This document shows, one piece after another, positions 1-55,589 of a stretch of DNA of 55,589 bases. A program made the translations under genes and the position numbers. The stretch spans positions 1-55,589 of the forward strand of contig CAZEFH010000005.1 in the NCBI GenBank assembly GCA_964511435.1, read 5' to 3'. The notes beneath the pieces were generated by a model. It was not told where the DNA came from. It worked only from the letters and a program-made list of their open reading frames with translations, and ran no database searches. Positions within the stretch are counted from its first letter, which is position 1. Each line of letters opens with the position of its first letter. Source of the DNA: an uncultured Candidatus Saccharibacteria bacterium (lineage in GTDB: Bacteria > Patescibacteriota > CPR2 > UBA1875 > CAIMLA01).

Positions 1-696
1 CATTATAGTATAGTTGATTAGTAAAATAATCAATATAAGAAACATTATTTCGTTAATCCTCATAATTGAGCCGTAATAAGAAATAAGATAACCAACCCCG
101 AAGTCTAGGCCAAAGAATTCAGCAATCACTAGTGCCACAAGAGCCCTACCCCGAGCCAATTTTATTCCAGTAAATATGCCATTTATTGAACCCGGTAAAT
201 ATACGTACATAACCTCTTTATAAAAACTTAATTTAAACGAATCGACCATCTCCAGTATTTTAATATCTATACTTTTCACACCTTCACTTACGTTGATTAT
301 GATAGGGACTACAGCCATAAGCACAATTAGTGCAACTTTGGTTGAAAAACCAATTCCAAACCAGATTATAAATAACGGAAGTAAAACAACCATAGGAAAA
401 GAGTCTAAGCCGTATAAATAGAACAAAACAATCTTACCGACCTTGCTGTTTATGCCAACAAAAAGGCCTATAACTATCCCAAGAACTATCGATATCAATA
501 GTCCAACAAAAACAGCCATTAGACTTGAGGCAATATAAGTTCTATTTAATGGGCTTGTAAGTATCTCCTGGCTAGCCAAGAGTATCTCTGTTGGTGAACC
601 AAAGAAACGACTATTTGTAAGTCCTAACTGTGCAGCAGCTTCCCAAATAACAAGAGGTACAATGATATAAAGAAGTGAAAGTATCTTATCCTTCAT
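1..696 (-). CDS. ABC transporter permease, NitT/TauT (SsuC-like) family; runs off window edge
   Basis: Hand-translated open frame MKDKILSLLYIIVPLVIWEAAAQLG...GSINGIFTGIKIGSGRALVALVIAEFF; multi-TM; ATGA overlap with upstream ATPase stop. Confidence 0.85.
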   Translation of the reverse strand, partial: MKDKILSLLYIIVPLVIWEAAAQLGLTNSRFFGSPTEILLASQEILTSPLNRTYIASSLMAVFVGLLISIVLGIVIGLFVGINSKVGKIVLFYLYGLDSFPMVVLLPLFIIWFGIGFSTKVALIVLMAVVPIIINVSEGVKSIDIKILEMVDSFKLSFYKEVMYVYLPGSINGIFTGIKLARGRALVALVIAEFFGLDFGVGYLISYYGSIMRINEIMFLILIILLINYTIM

Positions 697-1313
697 CGAG
701 TCCTACCCCCTGCTATCTTGCGCGGATTTACACCGAGGTAAATGATTCTATCGGCCAAAAAAGCAGCCTCTTCTTCATTGTGGGTTACAAATATTGTTGA
801 TAAGTTGTATTTTCTATGGATTTTTTTATAGAAAGACATAACTTTTTGTTTAGTTACTTTATCGAGTGCAGAAAAGGCCTCGTCCAATAACAAAATGTCT
901 GGCTCAGAAAAAATTGCACGTAGTAGATTGACTCGCTGCTGCATGCCCAAAGATAATTTTTTAGGCTTATATTCTTGATATCCGTCCAAGCCAACATCAT
1001 TAAGTATCTCGTCTATATTGAGCAGACTATTTTTATATACTAAATTTATATTACCAATAACATCAAGCCAAGGGACTAGCCTGGGCTCCTGGAATACAGT
1101 TGCTACAGGGTGTTTATTTACTATGCTTCCATCTATGGTCGCTTGAGTATTATCCAAAAGGCCACCAATAACTTTAAGTAATGTTGTTTTACCACAGCCA
1201 CTTGGACCCATAATGGCAAGTACTTCGCCTTTTTTAAGTTCAAAGCTCAGGTTATCAACAACTCGTTTGTCAGTAGCCTTATAAGTAATAGAAAGATTAT
1301 TTACTTTGAGCAT
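693..1313 (-). CDS. ABC transporter ATP-binding protein, NitT/TauT family
   Basis: Walker A GPSGCGKT, signature LSLGMQQR, Walker B LLLDEAF, Q-loop FQEPRL. Confidence 0.93.
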   Translation of the reverse strand: MLKVNNLSITYKATDKRVVDNLSFELKKGEVLAIMGPSGCGKTTLLKVIGGLLDNTQATIDGSIVNKHPVATVFQEPRLVPWLDVIGNINLVYKNSLLNIDEILNDVGLDGYQEYKPKKLSLGMQQRVNLLRAIFSEPDILLLDEAFSALDKVTKQKVMSFYKKIHRKYNLSTIFVTHNEEEAAFLADRIIYLGVNPRKIAGGRTR

Positions 1314-1320
1314 AGCCAGA

Positions 1321-2043
1321 TTATACCACGAGATGCAGTAGGTACTCGACGTTTCCTTTGGCTCCTGTTATGGGAGAAGTGGCCAGACCTGATACCAAGA
1401 AACCCTCATCTGAGGCAAACTTTTTGATCTCTTCTACTATCTCGAGCCTTAAAGTCTCGTCTTTGATGACGCCCTTACCTTTGGAAACCTCTTTCGCACC
1501 AGCTTCAAATTGCGGTTTAATGAGCAAGATAGCCTCAGTGCCTACTGCGGCAATTTCCTTAATTTTAGGAATGATTTTTTTGAGAGAAATAAATGAGACA
1601 TCACAGACGAACATATCAATCTTTTCAGACAGTTCTGTGTCCCTAAAATCTGTCTTTTCCATCACCGTTACCCGAGCATCTTCACGAATCTTCTGGGCTA
1701 GTTGACCGGTACCAACATCAACGGCAAAAACGTGCTTCGCTCCGTGCTGTAGCGCAAAATCACTAAAACCTCCTGTCGAGCTACCGATGTCACAAATGGT
1801 CTTTCCTGTAAAATCGAGCCTAAACTCCTGATAAGCCTTCTCTAGCTTGAGAGCACCGCGAGAAACATACGGGAAAAGCTCTTTGACACAGATATTCGCG
1901 TCCTCTTCTAGCTTATGTCCTGCCTTGTCCACTCGGTGGCCATCAGCATACACTTGCCCAGCCATGATCAGGGCTTGGGCGCGAGCCTTGCTTTCGACAA
2001 GTCCGTTATCAACTAGGATTTGATCTAGGCGCTTCTTCATCAA
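1321..2043 (-). CDS. tlyA: TlyA family rRNA 2'-O-methyltransferase
   Basis: N-terminal S4 domain KRLDQILVD, YVSRGALKL, DIGSSTGGF, LIKPQFE, GAKGNVEY. Confidence 0.95.
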   Translation of the reverse strand: MMKKRLDQILVDNGLVESKARAQALIMAGQVYADGHRVDKAGHKLEEDANICVKELFPYVSRGALKLEKAYQEFRLDFTGKTICDIGSSTGGFSDFALQHGAKHVFAVDVGTGQLAQKIREDARVTVMEKTDFRDTELSEKIDMFVCDVSFISLKKIIPKIKEIAAVGTEAILLIKPQFEAGAKEVSKGKGVIKDETLRLEIVEEIKKFASDEGFLVSGLATSPITGAKGNVEYLLHLVV

Positions 2044-2046
2044 AAA

Positions 2047-2076
2047 AAATAAAACGACCGAGCGGTCGTTTTATTT
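2047..2076 (-). terminator. Intrinsic terminator after efp
   Basis: AAATAAAACGACCG/CGGTCGTTTTATTT inverted repeat followed by T-run on minus strand. Confidence 0.75.
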
Positions 2077-2631
2077 AGCCCTTTCTACATAGCTGCCATC
2101 AACAGTACTGATACGTATCTTGTCGCCCCTTTTAATAAAGAGAGGAACTGTAACATTTAGCCCGGTTTCAATCGTAACTACTTTCGTCGCAGAGCTAGCG
2201 GTGTCACCGCGGAGTCCCTCAGATGCCTCCGTAACTTCAAAATCCATCTTGGGGGCAAGTTCTAGATTAATTGGTCTTCCCTGATAGAACTGAAACTGAT
2301 AAACTTCGCCGTCCTTGAGATAGTTAAGATTGTTCCCTAGGTCATCTTTTGTTAGCTCAAACTGATCATAGCTATCAACGTCCATGAAGTAATAGCTGCC
2401 ATTGTCCTGATAAAGATACTGAACTTTGTGACGCTCAATCTGAACCTCAGCAAATTTCTCGTTACCCGAAAAAGTTTTCTGAACGATTGCACCTGTTAAC
2501 AGATTACGAATCTTCGTTCGCATTACGGCGCCTGAGCGCCCCTGTTTGGAATGTTGATATTCGAGCACTACGTATGGCGCACCTTCAACTTCGAAGGTGG
2601 TCCCAGTTTTAAGATCGGTAATTCCATACAT
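2071..2631 (-). CDS. efp: Elongation factor P
   Basis: KQGRSGA loop, GDTA motif, VPLFIKRGDKIRIST...YVER. Confidence 0.97.
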   Translation of the reverse strand: MYGITDLKTGTTFEVEGAPYVVLEYQHSKQGRSGAVMRTKIRNLLTGAIVQKTFSGNEKFAEVQIERHKVQYLYQDNGSYYFMDVDSYDQFELTKDDLGNNLNYLKDGEVYQFQFYQGRPINLELAPKMDFEVTEASEGLRGDTASSATKVVTIETGLNVTVPLFIKRGDKIRISTVDGSYVERAK

Positions 2632-2649
2632 ATCGTCTTCCCTTTCCCC

Positions 2650-2780
2650 GAAAAATCAATTTGCCCGCAGGCCGACTATCGTCGAAAGCTAGAAATCTAA
2701 GCGAAGGCTGATTTCGTACTGAGTCGAAGGAGTCTGATTTTTCTTGAACTTAACTCTATTTTCTTTCAAGAGAAAATAGA
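2650..2780. repeat. Structured intergenic element, copy A (copy B at 45909-46047)
   Basis: Shared blocks GAAAAATC, CCGACTATC, CTAGAAAT, ATTTCGTAC.GAG, GAAGGAGT, GATTTTTCTTGAACTT, TTTCAAGAGAAAA; compensatory changes in three stems. Confidence 0.85.
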
Positions 2781-2787
2781 AAAAGAA

Positions 2788-3024
2788 TTATCTATTCACA
2801 AATGGCAACAATGCCATAATACGAGCACGCTTAATAGCAGTCGCTAGCGCACGCTGGTGCCTAGGGCAGCAGCCAGTCTTCTTCTTGGTATCGATTTTAC
2901 CAATGCTAGAAGTAAATTTCTGTAGACCCTTGATGTCCTTGTAGTCGATGAAGTCCACACGGGCTTCACAGAAACGGCAAACTTTCTTGCCAAAGTATCC
3001 TGGTTCTTGTTTTTGATATGCCAT
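2788..3024 (-). CDS. rpsR: 30S ribosomal protein S18
   Basis: CRFC, IDYKD, C..HQRALATAIKRARIMALLPF. Confidence 0.97.
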   Translation of the reverse strand: MAYQKQEPGYFGKKVCRFCEARVDFIDYKDIKGLQKFTSSIGKIDTKKKTGCCPRHQRALATAIKRARIMALLPFVNR

Positions 3025-3046
3025 AGTTATTTTCTCCTAATTCTAC

Positions 3047-3502
3047 TTAAAATGGGATGTCATCAATATTGATTTCATCGTCTGCTGGCACCTGAGACTC
3101 AGCGGCTGGCGCTGGCTTATCTACGCCAGTGCTTCCACCGAAATCACCTGCTGGAGCTCCAGATCCAGAGCCCTTACCACCAACAAGTGAAATGTCGTTG
3201 GCAATCACTTCTGTCTTATTGCGCTTTGTGCCGTCAGTACCTTCCCAACTGCGATTCTGTAACCGTCCTACAACGTGTACTCCCTGGCCCTTACCGCCAT
3301 ACTGGCTAATGATTTCAGCCAGCTTTCCCCAAGCCACAATGTCAAAAAAGTCTACTTCCTGACGTTTTTCGCCAGTTGAATCAGTAAAGTTGCGATTGAC
3401 GGCAACTCCGAAACTGGCAACTGCCTTGCCGTTTGGGGTGTAGCGAAGCTCAGCTTCGCGAGTCATATTACCCATGAGGATTACCATGTTTACACTTTTC
3501 AT
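3047..3502 (-). CDS. ssb: Single-stranded DNA-binding protein
   Basis: VNMVILMGNMTREAELRYTPNG, OB fold, acidic C-terminal tip DDIPF. Confidence 0.97.
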   Translation of the reverse strand: MKSVNMVILMGNMTREAELRYTPNGKAVASFGVAVNRNFTDSTGEKRQEVDFFDIVAWGKLAEIISQYGGKGQGVHVVGRLQNRSWEGTDGTKRNKTEVIANDISLVGGKGSGSGAPAGDFGGSTGVDKPAPAAESQVPADDEINIDDIPF

Positions 3503-3549
3503 AATGTTCTCCGTTTGCTCATCAGCTCGTCATTGAGCCGGTGGGTAAA

Positions 3550-4176
3550 TTATTTCAGTAGTTCGTCTAGTTTCTCGTCAAGCTTCTTAAGACGCTCTTC
3601 CTCAGCCTTCTTGTCTGTCTTAGCTTCAGCGACGGTGGTTTCGTCAGTCTTTTCGGGCTTCTCTGTTACTTTCTTAGCAGTCTTCTTGACGGGTTTCTTT
3701 TCTTCCTTAACCTCTTCGGCCACAACTTCTTCAACTACTTCCTCAGTTTTTTCAGCTTTCTTGGTAGTCTTTTTGGCTGGCTTCTCGGACTTTTCTTCAC
3801 TCACGATGATATTTGCAAGTTCTTCTTTCTTGGCTTCGACTTCTTCTCTCTTTAGGCGTGGCTTTTTCTTGGCAGCCTTTACCTCTGAAATCTCTGGGAT
3901 AGCGACTATCATTGAACGCATAATCTCTTCTGAAAGACGTAAGTCACGCTCAACTTTGGCGAGCTCGACTGACTCGAGCGAGAAGTTTGTGAGCTCATAG
4001 ACACCGAAGTCATTCTTGGAGATTTTGTAAGCAAGCTTACGTTTCCCGAGGTCCTCGTGGCTAGTTACCTTACCACCAGCACGCTCAATAAAACCGTTTA
4101 CTTTCTCAACGATTTTTTCGGTTGAACCCTCAAGGTCCGGATGGACGATGTAGAGTAATTCGTAGTTTTTTAGCAT
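3550..4176 (-). CDS. rpsF: 30S ribosomal protein S6 with long Lys/Glu-rich C-terminal extension (start re-assigned to ATG 4176)
   Basis: YELLYIVHPDL, LGKRKLAYKI, IMRSMIV; SD AAAGGAG before ATG 4176; sits in rpsF-ssb-rpsR operon. Confidence 0.93.
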   Translation of the reverse strand: MLKNYELLYIVHPDLEGSTEKIVEKVNGFIERAGGKVTSHEDLGKRKLAYKISKNDFGVYELTNFSLESVELAKVERDLRLSEEIMRSMIVAIPEISEVKAAKKKPRLKREEVEAKKEELANIIVSEEKSEKPAKKTTKKAEKTEEVVEEVVAEEVKEEKKPVKKTAKKVTEKPEKTDETTVAEAKTDKKAEEERLKKLDEKLDELLK

Positions 4177-4270
4177 ATAAAAAACTCCTTTCTCACGGAT
4201 CGCTTCTTCAGCGAGTCCTAGATTTTTCACTAGGACGATATGGAGATTAGTATCCGTATTTATTATTTTC
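4177..4270 (-). promoter_or_regulatory. Structured rpsF 5' leader, candidate S6:S18 autoregulatory element
   Basis: Three stems (4195-4200/4252-4257; 4215-4221/4230-4236; 4201-4204/4210-4213) abutting the SD. Confidence 0.45.
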
Positions 4271-4277
4271 TGCGGTA

Positions 4278-4306
4278 ATTATAGCGTAATATATCGAAAA
4301 TGTCAA
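4278..4306 (-). promoter_or_regulatory. Sigma70 promoter of rpsF operon
   Basis: TTGACA-N17-TATAAT perfect consensus on minus strand. Confidence 0.85.
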
Positions 4307-4353
4307 TAAATTATTATTTAATAATATGCTATAGCATTCTATTAAGAAGTATA

Positions 4354-4884
4354 TTAATCAATAGCGTCAGCAAGCTTCCCCTTTACGGACTCGCTCGCTT
4401 TAATGAAGGTATCTTCGACGGTAATCTTATCTTTCTCAATCGAAATAATTTGCCCAAACCCAATGGCAAGCTCTTTAAAATTACCTGATAGTAGCGGTGG
4501 ATTTACATATATTTTATCAATTGTCAGGGCCTTCATATTTAGAGTATAGTCGCGGCACTTACCGAGATACTGGCCTGAAACAGTGTAAACTTTATTTCCC
4601 GAAATACGAGCTTCCTTCTCAAGAACTTGTTTGATACGGACTATTTCATCAAGTTCGCCAAGCGACTCATATGATGCTATCAAGTAGAAATCAGAAGTGA
4701 TACCCAAAAGATCCTTCTCTGGAAGTGCTTTCAGATTCTTTTTCCCGAATCCTTCACGAACAAGAATTCCGACTAACTTGCCAGTATCAGGATCAATAAC
4801 CATATTTTCCATCACACCAACGAGGGCCTTCTCTTTCTTGAGCAAGACCGGCTTGAGGCGTAACTCTGAAGCAAACTTTATCAT
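4354..4884 (-). CDS. PRC-barrel domain protein
   Basis: Two repeats of G.v.dmviDp.tGkl / V.tvsGqyLGk..Dy pattern. Confidence 0.75.
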   Translation of the reverse strand: MIKFASELRLKPVLLKKEKALVGVMENMVIDPDTGKLVGILVREGFGKKNLKALPEKDLLGITSDFYLIASYESLGELDEIVRIKQVLEKEARISGNKVYTVSGQYLGKCRDYTLNMKALTIDKIYVNPPLLSGNFKELAIGFGQIISIEKDKITVEDTFIKASESVKGKLADAID

Positions 4885-5009
4885 AGATACATTATAGCAA
4901 AGACGAACTGGTCCCGAACCCCCGTAGGGGCCGGGACCTGCCTAGGCCCTGGGTGTTTAGCCCCGAGTTTTGGACTTCGTGGGGGTCTAGCCCACGCGAT
5001 TTTGGCCAA
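4881..5009 (-). CDS. Putative 42-aa small ORF (TTG start), GC-rich island 1
   Basis: SD GGAGGTGAT 7 nt upstream; MAKIAWARPPRSPKLGAKHPG...; runs through a hairpin, so weak. Confidence 0.3.
   Translation of the reverse strand: MAKIAWARPPRSPKLGAKHPGPRQVPAPTGVRDQFVFAIMYL
4910..4938 (-). terminator. GC-rich hairpin at 3' end of island 1
   Basis: GGTCCCG-aa-CCCC-cgta-GGGG-c-CGGGACC; no long U tract. Confidence 0.5.
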
Positions 5010-5028
5010 AAGCCGGATCACCTCCGAG

Positions 5029-5064
5029 TCAGAGACCGTTCTCGTGCTCTTGCCAGAGACTCAC
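5029..5064 (-). CDS. Putative 11-aa micro-ORF MSLWQEHENGL (GTG start)
   Basis: SD GGAGGG 6 nt upstream, just after previous stop. Confidence 0.25.
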   Translation of the reverse strand: MSLWQEHENGL

Positions 5065-5082
5065 TTCGGTCCCTCCCCTCGG

Positions 5083-5181
5083 CTAGTCGCCGATGTCAGT
5101 GCAACCGCTGTCCCTCTCCGACGGAGGGGTAGGCTGCGGCATTCCTGGGGGAATACCCCAGCCAGGCCTCTTCGAAGGCAT
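5083..5181 (-). CDS. Putative 32-aa Pro-rich small protein
   Basis: SD GGGAGGTGA overlaps stop of upstream ORF; MPSKRPGWGIPPGMPQPTPPSERDSGCTDIGD. Confidence 0.45.
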   Translation of the reverse strand: MPSKRPGWGIPPGMPQPTPPSERDSGCTDIGD

Positions 5182-5185
5182 CGCG

Positions 5186-5362
5186 TCACCTCCCGAACTT
5201 GCCGTTCTCAGCGGTGACCGTATAGCCACCTTGCGGATGACGAGTGAAGCCGTAGCTTGCCTTGCCGTTACCTTCAGACGGCTCGTGATGGTCCTGGCGA
5301 CGCCCAGTGGCGTCACGGGCCAGTCTCATCGACTGACCATTTTGCACAGTACGACTCTGCAT
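5186..5362 (-). CDS. Putative 58-aa small protein
   Basis: SD GAGGGG directly after stop of 104-aa ORF; MQSRTVQNGQSMRLARDATG...GYTVTAENGKFGR. Confidence 0.5.
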   Translation of the reverse strand: MQSRTVQNGQSMRLARDATGRRQDHHEPSEGNGKASYGFTRHPQGGYTVTAENGKFGR

Positions 5363-5372
5363 ACGTCCCCTC

Positions 5373-5687
5373 TCATCCGACGGCCATTCGCAAACGGAAG
5401 TCCGGTGTGATGATCAGCAGCCCATGTGGAAGCAGGTAACAACGCTTCTCGCTCTGATGAGCTGCTATGACAACCACACTGTGACCCCTCAGACTCACGG
5501 GAAGCTTTTTCATCTCCTTGTGGTCAAGATGGAACTTGTCCGGACCACACATCTCAGCAGTGACGCTTGTGATCCTTCGGGGACAACCAATCAGTTTGAC
5601 CTGATATGACTCCTCCCACAGCTTGGGATCAGCCCGTCGGGTCAGATTCATCCGATACAACAGTGACAGTTGCAGGCGAACTAGCAC
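5373..5687 (-). CDS. Hypothetical protein, 104 aa, first gene of GC-rich island 1
   Basis: GTG start with SD GGGAGGTG at 7 nt; AT-rich promoter-like region upstream. Confidence 0.6.
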   Translation of the reverse strand: MLVRLQLSLLYRMNLTRRADPKLWEESYQVKLIGCPRRITSVTAEMCGPDKFHLDHKEMKKLPVSLRGHSVVVIAAHQSEKRCYLLPHGLLIITPDFRLRMAVG

Positions 5688-5770
5688 GATGGACCACCTC
5701 CCAGGTACTCGTCAATGACATCACTTATAGTTTATAATCATTTCATAGATAAAGTCTAGAAAAGGAAATT

Positions 5771-7117
5771 ATGAATCCAGAAATTTTCAAAGCGTATGAC
5801 ATTCGAGGAATATATCCAACTGAGCTAAATGCAGAGGACGCAAAAAATATTGCTATGGCCTATGCCAGTTGGCTAAAACCAAAGAAAGTAGCCCTTGGTC
5901 GTGATGTCCGACTTTCTGGACCAGAACTTTGGCAGGCTGCGGCGGACGGACTTACTGAAATGGGTGTTGACGTTGTCGATATCGGCGTTATCAGTACAGA
6001 TATGCTATATTTTTCTGTCTCAAACTACGGATTTGACGGAGGGATTACACTATCTGCTTCACACAACGCCAAAGAGTACAATGGAATGAAGATGGTGCGG
6101 GAAGAAGCTCGTCCTATTTCAATTGATTCTGGTATAGCAGAAATCCGTGACCTTGCAATGCAGGGTGAATTTACGCCAGCCGAGGCTAAGGGCTCTATCA
6201 CAAAACTAGAAATTCTTGCTGATTACATTTCCAAGATGACATCATTTGTTAAGACAAATAAAATCAAGCCACTAAAAGTACTCGCAAACCCAAATTTTGG
6301 GGCCGCTGGTGCTGCTATTGAGAAATTAGCCGAAATATACAGTACAGAACTAACTAAACTAAACTTTGAACCTGATGGTAATTTTCCCAAGGGCAAGCCA
6401 GACCCGATGCAAGCCGCCGTTCGTGCCGAGACTGAAGAAATAGCAAAAAGCGGACACTTTGATTTCACCGCAATCTGGGATGCTGACGCAGACAGATGTT
6501 TCTTTTTCGATGAAAAGGGCAATTTTATACTGCCTTACTATATAACTGGTCTAATGATGGATTACTTTCTTGAGCAATACCCAAAAGTCACATTTGTAAT
6601 TGATCCACGTCTTGTCTGGATGCCTGAAAAAATTGCCTCCGAAAACACTGCACAAATCGCCATCAACAAATCTGGTCATTCATTTATAAAAGAGCGTATG
6701 CGTGATGAAGACGCGATATTCGGAGCCGAAACATCAGCGCATTACTACTTCAGAGACCTATGGTACACAGATAATGGGATGGTACCTTTCGTGATTATGC
6801 TTGAACTCGTATCGCAAAGTGATGTACCACTATCCGAGATGGTTAAAAAATATCAGAACATGTCATATGCGATAGAGGAAACCAACTTTATAGTTGAGAG
6901 TGTTCCTGACACTATTGAAAAAGTGAAGGCCGCCTTCCCAGGCGGAACAGAAAGCAATATTGACGGTATCTCAATCGAGTTTTCCAACTGGAGAATGAAT
7001 CTTCGTGGTTCCAATACTGAACCTGTGATAAGATTAAACATAGAAGCAAAAACGAAGGAACTGGCGGAAATAAAGCTCGCCGAACTCACGGAGGTAATAG
7101 GTGGGACTAAGGCATAA
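5771..7117 (+). CDS. manB: Phosphomannomutase/phosphoglucomutase
   Basis: IFKAYDIRG, catalytic SASHN, metal loop DADADR, GAETSAH, RGSNTEP. Confidence 0.95.
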   Translation: MNPEIFKAYDIRGIYPTELNAEDAKNIAMAYASWLKPKKVALGRDVRLSGPELWQAAADGLTEMGVDVVDIGVISTDMLYFSVSNYGFDGGITLSASHNAKEYNGMKMVREEARPISIDSGIAEIRDLAMQGEFTPAEAKGSITKLEILADYISKMTSFVKTNKIKPLKVLANPNFGAAGAAIEKLAEIYSTELTKLNFEPDGNFPKGKPDPMQAAVRAETEEIAKSGHFDFTAIWDADADRCFFFDEKGNFILPYYITGLMMDYFLEQYPKVTFVIDPRLVWMPEKIASENTAQIAINKSGHSFIKERMRDEDAIFGAETSAHYYFRDLWYTDNGMVPFVIMLELVSQSDVPLSEMVKKYQNMSYAIEETNFIVESVPDTIEKVKAAFPGGTESNIDGISIEFSNWRMNLRGSNTEPVIRLNIEAKTKELAEIKLAELTEVIGGTKA

Positions 7118-7472
7118 AAAAGACAAACCTGAACGTTACGACGAGGGACTGATTCGCGGTCGCAGAGCCCTCTTTATCGGTATTTTCCCGGTTTTAATCT
7201 TCCTAGGTACTATGGCTTTCGGTGCTTGGATTATTGTTGACTACTATAATAAGATTAGCGTCAACGAGGATGGTAGTGACGTCTGTAGGCTAGTACGCAA
7301 ACACTACCCCACATCCATCAAAGCCACTTATCCCTGTGACATCACTGACAAAGGTGATTTCTACTACGTGATTTTTAATCAAAATACAGGCGCTATGGGA
7401 GCTCCAGTCTATCTCAGCTTCAAAGTAATGAAGAAAGATAACAGTATTTCCCCAGCTTACGATATAAACTAA
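7101..7472 (+). CDS. Hypothetical membrane-anchored protein
   Basis: One hydrophobic helix (ALFIGIFPVLIFLGTMAFGAWIIV) then small domain with two Cys; start uncertain. Confidence 0.7.
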   Translation: MGLRHKKDKPERYDEGLIRGRRALFIGIFPVLIFLGTMAFGAWIIVDYYNKISVNEDGSDVCRLVRKHYPTSIKATYPCDITDKGDFYYVIFNQNTGAMGAPVYLSFKVMKKDNSISPAYDIN

Positions 7473-7481
7473 GGAATAATT

Positions 7482-8471
7482 ATGGCAAAAAAGCGTGTTT
7501 TTTCAGGAATTCAGCCTAGCGGCAATCTACATATCGGCAACTATCTTGGTGCCATCCATCAATGGGTGAAACTACAGGATGAACGTGAGAATATCTTCTG
7601 CATCGTGGACGAACATGCCATCACCGTACCACAAGACCCAGCCGATCTGCGTCGTCGCATTATCGAGCTCGCGAAAATTTATATCGCTGCTGGAATTAAC
7701 CCCGATAAGTCTGCCATCTTTGTCCAGTCATCTCGCCCAGAACACACCGAGCTTGGCTGGATTCTCAATAATTTCACCTACTTTGGCGAGCTATCTCGGA
7801 TGACACAGTTCAAGGACAAGGCGAAAAATGGTGGCGAAAATGTCTCCGTCGGTCTCTTCGATTACCCAGTACTGATGGCAGCTGATATTTTGCTTTACAA
7901 CACAGATGAAGTCCCTGTTGGCGACGATCAGAAACAACACGTCGAGATTTGTCGTGATATCGCAGAGCGTGTAAACAAACGTTATGACAAGAAGATTTTA
8001 CCTATTCCTGAGTTCACAACCAATAAAGAGGCGACCAGAATTATGAGTCTGACTGACCCTATCGCGAAGATGAGTAAATCGGACGAGAATCCGAAAAGCC
8101 GTATCGAAATTCTAGACACGCCAGATGACATTCGCAAAAAGTTCGCTAGTGCCGTCACCGACAGCGGTAACGAGATCAAGTTTGATATTGCTAACAAGCC
8201 AGGTATTTCCAACTTGCTCAACATTCTTTCTGCTTGTGGCGGTAAGTCGATTGCCGCGCTCGAGAAAGAATACCAACAAACTAGCTATGGTGATTTTAAG
8301 AAAGAAGTGGCAGAAGCCGTTATTGAACTGCTTGCACCATTTCAGGACAAATACGCCGAACTTTCAGACGAATATGTCGTCGAAGTCCTCCGCGATGGAG
8401 CAGAACGCGTAAAGCCGATGGCTCAAGAAACCTTGAAACGAGTAAAAGAAACTATCGGTCTCGGAATCTAA
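7482..8471 (+). CDS. trpS: Tryptophan--tRNA ligase
   Basis: SGIQPSGNLHIGNY, YPVLMAADILLY, VPVGDDQKQH, KMSKS. Confidence 0.98.
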   Translation: MAKKRVFSGIQPSGNLHIGNYLGAIHQWVKLQDERENIFCIVDEHAITVPQDPADLRRRIIELAKIYIAAGINPDKSAIFVQSSRPEHTELGWILNNFTYFGELSRMTQFKDKAKNGGENVSVGLFDYPVLMAADILLYNTDEVPVGDDQKQHVEICRDIAERVNKRYDKKILPIPEFTTNKEATRIMSLTDPIAKMSKSDENPKSRIEILDTPDDIRKKFASAVTDSGNEIKFDIANKPGISNLLNILSACGGKSIAALEKEYQQTSYGDFKKEVAEAVIELLAPFQDKYAELSDEYVVEVLRDGAERVKPMAQETLKRVKETIGLGI

Positions 8472-8483
8472 TATATAAACGGC

Positions 8484-8518
8484 GAAGGCCGGCTGCGCGA
8501 TTGCGCTAGCCGGCCTTC
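8484..8518. terminator. Bidirectional hairpin between trpS and convergent ORF
   Basis: GAAGGCCGGCT-GCGC-gatt-GCGC-t-AGCCGGCCTTC. Confidence 0.7.
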
Positions 8519-8781
8519 TTCTTGTTGCGACGTTCGATGGTGACTGTTGCAGTCACGCGGTCCGAGTCAATAGAGACCATGTCGTATGGTCCACTGGCAG
8601 TAGAGCCGTTCTGGCAGTACAATCTGCGGTCGTTACTTACGATGGCAGTGCCATCACCAAGTACTCGCACCAGACGGGGCGGAAGTACAGCCGCAAGCGC
8701 AGCTAGGAAGCTCACACCATCTGGGACATCAAGTCTCTGACTCCTCCCATCGTAAGTAACGATAGCACCTGACTCAAACAT
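8506..8781 (-). CDS. Hypothetical 91-aa protein, possibly beta-grasp (ubiquitin-like) fold; GC-rich island 2
   Basis: SD GAGGAGGTGA before ATG 8781; beta-beta-alpha-beta pattern, ends KKKAG. Confidence 0.65.
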   Translation of the reverse strand: MFESGAIVTYDGRSQRLDVPDGVSFLAALAAVLPPRLVRVLGDGTAIVSNDRRLYCQNGSTASGPYDMVSIDSDRVTATVTIERRNKKKAG

Positions 8782-8885
8782 ACACTCACCTCCTCGGCGA
8801 ATCGGAAACAAGAAGACTGCTTCTGCAGTGTGGTGATATTACTATTTACAATCTGAAATAGCAAGACTAACCCACGATAAAATAC

Positions 8886-8914
8886 TTGACAAATATGATA
8901 TATTATGCTAGAAT
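8886..8914 (+). promoter_or_regulatory. Sigma70 promoter for 8991 ORF
   Basis: TTGACA-N17-TAGAAT with TGn extended -10. Confidence 0.8.
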
Positions 8915-8990
8915 ATAGCACGAGTCGCACAAATCGTGCGTCTAGTGGGGAACGCTCCCTACACCATACGTCACAGATTGGAGCGTTGAC

Positions 8991-9305
8991 ATGAAGAGTC
9001 ACCCGTGGCTATACATCATTCTTCCTGCGTTCCTGGGGGTCATCGTGGCCCTTGCAGGAGCAAGCTGGGTCAGCAACGCCTACAGCCCGCGTAAGTGGGC
9101 GGAACAGGCACCGCTCAACCACTCTGTGGTCGGAAGTGCTGACCCATTCTGGACCAGGCTCGATGATGCTATCAAGTCATCGGATCGCGCCGGAGTTCCA
9201 ATGGACGAGTTGGTGACCATCATTCAAACGCGTCCTGATAATCCCAACCACGACCTGGTCCCGATACCCTACAACCAGTGGGTATCGGGCCAGTATGATC
9301 ACTAG
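8991..9305 (+). CDS. Hypothetical membrane-anchored/secreted protein, 104 aa
   Basis: N-terminal hydrophobic segment LYIILPAFLGVIVALAGASW; SD GGAG; GC-rich codons. Confidence 0.7.
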   Translation: MKSHPWLYIILPAFLGVIVALAGASWVSNAYSPRKWAEQAPLNHSVVGSADPFWTRLDDAIKSSDRAGVPMDELVTIIQTRPDNPNHDLVPIPYNQWVSGQYDH

Positions 9306-9312
9306 CGAAACG

Positions 9313-9486
9313 GCGGGATTCTGGCATGGGTGTTGCCCCTTGAGCCGCAAGCTCAAGGAAAAGGGCGGTCCATCCCGCCCTCCCGCTTACAATTTCCCTG
9401 CCCCCAGGGAGACGGCCGTACGGGAAACCCCTCCTCGTACGGCACGACACTTCACAGCCCTCAGCGCTTCGGCGTCTGAGGGCTGT
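9313..9486 (+). ncRNA. Densely structured 3' region (multi-hairpin), unassigned; last hairpin probably a terminator
   Basis: Five to six consecutive perfect stems, the last ACAGCCCTCAG-CGC-ttcg-GCG-t-CTGAGGGCTGT followed by TTCT. Confidence 0.4.
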
Positions 9487-9518
9487 TTCTATATATATAA
9501 CTTTGCTACAATAGTGAT

Positions 9519-10304
9519 ATGAAGAATTACTTACAAGAATCAGGACTCGACTTCTCCATTGGAGAAGATAAGCTCATTTATAAAAAAGAAGACTTTTCTC
9601 AGGCGGTTGACTGGATTAAAGACTATCAGTTTGCAAAATATGCCTACAAAGATCAATCCCAGGAATCCGGACCTACATATTTCGGTGTTCGATATATGGA
9701 AAGAACTGAAGATAAAGAGCTGCTACTAAATAATGGTATTATGGGTGACATTACTGTATTCCAGCCAGGTTTAGTCGGCGATGAATACGTCAAAACTGTC
9801 GGACACTATCACGGTCACACTGTTGATCAAAATACCTCCTATCCTGAGGTGTACCAAAATATTGCTGGCAAGGTAGAATACCTCCTACAAACTGAGCCAG
9901 ATAAAAACGGCGAGGTAGATGTGCTTTACGTCGTCACAGAGCCAGGTGATAAAGTGGTAATGCCACCCAATGTTGGTCATGTCAGTCTAAATGCCGGTGA
10001 CGATATAGCAGTCGAATGCGACCTCCAGAAACGTGATAATCCTGACGATTCCGAATATGGCGAATTCAAAGATTTTGTTGGTGGCGCACTTTATCGCACT
10101 AAGGATGGATTAGAAGAGAATCCTCACTATAAGATAAAGTCGCTACGCATCGTTCGCCCCCTTGAGAAGCCAGAGTGGGGCCTCACCAAAGAAAAACCGC
10201 TTTACACTTCGTTCACTGAGAACCCTGATAAGTTCAAATGGCTTACAGAGCCACAGAATTATGATTTCAATCTCGAGGAACTTTTCGAGGACATAGAGCT
10301 TTAA
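9519..10304 (+). CDS. Glucose-6-phosphate isomerase, cupin (archaeal PgiA-like) type
   Basis: DITVFQPG..GDEYVKTVGHYH, YPEVY, GDKVVMPPNVGHVSLN. Confidence 0.85.
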   Translation: MKNYLQESGLDFSIGEDKLIYKKEDFSQAVDWIKDYQFAKYAYKDQSQESGPTYFGVRYMERTEDKELLLNNGIMGDITVFQPGLVGDEYVKTVGHYHGHTVDQNTSYPEVYQNIAGKVEYLLQTEPDKNGEVDVLYVVTEPGDKVVMPPNVGHVSLNAGDDIAVECDLQKRDNPDDSEYGEFKDFVGGALYRTKDGLEENPHYKIKSLRIVRPLEKPEWGLTKEKPLYTSFTENPDKFKWLTEPQNYDFNLEELFEDIEL

Positions 10305-10359
10305 AATTACCCTGAAATCAGCTATAATACGAGCGTCCTGATTCGTCAGGACGCTTTTC

Positions 10360-10448
10360 GGAAGGATCGCATAGTTGGCCTAGTGCGCACGCTTGGAAAG
10401 CGTGTATACCGCAAGGTATCGAGGGTTCGAATCCCTCTCCTTCCGCCA
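10360..10448 (+). tRNA. tRNA-Ser (GGA)
   Basis: Cloverleaf, anticodon arm CACGC-TTGGAAA-GCGTG, long variable arm, GGTTCGAATCC, encoded CCA. Confidence 0.97.
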
Positions 10449-10479
10449 AAATGCCTCAACGCATGTTGAGGCATTTTTA
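10448..10479 (+). terminator. Intrinsic terminator after tRNA-Ser
   Basis: AAAATGCCTCAAC-gcat-GTTGAGGCATTTT plus T-run. Confidence 0.85.
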
Positions 10480-10529
10480 TTTCGAGCTCTGTCACGTATA
10501 ATAGATATGTAATTAAGGAGGACTCGGAA

Positions 10530-11333
10530 ATGCAGGTTGAAGGAAAAGTATTTGTCGTTACAGGTGCTGCTAGCGGAATGGGGAAAGAGATTACTCTTCA
10601 GCTACTAAAAAAAGGCGCCAAGGTGGCTGCGGTTGACCTCAAGGAAGAAGCGCTCACAGAACTAGTAGCAGCAGTGGGAAATCCCCATGAAAATCTTTCG
10701 ACATATGCGGTAAATGTGTCGGACAAGAAGGCTGTTGAGGCTTTGCCGGCCGCTGTAATCAAAGACTTCGGTGGGGTAGATGCCATTATCAATAATGCCG
10801 GCATCATTCAGCCATTTGTGAAAGTAAATGACCTAGACTATGATGCCATCGAGCGCGTAATGAACGTAAACTTCTACGGTGTCCTATACATGACTAAGGC
10901 GTTTCTACCATATCTACTAAAGCGTCCTGCGGCATATGTAGCCAATACTTCCAGTATGGGAGGCTTTCTACCAGTCCCAGGACAAGGAGTCTATGGAGCC
11001 TCAAAAGCAGCGGTAAAACTGATGACCGAGGCGCTCTATGCCGAACTAAAAGATACCAGTGTCGGAGTGTCTATCATTTTCCCGGGAGCTATCAACACTC
11101 ACATCACCGAGAACTCCGGTGTAAAGGCACCTAGTATGCCAAAGGGTGCCAAAGAATACAAAACTCTCAGTGCCGATAAGGCGGCAGCGATCATTATTGC
11201 CGGCATCGAGAAGAATCAACCACAAATTTTTGTGGGATCAGACTCGAAAATGATGAATTTGCTCTATCGCCTAAATCCTGTAGGCGCAACTAATCTTATC
11301 GCCAAGCAAATGAAAGACCTACTAGGTAAATAA
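10530..11333 (+). CDS. Short-chain dehydrogenase/reductase
   Basis: TGAASGMG, NNAG, YGASK catalytic motif. Confidence 0.95.
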   Translation: MQVEGKVFVVTGAASGMGKEITLQLLKKGAKVAAVDLKEEALTELVAAVGNPHENLSTYAVNVSDKKAVEALPAAVIKDFGGVDAIINNAGIIQPFVKVNDLDYDAIERVMNVNFYGVLYMTKAFLPYLLKRPAAYVANTSSMGGFLPVPGQGVYGASKAAVKLMTEALYAELKDTSVGVSIIFPGAINTHITENSGVKAPSMPKGAKEYKTLSADKAAAIIIAGIEKNQPQIFVGSDSKMMNLLYRLNPVGATNLIAKQMKDLLGK

Positions 11334-11334
11334 G

Positions 11335-11664
11335 ATGGAATACAGTAGAGAAGAAATCGAATCAAAGGCAATTAGGATTTCTGCCACAGATGGTGACAAG
11401 GAAATCGGCCATGCATTCTTATTCTTAATAACAAACGACTTACATAAAGAGCCATATGGCCTGCTAGAAGACCTCAAAATTGAGGAGGATTTCCAGGGTA
11501 ATGGCTATGGCCCAAAACTAACGGAAGAAATAATCCGGGTCGCCAAGGAAAGAGGATGCTACAAGCTTCTTGCAACCAGCCGTTTTAGCCGAGAACACGT
11601 TCATCGAATGTATGAGAAACTCGGCTTTGAGAAAAACGGCTATGATTTCAGAATGAATTTATAA
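11335..11664 (+). CDS. GNAT family N-acetyltransferase
   Basis: FQGNGYG acetyl-CoA motif A, YEKLGF. Confidence 0.85.
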   Translation: MEYSREEIESKAIRISATDGDKEIGHAFLFLITNDLHKEPYGLLEDLKIEEDFQGNGYGPKLTEEIIRVAKERGCYKLLATSRFSREHVHRMYEKLGFEKNGYDFRMNL

Positions 11665-11682
11665 ATTAATAAGAGCAATAAG

Positions 11683-12114
11683 ATGTCGGAGTATCCTGAT
11701 AATAATATAGAACACCTAATCAATAGTGCTTTTGAAGATACAAATCCTGCACTTATTCATGAAATGGCAGAAAAACCAGAGCGTATAATCGCCATTAATA
11801 GTTATCTTGAACTCGCTCGTACTGAACTCGCTAAGCTTCAAGAAAAATACAACATCTCGAAGGCAAATGTCGACACCAACGAAGAAATGGAACTAAGACA
11901 TGAGATTAGCGCTACTTCGCTCGCCGTTGCAGTTTTCGAAGATCTTCATGCAAAAGGCTACCAATACAAGGACGAAATAGTCTCTGCAATTGATAATTCT
12001 ATCGAAATTGCACGCACAAATTATGACAGTAATGACCCCATGCTTGGAAGGATGATTGACGTAGCAGACAAGGCAAAACAGATCATTCAAGAAGCTGAAG
12101 GATATACGCAATGA
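11683..12114 (+). CDS. Hypothetical helical protein
   Basis: 143-aa ORF in operon-like spacing; no motif recognised. Confidence 0.7.
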   Translation: MSEYPDNNIEHLINSAFEDTNPALIHEMAEKPERIIAINSYLELARTELAKLQEKYNISKANVDTNEEMELRHEISATSLAVAVFEDLHAKGYQYKDEIVSAIDNSIEIARTNYDSNDPMLGRMIDVADKAKQIIQEAEGYTQ

Positions 12115-12347
12115 AATCAATCAGCTTGGGACTATATAAACACTATAAGGGTAACCTGTATGAGGTGGTCGGTGTTGCAACTCATAGTGAAACCCTAGAA
12201 GAACTAGTAGTATATTACGCTTTATATCCCATAGAGGGACGTGGTGATAAATCACTTTGGGTCAGGCCATATGAAATGTTCACAGGGACAGTAGCAGTCG
12301 ACGGTAAAGAAGTTCCGCGATTTGAATATATTGGCGATAAAGAATAA
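12111..12347 (+). CDS. DUF1653 family protein
   Basis: GLYKHYKGNLYEV...HSET.E.LVVYYALY...WVRPYEMF. Confidence 0.9.
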   Translation: MKSISLGLYKHYKGNLYEVVGVATHSETLEELVVYYALYPIEGRGDKSLWVRPYEMFTGTVAVDGKEVPRFEYIGDKE

Positions 12348-12425
12348 TTTCCTTCAACTTTGTTATTATTTGTACTATAATCACCGCACGGAGGGAAACG
12401 AGAGAGCGATTGGAGTGAGTTCAAT

Positions 12426-12833
12426 ATGAACACACCTAGCCTTGTCTTGGTGGTTTGGGTTTTCTACCACCAGGTCACGAACGATGCTGATCGTGGAGTG
12501 ATTCGCGCGAGGATTCTCAGTGGCCTCCAGACCATCTTCGGCATCGCGCCGGAAAACGTGGAGGTACATTTCCAGTCCTTGGAGCTACCTGAAGCTGGAT
12601 TCCGCTTCCACATTGAACACAGCAACTTGGTTTCGGCCGAGCTAGCTGATTCCATCAGTCAGAATCTGACTCGATCTGGGATCCGTTGGTGTGCAACACA
12701 ACTCGACGAGACAACCTGCTTCGAGTCGTCCTGCACTGTCGGTCCGATCACCGGGATCGCCCCCATCGGGAAGACCTTCAGCTTCCCGATGACGTCCGGT
12801 GAGGCACCGCTCGAAGCGTTCAGCTGCATCTAG
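12426..12833 (+). CDS. Hypothetical protein, GC-rich island 3
   Basis: Own TATAAT at 12376-12381, SD GGAGTGAG, downstream GC hairpin 12853-12884; tautomerase-like segment IFGIAPENVEVHF. Confidence 0.7.
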   Translation: MNTPSLVLVVWVFYHQVTNDADRGVIRARILSGLQTIFGIAPENVEVHFQSLELPEAGFRFHIEHSNLVSAELADSISQNLTRSGIRWCATQLDETTCFESSCTVGPITGIAPIGKTFSFPMTSGEAPLEAFSCI

Positions 12834-12950
12834 CGCGCACTCTCGCTCATCACTGGCCCGAACCCGCACCCGCGGTTTCGGGCCAGGGCACTTTATACAC
12901 TATAAATAATTCAGTTTATGCGTTATAATCCAAGCACGAAAGGGGACTAA

Positions 12951-13370
12951 ATGAAAATTGTAATCGGTGGCTCTATGGGTTTTGCCAAAGAACAAGTTGA
13001 AGCAAAAAGAGTATTGGAAGGAGCCGGACACGAAGTTCTAGTTACTGAAAATATTGAAAAATACGTTGATTCTCCAGCGATAAAGTCCAGTTTCGAAGAA
13101 GAACTAAAGATCTCACTAGAATACGACATTATGCGTGATTTTTTTAACAAAATTGCAGAATCTGATGCGTTTTTAGTAATGAATTACCCCAAAAAAGGAA
13201 TTGATGGCTACTTGGGCGCCTCAGTCTTAATGGAGATGGGGCTTGCCTATTATTTGAAAAAGAAAGTCTTTCTTTTATTCCCCGTTGACAAAGAACAAGG
13301 CTACGCGCTGGAGTCTGCGATAATTAATCCACTGATTCTTAATGGAGATATTACAAACATTAGGGGCTAA
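12951..13370 (+). CDS. Hypothetical protein, nucleoside 2-deoxyribosyltransferase-like fold
   Basis: MKIVIGGSM, ESDAFLVMN, GYLGASVLMEMGLAY pattern. Confidence 0.7.
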   Translation: MKIVIGGSMGFAKEQVEAKRVLEGAGHEVLVTENIEKYVDSPAIKSSFEEELKISLEYDIMRDFFNKIAESDAFLVMNYPKKGIDGYLGASVLMEMGLAYYLKKKVFLLFPVDKEQGYALESAIINPLILNGDITNIRG

Positions 13371-15122
13371 ATGACTGAACTCGAAGAGATTAAAAATCGC
13401 CTCGATATTGTCGAATATATCGGGAAATATGTACCACTGAAACAGGCCGGGCGAAACCACAAAGGCCTGTGTCCTTTTCACAATGAAAAGACCGGTAGCT
13501 TCATGGTGAATAGCGAGAAGCAGATCTATCACTGTTTTGGATGCGGTAAGGGTGGCGATATTTTCTCTTTTGTGCAGGAGATAGAGGGCGTTGACTTCCC
13601 TACCGCCCTCAAGGAGCTCGCAGACAAGGCTGGGGTAAAGCTCCCCGAGAGAGCCAACTTCCGCAAAGAGCCGACTGACATCCTCTATGAAATCAGTGAG
13701 CAAGCTTGTCAGCTGTATGAAAAAGAGCTACATTCACCTGCAAACAAGTCAGTCCTGAATTATCTGCACGACCGCGGCATGACCGACGAAACAATCAAGC
13801 TTTATCGCCTCGGCTTCGCCCCTCAGTCTGGCGACATTGTGGTGAAAGACCTCATAAAAACCGGTTTTACTAAGGAAGACCTCATCAAGGCTGGCGTTGC
13901 CAAAGAGAGAAATGAACGTTTCCTAGACCAATTTTTTAACCGAATTACCTTCCCTATTACCAATCCGAGTGGCAAGGTGGTCGCCTTTACAGCTCGAGTC
14001 CTCGATAATTCACTCCCCAAATACATTAACACTCCTGAGACACCGATTTACCATAAATCTAGTATCCTCTTTAACTTTGACAAGGCGAAGGAACAGATTC
14101 GCAAGCAGGATCACGTTATCGTCGTCGAAGGTCAGATGGACGCAATATTTTCCTATCAGGCTGGAGTAAAAAATGTCGTTGCCTCCTCTGGAACTGCCCT
14201 CACCGAGACTCAGCTCGACCTCATCAAGAGGTTCACCAAGAATATCAAGATGTCATTTGACGTTGATAATGCTGGCCAGATAGCAACACGGCGCGCCATC
14301 GAACTAGCGTGGGCCCGTGAGTACAATATCAAAGTGATCTCTGTGCCAGAGGGCAAGGACCCTGCTGACCTCGTCAAGAGTGATCCGAAGAAGTGGGTCA
14401 AAGCTTGTCGCGAAGCCAAATATGTGGTAGACTACATCTTTGACAGCACCTTTGCTCGGTACGATCTCGGCAACATTTTACACAAAAAGGCTGCTACCAA
14501 GGAGCTCCTTGGCTGGATAAGCAAGCTTCCCGACATCGTAGAGCGTGAACACTATCTCAATCTGCTGGGCGCTAAAGTTGGCGTCAGTGTCGCATCTCTT
14601 ACAGATGCCCTCGCCAAAGTATCAAAAACCGCTAGCACGAGACGAGAGACCGCTCCAGAAAAGCCAGTTGCAAAGGAGAAAACAGGCAAAAGCCGTGAAG
14701 AACACGCTTTAGCTATGCTGCTCATAGTTCCTACATACGTCGAATTTTTCTTCAATAAGCTATCAGTAGCTGATTTTACAGAAGAAAACGTGAAAAAATT
14801 TGTCACGGACATAAAGGACATTTACGATAAAACTGAAAAATTTGACGAGTCTGCCTGGGAGAAAAACCTCAGTGAAACTGACTCATCCTATATTAAAAAA
14901 TTGATTATTCTCACAGAAGATGAGCTTGCAGAAGCAAATGACGAGCTACTCTCTGAGGAACTTTTCTACTCTGTGATGAGAGTAAAAACCGACTCGCTAG
15001 ACCGGAAGAAGAAGACTGTGAGCGCACGGCTTGCCGCCGCTGAGAAGGGTGGCGACAAAAAGCTTCAGACGGAGCTACTTACTGAGTTTCAAAAAATTAT
15101 AAATGAAGAACGAAATCTATAA
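13371..15122 (+). CDS. dnaG: DNA primase
   Basis: Zn finger CPFHNEKTGSF...HCFGCG, PKYINTPET, TOPRIM VVEGQMD, FDVDNAG. Confidence 0.98.
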   Translation: MTELEEIKNRLDIVEYIGKYVPLKQAGRNHKGLCPFHNEKTGSFMVNSEKQIYHCFGCGKGGDIFSFVQEIEGVDFPTALKELADKAGVKLPERANFRKEPTDILYEISEQACQLYEKELHSPANKSVLNYLHDRGMTDETIKLYRLGFAPQSGDIVVKDLIKTGFTKEDLIKAGVAKERNERFLDQFFNRITFPITNPSGKVVAFTARVLDNSLPKYINTPETPIYHKSSILFNFDKAKEQIRKQDHVIVVEGQMDAIFSYQAGVKNVVASSGTALTETQLDLIKRFTKNIKMSFDVDNAGQIATRRAIELAWAREYNIKVISVPEGKDPADLVKSDPKKWVKACREAKYVVDYIFDSTFARYDLGNILHKKAATKELLGWISKLPDIVEREHYLNLLGAKVGVSVASLTDALAKVSKTASTRRETAPEKPVAKEKTGKSREEHALAMLLIVPTYVEFFFNKLSVADFTEENVKKFVTDIKDIYDKTEKFDESAWEKNLSETDSSYIKKLIILTEDELAEANDELLSEELFYSVMRVKTDSLDRKKKTVSARLAAAEKGGDKKLQTELLTEFQKIINEERNL

Positions 15123-15143
15123 CTAGAGTTAAAGGAGTACACA

Positions 15144-16223
15144 TTGGCTAAAGAAAATGATTTTGACAAAGCCGTCGATGCCCTTATTGCAAAAGGGCGC
15201 GAACAGGGCTTCGTCACCCAAGAAGAAATCCTTGGAAGATTCCCTGACGTCGAAGATAACATCGAGAAGCTTGATGAACTGTATGCATCTCTATCTGATC
15301 AGGGCATCGAAGTACTCGATAATCGCGAAAAGATGATTTGGGGTGAAGATGGTGACGGGGAAGAAGTAGACACTAGCTTCGATGACATCTCTGAGCTAGC
15401 TGATGACTCAGTGCGAATGTATCTCCGTGAAATCGGCAAGATTCCTCTCCTTACCCAAGCAGAGGAAGTTGATCTCGCAAAAAAGATCGAAGCAGGAGAC
15501 AAACAAGCCAAGAAGCGTCTGGCGGAGGCAAATATGCGTCTTGTAGTCTCTATCGCAAAGAAATATATCGGTCGTGGTCTAGACCTACTAGACCTAATAC
15601 AGGAAGGGAATACCGGTCTACTTCGTGCTGTAGTAAAGTTTGACTATACCAAAGGCTTCAAGTTCTCCACTTATGCGACTTGGTGGATCCGCCAAGCTAT
15701 CACTCGTGCCATCGCCGACCAAGCGCGTACTATTCGTATCCCTGTGCACATGGTTGAGACTATCAATAAGCTTATCCGTACTCAGCGTCGTCTCCTTCAG
15801 GAGCTGGGCCGCGAGCCACTTCCCGAGGAAATTGCGCTCGAGATGGGCATCGAAGTTGAAAAGGTTAATTACATCCTGAAAATTAAGGAAGATACCGTAT
15901 CAATCGAGGCTCCAGTAGGTGAAGAGGAAGACTCTCGGCTTGCTGACTTCATCGAAGACCGTGACTCGACTACTCCAGAAGAAGCTGCCACCTATCAGCT
16001 GCTCAAAGAGAATATTAATGAAGTACTACAGCTTCTAACTCCGCGTGAGCAAAAGATTTTGCGCATGCGCTTTGGTCTCGACGATGGCAGAGCTCACACA
16101 CTTGAGGAGACCGGGCAAGAGTTCGGCGTTACTCGTGAGCGCATCCGCCAGATTGAGTCAAAGGCGCTTCAGAAGCTTAAGAAGCACCGCGAAAGCAAGA
16201 AACTACGAGACTACCTATACTAA
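15144..16223 (+). CDS. rpoD: RNA polymerase primary sigma factor
   Basis: [58 protein letters not shown]. Confidence 0.98.
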
Positions 16224-16248
16224 AAAGAGGCCCGAAAGGGCCTCTTTT
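16223..16248 (+). terminator. Intrinsic terminator after rpoD
   Basis: AAAAGAGGCCC-gaaa-GGGCCTCTTTT. Confidence 0.85.
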
Positions 16249-16264
16249 CTGCTATAATTAGAGT

Positions 16265-19024
16265 ATGAAAAGGGCTAAATTTGTACTTATTGATGGCCAC
16301 GCACTGATTCACAGAGCCTACCATGCCATACCACCGCTCACGACTAAAAATGGGGAGGTTGTGAATGCGGTCTATGGCTTTACAACGATTGTGCTCAATG
16401 TTCTGAGAGATCTCAAGCCAGAATATGTTGCAGTAGCGATGGACCTCCCTGGTAAAACTTTCCGACATCATGATTATGCGGACTATAAAGCAACTCGCAA
16501 AAAGGCCGATGATGATCTCATTTCTCAGTTTCCGCGAGTCTATGACGTTATCAATGCTCTTAACATACCCGTATACGAAAAGGAAGGCTACGAAGCAGAC
16601 GACATTATCGGTAGTGCTGCGGAGAAACTGAAGAAGGACTACGACGTCTATGTCGTTACCGGTGACCTTGATGAGCTTCAACTTGTCGATGAACACGTAA
16701 ATATATATACAATGAAACGTGGCTTCACCGATACATTTATTTATGATAAGAACGCGGTGATGGAACGCTACGGCCTCACTCCAGATGAATTTGTAATTCT
16801 TAAGGCACTCAAAGGTGACACATCAGACAATATCCCTGGTGTCATGGGGATTGGCGAAAAAGGCGCGATTGACCTTGTACAAAAATACCAGACTCTCGAT
16901 AACATTTATGCCCACCTAGATGAACTGAAGCCTGCTATGAAGAAAAAACTAGAGGACGGCAAAGACAGTGCCTACCTTAGCCTACATCTTTCGAAGATTG
17001 TTCGAGACATTCCTCTCGAAATCTGTGAAGGAGACTGCAAAACCCACGAGTTTGACCGCGCCAAAGTCTTCGAGCTTTTCCGTGAACTAGAGTTCAAATC
17101 GTTACTATCCAAGCTGCCAGGGGAAGAAAAGATACAGGGCGGACTTTTCGATTTCGGCTCGAAAACACAGCCAGAGACCAAGTCAAATAAACCACACTAT
17201 ACGAAAGAAAATTACATCCTTGTAAGTACGAATAAAGAGCTCGAGAAGTTGGTAGGACAGCTAGAGAAACAGCAGCTTATTGCCATAGATACCGAAACTG
17301 ATTCGCTGGATTCCATTTCAGCCGGACTAGTCGGTATTTCGGTGGCCTGGGAGGAAGGTAAGGCATATTATATTGCTATCCGCGGTGAAGGCGGAGACAC
17401 TCTGCCTCTGACAACCGTCCAAAAAGCTCTAGACCCAATACTAACAAACGAGAAGATTAAGAAAGTCGGTCATAATATCAAGTTTGATCTTGAGGTTCTG
17501 AACGGAAACGGATTCGACGTCGCAGGAATAATTTTCGACACCATGATAGCAGCCTATCTCGTCAATCCGAATGCAAGATCACAAAAGCTCGACGAACTAG
17601 CATTCACTGAGCTTGGCATCGAGATGACCAAGATAAAAGAGCTCATTGGTAGTGGTAAAAATGAAATCACCTTTGATAAAGTCGACATCCATGAAGCGGC
17701 TCTTTATGGGGCTGAGGATGCCGATATCACCCTTCGTCTCTATCATCATTTGCAGAATGACCTCGAAGAAGGCGGGTTCACTGACCTGATGAACACCATA
17801 GAAGCACCGTTAATCCCTGTACTCGCAAAAATGGAAGAAAACGGTGTCCTTATTGATACCAAACTACTGGGAAAACTATCGAGCGAATTTGGCGAAAGAC
17901 TTAAGAAAATCGAACAGGAAATTTATCAGCACGCTGGTGAACCTTTCAACATCAGCTCTCCGGCTCAGCTTCAGAAGATTCTCTACGACAAGCTGGGGCT
18001 CCAAAATCAAATACCAAACCCGAAGGACATAAAGAAGCTACCATCTGGCGGGTTTTCAACAGGGGCCGAGCAACTAGATAAACTTCAGGAATCCGGTCAT
18101 CCAATCATCGACCTAATCCTCGAATATCGGGAGCTTTCAAAGCTGAAAAGCACTTATGTCGATGCTTTACCAAAGCTGATTAATCCTGGTACTGGGCGAA
18201 TCCATACCAGTTTTAATCAAGCGATCGTTGCCACTGGACGTCTCAGCTCTACGGGTCCAAATCTACAAAATATTCCAATTCGCACCGAGACTGGAATGCA
18301 GATTCGTGAAGCCTTTATCGCTGACTCCGGGTATCAAATTATGTCGGCCGACTACTCTCAGATAGAGCTTCGTATCATCGCTCATATGTCAGGAGACCCG
18401 GTGATGACTGCAGCCTTTAAAAATGGTGAGGACATCCATACCGCTACCGCCGCCAAAGTTTATGGCGTCAAAGAAACTGAGGTTACTAAAGAGATGCGCC
18501 GTACCGCCAAGGTAGTGAATTTCGGCATTGTTTATGGTGTTTCTGCTCACGGACTTCAGCGTCAAAGTACCCTTTCCTACGCCCAAGCACGCGAATTCAT
18601 TGATAAATATTTCGCAACTCACTCAGGAATTAAGACATATTTAGACGATGTTATCAAAGTGGCTCGGGAACGAGGCTTTGCCGAAACTCTTTTTGGCCGC
18701 AGACGTTATTTACCAGAACTTACCAGCAGCAACTTTGCCGTTCGTGGCAGTGCCGAGAGAATGGCCGCCAACATGCCAATCCAAGGAACTGCAGCAGACC
18801 TCATGAAACTCGCCATGATTGAAATTGATAAAGAAATTACCTCTGTAAGCGAAAAAACAAAGATACTTCTCACGGTTCACGACGAACTTGTCTTCGAAGT
18901 ACCTGATGCCGATACCCTAAAAGTACGTGCATTTGTGAAACAAAAGATGGAAAATGTAGTAGTACTCGATGTCCCTGTTGTCGTCGAGATTGGAGTAGGT
19001 AATAACTGGGGAGAAGCCAAATGA
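16265..19024 (+). CDS. polA: DNA polymerase I
   Basis: 5'-3' exo LIDGHALIHRAY, 3'-5' exo DTET, pol motifs DYSQIELR, AKVVNFGIVYG, VHDEL. Confidence 0.98.
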   Translation: MKRAKFVLIDGHALIHRAYHAIPPLTTKNGEVVNAVYGFTTIVLNVLRDLKPEYVAVAMDLPGKTFRHHDYADYKATRKKADDDLISQFPRVYDVINALNIPVYEKEGYEADDIIGSAAEKLKKDYDVYVVTGDLDELQLVDEHVNIYTMKRGFTDTFIYDKNAVMERYGLTPDEFVILKALKGDTSDNIPGVMGIGEKGAIDLVQKYQTLDNIYAHLDELKPAMKKKLEDGKDSAYLSLHLSKIVRDIPLEICEGDCKTHEFDRAKVFELFRELEFKSLLSKLPGEEKIQGGLFDFGSKTQPETKSNKPHYTKENYILVSTNKELEKLVGQLEKQQLIAIDTETDSLDSISAGLVGISVAWEEGKAYYIAIRGEGGDTLPLTTVQKALDPILTNEKIKKVGHNIKFDLEVLNGNGFDVAGIIFDTMIAAYLVNPNARSQKLDELAFTELGIEMTKIKELIGSGKNEITFDKVDIHEAALYGAEDADITLRLYHHLQNDLEEGGFTDLMNTIEAPLIPVLAKMEENGVLIDTKLLGKLSSEFGERLKKIEQEIYQHAGEPFNISSPAQLQKILYDKLGLQNQIPNPKDIKKLPSGGFSTGAEQLDKLQESGHPIIDLILEYRELSKLKSTYVDALPKLINPGTGRIHTSFNQAIVATGRLSSTGPNLQNIPIRTETGMQIREAFIADSGYQIMSADYSQIELRIIAHMSGDPVMTAAFKNGEDIHTATAAKVYGVKETEVTKEMRRTAKVVNFGIVYGVSAHGLQRQSTLSYAQAREFIDKYFATHSGIKTYLDDVIKVARERGFAETLFGRRRYLPELTSSNFAVRGSAERMAANMPIQGTAADLMKLAMIEIDKEITSVSEKTKILLTVHDELVFEVPDADTLKVRAFVKQKMENVVVLDVPVVVEIGVGNNWGEAK

Positions 19025-19344
19025 AATACCTAAGAGAGGTAATATATTCACTCCTTATAGGGGCACTAATTGCGTCACTAAGTCTAATAATAGTAGTTAA
19101 AACTGTACCCAAAGATACAGAAGGTTCTACTACCGACATTGTCAACCGAGAATCTACTGGCTGTTTCGAAACCGATCACCAGCTGCGTGGACTCCCCTTT
19201 GCATACCTCGAAACACACAAAAACAAACCTTGCCCTGGAATTGAGATAGATGAGCTCAATATCATGCTACTTATTGCGAACGTCGCAACCTGGTCAATCA
19301 TATCATTCGCAGGTATCTACTTAATAGGAAGGATAAAGAAATGA
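19021..19344 (+). CDS. Hypothetical membrane protein (2 TM)
   Basis: Hydrophobic ends, GLPF motif, ATGA coupling on both sides. Confidence 0.75.
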   Translation: MKYLREVIYSLLIGALIASLSLIIVVKTVPKDTEGSTTDIVNRESTGCFETDHQLRGLPFAYLETHKNKPCPGIEIDELNIMLLIANVATWSIISFAGIYLIGRIKK

Positions 19345-19859
19345 AAACCTGGCACAAGGTCGGATTCGTTATCGCGGGAGCACTAGCCCTCGCCAGTCTC
19401 GGTATTGCTCTTTATTACTGGGGGAAGCTGCCTTCAATTATCCCCACACATTTTGGGATTAGTGGTCAGCCAGATGACTGGAATCCGAAATCAGTCTGGT
19501 ATTCCTTCATGATGCCAGTACTACAAATAGTAATGCTTGGTTCCTTTATATTTCTTTATTACAAGCCCCAGTATAGTGATATGCCTACCACGCTCTGGCT
19601 GATGGCAATGGATGACAAGGTAAAAGACCATGCCTTCGACCTCATCCGTACCATGCTAGTAGGAACCTCCCTCTGGATTGGAATGCTCTTCACTTACATT
19701 ACCTACATGATGAACTACTCCGCTCTAAATAAGGATGCTGGTCTGGTACCATGGGTAATGCTCACCATTCTCGGTGCAATGATGGTTTGGCTTATCTGGT
19801 GGACAGTGAAAGTTTACCGCGCCACCCGTGACGCCATCAAAGAACTCAAGGCTAAATAA
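19341..19859 (+). CDS. DUF1648 (SdpI-like) membrane protein
   Basis: LPSIIPTHFGISGQPDDW motif; four TM helices. Confidence 0.85.
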   Translation: MKTWHKVGFVIAGALALASLGIALYYWGKLPSIIPTHFGISGQPDDWNPKSVWYSFMMPVLQIVMLGSFIFLYYKPQYSDMPTTLWLMAMDDKVKDHAFDLIRTMLVGTSLWIGMLFTYITYMMNYSALNKDAGLVPWVMLTILGAMMVWLIWWTVKVYRATRDAIKELKAK

Positions 19860-19942
19860 TATCTTCGTACGTCGTGAGTGCTATAGCTCTAGAGGAAACT
19901 CCAGAATAATAACTTGATAAACTTGCTAACATTACCAACTTT

Positions 19943-21019
19943 ATGAACTTATACATTCACATTCCGTTCTGCCGCTCAAAATGCGCTTATTGCGCATTTT
20001 TGAGTCACTGTGATATTTCAAAAGAAAACGAGTATGTCAAAGCAGTTTGCCGGGAAATTCTAGATTCTGAACTCCAGGTTCAAGAATCTATCTCTACAAT
20101 CTATTTCGGTGGCGGCACTCCTAGTCTGTTAGCCCCAGAAAATATTACCAAAATTATTACTACTATCAAGAAGACTGCTCCTCTTACGGCAGATTGTGAG
20201 GTCACTCTTGAGTGCAATCCAGAAAATATCGAAGAAAAGAAACTTACGGCTTGGAAAGCTGCCGGTGTAAATCGCATCAGCATTGGCGTCCAGACATTAA
20301 ATGATGTGGCTCGTAAACTAATCGGACGCAGCTTAACAGCTGCTGAAGTCCTGGCAAGGTTTGAAATTGCGCAAAAATATTTTGATAATGTCGGCATCGA
20401 CCTCATCTGCGGGCTTCCAAATGACGACATCATCACCACACTCCAGGCCATGGGATCTAAGCTCCTAACCCTCGACCACATTTCGCTTTATGACCTAGAA
20501 ACCGATAATGACAGTCAAATAGCCAGAGACTCAGCCAAATTCCCGCTTGCAGATGAGAATACTAGGGCTGAGATGCTTCTCTCGGCCTGGAAAAAACTAG
20601 TGGAACTAGGCTTCGAACAATATGAAATTTCTAACTTCGCTCGTAAGGCTAAGTACTGCCGCCACAATCTCGACTTTTGGAAAGGACACGATTACCTTGG
20701 CTTTGGCCTTGGAGCGACATCCAAAATAGGAAGCCAAATAATTACTAATGTCACCAACTTTGAATCATACCTGTCTGGCACAGGTGCCCCAGCCACAGAA
20801 ACTTTATCGAAAACAGAGCTAGTAAATCTGAGGCTTATTACTGCCATCCGCCTGGATAGACCCTTTGATGAAGCAATGCGTGAAGCAAGCATATTGTCAC
20901 TACCCCCGGTTCTATTTGAACACTGTCTCGTTTCCGACTACCAGCTAACAAGCCGTGGCAAGCTGCTGTATAATCAAGTTGTAAAGGAAATACTTGAATA
21001 TGAACAGACGCCTGAGTGA
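19943..21019 (+). CDS. hemW: HemN-like radical SAM protein (HemW)
   Basis: LYIHIPFCRSKCAYC, YFGGGTPS, YEISNF, HNLDFW. Confidence 0.92.
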   Translation: MNLYIHIPFCRSKCAYCAFLSHCDISKENEYVKAVCREILDSELQVQESISTIYFGGGTPSLLAPENITKIITTIKKTAPLTADCEVTLECNPENIEEKKLTAWKAAGVNRISIGVQTLNDVARKLIGRSLTAAEVLARFEIAQKYFDNVGIDLICGLPNDDIITTLQAMGSKLLTLDHISLYDLETDNDSQIARDSAKFPLADENTRAEMLLSAWKKLVELGFEQYEISNFARKAKYCRHNLDFWKGHDYLGFGLGATSKIGSQIITNVTNFESYLSGTGAPATETLSKTELVNLRLITAIRLDRPFDEAMREASILSLPPVLFEHCLVSDYQLTSRGKLLYNQVVKEILEYEQTPE

Positions 21020-21776
21020 TTACAGGTTAAGAGAGATTCGCAGCTACCACATAGCAGTTACTTTTGGCGTTTTTGTCGTTGTTGTTGGTACTGCTATCGG
21101 ACTATTCCAGTACTTTTATGATTACAGCAACAGCCACAAGTCAGAGACCTTCAGTGGAGAGCCGCGCGCTGTAACCGAACAAACCAAGCAGAAGCCTACC
21201 GCCATCATTCAAACCACACCAGTTAGCAAAAACTTGGCCGTGCCCTATGCTGCACAAGCACCCTTCGGAAACTGGACTGTTCACGAAGAATCATGCGAGG
21301 AAGCGGCGCTCGTGATGTACCATGAATACCTTAAAGGCGAGAAAACAGACGTTGTTCTGGATAACCAGGTACTCGACGCCACCTATCGTGAAATAAAATC
21401 ATGGCAAGTCAGCCACTATGGGAGCGAGCCAGACCTTGGTATGGATGCGCTCGGTAAATTTGCTAGGGATTATTATAGTTATAATTACCAGACCCTCGAA
21501 GCAAATGAGATAAATATCAAGACCGCTATTACGGAGAGTAAGCCAGTGATTGTCCCTGTAATGACTCATTCCCTTCAGAATAACATGTACGGTAGATACA
21601 CCGTCTATCACGTATTATTAATAAAGGGCTACGACGCCACGGGTGTGATTACCAATGATGCTGGCGTCGGTAATGGCCAGAATCACCATTACGATTGGAA
21701 CATCCTTTGGGGTGCTATCGACGCTCAGACCACCAAGATGGGTCAGGGGCGAGTGATGCTAACATTGTCTAAATAG
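20994..21776 (+). CDS. Membrane-anchored C39-like cysteine peptidase
   Basis: TM anchor, YAAQAP, ESCEEAA (Cys), HVLLIKGYD (His), ITNDAG. Confidence 0.8.
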   Translation: MNMNRRLSDYRLREIRSYHIAVTFGVFVVVVGTAIGLFQYFYDYSNSHKSETFSGEPRAVTEQTKQKPTAIIQTTPVSKNLAVPYAAQAPFGNWTVHEESCEEAALVMYHEYLKGEKTDVVLDNQVLDATYREIKSWQVSHYGSEPDLGMDALGKFARDYYSYNYQTLEANEINIKTAITESKPVIVPVMTHSLQNNMYGRYTVYHVLLIKGYDATGVITNDAGVGNGQNHHYDWNILWGAIDAQTTKMGQGRVMLTLSK

Positions 21777-21782
21777 CTTTTT

Positions 21783-21853
21783 ATATACTATTTCTGTATA
21801 CTATATAAAGTACTTGACAACCATATTCCGCTACATATACACTTATAGTATAC
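21783..21853 (+). promoter_or_regulatory. lexA promoter with two copies of ATATAC-N7-GTATAC
   Basis: Boxes at 21783-21801 and 21835-21853 flank TTGACA (21814-21819); the second covers the likely -10. Confidence 0.65.
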
Positions 21854-21864
21854 AAGGAGGGCAT

Positions 21865-22497
21865 ATGAAAGCTCTAACGCAAAAACAAGAACAAGTTCTC
21901 GACTGGATCGAGGAATCGGTCCAGAAAACTGGCCAAGCTCCGACTGTTCGTGAGCTACAGGACAAGCTCGGCTGCTCATCTCCGATGGGAGCTGTGGCAC
22001 ACCTGAACGCTCTGGAAGCAAAGGGGTACATCACCAAGGTGGATGGCAAGGCTCGCGGTCTTATCATTAACCGCGGTGACGAAATCAAGTCTTCGGATGA
22101 TTTAGTACAGGTACCACTGGTAGGACGTGTAGCTTGTGGGATGCCGATCTGGGCTGAGGAAATGATTGAAGAAATTATTCCCTTACCAAAAGCTTTCGTA
22201 AAATACACTTCTGATGTCTTCATGCTTCGAGCGCAAGGTGATAGCATGAACCTCGCTGGCATTGATGACGGCGACTACATCATTTTTCACAAGCAAAATA
22301 GCGCAGAAGACGGCGAAAAGGTTGTCGTTCTCATCGGTAGTGAGGCAACAGTGAAGAAGTATCGGGTAGACAAAGAGCACAAGAGAGTTGTTTTTCAGCC
22401 CATGAGCGATAATCCAACTCACTCACCTATCGTTCCCGAGCTCGGAACCTTTATGATACAAGGCAAAGTCATCGGTGTAGTAAAGAATAACTTTTAG
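21865..22497 (+). CDS. lexA: LexA repressor (start re-assigned to ATG 21865)
   Basis: wHTH LTQKQ..PTVREL, cleavage loop GRVACG, catalytic GDSM and TVKK; SD AAGGAGG. Confidence 0.93.
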   Translation: MKALTQKQEQVLDWIEESVQKTGQAPTVRELQDKLGCSSPMGAVAHLNALEAKGYITKVDGKARGLIINRGDEIKSSDDLVQVPLVGRVACGMPIWAEEMIEEIIPLPKAFVKYTSDVFMLRAQGDSMNLAGIDDGDYIIFHKQNSAEDGEKVVVLIGSEATVKKYRVDKEHKRVVFQPMSDNPTHSPIVPELGTFMIQGKVIGVVKNNF

Positions 22498-22505
22498 GTT
22501 TTATT

Positions 22506-22697
22506 ATGCAAAAAATTACTGGTGCAAATATGGATATAGACTTCTCAAATACCGACAAGGTCTCTTGGGAAGTCGGTCAATGCCCTTGGGGTTCAAACCA
22601 TAAATGTGCTGTCAAAAATGTATCAATTTGTAAATATTTCGAAGGGATAGAAAAGCCAGATATCGTAGTCTGTAGCTATAAAGGAGGAAACGTATAA
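22506..22697 (+). CDS. Small Cys-rich hypothetical protein
   Basis: CPW..HKC..IC..VC; fills the lexA-recA gap; stop overlaps recA ATG. Confidence 0.75.
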
Positions 22698-23713
22698 TGT
22701 CCGCAAAAGAAGATAAGTCAGTAGTGATAGATGATCGTCTAGAAAACATTCAGACTGCTGTAGATGCAATCGAGAAGCAGTTTGGCAAAGGCGCTATCAT
22801 GAAGCTTGGCGAAGCTGGGAAAATAAACGTAGAAACAGTCTCCACAGGGAGTTTATCACTTGACCTTGCTCTAGGAGGCGGTGTACCAAAGGGCCGTATT
22901 ATAGAGGTCTACGGGCCTGAATCATCAGGGAAGACTACCCTGGCTTACCATGTGATTGCTCAAGCCCAGCGCAAGGGTGGCATAGCAGCATTCATTGACG
23001 CCGAGCATGCCCTTGACCCAGAGTATGCAAAGAACATTGGGGTAGATATCGACAAGCTCCTAATTTCACAACCAGATACTGGAGAACAAGCACTTGAAAT
23101 AGCAGAGACGTTAGTGCGTTCAAATTCTATCGACGTCCTCGTAGTTGACTCGGTTGCCGCTCTCGTACCAAAAGCAGAGATTGAGGGCGACATGGGCGAC
23201 TCTCACATGGGACTTCAAGCTCGTCTTATGTCACAGGCGCTCAGAAAGCTCACTGGTATTATCTCGAAGTCAAATACGGTCGTGATCTTCATTAATCAGA
23301 TTCGTATGAAGATTGGTGTGATGTTCGGTAACCCAGAGACTACTTCTGGTGGTCAGGCGCTGAAGTTCTTTTCTTCTGTTCGTATGGACATCCGTCGTAC
23401 AGAACAACTGAAAGATGGCGATAGCGTCATCGGTAACCGTGTAAAGGTAAAGATTGTGAAGAATAAGGTAGCACCTCCTTTCCGAGTTGCCGAGTTTGAC
23501 ATCATGTACAACGAAGGTATCGCTAAGAGCGGTGAGATAGTCGACCTAGGTGTAAAATACGGTCTCGTAGGTAAATCTGGCGCATGGTACGAGTACAAGG
23601 ACGAGAAAATTGGTCAAGGTCGTGAAGCTGCGAAACAGTTTATTAAGGACAACCCCAAAATTGCCGAAGAGCTAGAAAAGCAAATTCGTGAGGCAGCTAC
23701 GACAGCTAAATAA
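22697..23713 (+). CDS. recA: Recombinase RecA
   Basis: [35 protein letters not shown]. Confidence 0.99.
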
Positions 23714-23721
23714 CCTTCCCC

Positions 23722-23746
23722 GCCGCCCTAGCTATACTAGGGCGGC
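23722..23746 (+). terminator. recA-recX intercistronic hairpin (attenuator-like, no U tract)
   Basis: GCCGCCCTAG-ctata-CTAGGGCGGC. Confidence 0.6.
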
Positions 23747-23755
23747 ATTAATATT

Positions 23756-24376
23756 ATGAAGATTACTACTCTAGAACCACAAAAAAACAACCGAAATCGA
23801 ATGAATATGTATGTCGATGGTTTATTTCATTGCGGTTTAGACATCGGCACCGCTGCAAGACTCGGCATATATGAAGGCAAAGAAGTAACGGCTGCAGAAA
23901 TCGCCAATATTGATATAGAGGACGAGTACCAAAAGTGCATGAATACTGCTCTAAATCTTGTCTCTAGACGACTCCAGTCAGAACGAGAATACTGGCAGAA
24001 ACTTGGTAAAAAATATGACAAGGTAGTAATCGGTAAGGTACTAGACCGACTAAGAATACTTGGCTACGCTGATGACCGGAAGTTTGCAGAAATGTGGATC
24101 CGCGAACGTTCTAACGGTCGCGGAAGTAGATTGCTTCTACAAGAACTGGAACAAAAGGGAATTAACAAGCAAATTATTGATCAGTTGTTGTCTCAGAATA
24201 ATAACTCAGACTGTCTCGATGATGCACTACGACTTGCGACCAAAAAATTCAAGCCAGAGCTAGACCGAGAAAAGAATTACTTAAGGATTTCTGGTTTATT
24301 ATCTAGGCGAGGTTATGGTTACAACATTATTAAGATGGTTACAGATCAGCTTCTAAATAAAAATGTCACCGACTAG
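23756..24376 (+). CDS. recX: Regulatory protein RecX
   Basis: ALNLVSRR..SE, GYADDRKFA, LEQKGI, LSRRGY; directly after recA. Confidence 0.9.
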   Translation: MKITTLEPQKNNRNRMNMYVDGLFHCGLDIGTAARLGIYEGKEVTAAEIANIDIEDEYQKCMNTALNLVSRRLQSEREYWQKLGKKYDKVVIGKVLDRLRILGYADDRKFAEMWIRERSNGRGSRLLLQELEQKGINKQIIDQLLSQNNNSDCLDDALRLATKKFKPELDREKNYLRISGLLSRRGYGYNIIKMVTDQLLNKNVTD

Positions 24377-24391
24377 TCGGTGACATTTTTT
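24359..24391. terminator. Bidirectional terminator between recX and small peptide gene
   Basis: AAAAATGTCACCGAC-tag-TCGGTGACATTTTT. Confidence 0.85.
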
Positions 24392-24408
24392 GTGCTTTCG
24401 CTTTATAT

Positions 24409-24477
24409 TTAGCTTTGAATCGACAGCACCTTGTAGGTAAACGCAAATGCGCCTGCCCACATGAGTAGTGGTAACAT
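24409..24477 (-). CDS. 22-aa hydrophobic peptide MLPLLMWAGAFAFTYKVLSIQS
   Basis: SD GGAGGT (24481-24486), perfect promoter TTGACA-N17-TATAAT (24539-24511), terminator downstream. Confidence 0.7.
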   Translation of the reverse strand: MLPLLMWAGAFAFTYKVLSIQS

Positions 24478-24692
24478 CCTACCTCCTCTACGCGTTTCAG
24501 CGTGCTTAAGATTATAGACCTGAAGCCATATTTTGTCAATCAAATTTTTGCCAATCTTTAGTTATATTTGCTTATGCAAAGCCATTCTTTACCTGTGGAT
24601 AAAGCTATCAAATTTCATTATAAGCAGTAGTTTTTCTTTACAAACCCATTCATTTATGCTAAAATCATAGGGCATAATAAATAAGGAAATAC

Positions 24693-25064
24693 ATGCCAGT
24701 AACGAAGTCCGCCATCAAGGCAATGCACCAAAGCAGAAAAGCCAATGAACGTAATAAGGCTACAAAAGCCGATTTTCGTGTAAAAGTAAAAGCTACCAAG
24801 AAAGCAGCTGCTTCACAGGACAAGGATTTTGCGAAGACACTTTCGACAGCTATCCAAGCACTAGATAAAGCTGCAAAGAAAGGTGTTTTACACAAAAACA
24901 CCGCTGCTAGACGTAAATCACGCCTAATGAGCGCTCTAAACAAGGTCCTCGGGAAGGTAGTAGAGCCTGCTTCAATCAAGGCAGCGCCTAAAGCAAAACC
25001 AGCTGCGAAGACAACAACTAAGCCAGCAGCCAAAAAGACTCCTTCTAAGAAGTCAGCGAAATAG
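24693..25064 (+). CDS. rpsT: 30S ribosomal protein S20 with Ala/Lys/Pro-rich tail
   Basis: MPVTKSAIK..RNK, LDKAAKKGVLHKNTAARRKSRL. Confidence 0.96.
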   Translation: MPVTKSAIKAMHQSRKANERNKATKADFRVKVKATKKAAASQDKDFAKTLSTAIQALDKAAKKGVLHKNTAARRKSRLMSALNKVLGKVVEPASIKAAPKAKPAAKTTTKPAAKKTPSKKSAK

Positions 25065-25088
25065 TAAAACCGGCCACTAGGCCGGTTT

Positions 25089-26027
25089 TTATTTTTTTGT
25101 TGTAACTCCAGTTACAAACCTTGTAAGTAACACTTTCGGATCTGCGCCACCAGTTTTCTGTGATTCATCGATAGTTAGCAGTTCCCTGTGAATCAAAATG
25201 AGCTCTTCTATAGTAAAATTACGAACCATACCAATAGTCTTAGTTACGACAAATGGTTTGAGCTTACTTCTAGTTGCAATTTCGGCATCACTCAGCCCAT
25301 GTTCCTTTAAATCCTTTACTAATAATAGATTATTAACCTGCCAACTTATCATTGATAAAGCATAAAATTCATTATCACTACTTTCAAGGAGCTTGCCTAG
25401 ATGGTATAGGGCTTTCTGCTGGTTTCTGGCAGCAAGTGCATCCGTAAAATCAAAGATTGTATTAAAGTATCCAGCATCGACAAGTTTTCCGACCGTTTCC
25501 TTTGTCACTATGGGGCTATAGGTCACTAGCTTATCAACTTCATTTGTAATCAGAGTGAGATCAGTCCCCAAGTACTGCTGCAGTAGTGAAGCGACTGGTT
25601 TCTCAATCTTACCTCCCTTGGCAGCTACTAGTTCTTCGATTTTCTGAGCTATTTCATAAGGCTTAAGCTCCCCGAAGTTCTCTATTTTTGCTATTTTCTG
25701 GACTGCCTTAGTTGTGCCTAAGCGCTGATCTGGCATTTCTTCTTCTACAAACACCAGTTCAGTCTCTGGCGGACAGGCTGGAAGCCAGGCAACAAGTGCA
25801 TCGAGAACGTCCTTATTTTTAGAAGACAATATCCCTCTCACAATCATCATTCTATGTTCGGACAAAAATGGCATCGCAGACGCCTGAGTAACAATTTCAT
25901 TGTAATCAAAGGTACCACTTATCTCTTGATAGTTTGTGTTGTCGTTAGCTAGGCCCGCTGCCTTTCGAATCGAATTCAGGCGCTCATTAACCCTATAATG
26001 ATCTTTACCAACCAATAAGTAGATCAT
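25089..26027 (-). CDS. holA: DNA polymerase III subunit delta (start re-assigned to 26027)
   Basis: IYLLVG.D, MPFLSEHR, NEVDKL, IFDFTDAL; ATGA overlap with mutM. Confidence 0.88.
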   Translation of the reverse strand: MIYLLVGKDHYRVNERLNSIRKAAGLANDNTNYQEISGTFDYNEIVTQASAMPFLSEHRMMIVRGILSSKNKDVLDALVAWLPACPPETELVFVEEEMPDQRLGTTKAVQKIAKIENFGELKPYEIAQKIEELVAAKGGKIEKPVASLLQQYLGTDLTLITNEVDKLVTYSPIVTKETVGKLVDAGYFNTIFDFTDALAARNQQKALYHLGKLLESSDNEFYALSMISWQVNNLLLVKDLKEHGLSDAEIATRSKLKPFVVTKTIGMVRNFTIEELILIHRELLTIDESQKTGGADPKVLLTRFVTGVTTKK

Positions 26028-26881
26028 GATACATCTTTCTGGCACACCGGGCAAAAGTGAGTACCTCTCCCAGACAGCTTGATTCTCTCAATTTTACCTC
26101 CGCAGTTTCTCGGACATGGTTCCCCGGTACGGTGATAGACATTCAGATAGTCTTGCATACCGCCCTTATGGCCATATGCATTGACATAATCATTGTCGGT
26201 AGTACCGCCCTTCTCAATTGCAAATGTCAATTTCTGTTCGATAATTTGAGCCAACGACTTCCATTCTTCGCTTGTTAGAGTTGATACAAGCCTAGTTGGA
26301 GCCATTTTTGCTTCAAATAAAGCTTCATCAGCATAAATATTTCCGACACCAGAGATTACACCCTGATCCATGATAAACTTTTTGATGTTCGAACGTCCCA
26401 TCCTCTCAGCTCTTTTTTGCAAATAATTGACATCTATCTCTGGTACGGCATCCGGGCCATATGAGTAAAAATATTCATTCATTTGTAAAAACGTCAGTAA
26501 TTTAATCCAACCAAATTTCCTCAAATCGTTAAAGAAAAGCTTGGTTCCGTCATTAAACTCAAATACAATTCGCGTATGTTTGTTCGGAAGTTGATCATGA
26601 AAGTCCTGAGAAGGATGACCACCAGCTACTCGCTTTTCTCCTGAGACATATATGAGCTGCCCCGTCATCTTCAAGTGAACTAGCAAATATAGGCCATTCG
26701 CGAGCTTAATTATCAGTGTTTTCGCTCGCCTTCCGACAGACTTTACGGCCTGCCCTTCAACTTTATCCGCCTCTCCACTAAATGAGCCTGGGTTAAGAAC
26801 ATTAAATCTATCAATAATCTTATTACTGATTACTTTATCTAGTTGAGATGCAATTGTTTCAACTTCTGGAAGCTCAGGCAT
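26024..26881 (-). CDS. mutM: Formamidopyrimidine-DNA glycosylase
   Basis: MPELPEVE, HLKMTG, GVGNIYADE, C-terminal Zn finger CP..C...FCPVCQ. Confidence 0.97.
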   Translation of the reverse strand: MPELPEVETIASQLDKVISNKIIDRFNVLNPGSFSGEADKVEGQAVKSVGRRAKTLIIKLANGLYLLVHLKMTGQLIYVSGEKRVAGGHPSQDFHDQLPNKHTRIVFEFNDGTKLFFNDLRKFGWIKLLTFLQMNEYFYSYGPDAVPEIDVNYLQKRAERMGRSNIKKFIMDQGVISGVGNIYADEALFEAKMAPTRLVSTLTSEEWKSLAQIIEQKLTFAIEKGGTTDNDYVNAYGHKGGMQDYLNVYHRTGEPCPRNCGGKIERIKLSGRGTHFCPVCQKDVS

Positions 26882-26883
26882 AA

Positions 26884-27435
26884 CTATCTCAGGTACTGAC
26901 GCCCGCTCCTACTACCGCTCGGTACAAGATCTTCCACGATGGTTTCCGCAAATTCTCTAGTTGAAAATGGCCCGGCGCCTGTAATTAGGTTATGGTCCTT
27001 CTCCACTGTCTTTCCACTATAATATGCACCAGAGGCCTCTATTTCCGCAGACCTGGTAGAATGCCCGGTTATTTTCTTCCCATTCACGTGCCTGGTCCGG
27101 ATAAGGATATCGACCGCATAGCCGATAGCAGCAACCAGCTTATGATATGAAAAAGCTGTATCGAGCATCATCTCAATATCTCTATTTGCGATAAACTCAG
27201 CTGAGGTCTCTTCTCCAACAAATATAAATCCATCAAAGCTAGAAGGGTCAATTTGTTGAGGCGTCATGTCTGGCTCGACTTCGAGTCCATGCTGTCCTTT
27301 TGCAATAGTCTTATGAGAAGACACGACCTGATGTTCCACCCCAGCTTCATCTAGCCGCTCCACCACCCACTCATACTCTTTGTCACGAAAATTATCGTGT
27401 GGCAAGATAAACAATACTTTTTTATTCGCCATCAT
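26884..27435 (-). CDS. DJ-1/PfpI family protein
   Basis: FRDKEY, LITGAGP; usual nucleophile Cys of AICH motif appears absent (AAIGYA). Confidence 0.8.
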   Translation of the reverse strand: MMANKKVLFILPHDNFRDKEYEWVVERLDEAGVEHQVVSSHKTIAKGQHGLEVEPDMTPQQIDPSSFDGFIFVGEETSAEFIANRDIEMMLDTAFSYHKLVAAIGYAVDILIRTRHVNGKKITGHSTRSAEIEASGAYYSGKTVEKDHNLITGAGPFSTREFAETIVEDLVPSGSRSGRQYLR

Positions 27436-28258
27436 TCACTTCTTTCTTTATCATATATTTATTAGGAAAATTTATAATTTCCTTTCTCGCATCTTCTGGG
27501 CCGAATACTAGCGTATGAAAGAAAATACGTAAACCCTTTGGTAGGTAGAAAAAGGCGTAGCGAGCTACTGCGAACAAATCCCATTTTGCATTTAGGGCCT
27601 GAGTCTGGCCTGCTAGGATTGCATCTTTGAGCTCAGCGGCGGTCTTCCCCTCAAACAAAGTGTAACCCTTTCCAATTGCCTCTACAATATGAGCGTCACT
27701 AGAACCTGTCTCAGAACGGAACAAAAGGATACGATTAAGGTACTTTGCCTTATAGTTCTCATCGGCCATCAGTGGTGTCGCATTGACAGTTTCAACCCCA
27801 TCAAATAGTTGTTTGTCCTGAATAAGCTCCTTCGCACCAACACCATTCACGGTATATTTTAGATCGAAGTTCATTCTAGTTGCATAAAAGGGGTGAGCGG
27901 CAACTGCTACGCCACCTTGTTTCTTTATCGCCTTTAGTGTCTCGTGAGCACTCATCCCCGCTGGTATTCTCTCTTTGATATAAAGGGCTAAAATATGACC
28001 CTCAAGCGAAGATACTTCTTCTCCTACCACAATATCAAAGCGATATTTCTTCTTTACAGCAAGCTTCTTTGCCTCTAGCGCTCCATCAATCGTATCATGA
28101 TCAGTAATAGCGATAACTGATAGGTCGGTCTCCTTCTCAACGTAGTCAAGAATATCCTTGATTTCCGGACGACCATCTGAGTAACGACTATGAATATGAA
28201 GATCTGCCTTACCTAGACCTGGTAGCTTATCATGAACCTGCTGTTTTAGAGTTTTCAT
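27422..28258 (-). CDS. PHP domain metal-dependent phosphoesterase
   Basis: DLHIHSRYSDG, AITDHD, AHPF, GSSDAH. Confidence 0.9.
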   Translation of the reverse strand: MKTLKQQVHDKLPGLGKADLHIHSRYSDGRPEIKDILDYVEKETDLSVIAITDHDTIDGALEAKKLAVKKKYRFDIVVGEEVSSLEGHILALYIKERIPAGMSAHETLKAIKKQGGVAVAAHPFYATRMNFDLKYTVNGVGAKELIQDKQLFDGVETVNATPLMADENYKAKYLNRILLFRSETGSSDAHIVEAIGKGYTLFEGKTAAELKDAILAGQTQALNAKWDLFAVARYAFFYLPKGLRIFFHTLVFGPEDARKEIINFPNKYMIKKEVNDGE

Positions 28259-28285
28259 TAAGTTATTATAGCACTGGATTCGTGC

Positions 28286-28993
28286 TTAAAAAAGGCTGAC
28301 AGCCACAAATATATCCGCCACAACGTGTAAAACGATCGCTGGTAACAGGCTCTTGTATTTATTCGTCATCGACCCCCAAATGAGCCCGAGGATGAAAGTA
28401 AGAAAAACAAATAACCACAAGTTGCTCGCCATTGGACTAGTAATATGAATTGCAGCGAAAAATATCGCCTGTATTAAGTTCGCCAGCATTGGCGACATTT
28501 TTTCCGTTAAAAATGAAATGGCCGCTCCACGGAAAAATGATTCTTCTACAAAAGCATTGGCAATGGCATAAATAATAAATATCGGTGCGTATTCAAGAAA
28601 CAAAATTAAACTTAGGTTCGTAGAATTCAAAAACCAAGAATATAGAACTAGCCCCAGAATAGTAAAACCGAAAGTGGACCAAAAAGTAAATAATATTACC
28701 TTACTGAAATTGCCAAAACGTAAGTAGATATCTTTCCGGTCATGACCTTCGCCCGTTACTAAATAGTAGAGCAGGGGTAGTACCAGACCAATCCTTACTG
28801 CCCCCCATAGAAGCAAGTAACTCGGTTGCATCGAAGTGATGATGTCCTTGTGAGCAACGAGACGAAAAATACCTTCTCCGAGAGGGTACTGTACAAAAAT
28901 CAATCCATAAATAATAACAATTAGCAGCCAAGGCCTCAATTTCCGAACTAATGGCTTTGATTTTTGGATTATTTGTTTCAGTTTCTGAATCAT
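28286..28993 (-). CDS. CPBP (CAAX protease/Abi-like) intramembrane protease
   Basis: EESFFRG, FFAAIH, AIVLHVVAD motifs. Confidence 0.88.
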   Translation of the reverse strand: MIQKLKQIIQKSKPLVRKLRPWLLIVIIYGLIFVQYPLGEGIFRLVAHKDIITSMQPSYLLLWGAVRIGLVLPLLYYLVTGEGHDRKDIYLRFGNFSKVILFTFWSTFGFTILGLVLYSWFLNSTNLSLILFLEYAPIFIIYAIANAFVEESFFRGAAISFLTEKMSPMLANLIQAIFFAAIHITSPMASNLWLFVFLTFILGLIWGSMTNKYKSLLPAIVLHVVADIFVAVSLF

Positions 28994-30237
28994 TTCACTC
29001 CTTTCACCTGCCCCTGATCCGTAAAGATGGCAGCACTAGTTCCGGCTGTCGCACCGCTCGACCAAGCCCATTGCAAGTTAAATCCACCCGAATCTCCATC
29101 TATATCGAGAATCTCTCCCGCAAAGTATAAACCCGGTACTACAGTGGAGGCAAGACTAGCGTTAACTTCTGAGGCTGAGATACCTCCTGACGTTACCTGG
29201 GCTTCACGCAGTGGTCTGACTTTCGAAACTGGCAGTTTTAGATATTTCAATATCGATACTAACTTATTTCTTTCGATACGGGAAACTTCAGAGGTCTTCT
29301 TTCTTCCGGAAACTCCAGCAATTTCCAATACCACATCGCTAAGTTTCTTGGGGAATAATTCAGTTAATACATTCGATAATGATTTTTTAGGATCTCTTTG
29401 AAAAAATTCTATAAGAACCTCGTGAAGTTCACTTTCACTCTTATCCGGAACCAAATCTAGCGCTATATCAGTTTTCTGCTTACCAATGTATGGTGCTAGC
29501 GCCCCCGCAATACCCATAGCCGCTGGTCCGGAAACACCAAAATGAGTGAGTAGAAGGTCTCCCGTCTTACTTCGGACTTCGGTGTCATCCACAAGCGCTA
29601 TCGCCTTTGCGGCTACTTTTACTCCCATAGCTGGAACAAGTACGTCTGTTGCAAGCTCGATTGGCACCAGAGCAGCATATAAATCTGTCGGCTTATGCCC
29701 AAGCTTTGTCGCCCAGAATAGACCATCGCCGCTAGACCCAAGCCGATGGGCCGCTTTCCCTCCAGTAGTAAGAATAACTGCTTTTGCGCTTAAACTAGAC
29801 TCTTCCAACAAAATTTCAAAGTTTTGCTCCTTAGTGACATCGCGTACTAGCGTCGACTTAAGTACCGTTACTCCGAGTGCAGTCAGTTCCTTTTCTAGTG
29901 AACTGGCTACACTTATAGCCTTTTGTGTGACAGGAAACATTCTGCCTAGATTTTCCTCTGTCAACTTGAGACCGCGATTAGAAAAGAAACTCTCTAGGTC
30001 TGTTTCGGTGAAGTTTGAAAAAACTGAGTCAAATATCGTTGAAACAGATCCATGATATCTATCCTTTGATATTTGTCTATTCGTAACATTACAACGTCCG
30101 TTGCCAGTAGCAAGAACCTTGAGACCAAGTCGGTCATTTTTCTCAATCAAAATTGTCTTGGCACCGTTACTTGCCGCGAATATTGCCGCCATCATTCCAG
30201 CTGCACCGCCACCGATTACTGCTACGTCATAAAGCAT
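28990..30237 (-). CDS. HI0933/BaiN family flavoprotein
   Basis: GGGAAG, ATGNGRCNVTN, LLTHFGVSGP, AQVTSGG, GGFNLQWAWSSG. Confidence 0.93.
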   Translation of the reverse strand: MLYDVAVIGGGAAGMMAAIFAASNGAKTILIEKNDRLGLKVLATGNGRCNVTNRQISKDRYHGSVSTIFDSVFSNFTETDLESFFSNRGLKLTEENLGRMFPVTQKAISVASSLEKELTALGVTVLKSTLVRDVTKEQNFEILLEESSLSAKAVILTTGGKAAHRLGSSGDGLFWATKLGHKPTDLYAALVPIELATDVLVPAMGVKVAAKAIALVDDTEVRSKTGDLLLTHFGVSGPAAMGIAGALAPYIGKQKTDIALDLVPDKSESELHEVLIEFFQRDPKKSLSNVLTELFPKKLSDVVLEIAGVSGRKKTSEVSRIERNKLVSILKYLKLPVSKVRPLREAQVTSGGISASEVNASLASTVVPGLYFAGEILDIDGDSGGFNLQWAWSSGATAGTSAAIFTDQGQVKGVK

Positions 30238-30242
30238 TTTGA

Positions 30243-30743
30243 TTACCGATAATTACCAAACTGAAGTGGAAATTCGAGGTCACTGCCACGTAAAAGCTGC
30301 ATAATCTCCTGCAATTCATCTTTTGACTTTGACACTACTCGGATTTCTTCACCTTGAATATTTGCTTTAGCTTTTGGATATTGATCCCGGATTAGCTTAG
30401 TCATCTTCTTGGCATTTTCCTGAGTAAGCCCGCTTCGTAGTAATAACTTTTTACGAACACTGCCGCCGCTAGCCGCTTCTTCTGGTAAGGTCTTATCCAA
30501 TATTTTGAGACTGAGATCTCGCTTCAACATCTTGGACTCTAATATGTCTATTATTGCCGTAAGCTTGTAGTCGCTTTCAGTCTGGATTGTTAGGGTTTTG
30601 TCTTTCTCTGCATAGTCTATTTCAACCATCACTCCCTTGAAATCAAAACGATTCTCTATTTCCCTCCTTGTTTGGTCTATTGCGTTAACCATTTCTTGAT
30701 GGTCAAAGTCAGAAGTAATATCAAATGAATAATCTGATGCCAT
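30243..30743 (-). CDS. yajQ: YajQ family nucleotide-binding protein
   Basis: SFDITS..D.QEM.NAIDQ, RFDFKG, IQGEEIRV, LQFGNYR. Confidence 0.95.
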   Translation of the reverse strand: MASDYSFDITSDFDHQEMVNAIDQTRREIENRFDFKGVMVEIDYAEKDKTLTIQTESDYKLTAIIDILESKMLKRDLSLKILDKTLPEEAASGGSVRKKLLLRSGLTQENAKKMTKLIRDQYPKAKANIQGEEIRVVSKSKDELQEIMQLLRGSDLEFPLQFGNYR

Positions 30744-30751
30744 ATAACCCC

Positions 30752-31723
30752 CTATTGAATCTTCATATCTTTTACAAACTCTCGTGTTACGGTCTCCCCA
30801 TCTTTGCCTAGGCTACCTACATTCTGCCCGTTGTATGTCGCGCTGACAGTTCCGCCGTCTGTAGTTGTAATTTTTATACTGTTTTTGCCTTTATAAGTTT
30901 GTGTTACTCCTGCCACAACTACTACTGGCTTATCGGTAACCTTTTTCCCGTCTACCTCTATCGAGACCGAGGCGGAGCGGGGTCCGATAGATAGCTTCAC
31001 CTCGAAGCTACCTTCTGTTGCGAGATTTGTATCATTGGTTGTTTGGGCTACAATCGTGCGTGTTTGGCTCGTCGCCTTCCCAAGCTTATTCTGGGCCTTG
31101 ATATGAATAATATTAACACCACTGGTAAGACTAATACGCTCTTTAAAGTTTCCTTCTTGATCAATACCAACCTCTACATCATTTATCGTAACCGTAGCAC
31201 CATTATCAGTAATGCCTTCTACGCTTGTAGAGTTACCTGTAATATTTACATTGTCCTTGGGTGACTTTACCATGAGCCGTGGTGGTGCCGTCAGAATACT
31301 TACCTGCCAACCAATATATACAACTATTAAGATAGAAGCGGTAATAACACTACCAATTGTCAGTGTCTTTGGTGTAATAAGTAGTTTTGGTGTGTCGATT
31401 GGCTTTACAACTGGAGCACCCGCCTTTGCCTTTTTCACATTTTCTGCAAGACCACGTTCGCGAAGATACAGTCTCATCACCTTCTCGGGGTCAAGTTTCA
31501 AATAAGCAGCATAGTTACGAATAAATCCACGCACATAAACATCGGGCGGGAGTACGTCATATCTGCTGTTTTCGATTGCTTCGATATATTTCCAACGAAT
31601 TCGAATCGCCTTCTCGACATCTTTAACATCGAGACCCATGGCAATACGTTTCTTCGCTAGTTTTTCGCCTAACCCTTCTTTTTGTGGGAGGGTTTTCTTA
31701 GTAAATTTGACGGCTGCGGACAT
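30752..31723 (-). CDS. rodZ: RodZ-like HTH membrane protein
   Basis: N-terminal HTH with YVRGFIRNYAAYL, TM helix, Ig-like and DUF4115-like C-terminus. Confidence 0.8.
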   Translation of the reverse strand: MSAAVKFTKKTLPQKEGLGEKLAKKRIAMGLDVKDVEKAIRIRWKYIEAIENSRYDVLPPDVYVRGFIRNYAAYLKLDPEKVMRLYLRERGLAENVKKAKAGAPVVKPIDTPKLLITPKTLTIGSVITASILIVVYIGWQVSILTAPPRLMVKSPKDNVNITGNSTSVEGITDNGATVTINDVEVGIDQEGNFKERISLTSGVNIIHIKAQNKLGKATSQTRTIVAQTTNDTNLATEGSFEVKLSIGPRSASVSIEVDGKKVTDKPVVVVAGVTQTYKGKNSIKITTTDGGTVSATYNGQNVGSLGKDGETVTREFVKDMKIQ

Positions 31724-33837
31724 TAATAATCGCCCCCATCTCCCTCGCCAGTTAGCTCACTCATATCATCCACTAGGACGTCTCTCGGTCTTGCACCATC
31801 CTGCGGTCCCACTACTCCTCGATCCTCCAAGATGTCTAACAGACGCGCCGCTCTAGCATAACCAATTCTCAAACGACGCTGTAACAGTGAGGCAGAGGCC
31901 TTCCCAGCCCTGATTACACACTCTGCAGCATCATAGAAAAGATCATCATCAATATCGGACATGTCTCCGCCATGCGAAGATTTCGCATTTTGTACCAAGA
32001 TTTCTTCATTATATTCTGGCTCTGCTTGTGTTTTTACAAACTCAGTAATTTCTTTTACTTCCTGTTCAGAGACATACGCCCCCTGAATACGACGCGGTTT
32101 CGAAAGTTCCGCAGAAAGGAAAAGCATATCACCCATTCCAAGAAGCTTCTCTGCACCGCTCTGGTCAAGGATTGTACGTGAGTCAGTATTTGAAGCGACC
32201 GAAAATGCGATACGAGTTGGGATATTGGCCTTGATTAGACCAGTAATCACATCGACTGATGGTCTTTGGGTTGCCACCACCAGATGCATCCCGACCGCGC
32301 GCGCCATTTGTGCTAAGCGGCAAATAAGACCTTCAACTTCATTTGCAGAAACAGCCATCAGATCAGCAAGTTCATCAATCACAATCACAATGTAGGGCAT
32401 CGCTTCCTTACCCTTACTAGCATTATATTCACCAATATTACGTTTACCCGCTTGTGATAGCACATGATAACGACGCTCCATCTCGGCCACTGCCCACTTT
32501 AAAGCAGAAACAGTTTTGTCTGGCTCTACAATGACCGGAGAGAGCAAATGAGCAATTCCGTTATAAAGACTGAGCTCAACCCTCTTCGGGTCAACTAGTA
32601 TCAGCTTAAGCTCCTGGGGTGTATTCTGATAAATCAGACTCAAAAGAAGTGCGTTGATACAAACTGACTTGCCAGATCCAGTTGAGCCAGCAATCAGCAG
32701 ATGTGGCATCTTGGTAATGTCTGCAATTTGAGGATGACCAGCCACGTCCAGGCCGAGAACTATCGAGAGTTTAGACTTACGATCCTTAAATGTTTGCGAC
32801 GCAAGGATGTTGCGCATTCGCACAATCTGGGAAGATTTATTAGGCATCTCCACACCAACAAGGCTCTTACCAGGTATTGGTGCTTCGATACGAATCGGAT
32901 GAGCGGCAAGGGAAAGCGCTAGATTCTTGTCCAGACTGGTAATCTTCTCTAGTTTAACCCCGTCGTTCGGCTTCAGGGTATATTGGGTTACCGTCGGCCC
33001 TACATTTACATCAGACATCGAAACTTCAATCCCAAAGTTTGAGAGGGTCTTCTGAATAATTGATGCGTTTTCTCTAACATTTCCGCTATCTGCCCTGGTC
33101 GTCATTTCTTCAAATAGATTAAGCGGGGGTAGCTTCCAGCCAGAAGTATCAACCGAAGACATTACCGCTTGCTCAGCATGTTCCTTGGCCGGTAACTTTC
33201 TCGAGTCAACAACTGGTTTTGCTACAGGTGCAGTTTCATGAATCTTGATATCATTCTTTGCTTCAACTGCCTCATCTACCTCTTTCTTGAACCAACTAAA
33301 GACATTCATAAATGGCGTGTTCGTAGCTAGCAGCATACCTATCACAGAAACGGCAATCAAAAGGACGAATGACACTGGTGCGTTAAAAACCATCAGCAAT
33401 AGTTTTTGAACATAATAGCCAATATAGCCACCATTACTGCCGCTGGTTGCGAGAGATAGGCTATTTTCTGCATTCACAAAAATCTGGAATATACCCGAAA
33501 AAGAAACGACCGCCAATGATAATCCGAGTACGGTAGGAGTGGTAATCTCATATTCCTCCGGATTGAAAAGAGAATAAGCAACTCCAGCCAAAATAAATGG
33601 CAGGACGTAAATAGACCAGCCAATAGCAAGCTTGAGATACTTACTAATTATCACTCCCATCGGACCACCCATCGAAAAAGAGCTAACTAGAATAATAAAT
33701 GCCACTACAAAAAGAAGCACAGCGATAATTTGGTTACGCACAACCGGATCAACGGTGGCCGCAAAACTATGCTGCTCGTGAGCAATTTTCTTATTTGTAG
33801 AACCCTTTGGTCTGCCTGGTTTGCGATGACGTGCCAT
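31723..33837 (-). CDS. ftsK: DNA translocase FtsK/SpoIIIE
   Basis: N-terminal TMs, PHLLIAGSTGSGKS, LVDPKRVEL, ATQRPSVDVITG, gamma domain LQRRLRIGYARAAR. Confidence 0.97.
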   Translation of the reverse strand: MARHRKPGRPKGSTNKKIAHEQHSFAATVDPVVRNQIIAVLLFVVAFIILVSSFSMGGPMGVIISKYLKLAIGWSIYVLPFILAGVAYSLFNPEEYEITTPTVLGLSLAVVSFSGIFQIFVNAENSLSLATSGSNGGYIGYYVQKLLLMVFNAPVSFVLLIAVSVIGMLLATNTPFMNVFSWFKKEVDEAVEAKNDIKIHETAPVAKPVVDSRKLPAKEHAEQAVMSSVDTSGWKLPPLNLFEEMTTRADSGNVRENASIIQKTLSNFGIEVSMSDVNVGPTVTQYTLKPNDGVKLEKITSLDKNLALSLAAHPIRIEAPIPGKSLVGVEMPNKSSQIVRMRNILASQTFKDRKSKLSIVLGLDVAGHPQIADITKMPHLLIAGSTGSGKSVCINALLLSLIYQNTPQELKLILVDPKRVELSLYNGIAHLLSPVIVEPDKTVSALKWAVAEMERRYHVLSQAGKRNIGEYNASKGKEAMPYIVIVIDELADLMAVSANEVEGLICRLAQMARAVGMHLVVATQRPSVDVITGLIKANIPTRIAFSVASNTDSRTILDQSGAEKLLGMGDMLFLSAELSKPRRIQGAYVSEQEVKEITEFVKTQAEPEYNEEILVQNAKSSHGGDMSDIDDDLFYDAAECVIRAGKASASLLQRRLRIGYARAARLLDILEDRGVVGPQDGARPRDVLVDDMSELTGEGDGGDY

Positions 33838-33888
33838 TTTATACCTATTTAATCAAGGATAGTATAGCACGGAAACCTGGCCCAATAA

Positions 33889-33923
33889 AGAAGAATGAGG
33901 CTTGGAACAAGCCTCATTCTTCT
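33889..33923 (-). terminator. Strong hairpin after rnj
   Basis: AGAAGAATGAGGCTTG-gaa-CAAGCCTCATTCTTCT. Confidence 0.8.
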
Positions 33924-35724
33924 AAATTTCAATCACTACTGGTAGTACCAGCGGCCTACGCTGTGTTTCGTTGTACAAAAGGTCGCTAATCCCGTCGCGA
34001 AGTTTCACCTTTAGATTCTGGTAATTCTGAGATGAGCCTTCCTTCCCAACGGCTTCCACGGTTCGTTTAATTTCGGCTCTAGCGCTATTAATCAGTTTTT
34101 CATTCTCGCGCATATAGATAAATCCTCGAGAAATAATGTCAGGACTAGTAAGCATCTTACCGGTCTTGCGATCAAGTGTACAGATAACAACAAAGACACC
34201 TTCAGTCGCCATTGACTTGCGTTCGCGAAGAACGATTTCACCGACATCACCGATACCAAGCCCATCAATCAGAATTATTCCGTTCTGAACCTTGGAATCT
34301 GAGACGCGGCCACGAGAATTATCGATCAGAATTTGATCCCCATTATCACAGATAAAGATATTTTCTTCTTTCATCCCGAGCTCTTTTGCAATCTCAGCAT
34401 GACGGACTAACATATGGCGTTCCCCATGAAATGGGGCAAAATACTTCGGTTTGAGTAGTGCGAGCATCATCTTTAGCTCTTCACGACATGGATGACCGGT
34501 TACATGAGTACGACTCTTCTCAGCATCAAAAACAACTTCGGCACCCTGACGGAAAAGATCGTCCATCACTGCGACGATTTCGCGTTCGTTTCCAGGTATT
34601 GGGGAACTAGAAAAAATCACTGTGTCCCCACGTTTTATTCGAATATTCTTATGACTACCAGATGACATTCTCCCAAGAGCTGACATTGCCTGTCCCTGTG
34701 ATCCTGTTGCCATCACTGTCACCATATTGTCAGGATACTTATCTATCTCCTGTATCCGAACAATCATACCAGCAGGAATGTTAAGGTAGCCAAGACGAAC
34801 CGCTATTTCAACATTTTTCAACATTGAACGACCTGCAAAGGCCAGCTTACGGCCATGATCACGAGCAGAATCTATGATCATCTGGATACGATTAATCTGA
34901 GAGGCAAAAGACGCTACAATAATGCGCCCTTTGGTCTTATCAAATAGCTCCTCAAAGTTGCTTTCTAGCATTTTTTCGCTCATTGAGAATCCAGGTTGTT
35001 CTGCATTAGTACTGTCCGACATCAGCAGCAACACACCTTCGTGACTATATCGAGCTAGCTTCTCCCAATCAATGAATTTATCATCAAGTGGTGAGTGATC
35101 TATCTTAAAGTCACCGGTGTAGATTATTCTTCCCACAGGTGTCTTTACCGCATAGCCAACCGCATCTGGAATAGAGTGAGTCACGCGAAAGGCTTCTACC
35201 TGAAATGCGCCCATTCGAATTACGTCTTTATCCGGATCAATCACCTTCAGTACTCCGGCCGTGTCAAAGCTATACTCAGAGAGCTTTGCCTCAATCATTC
35301 CGATTGTAAGCTTTGTACCGTAGATAGGTGCACCCAGCTTCGGCCAAATAAAAGGAATTGCCCCGATATGATCTTCGTGACCATGAGTGATGACGATTCC
35401 ACGGATCTTGTCTTTCTTGTCTTCTAGATAGGCAATGTCGGGAATAATATAATCAATACCCAGCATTTCACTGTCCGGGAACTTGAATCCCATGTCGACA
35501 ATGATAATATCGTTTTCATATTCATAAACCGTGAGGTTCTTACCAACTTCACCGAGACCACCTAGCGGGGTAATCTTGAGAAGCCCCTTCTTCGGCCCCT
35601 TTGTCTGCGAAGATTGCTGAGCCTGATCGCTGTTCGTGCGAATATTTTTACGTTTTAGAGTTGTGTCCGGCATCGGTCGCTGTTGGCGACGTTTTTTTTC
35701 CGGTTTTTTCTGTACTTTTTCCAT
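33922..35724 (-). CDS. rnj: Ribonuclease J
   Basis: PLGGLGEVGKN, THGHEDHIG, HSIPD, SDST, HVTGH. Confidence 0.97.
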   Translation of the reverse strand: MEKVQKKPEKKRRQQRPMPDTTLKRKNIRTNSDQAQQSSQTKGPKKGLLKITPLGGLGEVGKNLTVYEYENDIIIVDMGFKFPDSEMLGIDYIIPDIAYLEDKKDKIRGIVITHGHEDHIGAIPFIWPKLGAPIYGTKLTIGMIEAKLSEYSFDTAGVLKVIDPDKDVIRMGAFQVEAFRVTHSIPDAVGYAVKTPVGRIIYTGDFKIDHSPLDDKFIDWEKLARYSHEGVLLLMSDSTNAEQPGFSMSEKMLESNFEELFDKTKGRIIVASFASQINRIQMIIDSARDHGRKLAFAGRSMLKNVEIAVRLGYLNIPAGMIVRIQEIDKYPDNMVTVMATGSQGQAMSALGRMSSGSHKNIRIKRGDTVIFSSSPIPGNEREIVAVMDDLFRQGAEVVFDAEKSRTHVTGHPCREELKMMLALLKPKYFAPFHGERHMLVRHAEIAKELGMKEENIFICDNGDQILIDNSRGRVSDSKVQNGIILIDGLGIGDVGEIVLRERKSMATEGVFVVICTLDRKTGKMLTSPDIISRGFIYMRENEKLINSARAEIKRTVEAVGKEGSSQNYQNLKVKLRDGISDLLYNETQRRPLVLPVVIEI

Positions 35725-35743
35725 TTAGTTTTGTAGTTCTCCT

Positions 35744-36385
35744 TTAGAAAAGTTGTTCCTGTTTCGTTTTTACTGCAGATAAATTCGTCTCGGCAGTAAT
35801 TCTTTCAATTATTTTTGGTATCTTGGCAAAATCTGTTTTTAGGGTTTCCCTCATCCCGCCGTTATAAAGTGCGGCCGCTGGGTGATAAAGGGCAAGAAAT
35901 ACCTGTTTGCGTCCCCACATTTCTTTACGAAAAGCGTTTCCATGAACTTCAGAAATCTTAAAGTTTGGAAAGAAGCGGTTCATCGAGTGACGCCCGAGAA
36001 AAACAATCAATTTAGGGTCGATTATCTCTATCTGACGTCTCAGGAATGGCCAGCAGGCCTCAGCCTCTGCCGGTAAAGGGTCGCGATTGTTTGGTGGTCG
36101 ATGCTTGAGGACATTCGCGATATAGATGTCTTTTCTTTCGAGGCCAATCGTCTCCAGAAGCTCACTAAGAAACTTTCCGGCAGCTCCCACAAAAGGCTCT
36201 CCCAACTCATCTTCTTTCTTCCCTGGGGCCTCACCGATAAAGAGAATCTCCGCCTTTTCACTCCCAATCCCGCAAACATCTTTGGTTTTTGCTTGATACA
36301 ACTCGCAACGTTCACAAGCAGAAATAAGCTCTTCTACTTCTGAGAGCGTCCCAGCTTCAGCAATTTGTTCGTCAGTAACCTGCAT
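35744..36385 (-). CDS. Uracil-DNA glycosylase family 4
   Basis: CERCEL, GEAPG..ED..G.PFVG, NVLKHRPPNNRDP, YHPAA. Confidence 0.93.
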   Translation of the reverse strand: MQVTDEQIAEAGTLSEVEELISACERCELYQAKTKDVCGIGSEKAEILFIGEAPGKKEDELGEPFVGAAGKFLSELLETIGLERKDIYIANVLKHRPPNNRDPLPAEAEACWPFLRRQIEIIDPKLIVFLGRHSMNRFFPNFKISEVHGNAFRKEMWGRKQVFLALYHPAAALYNGGMRETLKTDFAKIPKIIERITAETNLSAVKTKQEQLF

Positions 36386-36452
36386 AAGTTAGTACGCGAA
36401 AATCCTTTTTCGTGCGGTTTAGTTAGTGGAGAGTACTCTTTACGTTGGCTAT

Positions 36453-36481
36453 ATCTTAGCAAAAAATAGCTGTTTTGTCAA
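36453..36481 (-). promoter_or_regulatory. Sigma70 promoter for udg-rnj
   Basis: TTGACA-N17-TAAGAT. Confidence 0.75.
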
Positions 36482-36538
36482 TGGTTTTATGGTCACAACA
36501 ACCCTTAATAAAATGTTATAGCATTTTATTAAGTGGCT

Positions 36539-37033
36539 TTATACCAGCACTTTCAGCTCACCTTTCATCTTCGAGAGGTCATAAATGGCAAAAGTAGGTT
36601 TCCCGTCCCTAGCCTGGATTTCGCCCGGATTCAAGAGTACGGTTCGGCCAATTTTTTCCTCCCATGGCTTGTGGTTATGGCCGTAGAATACTACGTCGTA
36701 GCGGCCACTCTCAGCAAGCTTTTCCGCATATTTAGGGTAGTGGCAGTAGGCTAGCCTGGTTCCGCCGATCTGTAGTTCTCCATAATCAAGAGAAACTTCG
36801 ACATTTTCGGTCCAAATTAAACCTCGCTGGAGTTTTTCCCGAATACTATAGTCCGCGTTACCAAGCGCAAGACAGACTTTCTGGGGCCAAGAATCTAACT
36901 CCTGCAAGACTTCGGAATCCTGAACATCGCCGCAAACTATCACAATCTCCAGCTTTTCAGCATTAATTATCTCTTTTGCTCGCCCTAGATAGGCCATATT
37001 CCCATGAATATCCGCCATCACTGCTATCTTCAT
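36539..37033 (-). CDS. YfcE family metallophosphoesterase (start re-assigned to 37033)
   Basis: MKIAVMADIHGN, CGD, GNAD, YGHNH, LNPG. Confidence 0.9.
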   Translation of the reverse strand: MKIAVMADIHGNMAYLGRAKEIINAEKLEIVIVCGDVQDSEVLQELDSWPQKVCLALGNADYSIREKLQRGLIWTENVEVSLDYGELQIGGTRLAYCHYPKYAEKLAESGRYDVVFYGHNHKPWEEKIGRTVLLNPGEIQARDGKPTFAIYDLSKMKGELKVLV

Positions 37034-37047
37034 GTTAATATTGTAGT

Positions 37048-37779
37048 ATGAAACAAACCAAAATCGCGAATCTTCCAATATATAAATTCAGTATTTTCGA
37101 AAAAATCCCAGAAGTTGAAGCTGTTGTGACTACAAGACTTGGAGGCAAATCAAAAGGAAAATATTCCGAATTAAATCTTGGGCTCCATGTAGGTGATAAC
37201 CTAAATGATGTACTTGTTAATCGCAGCACCTTCGCAAATGCCATCGGGATTTCGGAAAATGACATTACTTGTGGGCAACAATCGCACTCTATTAATGTTC
37301 AACAAGTAGAGACTGACGAAATAGGAAGGGGCGCAAAAAGCTGGGAGAATGGCTTCCCTGAAACAGATGCATTAATTACTAGGACAGCTAATCTCCCCCT
37401 TGCTGTACTAACAGCCGACTGTGCAGGAGTATTCATTTACGACCCCGTGAATAAAGCGGTAGGGGTGGCACATTCTGGCCGCAAGGGTACTGAAGGGGAA
37501 ATTCTAACAAAGACTATCCAGAAAATGCATGACATTTATGGCACCTGCCCTGAGAATATAATTGCCGGTATTGGACCATGTATCTACCCATGCTGCTACG
37601 AGCTGAATTTGCCCAAAACAATTAAAGCACAGCTGCTTCAGGCCGGTGTGAAGCTAGAAAATATCGAGGAATCAGGTATTTGCACCAGTTGCAATAATGA
37701 TATTTTTTATTCCTACCGAGCTGATAAGAAGCAAACAGGGAGAATGATTAATCTAATAATGTTAAGGAGAGACAGTTGA
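37048..37779 (+). CDS. pgeF: PgeF/YfiH family peptidoglycan editing factor / nucleoside phosphorylase
   Basis: LNLGLHVGD, QSH, DALIT, TADC, AHSGRKG, CTSC, GRM. Confidence 0.9.
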   Translation: MKQTKIANLPIYKFSIFEKIPEVEAVVTTRLGGKSKGKYSELNLGLHVGDNLNDVLVNRSTFANAIGISENDITCGQQSHSINVQQVETDEIGRGAKSWENGFPETDALITRTANLPLAVLTADCAGVFIYDPVNKAVGVAHSGRKGTEGEILTKTIQKMHDIYGTCPENIIAGIGPCIYPCCYELNLPKTIKAQLLQAGVKLENIEESGICTSCNNDIFYSYRADKKQTGRMINLIMLRRDS

Positions 37780-38573
37780 AGTTATATTCATGGAATATTA
37801 ACGGCTTACGCGCTGCTATTACAAAGGGTGATTTTGAGAGGTTTATTAATGAATATCAACCCGATGTGCTATGTTTGCAGGAGACAAAGGCAAATAAAGA
37901 CCAAGTTGAAATTGACCTGCCAGCCTATGAAGAGTACTGGAACAGTGCGGTTCGCCCCGGGTATAGCGGTACTGCAATTTTCACCAAAGTACACCCCCTA
38001 CAAGTAACTACTGGCCTTCCGCTAGATATAGCAGAGAAGTATTTTCTTGTTCACGACGGTTATGGTGACCCGAAAGATGAAGGTCGTGTAATCAGTGCCG
38101 AATTTGATGATTTCTGGGTCGTAAACGTCTATACCCCAAACTCAAAGAGAGGTCTGGAGAGACTTGGCCTGCGACACAAACAGTGGGATCCCGCGATACT
38201 TGACTATATAAAGAAGCTTGAAGCCACCAAACCAGTATTACTTTGTGGAGACTTCAACGCTGCACACAAAGAGATTGACCTTGCTAACCCCAAGCAAAAT
38301 GAGAAGAATGCTGGATTTACTGCTGAAGAACGAGAGGGATTTGATAATCTTCTAGCTTCGGGGCTAGTTGATACCTTTAGGGACAGGCACCCGAATCAGA
38401 CCGGAGCCTACACTTGGTGGACTTGGAGAGCCAACGCTCGAGCGAGGAATATCGGTTGGCGTATAGATTACTGGCTTTGTAGTAAAAGTATTAATAATCG
38501 TATTAAAGCAGCTGAAATTCATCCAGATATAGTGGGGTCTGATCACTGCCCTGTGAGCATAGATATTAAATAA
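37776..38573 (+). CDS. xth: Exodeoxyribonuclease III
   Basis: SWNINGLRA, LQETK, GDFNAAH, YTWW, GWRIDY, GSDHCP. Confidence 0.97.
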   Translation: MKLYSWNINGLRAAITKGDFERFINEYQPDVLCLQETKANKDQVEIDLPAYEEYWNSAVRPGYSGTAIFTKVHPLQVTTGLPLDIAEKYFLVHDGYGDPKDEGRVISAEFDDFWVVNVYTPNSKRGLERLGLRHKQWDPAILDYIKKLEATKPVLLCGDFNAAHKEIDLANPKQNEKNAGFTAEEREGFDNLLASGLVDTFRDRHPNQTGAYTWWTWRANARARNIGWRIDYWLCSKSINNRIKAAEIHPDIVGSDHCPVSIDIK

Positions 38574-38582
38574 AGGACGAAT

Positions 38583-39260
38583 CTATACAGCTAAAGATTT
38601 CGGGGGATTAAGCTCTTCGACTGAGGTTGCTACGTGCTCTTGAGACACGGTAATAGTAATACTGTCGTCTTCAGGCTTTATTTGTGGCAGATCAATAATA
38701 ATTGGCTTTACCCCTGGAGCCTCTACTACATTACGCTTTTCTTCAAGATCTTGCTCGAATTTACCTCTGTTATCTAAATCATATACCTCTACTCTGAGCC
38801 CTGACTTGACATGATCGTCATTGATAATCTCAATATATGAACTAGCGGTCCTAACCCTGATTCGTGCGCCTACACGAAGTGGCACTTCTACGTTATGCTT
38901 CTCATTTTCTGACACTTCTCTTCCAGCCGTTTCTTCGTCTACAACAGGAGTAACTTTACTGTCCGTCTTTTCATGTTCAAAGATGTATTTAGTAAATTCA
39001 TCTTCTGGTAGCTCCAGTGCAAGCGGACGGCTAATATCGCATCCCCGATTCGCTAGCTCACTCAGCTGAAGTTCAATTGTCTCTTTTGGCAACAACTTGC
39101 CACTTTGATCATAAAGCTCCGAGACCAAATCCTTAATTATTTGTTTTTCAGATTCGTCTTTAAATAATTCACCACTATGTCCAGTTCCCTTCCCGAGTCC
39201 TATTTCAGTACCTGAAATAGCTAACGGCTCTCGCTCGAATTCGTTCTGCAAATCATTCAT
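38583..39260 (-). CDS. Hypothetical acidic protein
   Basis: 225-aa ORF with SD AAGGAG; no motif recognised. Confidence 0.7.
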   Translation of the reverse strand: MNDLQNEFEREPLAISGTEIGLGKGTGHSGELFKDESEKQIIKDLVSELYDQSGKLLPKETIELQLSELANRGCDISRPLALELPEDEFTKYIFEHEKTDSKVTPVVDEETAGREVSENEKHNVEVPLRVGARIRVRTASSYIEIINDDHVKSGLRVEVYDLDNRGKFEQDLEEKRNVVEAPGVKPIIIDLPQIKPEDDSITITVSQEHVATSVEELNPPKSLAV

Positions 39261-39293
39261 CGCACTTTCTCCTTAGTTGTAAGTATAACAAAA

Positions 39294-39316
39294 TAGAGGC
39301 CAAAAGGCCTCTATTT
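39294..39316 (-). terminator. Terminator after pnp
   Basis: AATAGAGGCC-aaaa-GGCCTCTATT. Confidence 0.75.
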
Positions 39317-39335
39317 AACTAGCTTAGTTAGAAAA

Positions 39336-41444
39336 TTACTTTTCTTCTTTCGGTAGAGCTGCCTTCATCGACAGATTGTTGCGGCCCTGAGAGTCTATCT
39401 CAGTCAGCTTTACGGTCACAGCCTGGCCTTCTTTGAGAACGTCAGCCACCTTTTCGACACGTTCGTTACCAATCTGAGAAACGTGTACGAGACCTTCTTT
39501 GCCTGGCATAAACTCAACAAAAGCACCAAAGTCCATCAGTTTGACGACTTTGCCTTGGTAAATCTTACCTACCTCTGGCTCAGCCACAATTGATTTGATC
39601 CAGTTCACGGCCCTGTCAGCAGCTTCGCCATCAACCGCAGCCACAACGACTGTGCCATCATCTTCGATATCAATCTCTACACCCGTCTCAGCGATAATCT
39701 TGTTAATCATCTCGCCACCCTTACCAATAACTTCACGAATTTTGTCGGGGTTAATCTGGAAAGAGGTGAGACGAGGAGCATAAGGAGACATTTCTGCCTT
39801 TGGTGTCTTGATAGCAGCATCCATGACATCAAGGATTTCTAGTCTTGCCTTGACGGCTCGTTCAATTACTTCCTTAAGGAAGTTGATTGTGAGACCTTTA
39901 ACCTTAATATCCATTTGGATTGCAGTCACACCATTACGAGTACCAGCAAGTTTGAAGTCCATATCTCCTGCGAAGTCCTCGGCGCCCTGAATGTCGGTCA
40001 AGATTTCATATTTCTTTGAGAGATCACCATCGGTAGTCATCAGACCCATCGCAATACCTGCGACCGATGCCTTGATCGGGACACCGGCATCCATAAGTGC
40101 CAGTGATGAGCCACAAACAGAACCCATTGAGCTTGAACCGTTACAACTTAGGATCTCTGAGGCAATGCGAATAGTATATGGGAAATCCTTTTCGTCAGGC
40201 AGTACTGCTTCAAGGGCCTTTTCTGCTAAGAATCCGTGACCGATAGCCCTTCGCCCGGCACCGATACGGCCAGTTTCTCCATAGCTCGCTGGTGTATCGA
40301 TATAGTGGTGCATATACCGCTTATTAAAATCTTGATCCATAGACTCGACCATCTGAGCCTTGGAAGGGGAGGCAAGAGTTACGACTGAAAGGACTTGGGT
40401 CTGACCACGCTGGAAAAGTCCGGAACCATGAGTACGTGGCAGTAATCCAACTTCAGCTGATAGTGTACGTACTTCATCCATCGCACGATGGTCTGGTCGG
40501 TTACCGTCCTCCAGGATTGCACGACGTACCTCATTCTTAATAACTTTTTCGAAAGCTTCTGAGATTGCGGCGCCCTCAAATTGATCCTCAAACTCAACTT
40601 GTACTTCATCTTCAAGATCAGCTAGTAGAAGATTGCGGGCAATCTTGTCTTTGTGACGAATGCTGTCACCAAGTTTACCGGTGAGAAACTTCGAAACTGC
40701 AGCATAAGTGTCTTCATCAGGAAGCTGGAGTGAGTATTCCATCTCTTTCACGGAGAGTTCTTTAGCCATCTTCTTCTGAATCTCGATCGATGACTGCATC
40801 GCTTTATGAGCAAGCTCGAGCGCTTCAGTAATCGTAGCTTCTGGAATTTGATGAGCCTCACCCTCGATCATCGTAATTGCTTCCGCAGAACCTGCAACCA
40901 AGAGGTCGAGAGTACTCAGTTCTTCCTGTTCTTTTGTAGGATTAATAATCAGTTCTCCGTCTACCTGACCCACACGCACTGCAGCTAGTGGCCCCTCAAA
41001 AGGAGCACCGGTCAGCATGAGAGCTGCTGATGCAGCATTGAGACCCAGTACAGCTGGGTCGATAGTGTAGTCCAGTGATAATGGTGAAATAATAATCTGA
41101 ACTTCATTCAGATAACCCTTGGGAAACATAGGACGGATCGGACGGTCAATCATGCGCGATCGCAAAACAGCTAGCTCAGATGGGCGTCCTTCACGCTTGA
41201 TGAAGCGAGAGCCGCTAATCTTACCCGTAGCATACCATTTGTCCTGGAACTCAACAGAAAGAGGGAAGAAACTCTGTCCTTCTTTCACCTTTTTGCTAAT
41301 TACTACTGTAGCGAGTACAACTGAGTCGTTGTATTTCACCACCACGGCACCATCGGCAAGGAGGCCCATTTTGCCTACCTCGTATACCATCTTGGTACCA
41401 TTAAATTCGGTCTCAAATGCCGAAACCTTACCTTCAAAGTTCAT
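39336..41444 (-). CDS. pnp: Polyribonucleotide nucleotidyltransferase
   Basis: RMIDRPIRP, FQRGQTQ, GSSSMGSVC, DMDFK.AG, KH and S1 domains. Confidence 0.98.
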   Translation of the reverse strand: MNFEGKVSAFETEFNGTKMVYEVGKMGLLADGAVVVKYNDSVVLATVVISKKVKEGQSFFPLSVEFQDKWYATGKISGSRFIKREGRPSELAVLRSRMIDRPIRPMFPKGYLNEVQIIISPLSLDYTIDPAVLGLNAASAALMLTGAPFEGPLAAVRVGQVDGELIINPTKEQEELSTLDLLVAGSAEAITMIEGEAHQIPEATITEALELAHKAMQSSIEIQKKMAKELSVKEMEYSLQLPDEDTYAAVSKFLTGKLGDSIRHKDKIARNLLLADLEDEVQVEFEDQFEGAAISEAFEKVIKNEVRRAILEDGNRPDHRAMDEVRTLSAEVGLLPRTHGSGLFQRGQTQVLSVVTLASPSKAQMVESMDQDFNKRYMHHYIDTPASYGETGRIGAGRRAIGHGFLAEKALEAVLPDEKDFPYTIRIASEILSCNGSSSMGSVCGSSLALMDAGVPIKASVAGIAMGLMTTDGDLSKKYEILTDIQGAEDFAGDMDFKLAGTRNGVTAIQMDIKVKGLTINFLKEVIERAVKARLEILDVMDAAIKTPKAEMSPYAPRLTSFQINPDKIREVIGKGGEMINKIIAETGVEIDIEDDGTVVVAAVDGEAADRAVNWIKSIVAEPEVGKIYQGKVVKLMDFGAFVEFMPGKEGLVHVSQIGNERVEKVADVLKEGQAVTVKLTEIDSQGRNNLSMKAALPKEEK

Positions 41445-41490
41445 ATGAACTCCCTTCTACCCGTCCGTAGCCTTTGGCGCCGGAGGGTCT

Positions 41491-41545
41491 GAATAGGAGC
41501 CAGGGTAAGAAGGCACTGCTGTCTTCCTGTCTCTGATTCCTATTC
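41491..41545 (-). promoter_or_regulatory. Long irregular hairpin in pnp leader (candidate RNase III site)
   Basis: GAATAGGA/TCCTATTC outer stem with inner CAGGG/CTCTG and GAAGGCA/TGTCTTC. Confidence 0.5.
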
Positions 41546-41599
41546 ACTTTTACTTAATGTGCAAATTAACCCCGACCGAAGTCGGGGCAGATTTACATA

Positions 41600-41869
41600 T
41601 TATTTACGAAGACCAAGCTTCTTGATAACAGTGTCGTATGCTTCTTTGTTCTTCTTCGACAGATAGTCGAGAAGACGACGACGCTTACCTACCATTTTTA
41701 GTAGTCCACGGCGACTATGCTCATCCTTTTTATGAGTCTTCAGATGCTCAGTGAGCTGTTTAATTTTCTCGGTAAAAATCGCAACCTGAACCTCTGGAGA
41801 ACCAGTGTCCTTATCGCTTCGTCCGATTTCTTTGACGATCTTCGCCTTTTCATCTTTTTGGATTGCCAT
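41600..41869 (-). CDS. rpsO: 30S ribosomal protein S15
   Basis: [35 protein letters not shown]. Confidence 0.98.
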
Positions 41870-41960
41870 TGCATCCCTTTCTTGCCCGTCCCGAAGTTGT
41901 ATACCTCTAGGAGGGTGTTAATATTTGATGTCTATATTATACTCGATTTGGGTAAATTTT

Positions 41961-42635
41961 TCAACCTTCAAGGCTATTTACGGCTTCCTCAACTGTAATG
42001 GCATTTTCAATATTATATTCGCCAATCTGAGTACGGCGTAATTCAGTCAAGTACGCACCGGTACCGAGTGCTTTCCCCATGTCTTCACCCAGAGTCCGAA
42101 TATATGTCCCGGAAGAACATTTGACTCGAATTTTCAGTTCTGGAAAATCGTAATCTATTACATTTAATTCATAAATAGTGACTTTTCTGGGCTTTAGCGC
42201 AACTTCTTTACCTTCGCGGGCGAGCTTGTACGCTCGCTTGCCGTCCACCTTCATGGCAGAGTAGATTGGTGGTGTTTGTGAAATTTCGCCGATAAAGCTT
42301 TGCAAAATATGGTCAATTTTCTCTTCTGCTGGTTGTTGATAGTTAGTTGTTGACTGATTTATCTCTCCTTCCGGGTCCCCAGTCGTACTCGTAAAACCAA
42401 GCTTCAAAGTGGCCTCATATTCCTTGTCCTGTTTCATAAATTCGTCTTGTCTCTTCGTGGCGTCTTTCCCAACAAGCACAATGAGTAGGCCTGTTGCAAA
42501 GGGGTCAAGTGTTCCAGCATGACCAACCTTAGTATTTCTGTCACCAGTAACTTTTCTAGCGGCACCACGAATCTTCGCCACCACATCAAATGATGTCCAT
42601 TCCGCCGGCTTATCTATAAGGAGTATATTATTCAT
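41961..42635 (-). CDS. truB: tRNA pseudouridine(55) synthase
   Basis: DKPAEWTSFDVV, GHAGTLDPFATG, PPIYSAMKVDG, SGTYIR. Confidence 0.97.
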   Translation of the reverse strand: MNNILLIDKPAEWTSFDVVAKIRGAARKVTGDRNTKVGHAGTLDPFATGLLIVLVGKDATKRQDEFMKQDKEYEATLKLGFTSTTGDPEGEINQSTTNYQQPAEEKIDHILQSFIGEISQTPPIYSAMKVDGKRAYKLAREGKEVALKPRKVTIYELNVIDYDFPELKIRVKCSSGTYIRTLGEDMGKALGTGAYLTELRRTQIGEYNIENAITVEEAVNSLEG

Positions 42636-42801
42636 AAATTCATTCTCTCATTATTGTTCAAACATGGCGAGGACTAAAGATTCAGGCCAGTATATTATAA
42701 ATGACCATAACAAACGAAAAGCGGCCCAGACGCAATTGCATCTTGGCCGCATGACCCTTTGGTGGCCCGGTCCTGTCACGGGTCCACCACCTACAGTGAG
42801 C

Positions 42802-43128
42802 CTACCTCGGGAGCCAGAACGCAAGTTCCTGAAGCAGTCGCTTCTTCGGCATCGCGCCGACGACCTTCTTGACGACTTTGCCATCGGCGAAAACCAGGAC
42901 GGTCGGTATCGACAAGATGTCGTACTTTCCGGCGATACCTGGCTCGAGGTCTACGTTCAGTCGCCCAATACTGAGATCGGGGTACTCCGTGGCAACTTCC
43001 CGCCACACCGTCTCCATCATACGGCACGGGCCGCACCAGGGTGCCCAGGTGTCGAGGACGAAGGGTTTCTCACGCGTGGCGGTCAATTCGTCGAAGTTGT
43101 CAGCCGTGACCTCCGTGATGCTATTCAT
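42802..43128 (-). CDS. trxA: Thioredoxin (start re-assigned to ATG 43128)
   Basis: WAPWCGPC, LNVD, SIPTV cis-Pro; SD GGGAGGT. Confidence 0.95.
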   Translation of the reverse strand: MNSITEVTADNFDELTATREKPFVLDTWAPWCGPCRMMETVWREVATEYPDLSIGRLNVDLEPGIAGKYDILSIPTVLVFADGKVVKKVVGAMPKKRLLQELAFWLPR

Positions 43129-43168
43129 GCAGTTCACCTCCCTCTTCTTACTGAGAGTTCATCGGTTG

Positions 43169-43297
43169 TCAGTACTCCTCGGGCTCGAAGCGCTCCTGCA
43201 GTTCTTGCCACTTCGCCACCAAGGTGCGCCAATGCGGCAGAACGAAGGCAACTGCGATGAGGCCGCAGACAATCCACGGTGTCCAGCTAGTCTTCAT
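43169..43297 (-). CDS. 42-aa small membrane protein (below ORF-track cutoff)
   Basis: MKTSWTPWIVCGLIAVAFVLPHWRTLVAKWQELQERFEPEEY; start overlaps upstream ORF end. Confidence 0.65.
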   Translation of the reverse strand: MKTSWTPWIVCGLIAVAFVLPHWRTLVAKWQELQERFEPEEY

Positions 43298-43547
43298 CTG
43301 GTTCCACCGTCCTCCAGCAGAAGCCCTCGCTTCCACTGAATTCGTCGGATTTGCCCCGCTTGTCCTTGAGGTCCATCATGTCGGAGAAGACCTCAACGGT
43401 GGCGCCCGAAGGCACGCCAAGCTCGTCAGCGAGCCTCCGCAGTGAACCAGGACCATCGCTGTAAACGACGCCACCGTCAGTGAAGCACATTGCTTGTCGC
43501 ACGCCGTTAGCGAGTGTCGCTACCAGCCAGAACAACTTCGCCTGCAT
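43287..43547 (-). CDS. Hypothetical protein, 86 aa
   Basis: SD AAAGGAG; operon position; GC-rich codons. Confidence 0.7.
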   Translation of the reverse strand: MQAKLFWLVATLANGVRQAMCFTDGGVVYSDGPGSLRRLADELGVPSGATVEVFSDMMDLKDKRGKSDEFSGSEGFCWRTVEPDED

Positions 43548-43562
43548 GACCCGCTCCTTTCA

Positions 43563-43814
43563 CTACTCGGTGAGACCTACGTAGGCCCACCTGCCATAGT
43601 CTCCGAAGAACTTCCAGCGGCCGTCAGACAGCCGGATAGGAGCCCTCGGCGACACGTTGTAGAACGAGTACATACCGGTCTCGGTAAAGAAGGTTATGGT
43701 ACCCTTCCCCATGTAGTCCACCCTGACATCGACGATGGTACCACGGTACCGCAACCGATTCTCAAAGGTGTACAACTGGAGACCGGTGAAGCCTTTCTTC
43801 TTGATTGCCTTCAA
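43563..43814 (-). CDS. Hypothetical beta-rich protein, 83 aa (TTG start)
   Basis: SD GAGGAGG; operon position. Confidence 0.7.
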   Translation of the reverse strand: MKAIKKKGFTGLQLYTFENRLRYRGTIVDVRVDYMGKGTITFFTETGMYSFYNVSPRAPIRLSDGRWKFFGDYGRWAYVGLTE

Positions 43815-43839
43815 CTCGGCCTCCTCTCACTGTGCGTAG

Positions 43840-44085
43840 CTACTGCTCCTTGATCGTGCTGACGCAGTCGGCGCAGACCGGGCGGTTCTTGATCTTCGTG
43901 GTCTCGACGTCCGTAGCACCACAGATGGCACACGAATCCTTGTGTTTCGTGAGGATGATGCGCTCGCCTTCGACGAAGATGGCAACCGGGTCCTTGACGT
44001 TGATGCCAAGGGTCCGGCGCAGCTCCATCGGGATGACGATCCGACCGAGGTCGTCGACACGACGAACGATTCCTGTATCATGCAT
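43840..44085 (-). CDS. abrB: AbrB/Abh-family transition-state regulator with C-terminal Zn ribbon (start re-assigned to 44085)
   Basis: DTGIVRRVDDLGRIVIPMELRRTLGI closely matches Bacillus AbrB N-domain; CAIC...CADC; SD AAGGAG. Confidence 0.9.
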   Translation of the reverse strand: MHDTGIVRRVDDLGRIVIPMELRRTLGINVKDPVAIFVEGERIILTKHKDSCAICGATDVETTKIKNRPVCADCVSTIKEQ

Positions 44086-44188
44086 GTAGCATTCTCCTTC
44101 GGTATCCCAGTTGTGACGGTACATTTTGCCGGTTCATCTTGAACTGACATATAGGGCCTGAGCTTCAGGCTCGCTATCTCACTTCAAG

Positions 44189-45805
44189 TTATTTCCAGAT
44201 ATTTCGGTCTATTGGCTGATTGCCTTTTTCATCAAGCGCCTTACCAGGAGTATAGTCAAACATAACTTCCCCAAGCTTACGCAGGGATTCCTTTTTATCT
44301 TTTACTTCTTCAACGTCAATATTGGGTGTTTCTTTGGTGATAGGGCCACCTGATTCAATCTCATTATCTATCGAAATGAGAGCATTTTCTATATCATCGT
44401 TGGTTGCTGTATTCAAATCACCTGATACCGTATTCACCTGTTGCGTTTCATGACTAGAACTAAAGATTTCCTCATAGCTAGGCTCGATATCAGTAGTTTC
44501 TGTACCTTCAAGAGCTTTCTCGATTGATAATAGGTCACTTAAATCTTCGGTATTTTCTGCTTCAAGCTTCACCTCCACAACCACATCCTCTACGAGACTA
44601 TTCGGTGCCGTAACTGGGACTTTCTCCTCTACTACCGCTTCCTGCACCATCTGTGTTCTTGTCGCCGATGTAACTAGCTGCTTATCCCGATATTCTGCAA
44701 TTTTCGTAAGTATTTTCGCTTTCTGTGTCGCTATGGTCGCATTCGGCAGTGTAAAGGCAGCTTCTAGTGCCTTGCCATGACCACCAAAGAGCTCTGCTAT
44801 AGTAAGCACTTCCTGACCACCGAGACCCTTCATCATTCCTACGAGCTTACCTTTTTCCTCAACAAGCACTAGCACTATGTCAGTACCAGGAGCACTAGCA
44901 AGAAGCTCATCGAGAACTCCCTTAACATTATCAGCAGTTGCTCCAGCTTCAGCAAGATCATCAGCAACAATGCTCGAGACCACCATACGGTGTTTATGAT
45001 TATATTCAATATTTGAAAGCACTTTGCCCCAGAGTTTCAATGTTGAAAGAGGACGCGTCTTGTACAGGTTTTGAATAATTTCCTGTTGGCGTGCTCCAGC
45101 TGCGAGCATCTGAGCTGAGATGGTAAGAGACTTTGGAGTTGTCCCAACATTTTTAAAGCTAGCAGTATCTGCGATGAGGCCCGTAAGCAGACAAGTCGCA
45201 ACGTCGGCGGTAAAGTTATTTGGCCCCATCGCCTCGATGATTGAAACAAGAATCTCTGCTGTTGATGTGGCGGTCATATCTACGAGATTGACGGTACCGA
45301 AGTATTCATTGCCACTATGGTGATCAATGTTTATGATTGGCACTTCGAAGAATAGTTCTGTAAACTTGTCGTAGACACTATCTATCTTCTCCACGTCCGG
45401 AGTATCAAGCACAAATATCAGGTCATAGTGATAATTACCTGCTACAATCTTGAGGTCTTTGGCTTCGAGCAGCTTTCCCTTCGGAGATATAACAATACTA
45501 ATGACACCATCGTCTTCGTTATAGCCAATTTTCTCTATATCAGTCTTTTTTTTATCAATCTGAACTATGAGGTCGCGTGCCGGTACATCTCGCTGAACTT
45601 TTTCAATTCCAGGAAGAAAGGTGAGAGGCTGGGCAATATCATCTGATAGCACAAGGCTAACTTCCTTACCCTGAGACGCAAGGACCTGTTCAAGAGCAAG
45701 CATAGAACCGAGAAGGTCGCCATCAGGACTCTTGTGACCAACTATCAGGATTCTTTGGTTGTTTTTAATCAGCTCCGCTATTTGCTGTTTTGGTGATAGC
45801 TCCAT
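44189..45805 (-). CDS. DHH family phosphoesterase (NrnA-like) with long acidic C-terminal tail
   Basis: HKSPDGD, IDHH, DTASF motifs; promoter TTGACA-N17-TATGAT at 45876-45848; start re-assigned to 45805. Confidence 0.85.
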   Translation of the reverse strand: MELSPKQQIAELIKNNQRILIVGHKSPDGDLLGSMLALEQVLASQGKEVSLVLSDDIAQPLTFLPGIEKVQRDVPARDLIVQIDKKKTDIEKIGYNEDDGVISIVISPKGKLLEAKDLKIVAGNYHYDLIFVLDTPDVEKIDSVYDKFTELFFEVPIINIDHHSGNEYFGTVNLVDMTATSTAEILVSIIEAMGPNNFTADVATCLLTGLIADTASFKNVGTTPKSLTISAQMLAAGARQQEIIQNLYKTRPLSTLKLWGKVLSNIEYNHKHRMVVSSIVADDLAEAGATADNVKGVLDELLASAPGTDIVLVLVEEKGKLVGMMKGLGGQEVLTIAELFGGHGKALEAAFTLPNATIATQKAKILTKIAEYRDKQLVTSATRTQMVQEAVVEEKVPVTAPNSLVEDVVVEVKLEAENTEDLSDLLSIEKALEGTETTDIEPSYEEIFSSSHETQQVNTVSGDLNTATNDDIENALISIDNEIESGGPITKETPNIDVEEVKDKKESLRKLGEVMFDYTPGKALDEKGNQPIDRNIWK

Positions 45806-45908
45806 AAGCTTCCTTTTACACCCACCCAAGAATTAATGTGACTTGCTATCATACACCCGGAGACCCGTCATGTCAAGCACAAAAATACCATAATTGTGCT
45901 CCTGTTTT

Positions 45909-46047
45909 GAAAAATCGCTCGGTGCTAACAAGAACCCGACTATCATCCTCTAACTAGAAATTACTGAGAAGCAGAATTTCGTACCGAGATGAAGGAGTTC
46001 GATTTTTCTTGAACTTTTGGATACTTTTATTTCAAGAGAAAAGTATC
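45909..46047. repeat. Structured intergenic element, copy B
   Basis: Homologous to 2650-2780 with covarying stems. Confidence 0.85.
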
Positions 46048-46125
46048 AGTAATTTGCCCCACTTCAGTGAGGCAGAACAGAATCCCGCCTTCGCAGAGAT
46101 GGCAAAAGAGGCTATAATAATAGCC

Positions 46126-47094
46126 ATGGACAAAACTATCGCAACACTTACAGACCCCAGCAACAATCTATTTCAATCTCAAGTTTGGGAAGACTATCAA
46201 GAAGCTCTTGGGCACAAGGTGTTTCGTGTCAGTTGCGATGATAGCAGTGCTCTATTAATCAAGCTACCACTCTACAAAGACAAAAGCTTTCTCTATTGTC
46301 CCAGAGGACCGATGTGCAAAAAGCAAGGTTGGCACGTTCTCTTACGGAAAGCAAAGCAAATTGCAGCGGCAGAAAACTGCGTGTTTTTGCGAGTGGAACC
46401 CTATCAGCTCCCGGCCGAAACCATGAGGGAACTAAAGTTTCGACGCGTTACTGCCACTTCTCCACTGTCACGTCAGTATTCTCCCATGGATACTCAGGTT
46501 CTTGATATAACAAAACGGGATGATGACCTGTTAGCGGAAATGAAACCAAAGTGGCGCTACAACATCAAGCTTGCATACCGTAAAGGCGTCACTGTCAGAG
46601 AAAGCACCTCTCTGGCTGACCTCAAAGTATTCCACCAGCTTTCTCTTGGAATGAAAGACCGGGGCTACACCCCATTTGACCTTCCTCACTACGAACGCTT
46701 ACTCTATGGGCTAACAGCTGGCAAACACGTAAAGATGTTTATCGCGGAATACCAAAAGAAGCCACTTTCCATCTTACTCATTACATACTACGGCAAAACA
46801 GCCACTTACCTCCATGGCGCCTCTAGCGACGAGCATCGTGAACTGATGCCAAACCATTTGGCACAGTGGGAATCGATCCTTGCTGCCCAGCGTCTTGGCT
46901 GTGAAGTGTATGATTTTTGGGGCGTCGCTCCAGAGGGAGATGAGAAGCATAGTTGGTCTGGTATTACCCGATTTAAAAAGGGTTTTGGAGGACGAACAGT
47001 TCACTTTGTCGGTGCTTATGATGCAATTTTTGATAAAAAGTGGTACAATGCCTTCCATCTAATTAATTTTGTGCGTAAAACAATAAAGAAATGA
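46126..47094 (+). CDS. FemABX/MurM family lipid II aminoacyl transferase (start re-assigned to ATG 46126)
   Basis: LFQSQVW, YCPRGP, MKPKWRYNI, YLHGAS, YDFWG, FKKGFGG. Confidence 0.92.
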   Translation: MDKTIATLTDPSNNLFQSQVWEDYQEALGHKVFRVSCDDSSALLIKLPLYKDKSFLYCPRGPMCKKQGWHVLLRKAKQIAAAENCVFLRVEPYQLPAETMRELKFRRVTATSPLSRQYSPMDTQVLDITKRDDDLLAEMKPKWRYNIKLAYRKGVTVRESTSLADLKVFHQLSLGMKDRGYTPFDLPHYERLLYGLTAGKHVKMFIAEYQKKPLSILLITYYGKTATYLHGASSDEHRELMPNHLAQWESILAAQRLGCEVYDFWGVAPEGDEKHSWSGITRFKKGFGGRTVHFVGAYDAIFDKKWYNAFHLINFVRKTIKK

Positions 47095-48416
47095 AACTAG
47101 AGTCAATTCTAAATACTGGTCGAAAAATAGTTCCAAAACCAATCTTTAAGTTCTTCCAGCCTTTCTATCATCTTGTACTGGCGGTTACGGGCAACATTCG
47201 CTATGGATTCCCTGGAAAAAAATTAATTGTTATCGGAATTACTGGCACAAATGGGAAATCCACTACTACAGAGCTAGTTAACTCAATCCTGAAAGAAACT
47301 GGGCTTAAAACAGCCATGCTATCTACGGTTGCTTTTGAGATTGCTGGCAAACGTGAGGACAATACTACCAGTCGAACTACTCTCGGACGTTGGCAACTTC
47401 AACACAAGTTGCGCGAAGCTGTTGATGCTGGGTGCAGTCACGCCGTTATTGAAGTCGCAAGCGAGGGACTTGTAATGCATCGACTCTGGGGCATCCCATT
47501 CGACATTGCAGTTTTTACAAATCTTTCTCCTGAACATTTAAACACTCACGGCAATATGGAAGCCTATCGGGAAGCAAAAGGCATGCTCTTCAAGGGATTA
47601 AGTAAATCAATGAGGAAAGGTCAACCCAAGACTCTTATTATTAACGCAGACGATAAAGCGGCGAAGTACTTCTATCATTTTGACGCCGACAAGAAAATCA
47701 CCTATGGAATTACCCATGGTGAGATCTGGGCTACAAACATGGTATTCGGCGAGCAAACAGAGTTTACACTTGTCGACGACAACGAGAAATACCTTGTAAC
47801 GACTAATCTTCCAGCAAAGTTTAACGTTTATAATCTTCTCGCAGCTTACACCGTCGGAAAGGCCCTGTCCCTTGAGCCAAAATTAGTTATTCGCGCCCTC
47901 GAAAAAGTGAAGGGCATAAAAGGTCGCATGGAAGAAGTAAAAAATGAGCGAAATATCAGAATTATCATCGACTATGCGATGACGCCGGACGCCTACGAAA
48001 TGCTCTTTACGGAGCTACGTCGCACTGGCAAAGGTCGCCTTATCGCTGTATTCGGTGCTGCTGGTGATCGTGACAAGGAAAAGCGCCCCCTGATAGGCGA
48101 AATCGCTGGACGCATGACGAACTACACCATTCTCACTGACGACGAAAGCTATAGCGAGAATCCCGCCGTAATTGTTGACAGTATCGCAGAGGGACTCGAA
48201 AAAGTAAGGAAATCAAACTACGAGATTATTCTTGATCGCCGTGAAGCACTCAAGCGCGCTATAGCAGTCGCGGAAAGTGGTGATACCGTCGTTGCTATTG
48301 GTATGGGCCACGAAAAATATCGCAACCTTGGTGGCAATAGGAAGATAGAATGGGACGAAGCAAGTATAATTCGTGATATTCTCGTTGAACTTGGGGAAAC
48401 TAATACTAAGCAATGA
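47091..48416 (+). CDS. murE: UDP-MurNAc-tripeptide synthetase
   Basis: GITGTNGKSTT, IEVASEG, TNLSPEHL, GRME, IIDYA, FGAAGDRD. Confidence 0.9.
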   Translation: MKLESILNTGRKIVPKPIFKFFQPFYHLVLAVTGNIRYGFPGKKLIVIGITGTNGKSTTTELVNSILKETGLKTAMLSTVAFEIAGKREDNTTSRTTLGRWQLQHKLREAVDAGCSHAVIEVASEGLVMHRLWGIPFDIAVFTNLSPEHLNTHGNMEAYREAKGMLFKGLSKSMRKGQPKTLIINADDKAAKYFYHFDADKKITYGITHGEIWATNMVFGEQTEFTLVDDNEKYLVTTNLPAKFNVYNLLAAYTVGKALSLEPKLVIRALEKVKGIKGRMEEVKNERNIRIIIDYAMTPDAYEMLFTELRRTGKGRLIAVFGAAGDRDKEKRPLIGEIAGRMTNYTILTDDESYSENPAVIVDSIAEGLEKVRKSNYEIILDRREALKRAIAVAESGDTVVAIGMGHEKYRNLGGNRKIEWDEASIIRDILVELGETNTKQ

Positions 48417-49480
48417 TTATTCTCGCCATAGAAACTAGCTGTGATGACACCTCTGTAGCCGTCGTACGAGACGGCTCCTATATTCTTAGTTCTGTTGTAG
48501 CTACCCAGCTTGAGCACAGCCAATATGGTGGAGTAGTTCCAGAAGTCGCTGCTAGAGCGCATATTCAAAATATTGTCCCCGTACTTGACCAAGCCCTTGC
48601 TGAAGCTGAGGTTACTTGGGATGATATTGATGCGATCGCCACCACAAAGGGGCCTGGTCTTATCGGTTCGCTTATCGTCGGTGTAAACACTGCTCGTATG
48701 CTAGCAATCCTTCATAAAAAACCCTTAATTGCTGTTCATCATACAGAGGGTCACATATATGCAAATTGGCTTAGCCGTGATGCTAGTGAACAGCCTCGTT
48801 TCCCCTTAGTATGCCTTACCGTTTCTGGTGGCCACACCAACATTATCTACATGAAAGGCCACCTTGATTACGAAATTATCGGAGAAACTCAAGACGACGC
48901 TGCAGGTGAAGCTTATGACAAAGTAGCCAAGATACTTGGATTTGGTTATCCTGGAGGGCCAATTATTGCTGAACTTGCAAGGAGTGGTAATGCAGGTGCC
49001 TATACTTTCCCTCAAACCGACCTGACGGCCGCTCCTTCTAGGAATGAGGAAGGTTTTTTAGAACAAGCAACCCCAAGTCTCAATTTTTCATATTCGGGAC
49101 TTAAAAGCGCAGTTCTTAGAAAAGTCAAAGAACTTAGGGCTGACCACGAATTATCTGAGCAAGAAATATCTGACTTGGCTGGCTCTTTTCAGTTTACTGC
49201 AAATGAAATCCTCGCACGCAATCTGGAACGTGCTGTCACTAAATATAAGCCGAAGTCGATACTACTTTCAGGTGGTGTTGCGGCCAATCATGCTCTGAAG
49301 CAGCAAATCGCTTCTTGGCTCCAGAACCACGGCATCAAGTTTTTTTATCCAGAGCCAAAATGCTGCACAGATAATGCAGCCATGATTGCGGCAGCGGCCT
49401 ATTATCATGCACTTAAAAATGATCTTACAAAGCCTGAAAGCTTAATCCCAGACCCCAATCATAAGTTGACCAGCCAATAG
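48413..49480 (+). CDS. tsaD: tRNA N6-threonylcarbamoyladenosine synthesis protein TsaD
   Basis: AIETSCDDT, GGVVPEVAAR, HHTEGH, SGGHT, DDAAGEAYDK, TDNAAMI. Confidence 0.97.
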   Translation: MIILAIETSCDDTSVAVVRDGSYILSSVVATQLEHSQYGGVVPEVAARAHIQNIVPVLDQALAEAEVTWDDIDAIATTKGPGLIGSLIVGVNTARMLAILHKKPLIAVHHTEGHIYANWLSRDASEQPRFPLVCLTVSGGHTNIIYMKGHLDYEIIGETQDDAAGEAYDKVAKILGFGYPGGPIIAELARSGNAGAYTFPQTDLTAAPSRNEEGFLEQATPSLNFSYSGLKSAVLRKVKELRADHELSEQEISDLAGSFQFTANEILARNLERAVTKYKPKSILLSGGVAANHALKQQIASWLQNHGIKFFYPEPKCCTDNAAMIAAAAYYHALKNDLTKPESLIPDPNHKLTSQ

Positions 49481-49500
49481 TTATATTATATAATTTGACT

Positions 49501-49662
49501 ATAAACGCTTGAGTCGGCTAGTCACCGGCGAGTTTCTAGGAAGAAAGCTTCGGCAAGTAGAACCTAGCGGTATGGCTCTGTAAAGCCAAGAAAACAAGTG
49601 CCCTAGTGGAAGTGGGATGGTACCTCCGGCAGCTGCTGGATCCCACAGAAGCGGGTTTTTTT
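49501..49662 (+). promoter_or_regulatory. T-box riboswitch (Val, GUC specifier), ultrashort Stem I type
   Basis: Antiterminator TGGGA-TGGTACC-TCCGG/CTGGA-TCCCA; Stem II with GAA/AGTA S-turn; IIA/B-like GGCT..AGCC; upstream of valS; 7-T run. Confidence 0.85.
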
Positions 49663-49684
49663 ATTTATCAAATAGGAGTATGCC

Positions 49685-51817
49685 ATGGAGATGTCTAAGA
49701 ATTTCAAACCAAAAGAAATGGAACCATCGATTTATAAAAGCTGGGAAGAGGGTGGCTACTTTAAGCCAATCGCTCGCTATGGCTCTACCAAGCCTTTTGT
49801 GGTTACGATTCCGCCACCAAATGTTACTGGCGTTCTTCATATGGGGCATGCTTTAAACAATACGATTCAGGACGTCTTGGTCCGCTGGAACCGCATGCAA
49901 GGGAATGAAACTCTGTGGGTCCCAGGGACTGATCATGCTGGTATCGCCACACAGAATAAAGTCGAACAAAAGCTTGCTGCTAAAGGCAAAACTCGTTTTG
50001 ACCTTGGACGTGAAAACTTTGTCAAAGAAACATGGAAGTGGAAAGAGGAGTACGAAACTCGCATCCTTGGCCAGCTGAAGACTATGGGCTGCTCCTGTGA
50101 CTGGGACCACACCCGCTTTACCATGGACGCTGACTACTCAGAAGCCGTTCTCGAGGCCTTCGTTCACTATTACGAAAAGGGCTATCTATATCGAGGAAAC
50201 CGTATTACCAACTGGTGTCCACGCTGTGGCACTTCTCTCTCTGATCTTGAAGTTGAGCACGAGGAGCGTAATGATAATCTGTGGCATATTCGATATGGAG
50301 TCGAGGGCGGTGGTGAAATTACTGTTGCTACTACTCGCCCTGAGACTATGCTCGGCGACACCGCTATAGCCGTAAATCCTAGTGACAAGCGCTATAAAGA
50401 CCTCGTAGGCAAAAGAGCTATATTGCCTATCCTAGGGCGCAAAATACCTATAGTCGCTGATGATTATGTCGACGCCAAGTTCGGTACGGGTGCCGTAAAA
50501 GTTACTCCTGCGCACGATCCTAACGACTTTGAAATCGGCGAGCGACACAAGCTGGAAAAAATTGTGGTCATTGACCTTGAGGGTAAAATGTCCACTGAAG
50601 CAGGCGAACAATTTGTCGGGATAGACAGATATGAGGCACGCGAAGCCATAATCCGTTTGCTCGAAGAAGGTAAATGGCTAGTTAAAACCGAACCACACAC
50701 TCATGCTGTAGGTCATTGTTACCGCTGTCATACTGTAATTGAACCCCTGTTGACTCTCCAGTGGTTTGTGAAGATGGGTGAAATCGTGAAGCCGGCAACA
50801 GAAGTTGTTCGCTCAGGGAAAGTAAAATTTCACCCAGCAAAGTGGTCTAAGGTTTATCTTGACTGGATGGATAATATCCGTGACTGGTGTGTATCTCGTC
50901 AGATCTGGTGGGGACACCAGATACCGGCCTGGTATTGTGAGTGCGGTGAGATTATTGTCACCAAAGAAGAGCCAAAGAAATGCTCTGAATGTGGCTCTAC
51001 CAAGCTAAAAAGAGATGATGATGTTCTCGACACTTGGTTTTCTAGTGCGCTTTGGCCATTTGCCACTTTAGGTTGGCCTGACCAGTCAAACGACCTTCAA
51101 AACTATTATCCAACTTCGTTTCTGTCGACCGCTAGAGACATTATTTACCTTTGGGTAGCCAGAATGATCTTCTCTGGGCTTGAGTTTACTGGGAAGATTC
51201 CATTTGACGACGTCTACATTCATGCAACGGTTTTCAATTCGGAAGGCAAAAGGATGTCCAAGTCTCTTGGGACTGGTGTTGATCCACTTGAACTAATTGA
51301 AAAATATGGGACTGATGCAACCCGTTTCGGCTTGCTTTGGCAGGTTGCACAGGGACAAGACATGAAATTCTCTGAAGATGCACTCTTGATGTCCCAGCGG
51401 TTTGTCAATAAGATCTGGAATGCATCGAAGTTTACTCTCATGAACTTAAAGGACTACAAAATTGTTTCACGTGAAACAATAGAAAAGCAACTGACTACAG
51501 AGGACAAGCAAGTGCTAAGGAAACTTGACGGCTTAGTTAAAGAAACTAATCGTTACCTTGAAAAATACGATTTCCAACATGCAGTAGAGAATATATACGA
51601 CTTTTTCTGGCATGAGTTCTGTGATAGGTGCATCGAAGACACCAAAAAACGTATTTACGAGGAGCAAGAAAGTAAAATTGCCGCCCAATATACTCTTCAC
51701 ACTGTGCTTACAACGTCATTAAAGCTACTTCACCCATTTATGCCATTTGTTACTGAGGAGATTTGGGCTTCCCTAGATCAAAAAGATCCACTGGTTATTA
51801 CTCAGTGGCCCAAATAG
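49685..51817 (+). CDS. valS: Valine--tRNA ligase (710 aa, lacks C-terminal coiled-coil arm)
   Basis: PPPNVTGVLHMGHA, ATTRPETMLGD, DWCVSRQIWWGH, RMSKS. Confidence 0.97.
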   Translation: MEMSKNFKPKEMEPSIYKSWEEGGYFKPIARYGSTKPFVVTIPPPNVTGVLHMGHALNNTIQDVLVRWNRMQGNETLWVPGTDHAGIATQNKVEQKLAAKGKTRFDLGRENFVKETWKWKEEYETRILGQLKTMGCSCDWDHTRFTMDADYSEAVLEAFVHYYEKGYLYRGNRITNWCPRCGTSLSDLEVEHEERNDNLWHIRYGVEGGGEITVATTRPETMLGDTAIAVNPSDKRYKDLVGKRAILPILGRKIPIVADDYVDAKFGTGAVKVTPAHDPNDFEIGERHKLEKIVVIDLEGKMSTEAGEQFVGIDRYEAREAIIRLLEEGKWLVKTEPHTHAVGHCYRCHTVIEPLLTLQWFVKMGEIVKPATEVVRSGKVKFHPAKWSKVYLDWMDNIRDWCVSRQIWWGHQIPAWYCECGEIIVTKEEPKKCSECGSTKLKRDDDVLDTWFSSALWPFATLGWPDQSNDLQNYYPTSFLSTARDIIYLWVARMIFSGLEFTGKIPFDDVYIHATVFNSEGKRMSKSLGTGVDPLELIEKYGTDATRFGLLWQVAQGQDMKFSEDALLMSQRFVNKIWNASKFTLMNLKDYKIVSRETIEKQLTTEDKQVLRKLDGLVKETNRYLEKYDFQHAVENIYDFFWHEFCDRCIEDTKKRIYEEQESKIAAQYTLHTVLTTSLKLLHPFMPFVTEEIWASLDQKDPLVITQWPK
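51463..51478. other. parS centromere-like site within valS
   Basis: Perfect TGTTTCACGTGAAACA. Confidence 0.85.
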
Positions 51818-51842
51818 TTAATGTTTCACCCGACTATATAAT

Positions 51843-51858
51843 TGTTTCACGTGAAACA
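51843..51858. other. parS centromere-like site, intergenic
   Basis: Perfect TGTTTCACGTGAAACA; half-site TGTTTCAC about 20 nt upstream. Confidence 0.9.
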
Positions 51859-51890
51859 ATAGCTAGAGAATTATTACTTTTCTAGAACTC

Positions 51891-52763
51891 CTACCAGCTC
51901 AATCGCTGTAGGAGTTCTTTATATTCCTTTGCTCGATCAGACTTGTCCAATTTTTCTTCAACTACCACGAGCTGTTGATAAATCTGTGGATAATGTGGGT
52001 TGATCAGAAGTGCCTCGAGTAGAATGGTTTCGGAGTCCTCATATTGACTAGCCTGAATTTGCTCTTTTGCAAGCACTAAAAGACCATTAACGTTCAGGGC
52101 TTTGTTTTTATGGGCGTCTTCCAGAAGCCTGGTCGCTGCATGTGGAAAACCATCATTTTTCAGGGCATTATACCTAGCAATGTAGTTGTTATCGCTACTT
52201 ATTTCTGTGCAGAAAACCAGGTAATTCCTACCTACGCCTTGGCACCCAATTAGATCCGGTCTTAACACATACCAAAGCTTATCAAGAACTTGATTATTTG
52301 ATTTTTTTGCCACTTGAGTGGCTAGATCCAATTTACCCTGTTTTAAAAGAGTAGATATATAGACAAGACGTATATCTTCGTCATATTGATAGTATTTTTC
52401 GGCATATTTTAGTGCATTATTGTAGTCTAAAATGTTGTAATATGCCTTTGCTAAGCCTTTTTCGGCGTTTTCTTCTTGCACTTGCTTAAAGTAATATATC
52501 GAGTTCTTATAATCTCCATATTCTAAAAATGCATTCCCCAAACTATTCTTGATACTAGATGTAGAGTAAAGTAAATTTGCGACTTCCAGGTCACGGATAC
52601 GTAGCCTCAGATTTTTTTCACTATTAGCTTTCTGTAGGTATTCTATCGATTTATCTTTAGCGAATTGATTTAGACATATGACACTGAAAGAAATCAAAAT
52701 AATCCCCACTACAGTTCCTACTACTATCCTGTTTTCATTTTTATAGTCGGCCCATATGCTCAT
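51891..52763 (-). CDS. Membrane-anchored tetratricopeptide-repeat protein
   Basis: TM segment then LG.AF...GDY..SI.YF and LLINP.YPQIY TPR-like repeats. Confidence 0.75.
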   Translation of the reverse strand: MSIWADYKNENRIVVGTVVGIILISFSVICLNQFAKDKSIEYLQKANSEKNLRLRIRDLEVANLLYSTSSIKNSLGNAFLEYGDYKNSIYYFKQVQEENAEKGLAKAYYNILDYNNALKYAEKYYQYDEDIRLVYISTLLKQGKLDLATQVAKKSNNQVLDKLWYVLRPDLIGCQGVGRNYLVFCTEISSDNNYIARYNALKNDGFPHAATRLLEDAHKNKALNVNGLLVLAKEQIQASQYEDSETILLEALLINPHYPQIYQQLVVVEEKLDKSDRAKEYKELLQRLSW

Positions 52764-52864
52764 GAGGTAATTATAGTTGAATCTAACAAAGAGTCCATAA
52801 AGCCTTGTTATTTAGCCTCTTTTCAGCTATAATTTAGCGGCAATTTACAACCGAATTGCAATAC

Positions 52865-52957
52865 GGAGAGATACCCAAGAGGCTGAAGGGGCGGGTTTGC
52901 TAAACCTGTAGGTCGGGGTAACCTGGCGCGAGGGTTCGAATCCCTCTCTCTCCGCCA
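52865..52957 (+). tRNA. tRNA-Ser (GCT)
   Basis: Anticodon arm CGGGT-TTGCTAA-ACCTG, long variable arm, CCA. Confidence 0.96.
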
Positions 52958-52960
52958 TAA

Positions 52961-53050
52961 GGAAGGGTGCGAGAGTGGTTGAATCGAACGGTCTTGAAAA
53001 CCGTCGTACCGGAAACGGTACCGTGGGTTCGAATCCCACCCCTTCCGCCA
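52961..53050 (+). tRNA. tRNA-Ser (TGA)
   Basis: Anticodon arm ACGGT-CTTGAAA-ACCGT, long variable arm, CCA. Confidence 0.97.
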
Positions 53051-53118
53051 GAATATACCCAATAGGGTATTTTTTGTTTCCCCTAAATCGTGTATTATAG
53101 CCTCTAGAAGGAGGAAAT

Positions 53119-53880
53119 ATGGATAAAAAACTGAAAAACCTGCGTTTATATAACGCAATTGTAGGACTAATTCTATTGGTCCAGGGTGTAGTGATGTGGG
53201 CGGTCTCTAACGACGTCACGGCTACCATCACAACCAACTATCTAAAATCTGGCGGGACCATCGCTAGACCAATCTCAACACTTGAAACCTTCGGTGAGTG
53301 GAGACTAGGACCAATCATTGCTTCGTTCTTGCTACTTTCAGGGTTGTTTCTTTTGGGTTCCGCCTTTGTATGGCGCAAAAAATATGAAGAACAAGTTCAG
53401 AAAGGTATGAACCTATTTCGTTGGGCAGAATACTCAATCACATCTTCACTAATGGTGCTGGTCATCGCCATCCTCTGTGGTATTTATGATTTATCAACCC
53501 TCATCCTAATTTTTGCCCTTAATGCCTGCATGATCCTCTTTGGTTGGATGATGGAAGTGCACAATCAAACTACCAAGAAGGTTGATTGGACCAGTTACCT
53601 TTTCGGTTGCTTTGCTGGAGTTATCCCATGGGTAGTTATGGGCCTTTACTTCTTCAACGCTCTAGCTTCGGGTGGTGATGCTGTCCCGGACTTTGTTTAT
53701 GCTATTTTCTGGAGCCTATTCATTGCCTTTAACGTCTTCTCAGTAAACATGATTCTGCAATATGCAAAGATTGGCAAATGGAAAGATTATCTATATGGTG
53801 AATATGCCTATGTAACCTTTTCACTGGTCGCTAAGGCACTACTTGCCTGGCAAGTTTGGGCTGGTATCCTTCGAGGATAA
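53119..53880 (+). CDS. Heliorhodopsin
   Basis: 7 TM; N.FRWAEYS.TSS.M; FGW.ME; YGEYAY..SLVAKALLAW with retinal-binding Lys. Confidence 0.93.
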   Translation: MDKKLKNLRLYNAIVGLILLVQGVVMWAVSNDVTATITTNYLKSGGTIARPISTLETFGEWRLGPIIASFLLLSGLFLLGSAFVWRKKYEEQVQKGMNLFRWAEYSITSSLMVLVIAILCGIYDLSTLILIFALNACMILFGWMMEVHNQTTKKVDWTSYLFGCFAGVIPWVVMGLYFFNALASGGDAVPDFVYAIFWSLFIAFNVFSVNMILQYAKIGKWKDYLYGEYAYVTFSLVAKALLAWQVWAGILRG

Positions 53881-53900
53881 AAGTCTCGCTCAATTTAATA

Positions 53901-53934
53901 TTAAAAAGTCTGCGAATCGCAGACTTTTTAATAT
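53901..53934 (+). terminator. Terminator after heliorhodopsin
   Basis: TATTAAAAAGTCTGCG/CGCAGACTTTTTAATA. Confidence 0.8.
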
Positions 53935-53970
53935 CTACTCATTGGTGCTAAAATAATTGTAGGAGAAATT

Positions 53971-54366
53971 ATGAAAAACGAACTTTTAGACATCTATAAA
54001 TGCTCAATTTGCGGCAATATAGTTGAGGTTGTACACAGCGGAGATGAGTCACTAGTTTGTTGTGGCGATCAGATGGGAAAAATCACTGTTAATGCTGGTC
54101 CTAAAGGTTCAGAAAAACATATTCCAGTGATTACTGTTGACGGTAATACAGTCACGGTTTCAGTTGGCTCTGTGACGCACCCGATGCTTCCGGAGCACTA
54201 CATCGAATGGATTGAGCTAATTTCCGACGATAAGGCTCAGCGAATAACGTTAAACCCCGGGGATGATCCCAAGGTTACATTTGATCTCATTCCAGGAGTC
54301 AAACATTATTATGCTCGGGCATACTGCAACGTTCATGGCCTGTGGCTAAGTGAAAATAATAAATAA
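53971..54366 (+). CDS. dfx: Desulfoferrodoxin (superoxide reductase)
   Basis: YKCSICGN...CCG centre I; EKHIP, HPM..EHYIEWI, CNVHG centre II. Confidence 0.96.
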   Translation: MKNELLDIYKCSICGNIVEVVHSGDESLVCCGDQMGKITVNAGPKGSEKHIPVITVDGNTVTVSVGSVTHPMLPEHYIEWIELISDDKAQRITLNPGDDPKVTFDLIPGVKHYYARAYCNVHGLWLSENNK

Positions 54367-54381
54367 ACAGAAGGAGCGAAA

Positions 54382-54954
54382 ATGCAGAAAACAATTGAAA
54401 ATCTAGCAAAAGCTTTCGCTGGCGAAAGCCAAGCGAGAAACCGCTATACCATTTACGCAAAAGTGGCCCGAGAAGAAGGGTATGAACAGATTGCCAGTAT
54501 CTTTGAAGAGACTGCCAATCAAGAAAAGACCCACGCAAAGATGCTCATGAAACACATCAAAGAGCTCAAGAAAGACAATGAACCTATCTCGATTCCGACA
54601 GAGGTTCCCAACGTTTGGGGCACAACAGTCGATAATCTTCGAGCTGCTATAGAGGGTGAGCACTACGAAACAGCTACTATGTACCCGGATTTTGCCAAGA
54701 CGGCGAGAGAAGAGGGTCTTACCGTGATTGCCAACCGATTGACTGACATTGCTGAAGCCGAAGCTCACCACGAGCAACGCTACACTAAACTACTTGATCT
54801 TGTTTCTAAAGATATGGCTTTCAAGCGCGGAGACAAAGTCTGGTGGTGTTGTCGTGAATGTGGCTATGTTCACGAAGGCACTGAACCACCAAAGGTCTGC
54901 CCAGTCTGCGAACACCCACAAGCTTTCTATCAACTTCTTGTTGAAGAGTACTAA
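54382..54954 (+). CDS. rbr: Rubrerythrin
   Basis: AFAGESQARNRY, E..H pairs, C-terminal CRECG...CPVC. Confidence 0.96.
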   Translation: MQKTIENLAKAFAGESQARNRYTIYAKVAREEGYEQIASIFEETANQEKTHAKMLMKHIKELKKDNEPISIPTEVPNVWGTTVDNLRAAIEGEHYETATMYPDFAKTAREEGLTVIANRLTDIAEAEAHHEQRYTKLLDLVSKDMAFKRGDKVWWCCRECGYVHEGTEPPKVCPVCEHPQAFYQLLVEEY

Positions 54955-54957
54955 ACT

Positions 54958-54987
54958 TAAAAAGTCGCCCTCTAGGCGACTTTTTTT
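54958..54987 (+). terminator. Terminator after rubrerythrin
   Basis: AAAAGTCGCC-ctcta-GGCGACTTTT plus T-run. Confidence 0.85.
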
Positions 54988-55018
54988 ATTGCAAAGTATG
55001 GATTATAATTAGCTTACT

Positions 55019-55498
55019 ATGGAGGGAAACGCAAAAGAATCGGTACTAGTGGCATGGAAGGCTTTGGAATACCCAGAGTATATTCGTGGCACCAAATACT
55101 ATCTTATCGTAGGAATAGTATTCCTTGGCTTGATTGGGTACTCAGTGTATGCACAAGACTGGTTTGGAATCGTAATTCTAGTTATCTTGGCTGGCTCCAT
55201 GTACTGGTACCAGAAAAAGTCACCGGTGGAGCGCACCTACCGCTTTTCACAGCTTGGTCTATACATCGATAATCGATTTTATCCTTACAACGAAATGTTT
55301 TCTTACTGGTTTCTTCTTAATGGTGGCAGCCGAAGTATGAACATTATCTTCCAGAAAAAGTATCTACCACAGCTTACAATTATGCTCGGCGAAATAGACC
55401 CATTGAAGATCCGGGAAACAGTCGGTAAATATATCCCTGAAGAAGGCACTAGAACCGAAAACATCGCCGATCGCATGATGCGCTGGCTACGACTTTAA
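55019..55498 (+). CDS. Conserved 2-TM hypothetical protein (DUF5673-like)
   Basis: W.A.EY, two TMs, GLYID...YPY..FSYW. Confidence 0.8.
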   Translation: MEGNAKESVLVAWKALEYPEYIRGTKYYLIVGIVFLGLIGYSVYAQDWFGIVILVILAGSMYWYQKKSPVERTYRFSQLGLYIDNRFYPYNEMFSYWFLLNGGSRSMNIIFQKKYLPQLTIMLGEIDPLKIRETVGKYIPEEGTRTENIADRMMRWLRL

Positions 55499-55534
55499 TA
55501 ATAAAAAATGAGGCAGCTTGCCTCTTTTTTTATT

Positions 55535-55589
55535 TGGCGGAGAGGGAGGGATTCGAACCCTCGATACCTTGCGGTATGACGGTGTTCGA
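55535..55589 (-). tRNA. tRNA-Ser (CGA), 5' part beyond window
   Basis: Reverse complement TCGAAC-ACCGT...variable arm...GGTTCGAATCCCTCCCTCTCCGCCA. Confidence 0.9.

Follow-up and report, generated by a model that had tools for sequence, protein, structure and literature searches.

Two copies of a folded intergenic element in a Saccharibacteria genome resemble a structured mobile repeat or a small RNA gene

Two stretches of similar non-coding sequence lie 43 kb apart in a 55.6-kb piece of Saccharibacteria DNA (the whole of which is termed the window below), raising the question of whether they are copies of one functional element and, if so, of what kind. A first-pass annotation, made from the sequence alone, had described them as an unannotated structured element built of ordered shared blocks. 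We find that window positions 2646-2785 (copy A) and 45905-46051 (copy B) are homologous copies in direct orientation, with a column identity of 76% when segments 2630-2810 and 45880-46080 are aligned with MAFFT; the copies are 62-76% identical. All of the ordered blocks are common to both copies in this alignment, and a repeat finder independently returned an ungapped direct repeat of 63 nt with 78% identity (2689-2751 / 45954-46016). The string GAAGGAGT-NN-GATTTTTCTTGAACTT, with 24 specified bases, occurs exactly twice in the window and not at all in 100 dinucleotide shuffles. Both stretches are genuine and related copies of a previously undescribed Saccharibacteria element that is folded and non-coding. 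It has the look of a mobile structured repeat of intergenic DNA or of a gene for a small RNA, and not of a chance duplication.

The expectation that the element would match no known family was borne out. When the whole window was searched with Rfam 15 (4227 models) at gathering thresholds, three tRNAs were the sole matches, and in E-value mode (E up to 10) both copies gave only miRNA, snoRNA and lncRNA noise of at most 21 bits. No Rfam match overlaps 12 loci of the other module classes described below, and none was found in window positions 4880-5780. With ARAGORN, neither the window copies nor eight homologous loci gave a tRNA or tmRNA call that overlaps the element. In limited literature searches, we found no description of the 3′ hairpin module (H1) or of the Saccharibacteria element, and the only matches to strings of the module sequence were shRNA loops and primers.

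Contigs of Saccharibacteria type, from metagenomes and MAGs, contain nine further homologues. A 20-base core pattern matched one of 185,579 GTDB species genomes, a Saccharibacteria MAG with two copies, located downstream of rnpA-yidD (L001) and between clpP and a nif3-like gene (L002). The full element is found in eight loci of a metagenome scan on its 3′ part (among the matches listed, at least 120 loci). A covariance model (R1) built from ten sequences recovers its own ten sequences at 112-150 bits, matches copy A at 2646-2785 with 135.8 bits and copy B at 45905-46051 with 124.4 bits, and adds one degenerate copy, L034:553-740. The covariance search that had been proposed as a check thus brings the total to 11 homologues, with no third copy in the window and none in ∼110 kb from relatives. 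The nearest relative of copy A is L002 and that of copy B is L001, and location therefore does not predict which copies are alike. In each of two genomes, both sequence subtypes are represented by a single copy. A search for phage carriage of the Saccharibacteria-type element gave no matches.

RNAalifold and the model agree on a shared fold composed of a closing stem P1, a hairpin P2, an arm P2a-P3-P4 and the 3′ hairpin H1 (Table 1). P1 is an A/U-rich stem of 8-9 bp. The GC-rich P2 was identified by eye alone, because its columns are not aligned. A conserved junction, CCGACUA, is accompanied by P2a (GACU/AGUY), P3 (UCGWC/GWCGA) and P4 (GAAAU/AUUUC, with an apical stem that varies). The internal loops contain the conserved blocks GAAUGCUA and GUACAGAG, an AGG is bulged, and CUUGAAC and H1 come next. 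In copy A, the stems are separated by the conserved GTACTGAG and AGGAG. Some members have GNRA/UUCG-like loops. A CU-rich tract is found 5′ of P1 in 11 of 11 homologues, including those without an adjoining divergent gene; on the opposite strand, the tract of copy A is the Shine-Dalgarno region of efp (start codon 2631). The core element is ∼140 nt long, and copy B with its 3′ extension is ∼220 nt.

Table 1. Coordinates of the parts of copies A and B and of the promoter-like sites beside copy B.
Copy	Feature	Position	Strand	Remarks
A	Pyrimidine-rich tract TCTTCCCTTTCCCC	2636..2649	+	directly 5′ of P1
A	Y-shaped domain	2650..2743	+	P1, P2, P2a, P3, P4
A	P1	2650-2658 / 2735-2743	+	
A	P2 hairpin	2663-2672	+	GC-rich
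A	Conserved junction CCGACTATC	2672-2680	+	
A	P2a	2674-2677 / 2731-2734	+	
A	P3	2679-2683 / 2723-2727	+	
A	P4	2692-2697 / 2710-2715	+	apical stem 2700-2702 / 2707-2709
A	Module H1	2743..2780	+	CTTGAA 2743-2748, then linker CTTAAC
A	H1 stem	2755-2764 / 2771-2780	+	hexaloop TTCAAG 2765-2770
A	A-rich tail	2781-2787		runs into rpsR stop codon 2788-2790
B	Pyrimidine-rich tract GTGCTCCTGTTTT	45896..45908	+	5′ of P1
B	Y-shaped domain	45909..46008	+	P1 45909-45917 / 46000-46008
B	P2 hairpin	∼45921-45937	+	
B	Junction CCGACTATC	45937-45945	+	
B	P3 and P4			P3 TCATC / GATGA; P4 GAAATT / AATTTC, apical stem CTG / CAG
B	Module H1	46008..46047	+	CTTGAA 46008-46013, hexaloop TTCAAG 46031-46036
B	H1 stem	46020-46030 / 46037-46047	+	one A/G mismatch
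B	3′ extension	46056..46125	+	within the same inserted block
B	Extension hairpin GCCCCAC/GTGAGGC	46056-46073	+	
B	Degenerate H2 hairpin GAATCCCGCCTTCGCAGAGATGGCA	46080-46104	+	
	DHH/NrnA-like gene promoter-like site TTGACA-17-TATGAT	45848..45876	-	11/12 matches; between gene and copy B
	femAB-like gene promoter-like site TTCGCA-17-TATAAT	46090-46118	+	ends 7 nt before ATG 46126

Differences between the two copies had been reported to preserve pairing, and such compensatory changes are seen in P1 (GAAAAATCA/TGATTTTTC in copy A versus GAAAAATCG/CGATTTTTC in copy B), in P4 (GAAATC/GATTTC versus GAAATT/AATTTC), in the apical stems and in the terminal hairpin. The claim fails only for GACT/AGTC versus GACT/AGTT, which is a one-sided change from G-C to G-U and hence not compensatory. 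Three features had gone unremarked: hairpin P2; the P3 arms, which read TCGTC/GTCGA in copy A versus TCATC/GATGA in copy B; and the terminal hairpin's hexaloop TTCAAG, which is complementary to CTTGAA just 3′ of P1. Among 11 sequences, standard pairs occupy 96.6% of pair cells versus 82.5% in shuffled data, and two-sided changes occur in 16 of 33 pairs, in an alignment that leans towards structure because it was fitted to the model. The covariation score of 0.411 (0.152 shuffled) is reached by none of 500 shuffles and falls to at most 0.077 when the structure is slid by 1-3 columns. Selection therefore acts on structure, as had been supposed, and the conservation of structure is of the sort expected for an independent sRNA gene. 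Non-Watson-Crick pairs, read on the + strand, comprise 15 G-U and two A-C cells. However, seven of these G-U cells fall at one pair position (columns 34/108) that never changes on both sides and is possibly not a true pair, such that the + strand is weakly favored. Folding z-scores are −3.3 and −2.0 for the + strand and −2.8 and −1.1 for the − strand.

Judged by gene content, the window is a housekeeping part of a Saccharibacteria genome, and its closest public relative is a Candidatus Saccharibacteria MAG. The genes rpsR (2788-3024) and efp (2071-2631), both on the − strand, are separated by a 156-nt spacer that copy A takes up almost completely. Copy B is flanked by a DHH/NrnA-like gene on the − strand (44189-45805) and by a FemAB-like gene on the + strand that starts at 46126. 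The promoter-like site of the DHH gene is context outside the element and is conserved in a relative that is without the element (L129); its location between the gene and copy B suggests that copy B is not in the DHH gene's leader. The best promoter-like site of the femAB-like gene sits within the inserted block of copy B. If both sites are real promoters, copy B is in neither neighbor's transcript. A consensus scan found no sigma-70-like promoter upstream of copy A, and no promoter-like site upstream of the element is conserved across homologues; in copy B, a CATAAT hexamer is present 15-20 nt upstream of P1. A scan of both copies found no U-tract after H1 on either strand, and an intrinsic terminator was rejected on this ground. 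A promoter inside H1 was also rejected, since inspection by eye and a scan revealed no hexamer pair with usable spacing.

The same spacers in relatives lack the element. Where EF-P is 80-84% identical, the rpsR-efp spacer measures 77-101 nt and is unrelated in sequence; the element is absent from this spacer in L124, L125 and L126, and among these EF-P relatives is the MAG that has its copies at L001 and L002. Stability of the element within the species is indicated by a contig in which both RpsR and the element are identical. Four relatives (L129-L132) have no element upstream of the DHH gene; in one of them, L129, femAB and DHH are still divergent, and their spacer is 132 nt long. By comparison, the window gained ∼245 nt directly upstream of the conserved −35. 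In L116, a copy is divergent from the DHH gene and the other flank is different. The presence of a DHH-adjacent copy in two species despite the rearranged other flank makes some vertical retention likely. Thus, presence/absence polymorphism at orthologous sites, a mark of MITEs, is found in both the rpsR-efp and DHH spacers, with relatives' spacers too diverged to set the exact ends of the element.

The copies show a bias in orientation with respect to genes on the − strand: the P1 side lies towards the start of such a gene in 7 of 10 copies, and the H1 side towards the end of one in 8 of 11. With P1 facing a divergent start and H1 a convergent end, the element is usually antisense between co-directional genes. 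The bias of the module in other phyla is opposite, with single modules in sense orientation between co-directional genes in ∼16 cases versus 1 (among the matches listed), and the genes downstream of these modules are unrelated. No downstream gene is common to the Saccharibacteria copies, and on either choice of strand three to four copies are without one.

H1 also occurs far from Saccharibacteria. This 45-nt module consists of CTTGAN, ∼7 nt and a 10-12-bp stem with hexaloop N′TCAAG. A metagenome scan with the pattern CTTGAACTT-N9-16-TTTCAAGAGAA returned at least 120 loci. Among the matches listed, almost all contain the full hairpin in the layout CTTGA-N, C/T-TTTTGG, stem, CTTTT-xx, loop N′TCAAG, x′x′-AAAAG and other stem side, and the domains upstream of H1 are unrelated between module classes. 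In this same set, CTTGAN lies just upstream of 90 of 94 distinct hairpins (loop NTCAAG, stem of at least 8 bp), and N pairs with N′ in 90 of 90 (A-T 60, T-A 21, C-G 9), the 30 non-A-T cases being outside selection by the scan pattern. The loop hexamer therefore covaries without exception with the upstream hexamer. The stems are almost purely Watson-Crick, with 20 G-T, 10 A-C and 14 other mismatches in ∼1300 pairs from the first 10 stem positions. Hexaloop pairing and a complete H1 stem are hard to accommodate in one compact pseudoknot. From this simple geometry, loop and flank may pair transiently, across two molecules, or with the stem partly open.

Annotated records place H1 in gut Bacteroidales, including Parabacteroides distasonis, and the module occupies 21 places on the 962-kb replicon NC_014633 of Ilyobacter polytropus DSM 2926, a Fusobacterium relative. 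In IMG/VR, the same pattern identified three viral contigs with the full hairpin and four matches without it. Modules are arranged as tail-out inverted pairs 60-600 nt apart, as direct tandems 47-48 nt apart and as arrays with a period of ∼300 nt. One Bacteroidales chromosomal site has short and long versions in different samples, which differ by ∼430 nt of internal sequence and an extra 48-nt module. The Ilyobacter element and a Bacteroidales class have the internal sequence AAACTCGCTGCGCTCAGACAG in common, implying transfer between phyla. Its A/G mismatch apart, H1 of copy B is one compensated base pair away from the common Bacteroidales module (GGTTAC/GTAAC versus GGATAC/GTATC). In Saccharibacteria, H1 is found only singly and joined to the Y-shaped domain; a sequence-blind search of ∼290 kb of Saccharibacteria sequence for hairpins whose hexaloop complements an upstream hexamer returned the element's H1 modules only.

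No protein family is enriched near modules at 120 loci among the matches listed. Tyrosine recombinase genes are near four module loci in this set, and such genes are common in Bacteroidales anyway. At L108, the one case examined of a tail-out pair 1.4 kb apart, the modules enclose an ORF judged by eye to be NERD-like and not a transposase. Arrays of the L027 type have a small hydrophobic ORF beside the module.

A second hairpin, H2 (AGAT(T/C)CC...GG(G/A)ATGAC(A/G)), is located 20-60 nt 3′ of H1 in most homologues and is degenerate in copy B. H2-like hairpins are also found 3′ of H1 in Bacteroidetes arrays. Inverted H2 doublets occupy the rpsR-efp spacer in L124, L126 and L127, and such spacers thus turn over by gaining repeats. 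In L124, a 102-aa GIY-YIG gene is inserted after efp, with one H2 5′ of the gene and another within its 3′ end. A GIY-YIG gene had been suggested as a possible neighbor of the element, and the link is limited to this other hairpin family in this relative. Because H2 is present in homologues and occurs on its own in relatives, the element is a mosaic of hairpin modules. No Y1, GIY-YIG or transposase gene was found in the window (ORFs by eye; Pfam scan of 10 unassigned ORFs), and no direct duplication is present in the flanks of the copies; the first-pass annotation was correct on both counts.

We tentatively favor the view that the element is a low-copy, non-autonomous, modular intergenic repeat of the BOX/BIME/MITE kind whose single-stranded fold is under selection. 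It would be a mosaic of a lineage-specific Y-shaped domain (P1, P2 and P2a-P3-P4) and the 45-nt H1, mostly with H2, that enters or replaces intergenic spacers. One strand, with the + strand weakly favored, would form the fold, which might be conserved because a trans-acting factor recognizes it for copying or moving. At the landing site, the element could supply signals to its neighbors, such as the promoter-like site of the femAB-like gene at copy B. The data show homology, a covarying fold, a module family with pairing of loop and flank, changes in module number and indels in Bacteroidales, and orthologous spacers without the element; from these we infer the mobility of the Saccharibacteria element itself, its single-stranded form (RNA or ssDNA) and the trans-acting factor.

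Support for a mobile repeat comes from the size of the module family in metagenomes, on the Ilyobacter replicon and in Parabacteroides, from the behavior of modules as repeats (inverted pairs, tandems and arrays), from the short and long versions and the extra module at the Bacteroidales site, and from the spread across phyla marked by the shared internal sequence. The rpsR-efp and DHH upstream spacers of relatives without the element, the H2 doublets that the same spacers hold, and the independence of copy similarity from location point the same way. So do the variety of downstream genes and the placement of copy B between two outward promoter-like sites, and a repeat best accounts for the absence of a promoter and terminator pair. 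Conversely, the copies are few and diverged, indicating no recent burst, unlike typical MITEs, and we found no target-site duplication, defined termini or autonomous partner. A conserved unpaired junction together with compensation in about half of the pairs (16/33) is the pattern of a functional RNA gene, the DHH-adjacent copy kept in two species speaks for some vertical retention, and the opposite orientation biases are predicted by no simple mobility model.

The earlier classification as an ncRNA or cis-element, or a REP/MITE-like repeat, holds in part. A cis-element is disfavored by flanking genes that differ at every copy and by the promoter-like sites that separate copy B from both of its neighbors, whereas likeness to REPs and MITEs is upheld by the widespread repetition of H1 and by absence from the orthologous spacers of close relatives. 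The formal definitions of both classes nonetheless do not apply. The imperfect palindromes of REPs measure 20-40 nt and often form inverted doublets, as does H1 with its 10-12-bp stem and its pairs in Bacteroidales and Ilyobacter, but the REP tag GTAG/CGTC is absent from the 5′ foot of the hairpin, where the H1 flank is CTTGAN plus C/T-TTTTGG. A RAYT gene was found neither among window ORFs (by eye and by Pfam scan of 10 ORFs) nor enriched at the 120 listed loci. Copy number, which is high in REPs, ranges from 21 places on the Ilyobacter replicon to two in the window and zero in the sequence from relatives. As for MITE ends, the P1 arms are inverted repeats but internal, with the CU tract before and H1 after them, and the true ends have neither terminal inverted repeats nor a target-site duplication. 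No autonomous transposase-encoding relative was found, and no transposase cluster is present near modules among the matches listed.

BOX elements of Streptococcus pneumoniae and BIME/REP clusters of enterobacteria are modular intergenic repeats, of which boxB is 45 nt long, and REP and BOX sequences are species-specific. The element resembles them in having short hairpin modules that are single, in inverted pairs or in tandem (H1 units of 47-48 nt versus the 45-nt boxB), and in being intergenic only, variable in number per site and devoid of coding capacity. It differs in the near-identity of H1 across Bacteroidales, Ilyobacter and Saccharibacteria, in the covariation of the H1 loop with the upstream hexamer in place of a GTAG/CGTC tag, and in the low copy number and complex Y-shaped domain of the Saccharibacteria form. 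Correia/NEMIS and ERIC sequences are repeats that resemble MITEs, fold at the RNA level and contain parts of promoters. Like these, the element is intergenic and 100-200 nt long, varies in presence between relatives and can put promoter-like hexamers beside a gene (copy B, femAB), but it has no terminal inverted repeats at its true ends, no TA or other target duplication, and far fewer copies. REPIN/RAYT systems and IS200/IS605-derived PATEs are ssDNA elements recognized as hairpins by Y1 HUH enzymes (PMC6006769). Conserved short flanking motifs, inverted doublets, gene-relative orientation bias and stem compensation recall these systems; however, neither the window nor the surroundings of the modules revealed a Y1 transposase. 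In those systems, the guide tetranucleotide sits at the hairpin's 5′ foot, whereas in H1 it is the loop that complements the flank. Among published items, the “atypical secondary structures” close to Y1 genes of Bacteroidetes subclass 2.6 come nearest (PMC6006769), and the atypical REP sequences listed for this subclass in the supplement do not match H1.

A possible but less probable explanation is a small family of trans-acting sRNA genes with two paralogues per genome, transcribed from the + strand by a promoter of their own. The 5′ CU-rich tract (anti-Shine-Dalgarno-like) would serve as the seed, the Y-shaped domain as a scaffold and H1 as a protective 3′ hairpin. The closing P1, conserved junction, covarying helices and GNRA/UUCG-like loops of some members give the element the appearance of a three-way-junction sRNA or riboswitch, but it has no Rfam match, common downstream gene, promoter and terminator pair, or synteny. 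Its invariant unpaired junction blocks, deep divergence with compensation, low copy number and presence as one copy of each subtype in two genomes are all consistent with sRNA genes, as are the CU-rich tract in all homologues and an antisense placement between co-directional genes, as for an independent unit. The slightly better + strand z-scores and the excess of G-U over A-C pairs agree with the proposed strand, although the latter is weakened by the cells at columns 34/108. Where a promoter is concerned, the CATAAT upstream of P1 in copy B is countered by the lack of any promoter-like site before copy A or conserved across homologues, and no terminator is evident after H1. Positions are non-syntenic even between close relatives, and sRNA genes leave unexplained the near-identity of H1 to a multi-copy repeat of Bacteroidales and Ilyobacter. 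The two explanations are not exclusive, as a mobile element with functional-RNA cargo would satisfy both.

More doubtful is the proposal that H1 and its attached domains represent a new class of functional single-stranded nucleic-acid elements in Bacteroidota, Fusobacteriota and Patescibacteria that are substrates of a trans-acting enzyme. Members might be guide or handle RNAs, small ribozymes with a hexaloop docked onto the CUUGAN strand, itself stacking on P1, or ssDNA substrates. The enzyme would move or process the element, and the Y-shaped domain of Saccharibacteria would be a lineage-specific functional part.

We regard as improbable a cis-acting leader on the − strand, with the order gene 1 stop, hairpin, folded domain and gene 2 Shine-Dalgarno, in which the anti-SD-like ACUCCUUC inside the element would mask the ribosome-binding site downstream of it, in the manner of a riboswitch or RNA thermometer. 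The prevailing orientation of the P1 and H1 sides relative to − strand genes fits such a leader, and in copy A and L002 the start codon is 15-17 nt from P1, with the CU-rich tract complementing the Shine-Dalgarno sequence of that gene. However, the downstream genes are unrelated (efp, DHH phosphoesterase, nif3, helicase and others), and L001, L089 and L034a have no following gene on the − strand. A strong promoter-like site separates copy B from the DHH gene, and the conserved −35 motif is likewise seen by eye in the DHH spacer of L116. In L076, a hairpin and T-run between the L25 gene and the element were read by eye as the L25 terminator. In addition, G-U pairs would turn into A-C mismatches on the − strand. 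The consistent placement ahead of functionally related same-strand genes that marks riboswitches and cis-regulatory leaders is absent, as neighbors differ at every copy.

Still harder to credit is a double-stranded DNA site for dimeric proteins, or a recombination site, with two interleaved palindromes as half-sites: CTTGAN...N′TCAAG, and 11-bp arms around a 6-bp core in a dif/lox-like layout. This 11-6-11 geometry presumably resembles that of tyrosine-recombinase core sites. Although the almost pure Watson-Crick pairing of the H1 stem would suit duplex DNA, as would the difficulty of forming the complete stem and paired hexaloop as a compact pseudoknot, the stems vary freely yet stay complementary, which a sequence-specific dimer would not tolerate. 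The nested helices, bulges and conserved loops of the Y-shaped domain have no rationale in duplex DNA, and the tyrosine recombinase genes noted above are near only four of the loci listed, in a group in which they are common anyway. Finally, a decayed chance duplication without selection, for which the mere two copies in the window might speak, is refuted by 11 homologues on different contigs whose fold is kept by compensatory changes, by true intergenic spacers of the same genomes that are already unalignable, and by the zero chance expectation for the 24-base block.

Several narrower candidates were also rejected. A small ORF (TTG in CTTGAAC, after GAAGGAG) has a frame through conserved TTTCAAGAGAAAA that differs between copies, and its length varies from 11 aa to readthrough. 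The copies do not appear to be attL/attR of a 43-kb island, since composition is uniform and the interval encodes housekeeping functions (primase, a sigma factor, polA, recA, ftsK and pnp). On inspection, an integron attC site is disfavored by complementary pairs that are interleaved and not nested, and by a CTTGAAC that misfits RYYYAAC. The CTTG/GAAC tetranucleotides have what we take to be a resemblance to IS91 targets, and a TCAA is present 3′ of the hairpin on the − strand; IS200/IS605, IS91 and inverton readings of H1 were dismissed, with no associated HUH or recombinase gene and no inversion between samples. A type I toxin-antitoxin system is disfavored because the hydrophobic ORF is limited to L027-type arrays and window copies are without it. 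A tmRNA was considered, with smpB upstream in L089, but ARAGORN was negative.

Saccharibacteria and other CPR bacteria have tiny genomes in which almost no non-coding elements have been described. If a folded element does move between spacers, and perhaps brings a promoter to a cell-wall gene, it would offer an early handle on regulation and rearrangement in these organisms. The near-identity of H1 in three phyla, without an Rfam entry, is a broader point, and an H1-recognizing factor is probably common to, or transferred between, members of gut and oral communities. Parabacteroides distasonis and Ilyobacter polytropus DSM 2926 are cultivable carriers of the module.

The closing stem P1 and the 3' hairpin H1 of the element admit an alternative pairing in both copies (window 2735-2780 and 46000-46047). 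The H1 loop and the 3' side of its stem (UUCAAGAGAAAAU) are able to pair with a segment made up of P1's 3' strand and CUUGAA (AUUUUUCUUGAA), and the resulting helix has 12 base pairs and a single bulged A. It is incompatible with both P1 and H1, is peculiar to the Saccharibacteria type and has the look of a switch.

The contig L034 carries two element copies that converge on one gene, which by eye resembles that for a Ni,Fe-hydrogenase large subunit. The P3 stem of the left copy is long and fully compensated (TCGTGAGAATG/CATTCTCACGA), and in the same copy a GC-rich insertion breaks up H1 and the match between loop and flank is degraded. H1 also occurs in the module-array locus L027, where positions 1-1615 (- strand) form a tandem array with a unit length of ~300 nt. 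Each unit combines a structured domain with H1 and contains a small hydrophobic ORF (~27 aa, MLSVWASLAADFIGVIATIIVGCIFFK) converging on the H1-bearing part, an arrangement reminiscent of type I toxin-antitoxin arrays. One unit carries the loop/flank pair variant CTTGAT/ATCAG.

The hairpin H2 constitutes a second hairpin repeat family, with the consensus form GAT(T/C)(T/C)C..G(G/A)(G/A)ATGAC(A/G), and is present as inverted doublets in Saccharibacteria intercistronic spacers. It looks like a REP-like family. In L124, a relative whose rpsR-efp spacer is free of the element, one H2 lies immediately 5' of a GIY-YIG gene (102 aa, 10601-10909) and another lies inside the 3' end of this gene, which is absent from the relatives L125 and L126. 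The family may be linked to a mobile GIY-YIG cassette.

Coordinates of the L034 element copies, H2 and a MazE/AbrB-like gene
Feature	Location	Strand	Remark
Element copies	L034:553-740 and 2284-2433		convergent on one gene
H2	L124:9919-9978, 10571-10597, 10865-10891		
H2	L126:9919-9978		
H2	L089:1731-1798		
H2	L002:1733-1757		
H2, degenerate	window 46080-46104		
MazE/AbrB-like gene, 94 aa	window 43840-44124	-	downstream of DHH gene, as in relatives

The FemAB-like gene beside copy B seems to have no leader (window 46090-46126). The last base of an upstream TATAAT is 7 nt from the ATG, and the -35-like TTCGCA belongs to the inserted block, where it falls in the 3' half of the degenerate H2 hairpin. 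In L125 (6168-8464) the DHH gene adjoins the PRC-rpsF-ssb-rpsR-efp cluster in divergent orientation, whereas in the window the two are ~39 kb apart (4354-4884 versus 44189-45805) with the DHH operon in the opposite orientation to that in the L125 arrangement. One breakpoint of this rearrangement coincides with copy B. At 42000-44150 of the window, local GC content reaches 0.52 and several ORFs overlap on both strands.

A somewhat GC-rich stretch of 880 nt (window 4885-5770) extends from the PRC-barrel gene to the phosphoglucomutase gene. Short ORFs overlap there in several frames, none of them a convincing gene, and an Rfam search of this stretch gave no match at E values up to 1. The 20-bp sequence ATTGTTTCACGTGAAACAAT, a perfect palindrome, is present in two copies at a distance of 380 nt from each other (window 51461-51480 and 51841-51860), close to where valS ends and a TPR-protein gene begins. 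Both palindromes sit inside 31-nt repeats with 94% identity, and probably serve a dimeric regulator as a pair of operators. Finally, 45 nt at 55533-55577 (- strand) are 93% complementary to the 3' half of tRNA-Ser(GGA) (10406-10450), and probably belong to a further tRNA-Ser gene that is cut by the window end.

Follow-up and report, generated by a model that had tools for sequence, protein, structure and literature searches.

A chain of small ORFs upstream of a PRC-barrel gene in a Candidatus Saccharibacteria genome: a candidate fast-evolving orphan gene followed by a conserved 3' RNA domain

Introduction

Small-protein genes of the ORFan class that have a structured 3' UTR and an intrinsic terminator combine a promoter and an SD with one ORF of roughly 100-120 aa, with fast protein turnover and with a GC-rich terminal hairpin that stands just before the promoter of the next gene. 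The locus described here appears similar to such genes on each of these points, and differs from them in that its predicted 3' UTR is unusually long in the genome under study (about 490 nt) and in that its last 140 nt, unlike its coding part, are conserved across genera. Translationally coupled polycistronic operons share with the locus its stop/SD/start geometry, down to the ATGA in which it overlaps the gene that follows; in contrast to such operons, the cistrons here are tiny, not conserved, lacking in coding signatures and placed in strongly folded RNA. The STAB-SD mRNA stabilisers of Bacillus, such as that of the cryIIIA leader, are situated close to the 5' end, where they block decay in the 5'-to-3' direction. 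Similar to these, the locus contains an SD-like stretch that could pair with the 16S 3' end over a long distance and has no conserved start codon after it. Unlike these, the motif belongs to a 3' domain, in which a hairpin is predicted to sequester it, and where a STAB-SD is a non-initiating SD near the 5' end, the 5' SD of this locus leads into the start of an ORF. Lastly, the sponge RNA RosA is reported to titrate the C-rich sRNA RoxS (PMC8216469). Compared with sponges of this type, the locus likewise offers an RNA with G-rich, SD-like words able to pair with C-rich partners, but it has no conserved array of them, no enrichment and no known partner, and the transcript predicted in its closest relatives is protein-coding.

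The locus lies on the minus strand of the window, by which we mean the whole stretch of 55,589 nucleotides that was analysed (GCA_964511435.1 CAZEFH010000005.1:1-55589), from an uncultured Candidatus Saccharibacteria bacterium whose genome (G000) comprises 732 kb at 43.9% GC. A sequence-only reading of the window had described a chain of five progressively smaller ORFs, each behind its own SD, and had proposed either a polycistronic micro-peptide locus or an RNA displaying several anti-SD-binding sites, a ribosome sponge. Following comparison with related genomes, the explanation towards which we lean, with slightly more than even confidence, is that of one fast-evolving orphan gene (ORF1) followed by a long structured 3' region that ends in a conserved RNA domain and terminator.

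Genomic context and boundaries of the unit

The five ORFs form part of a unit set between the PGM gene on one side and an operon of a PRC-barrel gene, rpsF and ssb, all on the minus strand, on the other (Table 1). The unit is present as a single copy in the genome, and its GC content reaches 52-62% as against about 40% in the flanks. The PRC-barrel gene carries a TATAAT 6-9 nt 5' of its ATG, and no SD, in 11 of the 11 family genomes. Due to this arrangement, the PRC-barrel gene is best taken as a leaderless gene with its own promoter, and the DNA upstream of it would thus be a separate unit that ends just before that promoter.

Table 1. Features of the locus and its flanks, with positions counted from the first letter of the window.
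Feature	Position	Strand	Remarks
Phosphoglucomutase (PGM) gene	5771-7117	+	Flank of the unit
Divergent PGM promoter	5709-5738	+	TCGTCA-18-TATAAT; overlaps the putative unit promoter
Putative unit promoter	5724..5760	-	TATAAA (5736-5731) or TATAAG (5729-5724), weak -35
5' leader with SD1	5688..5717	-	SD1 is GGGAGGUGG (5702-5694); leader homologous to its counterparts in G001 and G002
ORF1	5687-5373	-	GTG start, 104 aa
Structured GC-rich stretch with ORF2, ORF3 and ORF4	5038..5372	-	About 335 nt, in G000 only
ORF2	5362-5186	-	ATG start, 58 aa
ORF3	5181-5083	-	ATG start, 32 aa
ORF4	5064-5029	-	GTG start, 11 aa
3' RNA domain	4897..5037	-	Five hairpins; ORF5 lies on it
H1	5035-5031 paired with 5025-5021	-	CCUCU-type strand with GGAGG
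'SD' of ORF5, GGAGGUGAUC	5025-5016	-	Includes one strand of the conserved hairpin H1
ORF5	5009-4881	-	TTG start, 42 aa; listed from GTG 5021 as 46 aa
H2	~5014-5005	-	Tetraloop-closed in relatives
H3	4996-4991 paired with 4983-4978	-	Covaries
CUAAAC hairpin	4963-4961 paired with 4953-4951	-	Part of the 3' domain
Terminal GC-rich hairpin	4938-4927 paired with 4921-4910	-	U-rich tail after it
Extended -10 promoter, TGCTATAAT	4899-4891	-	PRC-barrel gene of G000
PRC-barrel ATG	4884-4882	-	Downstream limit of the unit

A GC-rich unit was found at the same place in the other two species of the genus (G001 and G002) and in one species of a second genus, g2 (G003), for which a metagenomic variant (L025, 93% identical to G003) is also available; it is absent from the family's 7 other genomes. 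Homology between G000 and its congeners is confined to two parts of the unit, namely the 5' leader as far as the start codon (nhmmer E 1.6e-8) and the 3' ~140 nt. The interior of the G000 unit, about 650 nt long, showed no homology to G001 or G002 in a sensitive nucleotide comparison. Searches of phage and plasmid DNA retrieved no match to the region, searches of the unit against Pfam, PHROG and PADLOC retrieved none either, and the G000 unit contains no internal repeats or module duplication of note. A search of sequencing runs retrieved a single one covering the locus, the low-depth DNA source sample (depth 2), which was identical to the window with zero variants; no RNA or Ribo-seq run with the locus was retrieved.

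The putative promoter of the unit in G000 is assigned by inference to the TATAAA or TATAAG hexamer. The minus-strand block that contains it is conserved in G001 and G002, and the conserved sequence (5709-5745) is largely that of the divergent PGM promoter; a promoter scan of G000 called the PGM promoter on the plus strand and none on the minus strand, and the latter result counts against the reading that we prefer. In genus g2, a clear and conserved TTGTCA-17-(TG)GATAAT promoter precedes the unit, and the flank further upstream diverges.

The base composition of the unit is shared with other genes of this genome. Among its ORFs of at least 90 aa, 45 of 733 have a GC content of at least 55%, these GC-rich ORFs cluster in islands, and no Pfam family was found for 8 of the 10 tested. 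The locus is one case of a class of GC-rich, mostly orphan accessory genes, and its GC content is not specific to it.

The ORF chain and its frequency

All five minus-strand ORFs of the sequence-only reading are present, the stop of ORF5 overlaps the PRC-barrel ATG (as ATGA), and, as had also been described, one SD holds the upstream stop, that of ORF2 lying inside SD3. The SD-like motifs themselves are present too, but at 6 to 11 nt when measured from the GAGG core and not at the 4-7 nt previously given. The arrangement had further been judged unlikely to arise by chance. We assessed this with a chain rule that was set post hoc, by which a GGAG or GAGG must lie 4-10 nt before an ATG, GTG or TTG that opens an ORF of at least 10 aa, with the next start at most 25 nt past the previous stop. 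Under this rule the locus is a chain of four, ORF5 falling 1 nt outside the spacing limit. Chains of at least four were found in 0 of 1000 and in 3 of 3000 dinucleotide shuffles, and in 2 of the 7128 windows of 850 nt in the real genome, both of which cover this locus. SD-like 4-mers number 18 as compared with 13.6 +/- 3.6 in shuffles (145 of 1000 shuffles reach 18). The ORF chain is thus locally rare, but SD-like words are not enriched over composition. Genome-wide, the significance of the chain is only marginal, since the genome has about 170 GC-rich windows and the locus was selected for being its most extreme place. We would like to note that the rarity of the chain nevertheless counts against the reading as an orphan gene with a tail. 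Both strands of the region contain long ORFs. A plus-strand ORF of 105 aa (5093-5410) was considered as a gene and rejected; it has no SD.

The scarcity of such chains, in shuffles and elsewhere in the genome, speaks for an operon in which five small proteins or peptides are made by translational coupling, every one of them from its own SD at the previous stop. Stop-to-start gaps of 4-19 nt and the two overlaps described above fit such an operon as well, as does a 19-aa ORF behind GAGGUGA in genus g2, in which 2 of 2 differences are synonymous and which stops at the UGA inside hairpin H1, as ORF4 does. Against such an operon stand the post hoc rule and the choice of the most extreme locus, and also the properties of the stretch that contains ORF2, ORF3 and ORF4. 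No counterpart of this stretch was found in G001, G002 or G003. It folds far better than its shuffles (MFE z -3.3) into a predicted train of stable hairpins with near-zero unpaired probability, and SD2-4 and their starts lie mostly within stems. The GC content by codon position is not coding-like in ORF2 (0.61/0.54/0.61) or ORF3 (0.55/0.67/0.70), and a protein search with ORF2 retrieved only ORF2 itself, making it an orphan. The most fitting interpretation of this stretch is a structured 3' untranslated region. In the closest relatives the unit contains a single ORF and nothing corresponding to ORF2-4, and the frame of ORF5 is shifted in G001 (see below). The five-cistron micro-peptide operon of the earlier reading fails under the refuting condition given with it and is not supported, and we consider a coupled operon improbable.

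ORF1 and the small-protein gene of the congeners

The interior of the unit consists of a single ORF in both congeners, 120 aa long in G001 and 112 aa long in G002. The two proteins align with an E value of 4e-21 at 39% identity, with alignment gaps of 3 and 21 nt, and the mismatches between the two ORFs are distributed over the codon positions as 0.46/0.39/0.65. On the evidence of this substitution pattern, the ORF is a real protein gene under coding constraint. Its product is, by the same comparison, evolving very fast, at 39% identity versus the 85% retained between G001 and G002 by the neighbouring PRC-barrel protein. A profile search of 1.84 billion representative proteins retrieved one further member of the family only (P0032), and the family has no match in Pfam, PHROG or PADLOC. 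An AlphaFold model of the congener protein (pLDDT 68) yielded no convincing PDB match, with Foldseek E values of at least 0.16, and the best Z in VIA, 5.2, is below noise level.

ORF1 occupies the same slot as the congener ORF, with which it shares leader, SD, start site and neighbours. Its GC content by codon position (0.61/0.39/0.59) is as in real GC-rich genes, and its RNA folds no better than shuffles (z -1.1). No homologue other than ORF1 itself was retrieved from 5.8 billion proteins, and when 400 genomes of the phylum were translated in six frames and searched with ORF1, only noise was returned. Compared directly with the congener family, ORF1 displays a weak but colinear resemblance, with a BLASTP E value of 0.26 (24% identity over 72 aa), hhalign E values of 0.11 and 0.21, and a summed global alignment score of z 2.0 (p 0.036 against shuffles); hmmsearch with the family profile gave no match to ORF1. 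The lack of significant similarity to the congener protein counts against the reading that we prefer, as does an AlphaFold model of ORF1 alone, which is poor (pLDDT 47) and uninformative. Nevertheless, because the PRC-barrel protein of G000 is only 66-67% identical to those of its congeners and the small protein turns over so fast, an unrecognisable orthologue is what would be expected in this genome. We therefore regard ORF1 as probably a diverged orthologue of the congener protein, a view that we hold with fairly good confidence, and as probably a real, very fast-evolving orphan protein gene whose translation we infer. With respect to the micro-peptide locus proposed earlier, ORF1 is plausibly a genuine small-protein gene, but ORF2-5 were not borne out.

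Two further candidates were rejected. A frameshifted pseudogene of the congener protein was sought with a six-frame HMM search of the region using the family profile, which found nothing, and an apparent QLDE...C motif shared with a 135-aa GC-rich orphan (12426-12833) was not significant. A search of the ESM Atlas returned nothing usable.

The whole unit might also be non-functional accessory DNA, that is, a decaying GC-rich insertion of foreign or mobile origin whose ORFs, among them ORF1, would all be chance frames. Such an origin would agree with an interior that has no homologue anywhere searched, with the GC-rich ORFan islands that are common in this genome and with the presence of long ORFs on both strands. 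It is harder to reconcile with a GC-rich unit that has been kept with the same ends at the same site across two genera, with the coding constraint on the congener version, and with the conserved leader, SD and start position and the coding-like GC by codon position that ORF1 retains. In addition, genomes as small as 0.73 Mb rarely keep 0.8 kb of junk. We consider this explanation unlikely.

The conserved 3' RNA domain

Over 139 nt, G000 and G001 are 71% identical in the 3' domain, and a covariance model of the domain (R1) detected hairpins H1-H3 in genus g2 with E values of 0.002-0.01. In an alignment of four sequences only, fitted to the model, 96.5% of cells are paired as compared with 84.9 +/- 3.1% in shuffles (0 of 500 reach the real value), and with 33-56% in slid controls. 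In H3, 5 of 6 pairs have changed on both sides across species. With the real substitutions between G003 and L025, the consensus fold is better in energy than with 475 of 478 random placements of these substitutions; the number of broken pairs given by RNAalifold is uninformative here, its controls being zero too. Judged by these comparisons, the 3' domain is a structured RNA with compensatory changes across species.

The domain is unique in the G000 genome. Rfam yielded no family at gathering scores, and only noise of 14-17 bits at E values up to 10. A pattern scan of metagenome contigs retrieved two true homologues of the domain, both from genus g2, and six chance matches, while a scan of genome contigs for the exact motifs retrieved the domain in G001 and in a G003-like record only. 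Model R1 run over 28 genomes of the order produced nothing but terminator-like noise. RNase P RNA and tmRNA were rejected as the identity of the unit, both being located elsewhere in the genome.

In G001 the ORF5 frame is displaced by one across the conserved 3' nucleotides, and neither G001 nor G003 has a start codon after GGAGGUGAU, the SD-like motif of the domain. For these reasons ORF5 and its 'SD' would be features of RNA structure, and under the orphan-gene reading GGAGGUGAUC would be a structural or recognition element and not an initiation site. The terminal hairpin at the end of the domain is strong and covaries with that of G001. Its U tail is weak to moderate in G000 and a clear U run in G001; a simple scan for a terminator consensus did not call the hairpin of G000, which counts against the reading that we prefer.

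The invariant SD-like site

The conserved SD-like sites in the unit are two, the 5' SD and GGAGGUGAU, which is non-initiating and is separated by about 110 nt from the 3' end of the unit. Across G000, G001, G003 and L025 there is no variation in GGAGGUGAU or in its CCUCU partner, while the adjacent H3 covaries freely; the GAU after H1 is likewise invariant, and G002 lacks the exact motif. The 9-mer is rare, with 6 copies in the genome. Across 9-10 nt the invariant site is complementary to the usual 16S 3' end, a complementarity that is assumed for G000, whose own 16S 3' end is not in the assembly. An ORF terminates 6-25 nt before the motif in 5 of 5 sequences. Exact conservation of both H1 strands, together with 9-10 nt of complementarity, is more than a merely stabilising tail explains.

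These features could instead reflect a regulatory non-coding or dual-function RNA in which a hairpin-gated GGAGGUGAU(C) acts as an SD mimic for the 16S 3' end or for a C-rich sRNA; in one variant, the site would be a 30S decoy or landing pad, possibly opened by a ribosome that terminates just upstream. Apart from the invariance and rarity of the motif and the nearby ORF ends, the g2 unit speaks for this explanation. One of its two sequences has the longest ORF broken, the differences there being nonsynonymous in 4 of 4 cases with a stop in addition, and the unit is nonetheless 93% conserved with changes that preserve structure. The g2 unit may thus be non-coding, which would be a better fit to an RNA-first reading than to ours. 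Sponge RNAs for C-rich sRNAs also exist, as exemplified by RosA and RoxS (PMC8216469). Conversely, the unit contains one or two conserved sites and no array, SD-like words are at the level expected from composition, the exact motif is missing from G002, the complementarity is an assumed one, the congener ORF is clearly under protein constraint, and no partner sRNA is known. The invariant H1, the nearby ORF ends and the differences in the g2 ORFs keep an SD mimic under consideration for us, at low probability.

A more specific version holds that the 3' domain is a hairpin-gated 'super-SD' in a dual-function RNA that neighbours a ribosomal-protein operon. On reaching the end of the upstream ORF, a ribosome would open up the CCUCU/GGAGG helix, the 9-10 nt thereby freed would capture a 30S subunit or a C-rich sRNA, and translation of the orphan gene would in this way be coupled to a regulatory output at the level of ribosomes or RNA. 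We consider this version quite doubtful. As for the earlier proposal of an RNA with anti-SD-binding sites, a conserved RNA element does hold the strongest SD look-alike of the unit, but the ribosome sponge itself fares poorly, given that SD-like words are not enriched, that only two sites are conserved and that the 3' site is predicted to be paired with CCUCU.

Discussion

Under the orphan-gene reading, the locus would be an independent minus-strand transcription unit with a promoter, a short leader carrying an SD, and ORF1 as its sole translated gene. ORF1 would encode a lineage-restricted small protein with a turnover so fast that orthologues between species are unrecognisable. A long, GC-rich, structured 3' UTR would follow ORF1 and end in the five-hairpin domain, the last hairpin of which would stop transcription just 5' of the PRC-barrel/rpsF/ssb promoter. 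ORF2-5 and their 'SDs' would be by-products of the purine- and GC-rich tail, in which helices of the CCUCC/GGAGG type would create GGAGG words and starts and stops would fall around them by chance. Transcription between these start and end points, translation of ORF1 and a stabilising or terminating role for the tail are all predictions from sequence comparison.

The locus provides a caution for annotation, in that SD-like words, starts and stops in GC- and purine-rich structured RNA can mimic a convincing operon, most of which, in this case, dissolves on comparison with three relatives. The protein family and the RNA domain have not been described before. What is left standing is a very fast-evolving small-protein family of Saccharibacteria and an RNA domain of about 140 nt, present in two genera, with an invariant sequence complementary to the anti-SD. 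The locus itself is one of about 45 GC-rich, mostly orphan genes in the accessory pool of a reduced genome. To our knowledge, almost no RNA biology is known for the phylum to which Saccharibacteria belong, and the 3' domain would be a new regulatory RNA there, should it prove to be bound by ribosomes or by an sRNA.

The unit in related genomes

In the second genus, g2, the unit (the GC-rich minus-strand region between the PGM gene and the PRC-barrel/rpsF/ssb operon) has a clear extended -10 promoter and is 93% conserved between the species G003 and its metagenomic variant L025, with diverging flanks. Its longest ORF is interrupted in L025; a 19-aa ORF, with GAGGUGA upstream and its terminal UGA within helix H1, the first helix of the conserved 3' RNA domain, shows only synonymous differences (2/2).

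In the congeners G001 and G002, the interior of the unit holds a single ORF encoding a protein of 112-120 aa. This family, of which three members were found among 1.84 billion representatives, is undescribed; it conserves a G-CC-D motif and a W-VP motif, and its between-species identity is only 39%, versus 85% for the adjacent PRC protein. The AlphaFold model has an alpha/beta fold (pLDDT 68), for which no convincing PDB neighbour was found. G002 has a longer 3' region, which folds very strongly (z -4.5) and is not recognised by R1, the covariance model of the 3' domain; two degenerate SD-like/CGAAGU/CUAAC modules seem to replace the canonical domain there.

Locations of the features discussed (L, fetched relative loci; C, contigs of the genome that holds the window)
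Feature	Location	Strand	Sequence
112-120-aa protein family	L002:1126-1488 (G001); L003:1544-1882 (G002); P0032 (further member)
3' region of G002	L003:1886-2094
Genus-g2 unit	L018:1000-1480 (G003); L025:200-690
GC-rich ORF islands	C15:8-15 kb; C18:6-10.5 kb; C13:12-13.6 kb; C2:78-79 and 90-92 kb; C1:96-100 kb
GC-rich ORFs inside window	8991-9305; 12426-12833; 42664-44150
PGM promoter	window 5709-5738	+	TCGTCA-18-TATAAT
PRC-barrel promoter and ATG	window 4882-4899; also L014-L023, immediately 5' of ATG		TATAAT, without SD

GC-rich ORFs across the genome

The genome (GC 43.9%) contains 733 ORFs with a length of 90 aa or more; 45 of them reach a GC content of at least 55%, and these are grouped in islands. 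Ten were tested: eight lacked a Pfam family; of the remaining two, one encodes an ECF-type sigma factor, the other an ATP-grasp enzyme. Together the GC-rich ORFs look like an accessory gene pool, possibly of foreign origin.

Promoters flanking the unit

On the opposite strand, the unit's putative promoter and leader overlap the PGM promoter; the two promoters form a face-to-back divergent pair, kept in the three congeners. At the other flank, the PRC-barrel gene, first of the rpsF-ssb operon, lacks an SD in all 11 family genomes, and in 11/11 TATAAT (often TGnTATAAT or TTATAAT) stands 6-9 nt 5' of its ATG. From this arrangement, the PRC-barrel mRNA is predicted to be leaderless, and conserved as such in Saccharibacteria.

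Follow-up and report, generated by a model that had tools for sequence, protein, structure and literature searches.

Flexible GC-rich slots between core operons in a clade of Saccharibacteria, with cargo probably captured from high-GC bacteria

Introduction

Flexible genomic islets occupy fixed positions between syntenic core genes, differ in cargo among relatives, are of atypical composition with many orphan genes and bear evidence of allele exchange. Phage 'morons' consist of one or a few small genes with their own promoter and a hairpin terminator, and their composition is unlike that of their surroundings. Cassettes of chromosomal integrons carry small, often orphan ORFs of atypical composition, possess a conserved structured end element and show cargo turnover. 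The fate of horizontally transferred genes is described by the Lawrence-Ochman concept of amelioration.

Here we analysed a contig of an uncultured Candidatus Saccharibacteria bacterium (CAZEFH010000005.1, 55,589 nucleotides; "the window" denotes this whole stretch). Its four GC-rich islands share the above features with all three systems. They differ from flexible genomic islets in their very small size (0.4-1.4 kb), in the lack of an integrase, tRNA or att site, in their persistence across synonymously saturated lineages and in the conserved promoter/leader and terminator 'frames' that flank variable cargo. Unlike morons, they lie between housekeeping operons of a cellular chromosome and not in a prophage. 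In contrast to integron cassettes, the slots are scattered rather than arrayed and have their own promoters and Shine-Dalgarno (SD) sites, neither an IntI integrase nor attI was seen, and the terminal elements are slot-specific rather than members of a shared attC family. With a probability of about 0.6, we consider the islands to be 'flexible slots' that persist between the core operons of a clade of Saccharibacteria, with cargo captured from high-GC bacteria and subsequently ameliorating.

Results and Discussion

Composition and gene signals

A composition profile with 150-nt smoothing revealed four long GC-rich segments on the contig, and no more:

4888-5640: island 1, 58.3% GC
8523-9452: island 2, 53.9% GC, split by an AT-rich divergent promoter region (~8812-8990)
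12459-12874: island 3, 57.9% GC
42740-44089: island 4, 58.1% GC

The contig mean is 44.4% GC (s.d. of 150-nt windows, 5.8%), and the remaining segments with at least 54% GC are only 62-115 nt long. The first-pass annotation had thus been right in recognizing GC-rich islands; its hand counts of 62-67% GC hold as local peaks, but not as island values, the means being 54-58%. In 300-nt windows the islands peak at 0.61. GC3 of the eight correctly framed island genes (0.54, 0.67, 0.68, 0.77, 0.77, 0.70, 0.77 and 0.79) compares with a mean of 0.415 (s.d. 0.05, maximum 0.54) for 56 core genes, and GC2 is 0.44 versus 0.35; GC3 and GC4 set the island genes apart from the core genes. Six of the eight island proteins are orphans without a homologue outside the clade. 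The strong SD sites noted earlier were confirmed, as sites of at least 5 nt precede five of the eight island genes (including AGGAGGTGA and GGAGGTGA) versus 25% of the core genes. Many core genes had been described as leaderless, and several first-in-operon core genes do look so, with TATAAT ~7 nt upstream of ATG. Every island ends with a GC hairpin. The U tracts at these hairpins had been called weak or absent, yet some are usable (42721-42750 followed by TTTTCGTTTGTT; 9452-9487 followed by TTTCT).

Searches at the islands for integrases, IS-like inverted repeats and convincing att repeats found none, in agreement with the first-pass annotation. Furthermore, the four islands contain neither an Rfam RNA nor a mobility or defence gene.

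Slots shared with saturated relatives

A synteny comparison, suggested by the first-pass annotation, located GC-rich small genes in the same slots (PRC|PMM, TrpS|GPI and DHH|TruB) in the related genomes L001/L127, L130, L131 and L132. The four-fold identity of core genes to these relatives (0.26-0.33) is at the level of chance (0.26-0.29 expected), whereas the promoters/leaders and tails of the slots are 72-96% identical and the cargo is hypervariable or swapped. The slots are conserved and their cargo turns over. In slot 4, for example, AbrB and an 83-aa gene of the window have as their counterparts in L127 an unrelated 104-aa gene and additional 92-aa and 66-aa genes, and in L047 the slot is empty. 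Judging from these alignments, three of the four islands are ancient slots with conserved promoters and terminators and internal cargo turnover, common to synonymously saturated relatives, so that their earlier description as four discrete inserts is misleading.

The same comparison bears on misassembly, which the first-pass annotation had named as a way in which its reading could fail. The contig is of metagenome origin, and AbrB and thioredoxin resemble high-GC genes, as would be expected if actinobacterial reads had been joined to a Saccharibacteria contig in assembly or binning. Such a chimera is hardly credible, because homologous islands fill the same slots in four other, independent assemblies, and because a sediment DNA run yielded short contigs that match error-free inside island 1 and across the PMM junction (5625-5775). 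In addition, two precise breakpoints per island would be required, at promoter and terminator, and the abrB DNA is only 83% identical to the nearest donor-like gene.

In our preferred reading, each slot forms a self-contained expression unit, in which an AT-rich promoter/leader precedes one to five small SD-led genes and a hairpin terminator rich in GC follows them. Promoter/leader and terminator/tail are inherited and conserved clade-wide; in between lies accessory cargo, with genes being acquired, exchanged and lost.

Island 1

4885-5770, minus strand: island 1, the entire intergenic slot between the PRC-barrel and phosphomannomutase (PMM) genes, with a 58% GC core at 4888-5640
5373-5687, minus strand: 104-aa ORF, the slot-1 gene of this genome, with SD GGAGGTG
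5083-5362, minus strand: two putative short SD-led ORFs of 58 aa (5186-5362) and 32 aa (5083-5181)
4885-5034, minus strand: conserved 3' module of slot 1, 73% identical to L001 7441-7586
5696-5743, no single strand: divergent promoter/leader common to the slot-1 gene and PMM, 83-93% identical in L130, L131 and L132

In L001, L130, L131 and L132, slot 1 holds a GC-rich gene of 102-120 aa on the same strand as PRC. This family (W-Q-[IL]-S-x-GGCCQLD...PVEVF...VWVVP) is clearly protein-coding, with 39 invariant columns in a three-sequence alignment. The 104-aa ORF of the window corresponds to it in position, strand and size; homology was not demonstrable (hhalign E 0.09), and the predicted model (pLDDT 62) had no fold match. 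The ORFs adjoining the promoter/leader cannot be aligned with those of L130, L131 and L132 despite its conservation. The stretch 5083-5362 has no counterpart in the relatives, and its fold z on the sense strand goes down to -3.5. The 3' module contains a terminator-like hairpin (4910-4938) directly upstream of the leaderless PRC promoter.

In slot 1, the L131 allele is 73% identical to that of L132 and only 39% to that of L001, whereas the flanking PMM shows the opposite; this adds to the signs of cargo turnover. Such a conflict would be expected if the slots were recombination hot spots, at which alleles are exchanged among Saccharibacteria lineages and GC is enriched by GC-biased gene conversion. 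The four-fold identity of the L131-L132 pair in slot 1 is above random as well (0.46, n=46), the conserved frames could serve as homology arms, and the organisms are naturally competent (PMC10633639). Nevertheless, we regard biased conversion as an improbable source of the GC excess: composition shifts within <100 nt at the island promoters and terminators, there is no GC gradient in the flanking core genes, where heteroduplex would form, and the mismatched heteroduplex needed for biased conversion is impossible with non-homologous cargo.

Island 2

8506-8781, minus strand: island 2a, 91-aa gene with a perfect SD (AGGAGGTGA)
8886-8914, plus strand: promoter of the gene at 8991, TTGACA-17-TAGAAT with TG, within the AT-rich divergent region 8812-8990
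8991-9305, plus strand: island 2b, 104-aa protein with an N-terminal transmembrane segment
9306-9490, plus strand: structured non-coding tail, ending in the terminator 9452-9487

The 2a gene, whose 3' end overlaps a hairpin (8484-8518), is a member of a fast-evolving family found throughout the clade (...GP[FY]...V.A.V...NKKKA[GS]); hhalign matched it over its full length to the L001/L131/L132 profile (probability 94%, E 1.4e-7). The region 8877-8987 is ~72% identical in L001 and L131, and the positional counterparts of 2b there (101 aa in L001, 133 aa in L131) are 22-26% identical to it. The tail is 83% identical to that of L001, its terminator stem has undergone compensatory changes among the window, L001 and L131, and its fold z is -4.4 to -5.0.

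Tails of this kind raise the question of whether structured non-coding RNA genes account for the islands, or for island 1 and the tails at least, with ORFs that are incidental to high GC. Indeed, in islands 1, 2 and 4 conservation is higher in the tails than in the ORFs, and the tails show compensatory changes and frame-breaking indels (those between the window and L001 in the 3' module of slot 1 disrupt the frame of a 42-aa ORF), and in island 1 ORFs of odd composition overlap on both strands. This reading appears quite improbable. The island 2 tail has no Rfam match, and Rfam gave no family match for any island even at E<=1; one strand of island 1 carries four GGAGGTG(A) sites, all with a start codon downstream; slot 1 of the relatives encodes the protein family described above; and thioredoxin, AbrB and the members of the slot-2a family are genuine proteins.

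Island 3

12376-12888, plus strand: island 3, with a -10 box TATAAT (12376-12381), a 135-aa orphan gene (12426-12833) and a hairpin (12853-12886)

The island is missing in L001 and L131, where other genes occupy the region, and no real homologue of the 135-aa orphan was found in 1.84 billion representatives. Its mean fold z is -2.5.

Island 4 and the origin of its genes

43840-44085, minus strand: AbrB-type regulator, 81 aa, with a SpoVT-AbrB N-domain and a C-terminal CxxC...CxxC tail
43563-43814, minus strand: 83-aa orphan, GC4 0.69, absent from L127
43287-43547, minus strand: 86-aa orphan, also in L127 (77 aa; 42% identical over 55 aa)
43169-43297, minus strand: 42-aa membrane peptide, also in L127 (61% identical)
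42802-43128, minus strand: thioredoxin TrxA, 108 aa, WCGPC, SD GGAGGTGA, GC3 0.77
42716-42790, minus strand: tail of two hairpins, the second followed by TTTTCGTTTGTT (intrinsic terminator), directly upstream of the truB promoter

AbrB matches PF04014 (8e-12) and phrog_4681 (1.6e-30). The phages of the latter match are from Firmicutes and reach only ~49% identity, compared with 88% for chromosomal genes, a further difference from morons. The best match, in L133 (69.8% GC genome), reaches 88% amino acid and 83% nucleotide identity, confined to the ORF. Approximately 900 homologues are 72-88% identical, and all named ones are from Actinobacteria or Coriobacteriia. The best matches lie in genomes of 66-70% GC, in the housekeeping context rsmI-abrB-metG-tatD-rpfB-like-ksgA, which is linked to a named Coriobacteriia MAG (GCA_013336165.1). 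Bacillus abrB-metS has the same neighbourhood. Like the chromosomal AbrB/SpoVT-type regulator beside metG and rsmI, the AbrB of the window is full-length and ordinary (81 aa, 75-88% identical); in contrast to it, abrB stands here outside its native context, heading a GC-rich operon of five genes in a genome with 44% GC.

In the phylogeny, which the first-pass annotation had proposed together with that of trxA, abrB has an ordinary tip branch. Its third-position identity to the nearest relatives is 0.63 (unsaturated), the value found between two donor-like genomes. GC4 is 0.78-0.83 in the donor and 0.75 in the window; a polarised test counted 11 GC>AT versus 3 AT>GC changes, no different from control branches. 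As abrB is closest to resident genes of Coriobacteriia-type genomes with 66-70% GC, and as its synonymous sites are unsaturated, a fairly recent capture of abrB from a high-GC donor, a Coriobacteriia-type Actinomycetota, is directly supported. A host as donor, also suggested earlier, is plausible, since cultivated Saccharibacteria grow on Actinobacteria (PMC10633639); for TM7x, a strong host-derived gene signal was reported to be lacking (PMC7427843). Of the other earlier proposal, a compositionally distinct, separately regulated gene set, the suggested life-stage programme is without support: AbrB is a recent arrival and is absent from the island of the sister genome L127, and only one island promoter is a strong consensus match.

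TrxA matches PF00085 (1e-24) and TIGR01068 (score 97.5, cut-off 96.8). It is 60% identical to the L127 copy and 65-67% to members of a tight family that occurs in a genome of 67% GC; from this family it forms a long branch in the tree, and one member adjoins trxB in that genome. The single other Patescibacteria thioredoxin seen (L057) is only 37% identical. Capture of trxA from a high-GC donor is therefore probable, and one gene context and a weak PDB ranking give a tentative taxonomy of the donor family. The 83-aa orphan had no match in Pfam, PHROG, NCBIfam, PADLOC, phage or plasmid searches. Among the island genes, a donor has been demonstrated for abrB alone; a foreign origin of the orphans is inferred. 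Since mobility genes are lacking, cargo would have entered by natural transformation and subsequent recombination; Saccharibacteria are naturally competent, and cassettes integrate at intergenic sites via recombination (PMC10633639). The conserved frames could anchor homologous exchange among Saccharibacteria lineages.

The tail (74 nt) is ~96% identical to L127 6338-6411, although adjacent synonymous sites are randomised. It is single-copy in the window, occurs only in L127 among all other loci compared and was not found in viral contigs. At the membrane-peptide gene, an RNA-seq contig covers 43040-43267 with one mismatch.

GC excess and gene age

We related the GC4 of each island gene to that of the core of its own genome (GC4 offset). 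For genes that are unique or present in two genomes the offset is +0.18 to +0.36 (12 of 13 at least 0.20), for families in at least three genomes -0.03 to +0.26 (2 of 12 at least 0.20; mean still ~+0.12). This fall with breadth of sharing fits repeated capture followed by slow amelioration. If cargo is GC-rich mainly through capture from high-GC bacteria, and its silent sites then drift slowly to the genome level of 39% GC, GC-richness should peak in young cargo and be lowest in old cargo. The pattern follows the amelioration concept in that silent-site excess is greatest in the least shared genes and smallest in old families; it differs in that decay looks slow, with +0.2 to +0.36 GC4 left after ~1 or more silent substitutions per site. 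The shared island-4 genes retain GC4 of 0.59-0.76 in both lineages over this distance, which makes an added constraint possible. As persisting offsets are at the upper edge of a rough neutral amelioration estimate, a maintaining force may contribute.

Taken further, GC-richness could be intrinsic and actively maintained in lineage-specific, fast-evolving small genes and transcripts, possibly by selection for stable, highly structured mRNAs or by another transcript-delimited force, with foreign genes such as abrB a minority landing in the slots. GC-rich cargo has been kept in the same slots through five mutually saturated lineages, GC-richness starts downstream of the promoter and stops at the terminator, and the non-coding tails are both GC-rich and strongly conserved. 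Fold z is -3 to -5 in islands 2 and 3 and at several spots of islands 1 and 4, compared with -0.2 in core genes; islands 2 and 3 (-2.3 to -3.4) fold better than composition predicts, which suggests selection on the RNA. We nevertheless hold this explanation to be rather unlikely, and prefer capture with slow amelioration. The GC4 excess varies, being highest in the youngest genes and down to -0.03 to +0.07 in several old-family members, and the donor accounts for the composition of AbrB. We know of no mechanism that raises GC within transcript limits. Finally, island 4, the most GC-rich of the islands, is not unusually structured in its coding part (mean fold z -0.9).

Composition and gene content of the islands

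The window, a complete contig of 55,589 nt from a Saccharibacteria (TM7) genome, has a mean GC content of 44.4%; after 150-nt smoothing, there are just four long segments above 54% GC. These islands and their genes are as follows.

Composition, strand and gene content of the four GC-rich islands
Island 1, 4888-5640, minus strand, 58.3% GC: an ORF for 104 aa plus other short ORFs, with GGAGGTG(A) ahead of each
Island 2, 8523-9452, 53.9% GC, the stretch being split by an AT-rich divergent promoter: minus-strand gene (91 aa) with a perfect Shine-Dalgarno (SD) sequence (AGGAGGTGA), divergent from a plus-strand gene for a membrane-anchored protein (104 aa) with the promoter TTGACA-17-TAGAAT and followed by a 185-nt structured tail
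Island 3, 12459-12874, 57.9% GC: one orphan gene (135 aa)
Island 4, 42740-44089, minus strand, 58.1% GC: an operon of five genes (AbrB-type regulator, 83-aa orphan, 86-aa orphan, 42-aa membrane peptide, thioredoxin, in this order), followed by two hairpins

GC at third codon positions (GC3) is 0.54-0.79 in the eight island genes read in their correct frames versus 0.415±0.05 (maximum 0.54) in 56 core genes, and GC at second positions is 0.44 versus 0.35. An SD sequence of at least 5 nt precedes five of the eight island genes, compared to 25% of the core genes. The GC-rich feature is thus real, and smoothing, GC3 and SD counts confirm the four GC-rich segments of small, SD-led genes described in the first-pass annotation. 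The GC content of 62-67% given there applies to local peaks but not to the islands as such, for which 53.9-58.3% was measured. Several operon-first core genes indeed look leaderless, as TATAAT lies only ~7 nt ahead of the ATG.

The regulator of island 4 can be assigned to the AbrB/SpoVT family by its SpoVT-AbrB domain score (PF04014, 45.3, cut-off 24.7; TIGR01439, 28.8, cut-off 28.3; also phrog_4681), and it carries a C-terminal CxxC…CxxC tail. Similarly, the last gene of the operon encodes a thioredoxin, judging from its scores (TIGR01068, 97.5, cut-off 96.8; PF00085, 86.7, cut-off 23.5) and the presence of WCGPC. For the other island proteins (orphans), no homologue beyond the clade was found in profile and sequence searches. 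The sole match of the island-3 orphan, a low-complexity repeat of a 1213-aa Ig-like protein, was judged weak and rejected. The Foldseek comparison proposed for the orphans was run on the protein families of islands 1 and 2 (slot 1 and slot 2a, see below) and detected no PDB fold at E<1; the models were of low confidence (pLDDT 62 and 56, respectively).

The islands as old slots in related genomes

Five relatives only, all distant, could be compared. Look-ups by exact sequence gave no record of the PMM or the thioredoxin of the window. The closest genome found was GCA_964501135.1 (loci L001 and L127), with core proteins 62-94% identical to those of the window. Further relatives (L130, L131 and L132) were obtained with the PRC-barrel protein as a query; in the metagenome scan, the DHH protein found no match, and PNPase as the query gave a result instead. 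The four-fold sites of conserved codons are 0.26-0.33 identical between the window and GCA_964501135.1, the chance expectation being 0.26-0.29, i.e., silent sites are saturated. The same holds for all pairs among the window, L001/L127, L130, L131 and L132.

In GCA_964501135.1, the gaps between PRC and PMM (slot 1), TrpS and GPI (slot 2), and DHH and TruB (slot 4) are also filled by GC-rich DNA. Slot 1 has there a GC content of 57-61%. Slot 2 contains a homologue of the minus-strand gene (slot 2a), a membrane-protein gene (slot 2b) and a tail that is 83% identical to that of the window, with compensatory changes. Slot 4 harbors six small genes (GC 0.55-0.60, GC3 0.65-0.80; flanks 0.45-0.47), of which thioredoxin (60% identity), a 42/43-aa peptide (61%) and an 86/77-aa protein (42%) are common to both genomes; unrelated genes stand in the place of abrB and the 83-aa gene. 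Furthermore, a GC-rich gene for 102-112 aa occupies slot 1 in each of L130, L131 and L132, and the slot-2a family is present in two of these three (L131 and L132). According to profile comparison (probability 94%, E 1.4e-7), the 91-aa protein of the window is a member of the slot-2a family. Homology of the slot-1 protein of the window to the clear family in L001, L131 and L132, suggested by eye, was not borne out by hhalign (E 0.09). In the more distant L047, slot 4 is empty and GC-rich genes are found at other places, and neither L001 nor L131 has an equivalent of island 3. Atypical composition and patchy spread among relatives are features that the islands share with classical genomic islands.

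The description of the islands as discrete inserts is thus misleading: three of the gaps are likewise GC-rich in relatives with saturated silent sites, and the islands there are old slots rather than recent insertions. They are of the same kind as flexible genomic islets, although the slots found here are tiny, integrase-free and long-lived and have conserved expression frames.

The content of the slots evolves far faster than the flanking genes. Between L001 and L131, PMM and g7101 are 87% and 92% identical, compared to 39%, 61% and 24% for the genes in slots 1, 2a and 2b, respectively. Between L131 and L132, the slot-1 gene is 73% identical (four-fold identity 0.46) and PMM just 58%. As the slot-1 gene is closer than its flanking gene, this comparison indicates an exchange of slot-1 alleles between lineages. 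For the same two pairs TrpS is 79% and 83% identical, and its conflict with PMM (window 5771-7117 and the orthologues in L001 and L130-L132) suggests that core genes of the region may recombine as well.

A gene for pyruvate kinase, with an ordinary GC content, is located in or beside slot 2 in L001 (11492-12895), L132 (478-1881) and L130 (2-913), either after the small minus-strand gene or straight after TrpS, and is missing there from the window and L131; slot 2 thus gains or loses ordinary genes, too. The gap between PRC and S6 contains a GC-rich orphan (GC3 0.66-0.69) in L130 (5917-6357, 146 aa) and L131 (10662-11087, 141 aa), with no homology of the two shown by BLAST, and is empty in the window and L132. 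On the 41% GC background of L047, a 55% GC gene for an NMO/FabK-like enzyme and a gene for a GC-rich 122-aa membrane protein are located next to DHH (2856-3944 and 4510-4878). GC-rich cargo therefore goes beyond orphans and beyond the slots of this clade.

Origin of abrB and trx

AbrB has ~900 homologues (81 aa, 72-88% identity), and the only named ones belong to a Coriobacteriia MAG and to "Actinobacteria bacterium HGW-Actinobacteria-7". Both best matches, whose loci have 66-70% GC, as well as the named Coriobacteriia copy share the neighborhood rsmI-abrB-metG-tatD-rpfB-like-ksgA. The abrB gene of the window is 83% identical at the DNA level to that of L133 (the locus with the closest abrB, from a genome of 69.8% GC), and this similarity is restricted to the ORF. 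Its third-position identity of 0.63 equals the value for the pair of high-GC genomes, and the AbrB tree shows it on a branch of ordinary length; both point to a transfer well after the split of the window and L127. Hence, abrB moved into this Saccharibacteria lineage from a Coriobacteriia-type lineage. It has lost little GC since then (GC4, the GC content at four-fold degenerate sites, is 0.75 versus 0.78-0.83 in donor-type genomes). The polarized substitutions (11 GC>AT versus 3 AT>GC) are skewed in the direction of decay, but control branches are equally so.

The best matches of the thioredoxin (60-67% identity) form one very tight family, a member of which adjoins trxB, near DUF6049 and HypF, in a genome of 67% GC. 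Very long branches connect the proteins of the window and L127 to this family. Identity is just 37% for the only further Patescibacteria thioredoxin seen (that of L057), and the PDB ranking for the family leans weakly to actinobacteria. Trx is probably an older capture that has evolved fast afterwards. Capture from a high-GC donor, as proposed, thus finds support in the case of abrB and is probable in that of trx. The slots hold captured high-GC genes together with fast-evolving orphans.

Cause of the high GC content

The GC excess was counted at four-fold sites only, as an offset from the core genes of each genome. For genes unique to one genome or found in two, it is +0.18 to +0.36 (at least 0.20 in 12 of 13), and for families in three or more genomes -0.03 to +0.26 (at least 0.20 in 2 of 12). 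Such a decrease with wider sharing is predicted by capture of high-GC genes followed by slow amelioration, and it argues against a constant force keeping all slot genes at one composition. The alternative offered in the first-pass annotation, a separately regulated set of genes for a life-stage program, found no support. Nevertheless, old families still retain a mean GC4 offset of ~+0.12, and in both lineages the shared genes of island 4 remain very rich in GC. Folding z-scores, sampled across the window, were -2.3 to -3.4 for islands 2 and 3 versus -0.2 for core genes, i.e., these islands fold better than their composition predicts. Together with the residual GC excess, this means that selection on RNA structure may add to the effect.

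Conserved non-coding ends

At the non-coding ends, sequences are more conserved than in the cargo of the slots. For the promoter/leader at 5696-5743, identity to L130-L132 amounts to 83-93%, and for the region 8877-8987, identity to L001 and L131 is ~72%. The stem of the island-2 terminator is kept by compensatory changes. The tail of island 4 (42716-42790, 74 nt, two hairpins after trx) is ~96% identical to L127 6338-6411. The window has one copy of it; of the other loci fetched, only L127 carries it, and viral contigs lack it. Together with TTTTCGTTTGTT, its second hairpin forms an intrinsic terminator ahead of the truB promoter. The conservation of the primary sequence exceeds the needs of a terminator, and the tail may give rise to a small RNA derived from the 3'-UTR or bind a protein.

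Comparison with known element and RNA classes

As had been noted from the sequence, the islands lack mobility genes: no integrase, recombinase or transposase was detected with Pfam, PHROG, NCBIfam and PADLOC in any island protein, or with Pfam in the flanking genes. No tRNA gene adjoins an island; the only tRNA genes predicted by ARAGORN in the window are three tRNA-Ser genes outside the islands. A bracketing direct repeat was found for island 1 only, where an imperfect 22-nt repeat (TCATAGATA…, 18/22; 4881-4902 and 5743-5764) lies exactly at both edges. Its copies fall inside the promoter regions of PRC and PMM and are missing from the slot of L001; the repeat may be due to chance or promoter similarity. 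IS-like inverted repeats, as expected for IS or MITE elements, were not found around the islands. A 13-nt inverted repeat (92% complementary; 12348-12360 and 12994-13006) brackets island 3, one arm being within the next gene, and is probably a chance occurrence. The islands do not resemble each other beyond one 17-nt chance match. Integron cassettes were rejected, as the terminal hairpins differ from slot to slot instead of representing one attC-type site and the window encodes no integrase.

No island matched an Rfam 15 covariance model, either at gathering thresholds or at E<=1. A type II toxin-antitoxin system was rejected, too: the 83-aa protein encoded downstream of abrB matches no family, and in donor-type genomes abrB is unpaired, with rsmI and metG as its neighbors. 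No PADLOC model for anti-phage defense matched an island protein. Phage origin was dismissed, with AbrB only ~49% identical to the proteins of Firmicute phages; for the 83-aa orphan, phage and plasmid searches gave no match.

A possible entry route

Saccharibacteria live as obligate epibionts and have tiny genomes; of interest is how they acquire functions and whether genes come from their actinobacterial hosts. The regulator gene from Actinomycetota-type bacteria is a clear case of acquisition and thioredoxin a probable older one, both located in small slots that outlasted deep divergence. Saccharibacteria possess comEC-dependent natural competence, with cassettes integrating at intergenic sites by recombination, and cultivated members grow on Actinobacteria (PMC10633639). 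Foreign, possibly host, DNA might therefore be taken up and recombined into tolerant intergenic slots, and conserved frames would then permit exchange among lineages. No strong signal of host-derived genes was reported for TM7x (PMC7427843); if the donor here was a host, it would be a notable counter-example.

A more far-reaching proposal is that the clade possesses integrase-free, "expression-ready" capture slots recruiting DNA of actinobacterial hosts by competence. Each slot would be framed by conserved elements, a promoter/leader on one side and a terminal RNA/DNA element on the other (e.g., the 74-nt tail of island 4), the tails would serve to anchor recombination or as 3'-UTR-derived regulatory RNAs, cargo would be exchanged between lineages, and transcript-level selection would help to hold it GC-rich. 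We regard this combination as doubtful (probability of about 15%); if true, it would represent a dedicated channel of gene flow from host to epibiont. 

If the placing of acquired genes in persistent slots, as seen for abrB and trx, is genome-wide, slots would be entry and turnover points of accessory genes, probably for host interaction, in CPR genomes, amelioration would date a series of acquisitions, and genetic work would have in the slots candidates for neutral or expression-ready integration sites. For functional studies, the orphan families and the tails with conserved sequence offer concrete targets.

Assembly check and transcription

Misassembly, the artefact considered in the first-pass annotation, is contradicted by the presence of the slots in four independent assemblies, and the AbrB of the window is identical to none of the donor-like genes. 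In a sediment DNA run, error-free short contigs lie within island 1, over its junction with PMM and in trx; coverage sufficed for a test of the island 1/PMM junction only. No RNA run matching islands 1 or 2 was listed. In a wastewater RNA-seq run, a 230-nt contig with one mismatch spans trx and the 42-aa gene, which hints at their transcription. At the end of the contig (55535-55589), there is a piece resembling a tRNA or a tmRNA 3'-end, with weak matches to positions 314-374 of the tmRNA model (E 0.022) and to a tRNA-derived Rfam model (E 7e-5).

Follow-up and report, generated by a model that had tools for sequence, protein, structure and literature searches.

Whether a T-box riboswitch with an ultrashort Stem I can control transcription, and whether it can read a tRNA other than tRNA-Ile, are questions raised by the leader of valS in the 55,589-nucleotide stretch of Patescibacteria-like DNA analysed here (the window). 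In the T-box literature, the length of Stem I is tied to mechanism, and every ultrashort T-box is a translational element of ileS: the class, described from Actinobacteria (Mycobacterium, Nocardia) by Sherwood, Grundy and Henkin (2015) and represented by structures 6UFG and 6UFM, regulates only ileS and responds only to tRNA-Ile in published accounts. Transcriptional T-boxes, according to a review of the field (PMC7583486), "generally require" a long Stem I so that tRNA is captured quickly. A co-transcriptional switch without one is unexpected. The initial annotation of the locus had proposed such a switch, in a genome that it took to be probably CPR (a placement that also appears likely here), in which an ultrashort scaffold is re-specified to valine and ends in a terminator, and had considered the combination undescribed; in keeping with this, no description of an ultrashort, valine-specific, terminator-coupled T-box was found in the T-box literature searched. 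On the basis of the comparative sequence analysis presented below, we consider it probable that the valS leader is a T-box that responds to whether tRNA-Val(GAC) is charged and regulates valS through transcription attenuation with a nested terminator.

The gene under proposed control, valS, occupies positions 49685–51817 of the plus strand, on which all other features described here also lie. It starts with an ATG at 49685, matches NF004349 with 1061 bits and encodes a 710-amino-acid short form of ValS without the C-terminal coiled coil. No further aaRS gene was found in the window besides valS, and a tRNA-Val gene was found neither in the window nor in the orthologous loci examined. A promoter-like site at 49466–49494, with TTGACC and TATAAT separated by a 17-nt spacer (11 of 12 consensus matches), would place the transcript start near 49501, and similar -10 boxes are located 10–20 nt 5' of a conserved AAAGC in the orthologous leaders. 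A start at that position would leave no space for a long Stem I. The Shine-Dalgarno sequence (SD) AGGAG, at 49674–49678, falls outside the riboswitch structure, and the distance between the U tract and the SD ranges from 4 to about 140 nt across the orthologues.

The conservation of the leader was evaluated with a covariance model, R3, that was built from 11 orthologous leaders of other genomes, with the window excluded. R3 matches the window at 49502–49661 with 107 bits and an E-value of 4e-25, the next match having an E-value of 3.9. Covariation was counted over 33 base pairs in 12 distinct valS leaders, which are related sequences, four of them close, on alignments produced by fitting the sequences to the structure with the covariance model, which leans the counts towards that structure. 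For the whole element counted in this way, 96.1% of cells are paired versus 77% in shuffles and 34–46% in slid controls, with double (compensatory) changes at 25 of the 33 pairs, and none of 500 shuffles does as well. RNAalifold returns the same helices unprompted, and compensatory changes, found in all helices, span ValS divergence down to 63% identity. All of the motifs from which the initial annotation had recognized a T-box are present at the positions that it gave, and the alignment of related leaders that it had proposed yields both covariation and an invariant GUC in the loop. The Rfam T-box model, to which it had also pointed, gave a negative result: in a cmscan, RF00230 had no match at the gathering threshold (93 bits) in the window or in eight orthologous loci, and no T-box match at E ≤ 10 on positions 49400–49750. 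Since canonical valS leaders used as positive controls score 115–132 bits on the same model, we do not interpret this miss as absence. The single-sequence fold of the whole leader (z-score +0.87) is uninformative. No T-box is present upstream in loci L001–L005 (ValS 55–60% identical; actinobacterial and Saccharibacteria MAGs), L092/93 and L096, and in L095 a run of N occupies the place where the T-box would sit.

The decoding module opens with what appears, from its sequence pattern, to be a K-turn, a feature absent from the initial annotation. The 5' half (49503–49512) consists of AAAC (49503–49506), the bulge GCUU (49507–49510), G49511 and A49512, and the 3' half (49530–49535) of G49530, A49531 and the C-stem strand GUUU (49532–49535); AAAC pairs with GUUU, and G49511/A49512 face A49531/G49530 in a G.A/A.G arrangement. 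In alignment A6 the C-stem (columns 3–5 with 36–38) is 100% paired and includes a G:C to A:U exchange, the slid controls reaching 3–46%, and RNAalifold predicts the same C-stem independently. The 4-nt bulge, next to which come G.A / A.R juxtapositions, is one base longer than in a standard K-turn, and locus L168 lacks the GA pairs. A different pairing drawn by RNAfold in the window, 5' CGCUU with AAGCG, was rejected, as it is not conserved in orthologues.

Stem I proper, only 17 nt in length (49513–49529), consists of five base pairs, GUCGG (49513–49517) with CCGGC (49525–49529), closed by the 7-nt terminal loop CUAGUCA (49518–49524). Compensatory changes are found at four of the five pairs, 97% of cells being paired. 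The codon GUC (Val) occupies loop positions 4–6 (49521–49523), followed by A49524, and matches the amino acid of the downstream gene; it is invariant in 12 of 12 distinct valS leaders, among which the other loop bases (CUAGUCA, CCAGUCA, CUUGUCC, CCUAAUGUCA, AAGUAAUGUCGC) and the stem sequences vary. An ultrashort Stem I with a valine specifier in its terminal loop, as originally proposed from the single sequence, is supported by this comparison. The distal Stem I platform for the tRNA elbow (double T-loop), a trait of class I T-boxes, is absent from the valS leader. Stem II (49536–49567) is composed of a lower helix, CUAGG (49536–49540) with CCUAG (49563–49567), and an upper helix, GC/GC, capped by UUCG, with compensatory changes at 5/5 lower and 3/3 upper pairs; the S-turn strands, AAGAAA (49541–49546) and AAGUAGAA (49555–49562), are nearly invariant across leaders. 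It is followed at 49568–49587 by the Stem IIA hairpin, CGG (49568–49570) with CUG (49578–49580), which is 100% paired across leaders, and by the IIB pseudoknot between the loop GGCU (49574–49577) and AGCC (49584–49587). IIB has a conserved G:C/C:G core; its flanking pair shows covariation in five sequences and no pairing in seven.

The sensing module follows in part the order 5'-RRRxG, Stem III, AA-3' that defines the discriminator motif (PMC7583486), with AAGUG at 49596–49600 fitting the RRRxG purine string and AA at 49610–49611 of the linker (49596–49611). Stem III and the purine string have a role in tRNA binding, and A1/A2 alone do not bind tRNA (PMC7583486). Here Stem III is reduced to a vestige of two base pairs, CCC-UAGU-GG (49601–49609); its local form has 0–3 bp across orthologues and is absent in L006. 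The T-box core (49612–49646) comprises helix A1, GUGGGA (49612–49617) with UCCCAC (49641–49646), the 7-nt bulge UGGUACC (49618–49624) between A1 and A2, and the 6-bp helix A2, UCCGGC/GCUGGA (49625–49640), with the loop AGCU. Compensatory changes occur at four of six pairs in A1 and 4/4 in A2, with 98–99% of cells paired. The motif UGGNACC occurs 31 times in the window and thus carries no meaning by itself. The bulge U of the window would fit an A73 discriminator base of tRNA-Val, as had been put forward earlier, but in orthologue L086/87 the UGGAACC bulge predicts U73.

Downstream of the core, a U7 tract (49656–49662) stands directly 3' of a long hairpin, and a run of 6–7 U is found at the same place in 12/12 leaders. 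The G-rich tail that precedes U7 pairs with the Stem III region 5' of the T-box, with A1/A2 nested inside. In the window, the 5' strand of this basal helix (49600–49607, from RNAfold) comprises GCCC (49600–49603), a UA bulge and GU (49606–49607), and the 3' strand (49651–49656) is formed by GC (49651–49652) and GGGU (49653–49656). The resulting long hairpin, at -21 to -28 kcal/mol, ends at U6–7 in each of the 12 leaders (RNAfold). The basal helix is 90.8% paired, compared with 37–52% in slid controls, and has double changes at five of seven pairs, which 0/500 shuffles equal; RNAalifold agrees on it. Relative to GCCC:GGGU in the window, the exchanges among leaders include CGC:GCG, CAC:GUG, CGAG:CUCG, UGC:GCA, CCACGU:GCGUGG and AUCC:GGAU. 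The window's own basal helix has only 6 bp with a 2-nt bulge, and the model alignment sets the window out of register there. These features, which the initial annotation had not noted, suggest that the terminator encloses A1/A2 rather than competing with them. A consensus terminator scan missed the plus-strand terminator of the leader on account of its interrupted stem.

Taken together, the two modules and the hairpin suggest the following mechanism, in which the dependence on tRNA and the identity of the strands that exchange are what we infer. The 7-nt terminal loop on the 5-bp Stem I would present GUC and the following A to tRNA-Val(GAC), with no distal Stem I to offer a platform for the tRNA elbow, and the UGGUACC bulge would pair with the tRNA's 3' NCCA. 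In the default, OFF state, 6–10 nt of the G-rich tail would pair with the last base of RRRxG and the 5' half of Stem III, lengthening the A1/A2 hairpin as far as the U tract and thereby forming a strong intrinsic terminator. Binding of uncharged tRNA-Val would produce the ON state: with the tRNA-bulge duplex holding both the purine string and the mini Stem III, the tail would be left without a free partner, A1/A2 would stop about 10 nt short of the U tract, and the polymerase would read through. As A1/A2 are stable alone (-8 to -17 kcal/mol), the choice between the two states would have to be made by the short basal helix in competition with a Stem III of 0–3 bp plus tertiary contacts.

The same basal helix can be viewed differently, as a circularly permuted Stem III that is stacked under A1 and forms part of the tRNA-binding discriminator in the ON and the OFF state alike, in which case regulation would be purely kinetic, with tRNA bound before the tail is made delaying the completion of the hairpin, or post-transcriptional, for example through RNA stability. 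The helix does occupy the position of Stem III, flanked on both sides by the purine-rich junction strands GGAA and AGAA, the local Stem III is nearly absent, and Stem III is known to stack on the antiterminator or antisequestrator in solved complexes (bioRxiv 10.1101/2023.02.28.530422). We nonetheless find this arrangement doubtful: a basal helix that persists in the tRNA-bound state would lead to termination with uncharged tRNA, the wrong sign for an aaRS gene, and its formation would move RRRxG to the far end, 8–10 bp from the bulge that it would be expected to contact (as we deduce from PMC7583486).

Classical switching as in Bacillus, in which the 3' strand of A1, UCCCAC, would turn to the G-run GCGGG, giving a small terminator hairpin in front of the U tract that cannot coexist with A1, is improbable on energetic grounds. 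A CCCY...GGGG pairing can be drawn in most leaders, and RNAfold produces the hairpin once A1 is removed, but the energy of these mini hairpins is no better than 0 to -6.8 kcal/mol, compared with -8 to -17 kcal/mol for A1/A2, and L089 and L082 lack them altogether; terminators elsewhere in the window have stems of 6–13 bp. The same G-run, moreover, pairs consistently, and with covariation, with the upstream linker. The CCCY/GGGG hairpin was accordingly rejected as the terminator, and the class I trait of a terminator 5' strand supplied by the 3' strands of A1/A2 is not found in this leader. The "textbook antiterminator" of the initial annotation has to be given up with it, as the tail pairs with the Stem III region instead.

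Translational control, by which CCUCC (49623–49627) would act as an anti-SD and sequester AGGAG at 49674–49678, would align the valS leader with the actinobacterial ileS elements, since the known ultrashort class is translational, and ACCUCC is indeed present in the window, L006 and L094. Eight of the nine other leaders, however, have ACCGCCC, ACCGCUC, ACCGUUC, ACCGUCC, ACCAUCC or ACCCUCG at that site, and this candidate sequestrator was rejected as not conserved. Because no anti-SD is conserved and the SD follows the U tract at distances of 4 to about 140 nt, with extra hairpins intervening in L082, SD sequestration is unlikely in general, and in the form modelled on ileS we regard it as very unlikely; the hairpin and U6–7, by contrast, are invariant at a fixed position, in agreement with the terminator output first proposed. 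That the leader is a decayed relic whose sole role is that of a constitutive attenuator or a leader hairpin, without tRNA sensing, is scarcely credible. In favour of it, RF00230 does not detect the element, which lacks both Stem III and the distal Stem I. Against it, selection acts on every functional element that remains, GUC, UGGNACC and the S-turn strands being invariant and all helices showing compensatory changes, and the L092 lineage, which lost the element, retains no trace of it.

The valS leader resembles two known types of T-box. With the actinobacterial ultrashort ileS class, as compared by descriptions, it shares a short Stem I whose terminal loop holds the specifier and then a single base, the lack of an elbow-binding distal domain, an S-turn Stem II, the IIA/B pseudoknot, purines of the RAG type ahead of the discriminator and a UGGN bulge. 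It differs in having GUC on valS instead of an AUC specifier on ileS that reads tRNA-Ile, in a hairpin with U7 and no conserved anti-SD instead of an SD sequestrator/antisequestrator, in a Stem III of 0–3 bp instead of a proper one, and in its Patescibacteria-like, rather than actinobacterial, host. With the canonical valS T-boxes of Firmicutes and Fusobacteria (RF00230), it shares the gene and, starting at the specifier, the sequence in which the parts follow each other: the codon, a single base, the 3' strand of Stem I, the (R)AG assigned to the K-turn, the S-turn of Stem II, F-box/IIAB, T-box bulge and U tract. The search models R1 and R2 match canonical valS T-boxes at 33–59 bits (R1: 59, 43 and 33), and only from the specifier region onwards; in the canonical locus L055, in which Stem I is about 60 nt longer, the Rfam match starts at 2777 and the R1 match at 2839, some 62 nt inside. 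In the canonical loci seen, the specifier is GUA in an internal loop, whereas the ultrashort leaders have GUC in a terminal loop, and the canonical terminator 5' strand is provided by the A2/A1 3' strands (L055, AUCCGUCGCCC / GGGUGAUGGAU), whereas that of the ultrashort valS leader is a strand 5' of the T-box. Since the element is collinear with canonical valS T-boxes and weakly matches them, descent by truncation of a valS T-box appears at least as likely as the re-specification of an actinobacterial ileS scaffold.

A conserved ultrashort, valine-specific, terminator-coupled T-box would contradict both the need for a long Stem I and the restriction of ultrashort elements to translational ileS. 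At roughly 160 nt, it would also be a natural minimal transcriptional T-box, useful for kinetics, structure determination and engineering. The nesting of the terminator suggests that the strand which switches can be the purine string of Stem III; this, if true, would represent a second way of coupling the sensing of aminoacylation to a terminator.

A second ultrashort T-box, in locus L166 (RRZU012450504.1, a UGA-recoded contig with 25% GC), scores 58–60 bits on R1/R2. It resembles the valS leader in its 5' AAAGCAUUUGAG K-turn-like base, 5-bp Stem I, 7-nt terminal loop, S-turn Stem II, UGGUACC bulge, lack of Stem III and terminator output. Unlike the GUC of valS, its loop CAAUCAA offers AUC (Ile) or UCA (Ser), and its terminator follows the canonical overlapping design, in which AAAGCAGACAA / UUGUCUGCUUU shares AAAGC with the A1 3' strand; the next gene encodes a thymidine kinase, and ileS is found 4.3 kb downstream. 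We tentatively raise the possibility, to which we assign somewhat less than an even chance, that Patescibacteria/CPR possess their own family of minimal T-boxes, co-transcriptional, without elbow contact and with more than one specifier (Val, and Ile or Ser in a UGA-recoded lineage before a thymidine kinase operon). In its valS branch, the terminator would engulf A1/A2, and uncharged tRNA would activate the gene by locking the terminator 5' strand, namely the purine string of Stem III, and not by protecting A1/A2 from strand invasion.

TBDB applied its short-Stem-I (class II) model only to Actinobacteria and to class I matches with a truncated Stem I. Given this search scope and the failure of Rfam to detect the class, T-box regulation in uncultivated bacteria with reduced genomes is probably under-annotated, and R2 and R3 provide a means of finding further members. 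R1 returned no match on 621 kb of unrelated viral DNA, and weak model matches in the window at 6773–6812, inside a phosphomannomutase gene, and at 14678–14703 were set aside as chance. A broad DNA pattern hit 66 viral contigs, all by chance and none confirmed by R1; a narrow one hit 0 viral contigs and five metagenome contigs, four of which are real.

The 710-aa ORF at 49685-51817 on the plus strand encodes valine--tRNA ligase (NF004349, 1061 bits; TIGR00422, 988 bits), and the leader that separates it from tsaD, which ends at 49480, holds all the motifs listed in the initial annotation, as direct reading of the sequence confirms. A near-consensus promoter (TTGACC, 17-nt spacer, TATAAT; 49466-49494, plus strand) places the transcript start near 49501. 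On the same strand follow Stem I (GUCGG/CCGGC with loop CUAGUCA, 49513-49529; GUC specifier at 49521-49523), Stem II (CUAGG/CCUAG, strands AAGAAA and AAGUAGAA), a CGG/CUG hairpin whose GGCU loop pairs with AGCC, the T-box core (UGGGA, UGGUACC, UCCGG/CUGGA, UCCCA), a U7 run (49656-49662) and the SD sequence AGGAG (49674-49678). The encoded ValS and its closest relatives (707–738 aa) do not contain the C-terminal coiled-coil domain PF10458, which is found in relatives of 870–900 aa with at most 60% identity.

Since the window contains 31 copies of the bare UGGNACC motif, the Rfam 15 T-box search proposed in the initial annotation gives no match in the whole window at the gathering threshold or in 49400-49750 at E ≤ 10, and the single-sequence fold of the leader is no more stable than those of shuffles, the case rests on cross-genome comparison. 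ValS relatives were gathered by genome scan, by protein search with contig retrieval, and by scanning metagenome contigs with a DNA pattern that left the specifier open. The element is common to 12 distinct valS leaders (the window and loci L006, L081, L082, L085, L086, L088, L089, L094, L164, L167 and L168), the ValS proteins of the 11 other genomes being 63–86% identical to that of the window, and is absent upstream of valS in more distant or neighbouring lineages (L001–L005, L092/93, L096). The covariance model R3, built from those 11 leaders with the window excluded, finds 49502-49661 with 107 bits (E = 4e-25; next match, E = 3.9), and R1, another model of this leader class, yields no match against unrelated viral sequence totalling 621 kb. 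The Rfam family RF00230 does recognise canonical valS leaders, five of five Firmicute-type ones among the loci found (115–132 bits), but none of eight leaders of the ultrashort valS class. In L092/L093, whose ValS is 65% identical and whose ComEC and metallo-beta-lactamase neighbours are those of the T-box-bearing L090 and L168, no T-box is found in the 330 nt that precede valS (at 3001), and R1 has its best match (E = 0.6) in another part of the locus; a loss specific to that lineage seems likely. In L094 (3001-3090) the database ORF of P0065 (766 aa) begins inside the riboswitch, and because the called coding region spans the bulge and terminator, its start is over-extended.

Alignment of orthologous leaders, also proposed at the outset, revealed covariation. 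With the caveats that the alignment was fitted by a covariance model and that the 12 sequences are related, 33 nested pairs are 96.1% paired as against 77% after shuffling, 25 of them show changes on both sides (equalled in 0 of 500 shuffles), and pairing drops to 34–46% when partners are slid by 1–3 columns. RNAalifold, supplied with no structure, yields the same helices from this alignment. Compensatory changes affect four of five pairs in Stem I, all five lower and all three upper pairs of Stem II, and four of six and four of four pairs, respectively, in A1 and A2, the helices flanking the bulge; IIA is invariant or shows wobble changes only, and the IIB pseudoknot keeps a G:C/C:G core, whose flanking pair, covarying in five sequences, does not form in the other seven. 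A further stem, overlooked in the initial annotation, joins a conserved 5' AAAGC (AAAC in the window, 49503-49506) to GCU just 3' of Stem I (GUUU, 49532-49535); its pairing is complete (100%, against 3–46% in slid controls) and includes G:C to A:U exchange, and the stem encloses a bulge of 4 nt together with G.A / A.R juxtapositions. Judged by sequence, this is a K-turn-like base under Stem I, and canonical T-box Stem I has a K-turn base too.

The predicted valine specifier is upheld by the same comparison: Stem I loops differ among leaders (CUAGUCA, CCAGUCA, CUUGUCC, CCUAAUGUCA, AAGUAAUGUCGC), with GUC present in 12 of 12 and followed by A in ten, G in one and C in one. The overlapping triplet UCN likewise occurs in every loop, but with a variable third base, and the downstream gene is valS. 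The bulge is UGGU in 11 of 12 leaders, which fits an A73 discriminator, the one established for bacterial tRNA-Val. The cognate tRNA-Val would carry the anticodon GAC; neither the window nor any of the loci contains a tRNA-Val gene. The exception, L086 (2830-2985, identical to L087), has UGGAACC, where the base facing the discriminator is A and predicts U73; its identity in two samples makes a sequencing error unlikely.

Folded from linker through U run, each leader forms a single long hairpin (-21 to -28 kcal/mol). The helix at its base, here called the basal helix, is formed by the Stem III region and the G-rich tail (GCCC-UA-GU, 49600-49607, and GC-GGGU, 49651-49656, on the plus strand of the window). 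Further in come a small internal loop rich in purines and then A1, the bulge and A2; the U tract starts at the last basal pair. The basal helix covaries (CGC:GCG, CAC:GUG, CGAG:CUCG, UGC:GCA, CCACGU:GCGUGG; AUCC:GGAU versus GCCC:GGGU) and, tested alone, is 90.8% paired versus 77% in shuffles and 37–52% in slid controls, with double changes in five of seven pairs versus 1.5 expected (matched by 0 of 500 shuffles). The T-box discriminator requires a purine string 5'-RRRxG, Stem III and AA-3'; this string docks alongside A2 and the duplex that tRNA forms with the bulge, and A1/A2 alone show no appreciable tRNA binding (PMC7583486). AAGUG (49596-49600), CCC-UAGU-GG and AA in the window fit this motif, and across the ultrashort valS leaders the local Stem III has only 0–3 bp, its 5' half being the 5' strand of the basal helix. 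Once the basal helix forms, RRRxG would lie 8–10 bp from the bulge and could not dock (OFF); once the string docks on uncharged tRNA, the tail would have no free partner and A1/A2 would end some 10 nt short of the U tract (ON). We therefore propose that the docked purine string with a mini Stem III competes with the basal helix, a nested-terminator model to which we give roughly even chances. That the basal helix is instead a permuted Stem III, formed in the ON as well as the OFF state, is unlikely, although Stem III of known T-boxes stacks on the antisequestrator (bioRxiv 10.1101/2023.02.28.530422).

Slightly less probable again is classical switching, in which CCCY of the A1 3' strand would leave A1 and form a mini terminator hairpin with the G-run: the stability of such hairpins is low, 0 to -6.8 kcal/mol, compared with -8 to -17 kcal/mol for A1/A2. 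Whereas the terminator of the canonical valS leader L055 is built from the A2/A1 3' strands, in the ultrashort valS leaders the terminator encloses the "antiterminator". The "textbook" antiterminator of the initial annotation is not supported; its T-box, valine and terminator components are. Intrinsic terminators elsewhere in the window have stems of 6–13 bp; yardsticks of strength are GAGGCA-GCT-TGCCTC with T runs on both strands (55510-55524) and an 11-bp stem after pnp (39291-39316). SD sequestration is very improbable, since the distance from U tract to SD ranges from 4 to about 140 nt and an anti-SD is not conserved, while the long hairpin reaches the U tract in every leader. In L082 (2890-3000, identical to L083, L084 and L165), the roughly 140 nt between U tract and valS start hold two more GC-rich hairpins (CCCAGCGCAGGCUGGG and AUUCCCGCCUUCGCGGGAAU). 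A relic devoid of sensing function is extremely improbable. Taken jointly, T-box identity, valine specificity and attenuation output are highly probable.

Models R1 and R2 of this leader class score 33–59 bits against canonical valS T-boxes from Fusobacteria and Firmicutes. In L055 the R1 match begins 62 nt inside the Rfam match, and canonical valS T-boxes are collinear with the ultrashort leaders from the specifier on (codon, one base, Stem I 3' strand, (R)AG, CU, Stem II), so that in sequence the element looks like a T-box with everything distal to the specifier loop deleted. The -10 boxes of orthologous leaders, 10–20 nt upstream of AAAGC, leave no room for a long Stem I. The initial annotation favoured re-specification of the actinobacterial ileS scaffold, a likeness that rests on published descriptions; an origin as a truncated valS T-box is no less likely.

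According to a 2023 preprint, all ultrashort T-boxes regulate ileS, respond to tRNA-Ile and form a translational class (bioRxiv 10.1101/2023.02.28.530422); the TBDB short-Stem-I model was searched only in Actinobacteria and class I hits. Full-text literature searches on T-boxes in Patescibacteria or CPR and on metagenomic T-box surveys returned nothing relevant, in keeping with the initial annotation's statement that this combination was not known to be described. Within the literature searched, an ultrashort valine T-box with terminator output is thus new, the T-box kind itself being known.

The DNA pattern scan also returned an ultrashort-Stem-I T-box at L166:83-246 (contig RRZU012450504.1, 25% GC), where UGA is recoded as sense, with 36 in-frame UGA codons in the IleS frame and UGA at P-loop glycines. 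Such recoding occurs in Gracilibacteria and Absconditabacteria. This T-box shares with the valS leaders the K-turn-like base, 5-bp Stem I, 7-nt loop, S-turn Stem II and UGGUACC; its loop, CAAUCAA, offers AUC or UCA as candidate specifiers, it has no Stem III, and its strong terminator is of the canonical overlapping type, unlike the nested one of the valS leaders. The gene directly downstream encodes a thymidine kinase (L166:274-855; Pfam TK, 2e-44 under code 25). Six more ORFs separate it from ileS (L166:4566-7196), which has the same orientation and lies 4.3 kb downstream. Terminator-coupled T-boxes with an ultrashort Stem I thus extend beyond valS and beyond a single lineage.

Downstream of valS in the window, tRNA-Ser(GCU) and tRNA-Ser(UGA) stand in tandem, 3 nt apart (52865-53050), a pair that adjoins valS in most related loci; a third tRNA-Ser gene, tRNA-Ser(GGA), lies at 10360-10448. 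A heliorhodopsin gene (53119-53880; NF038020, 303 bits) has a counterpart at the same relative position in L081.
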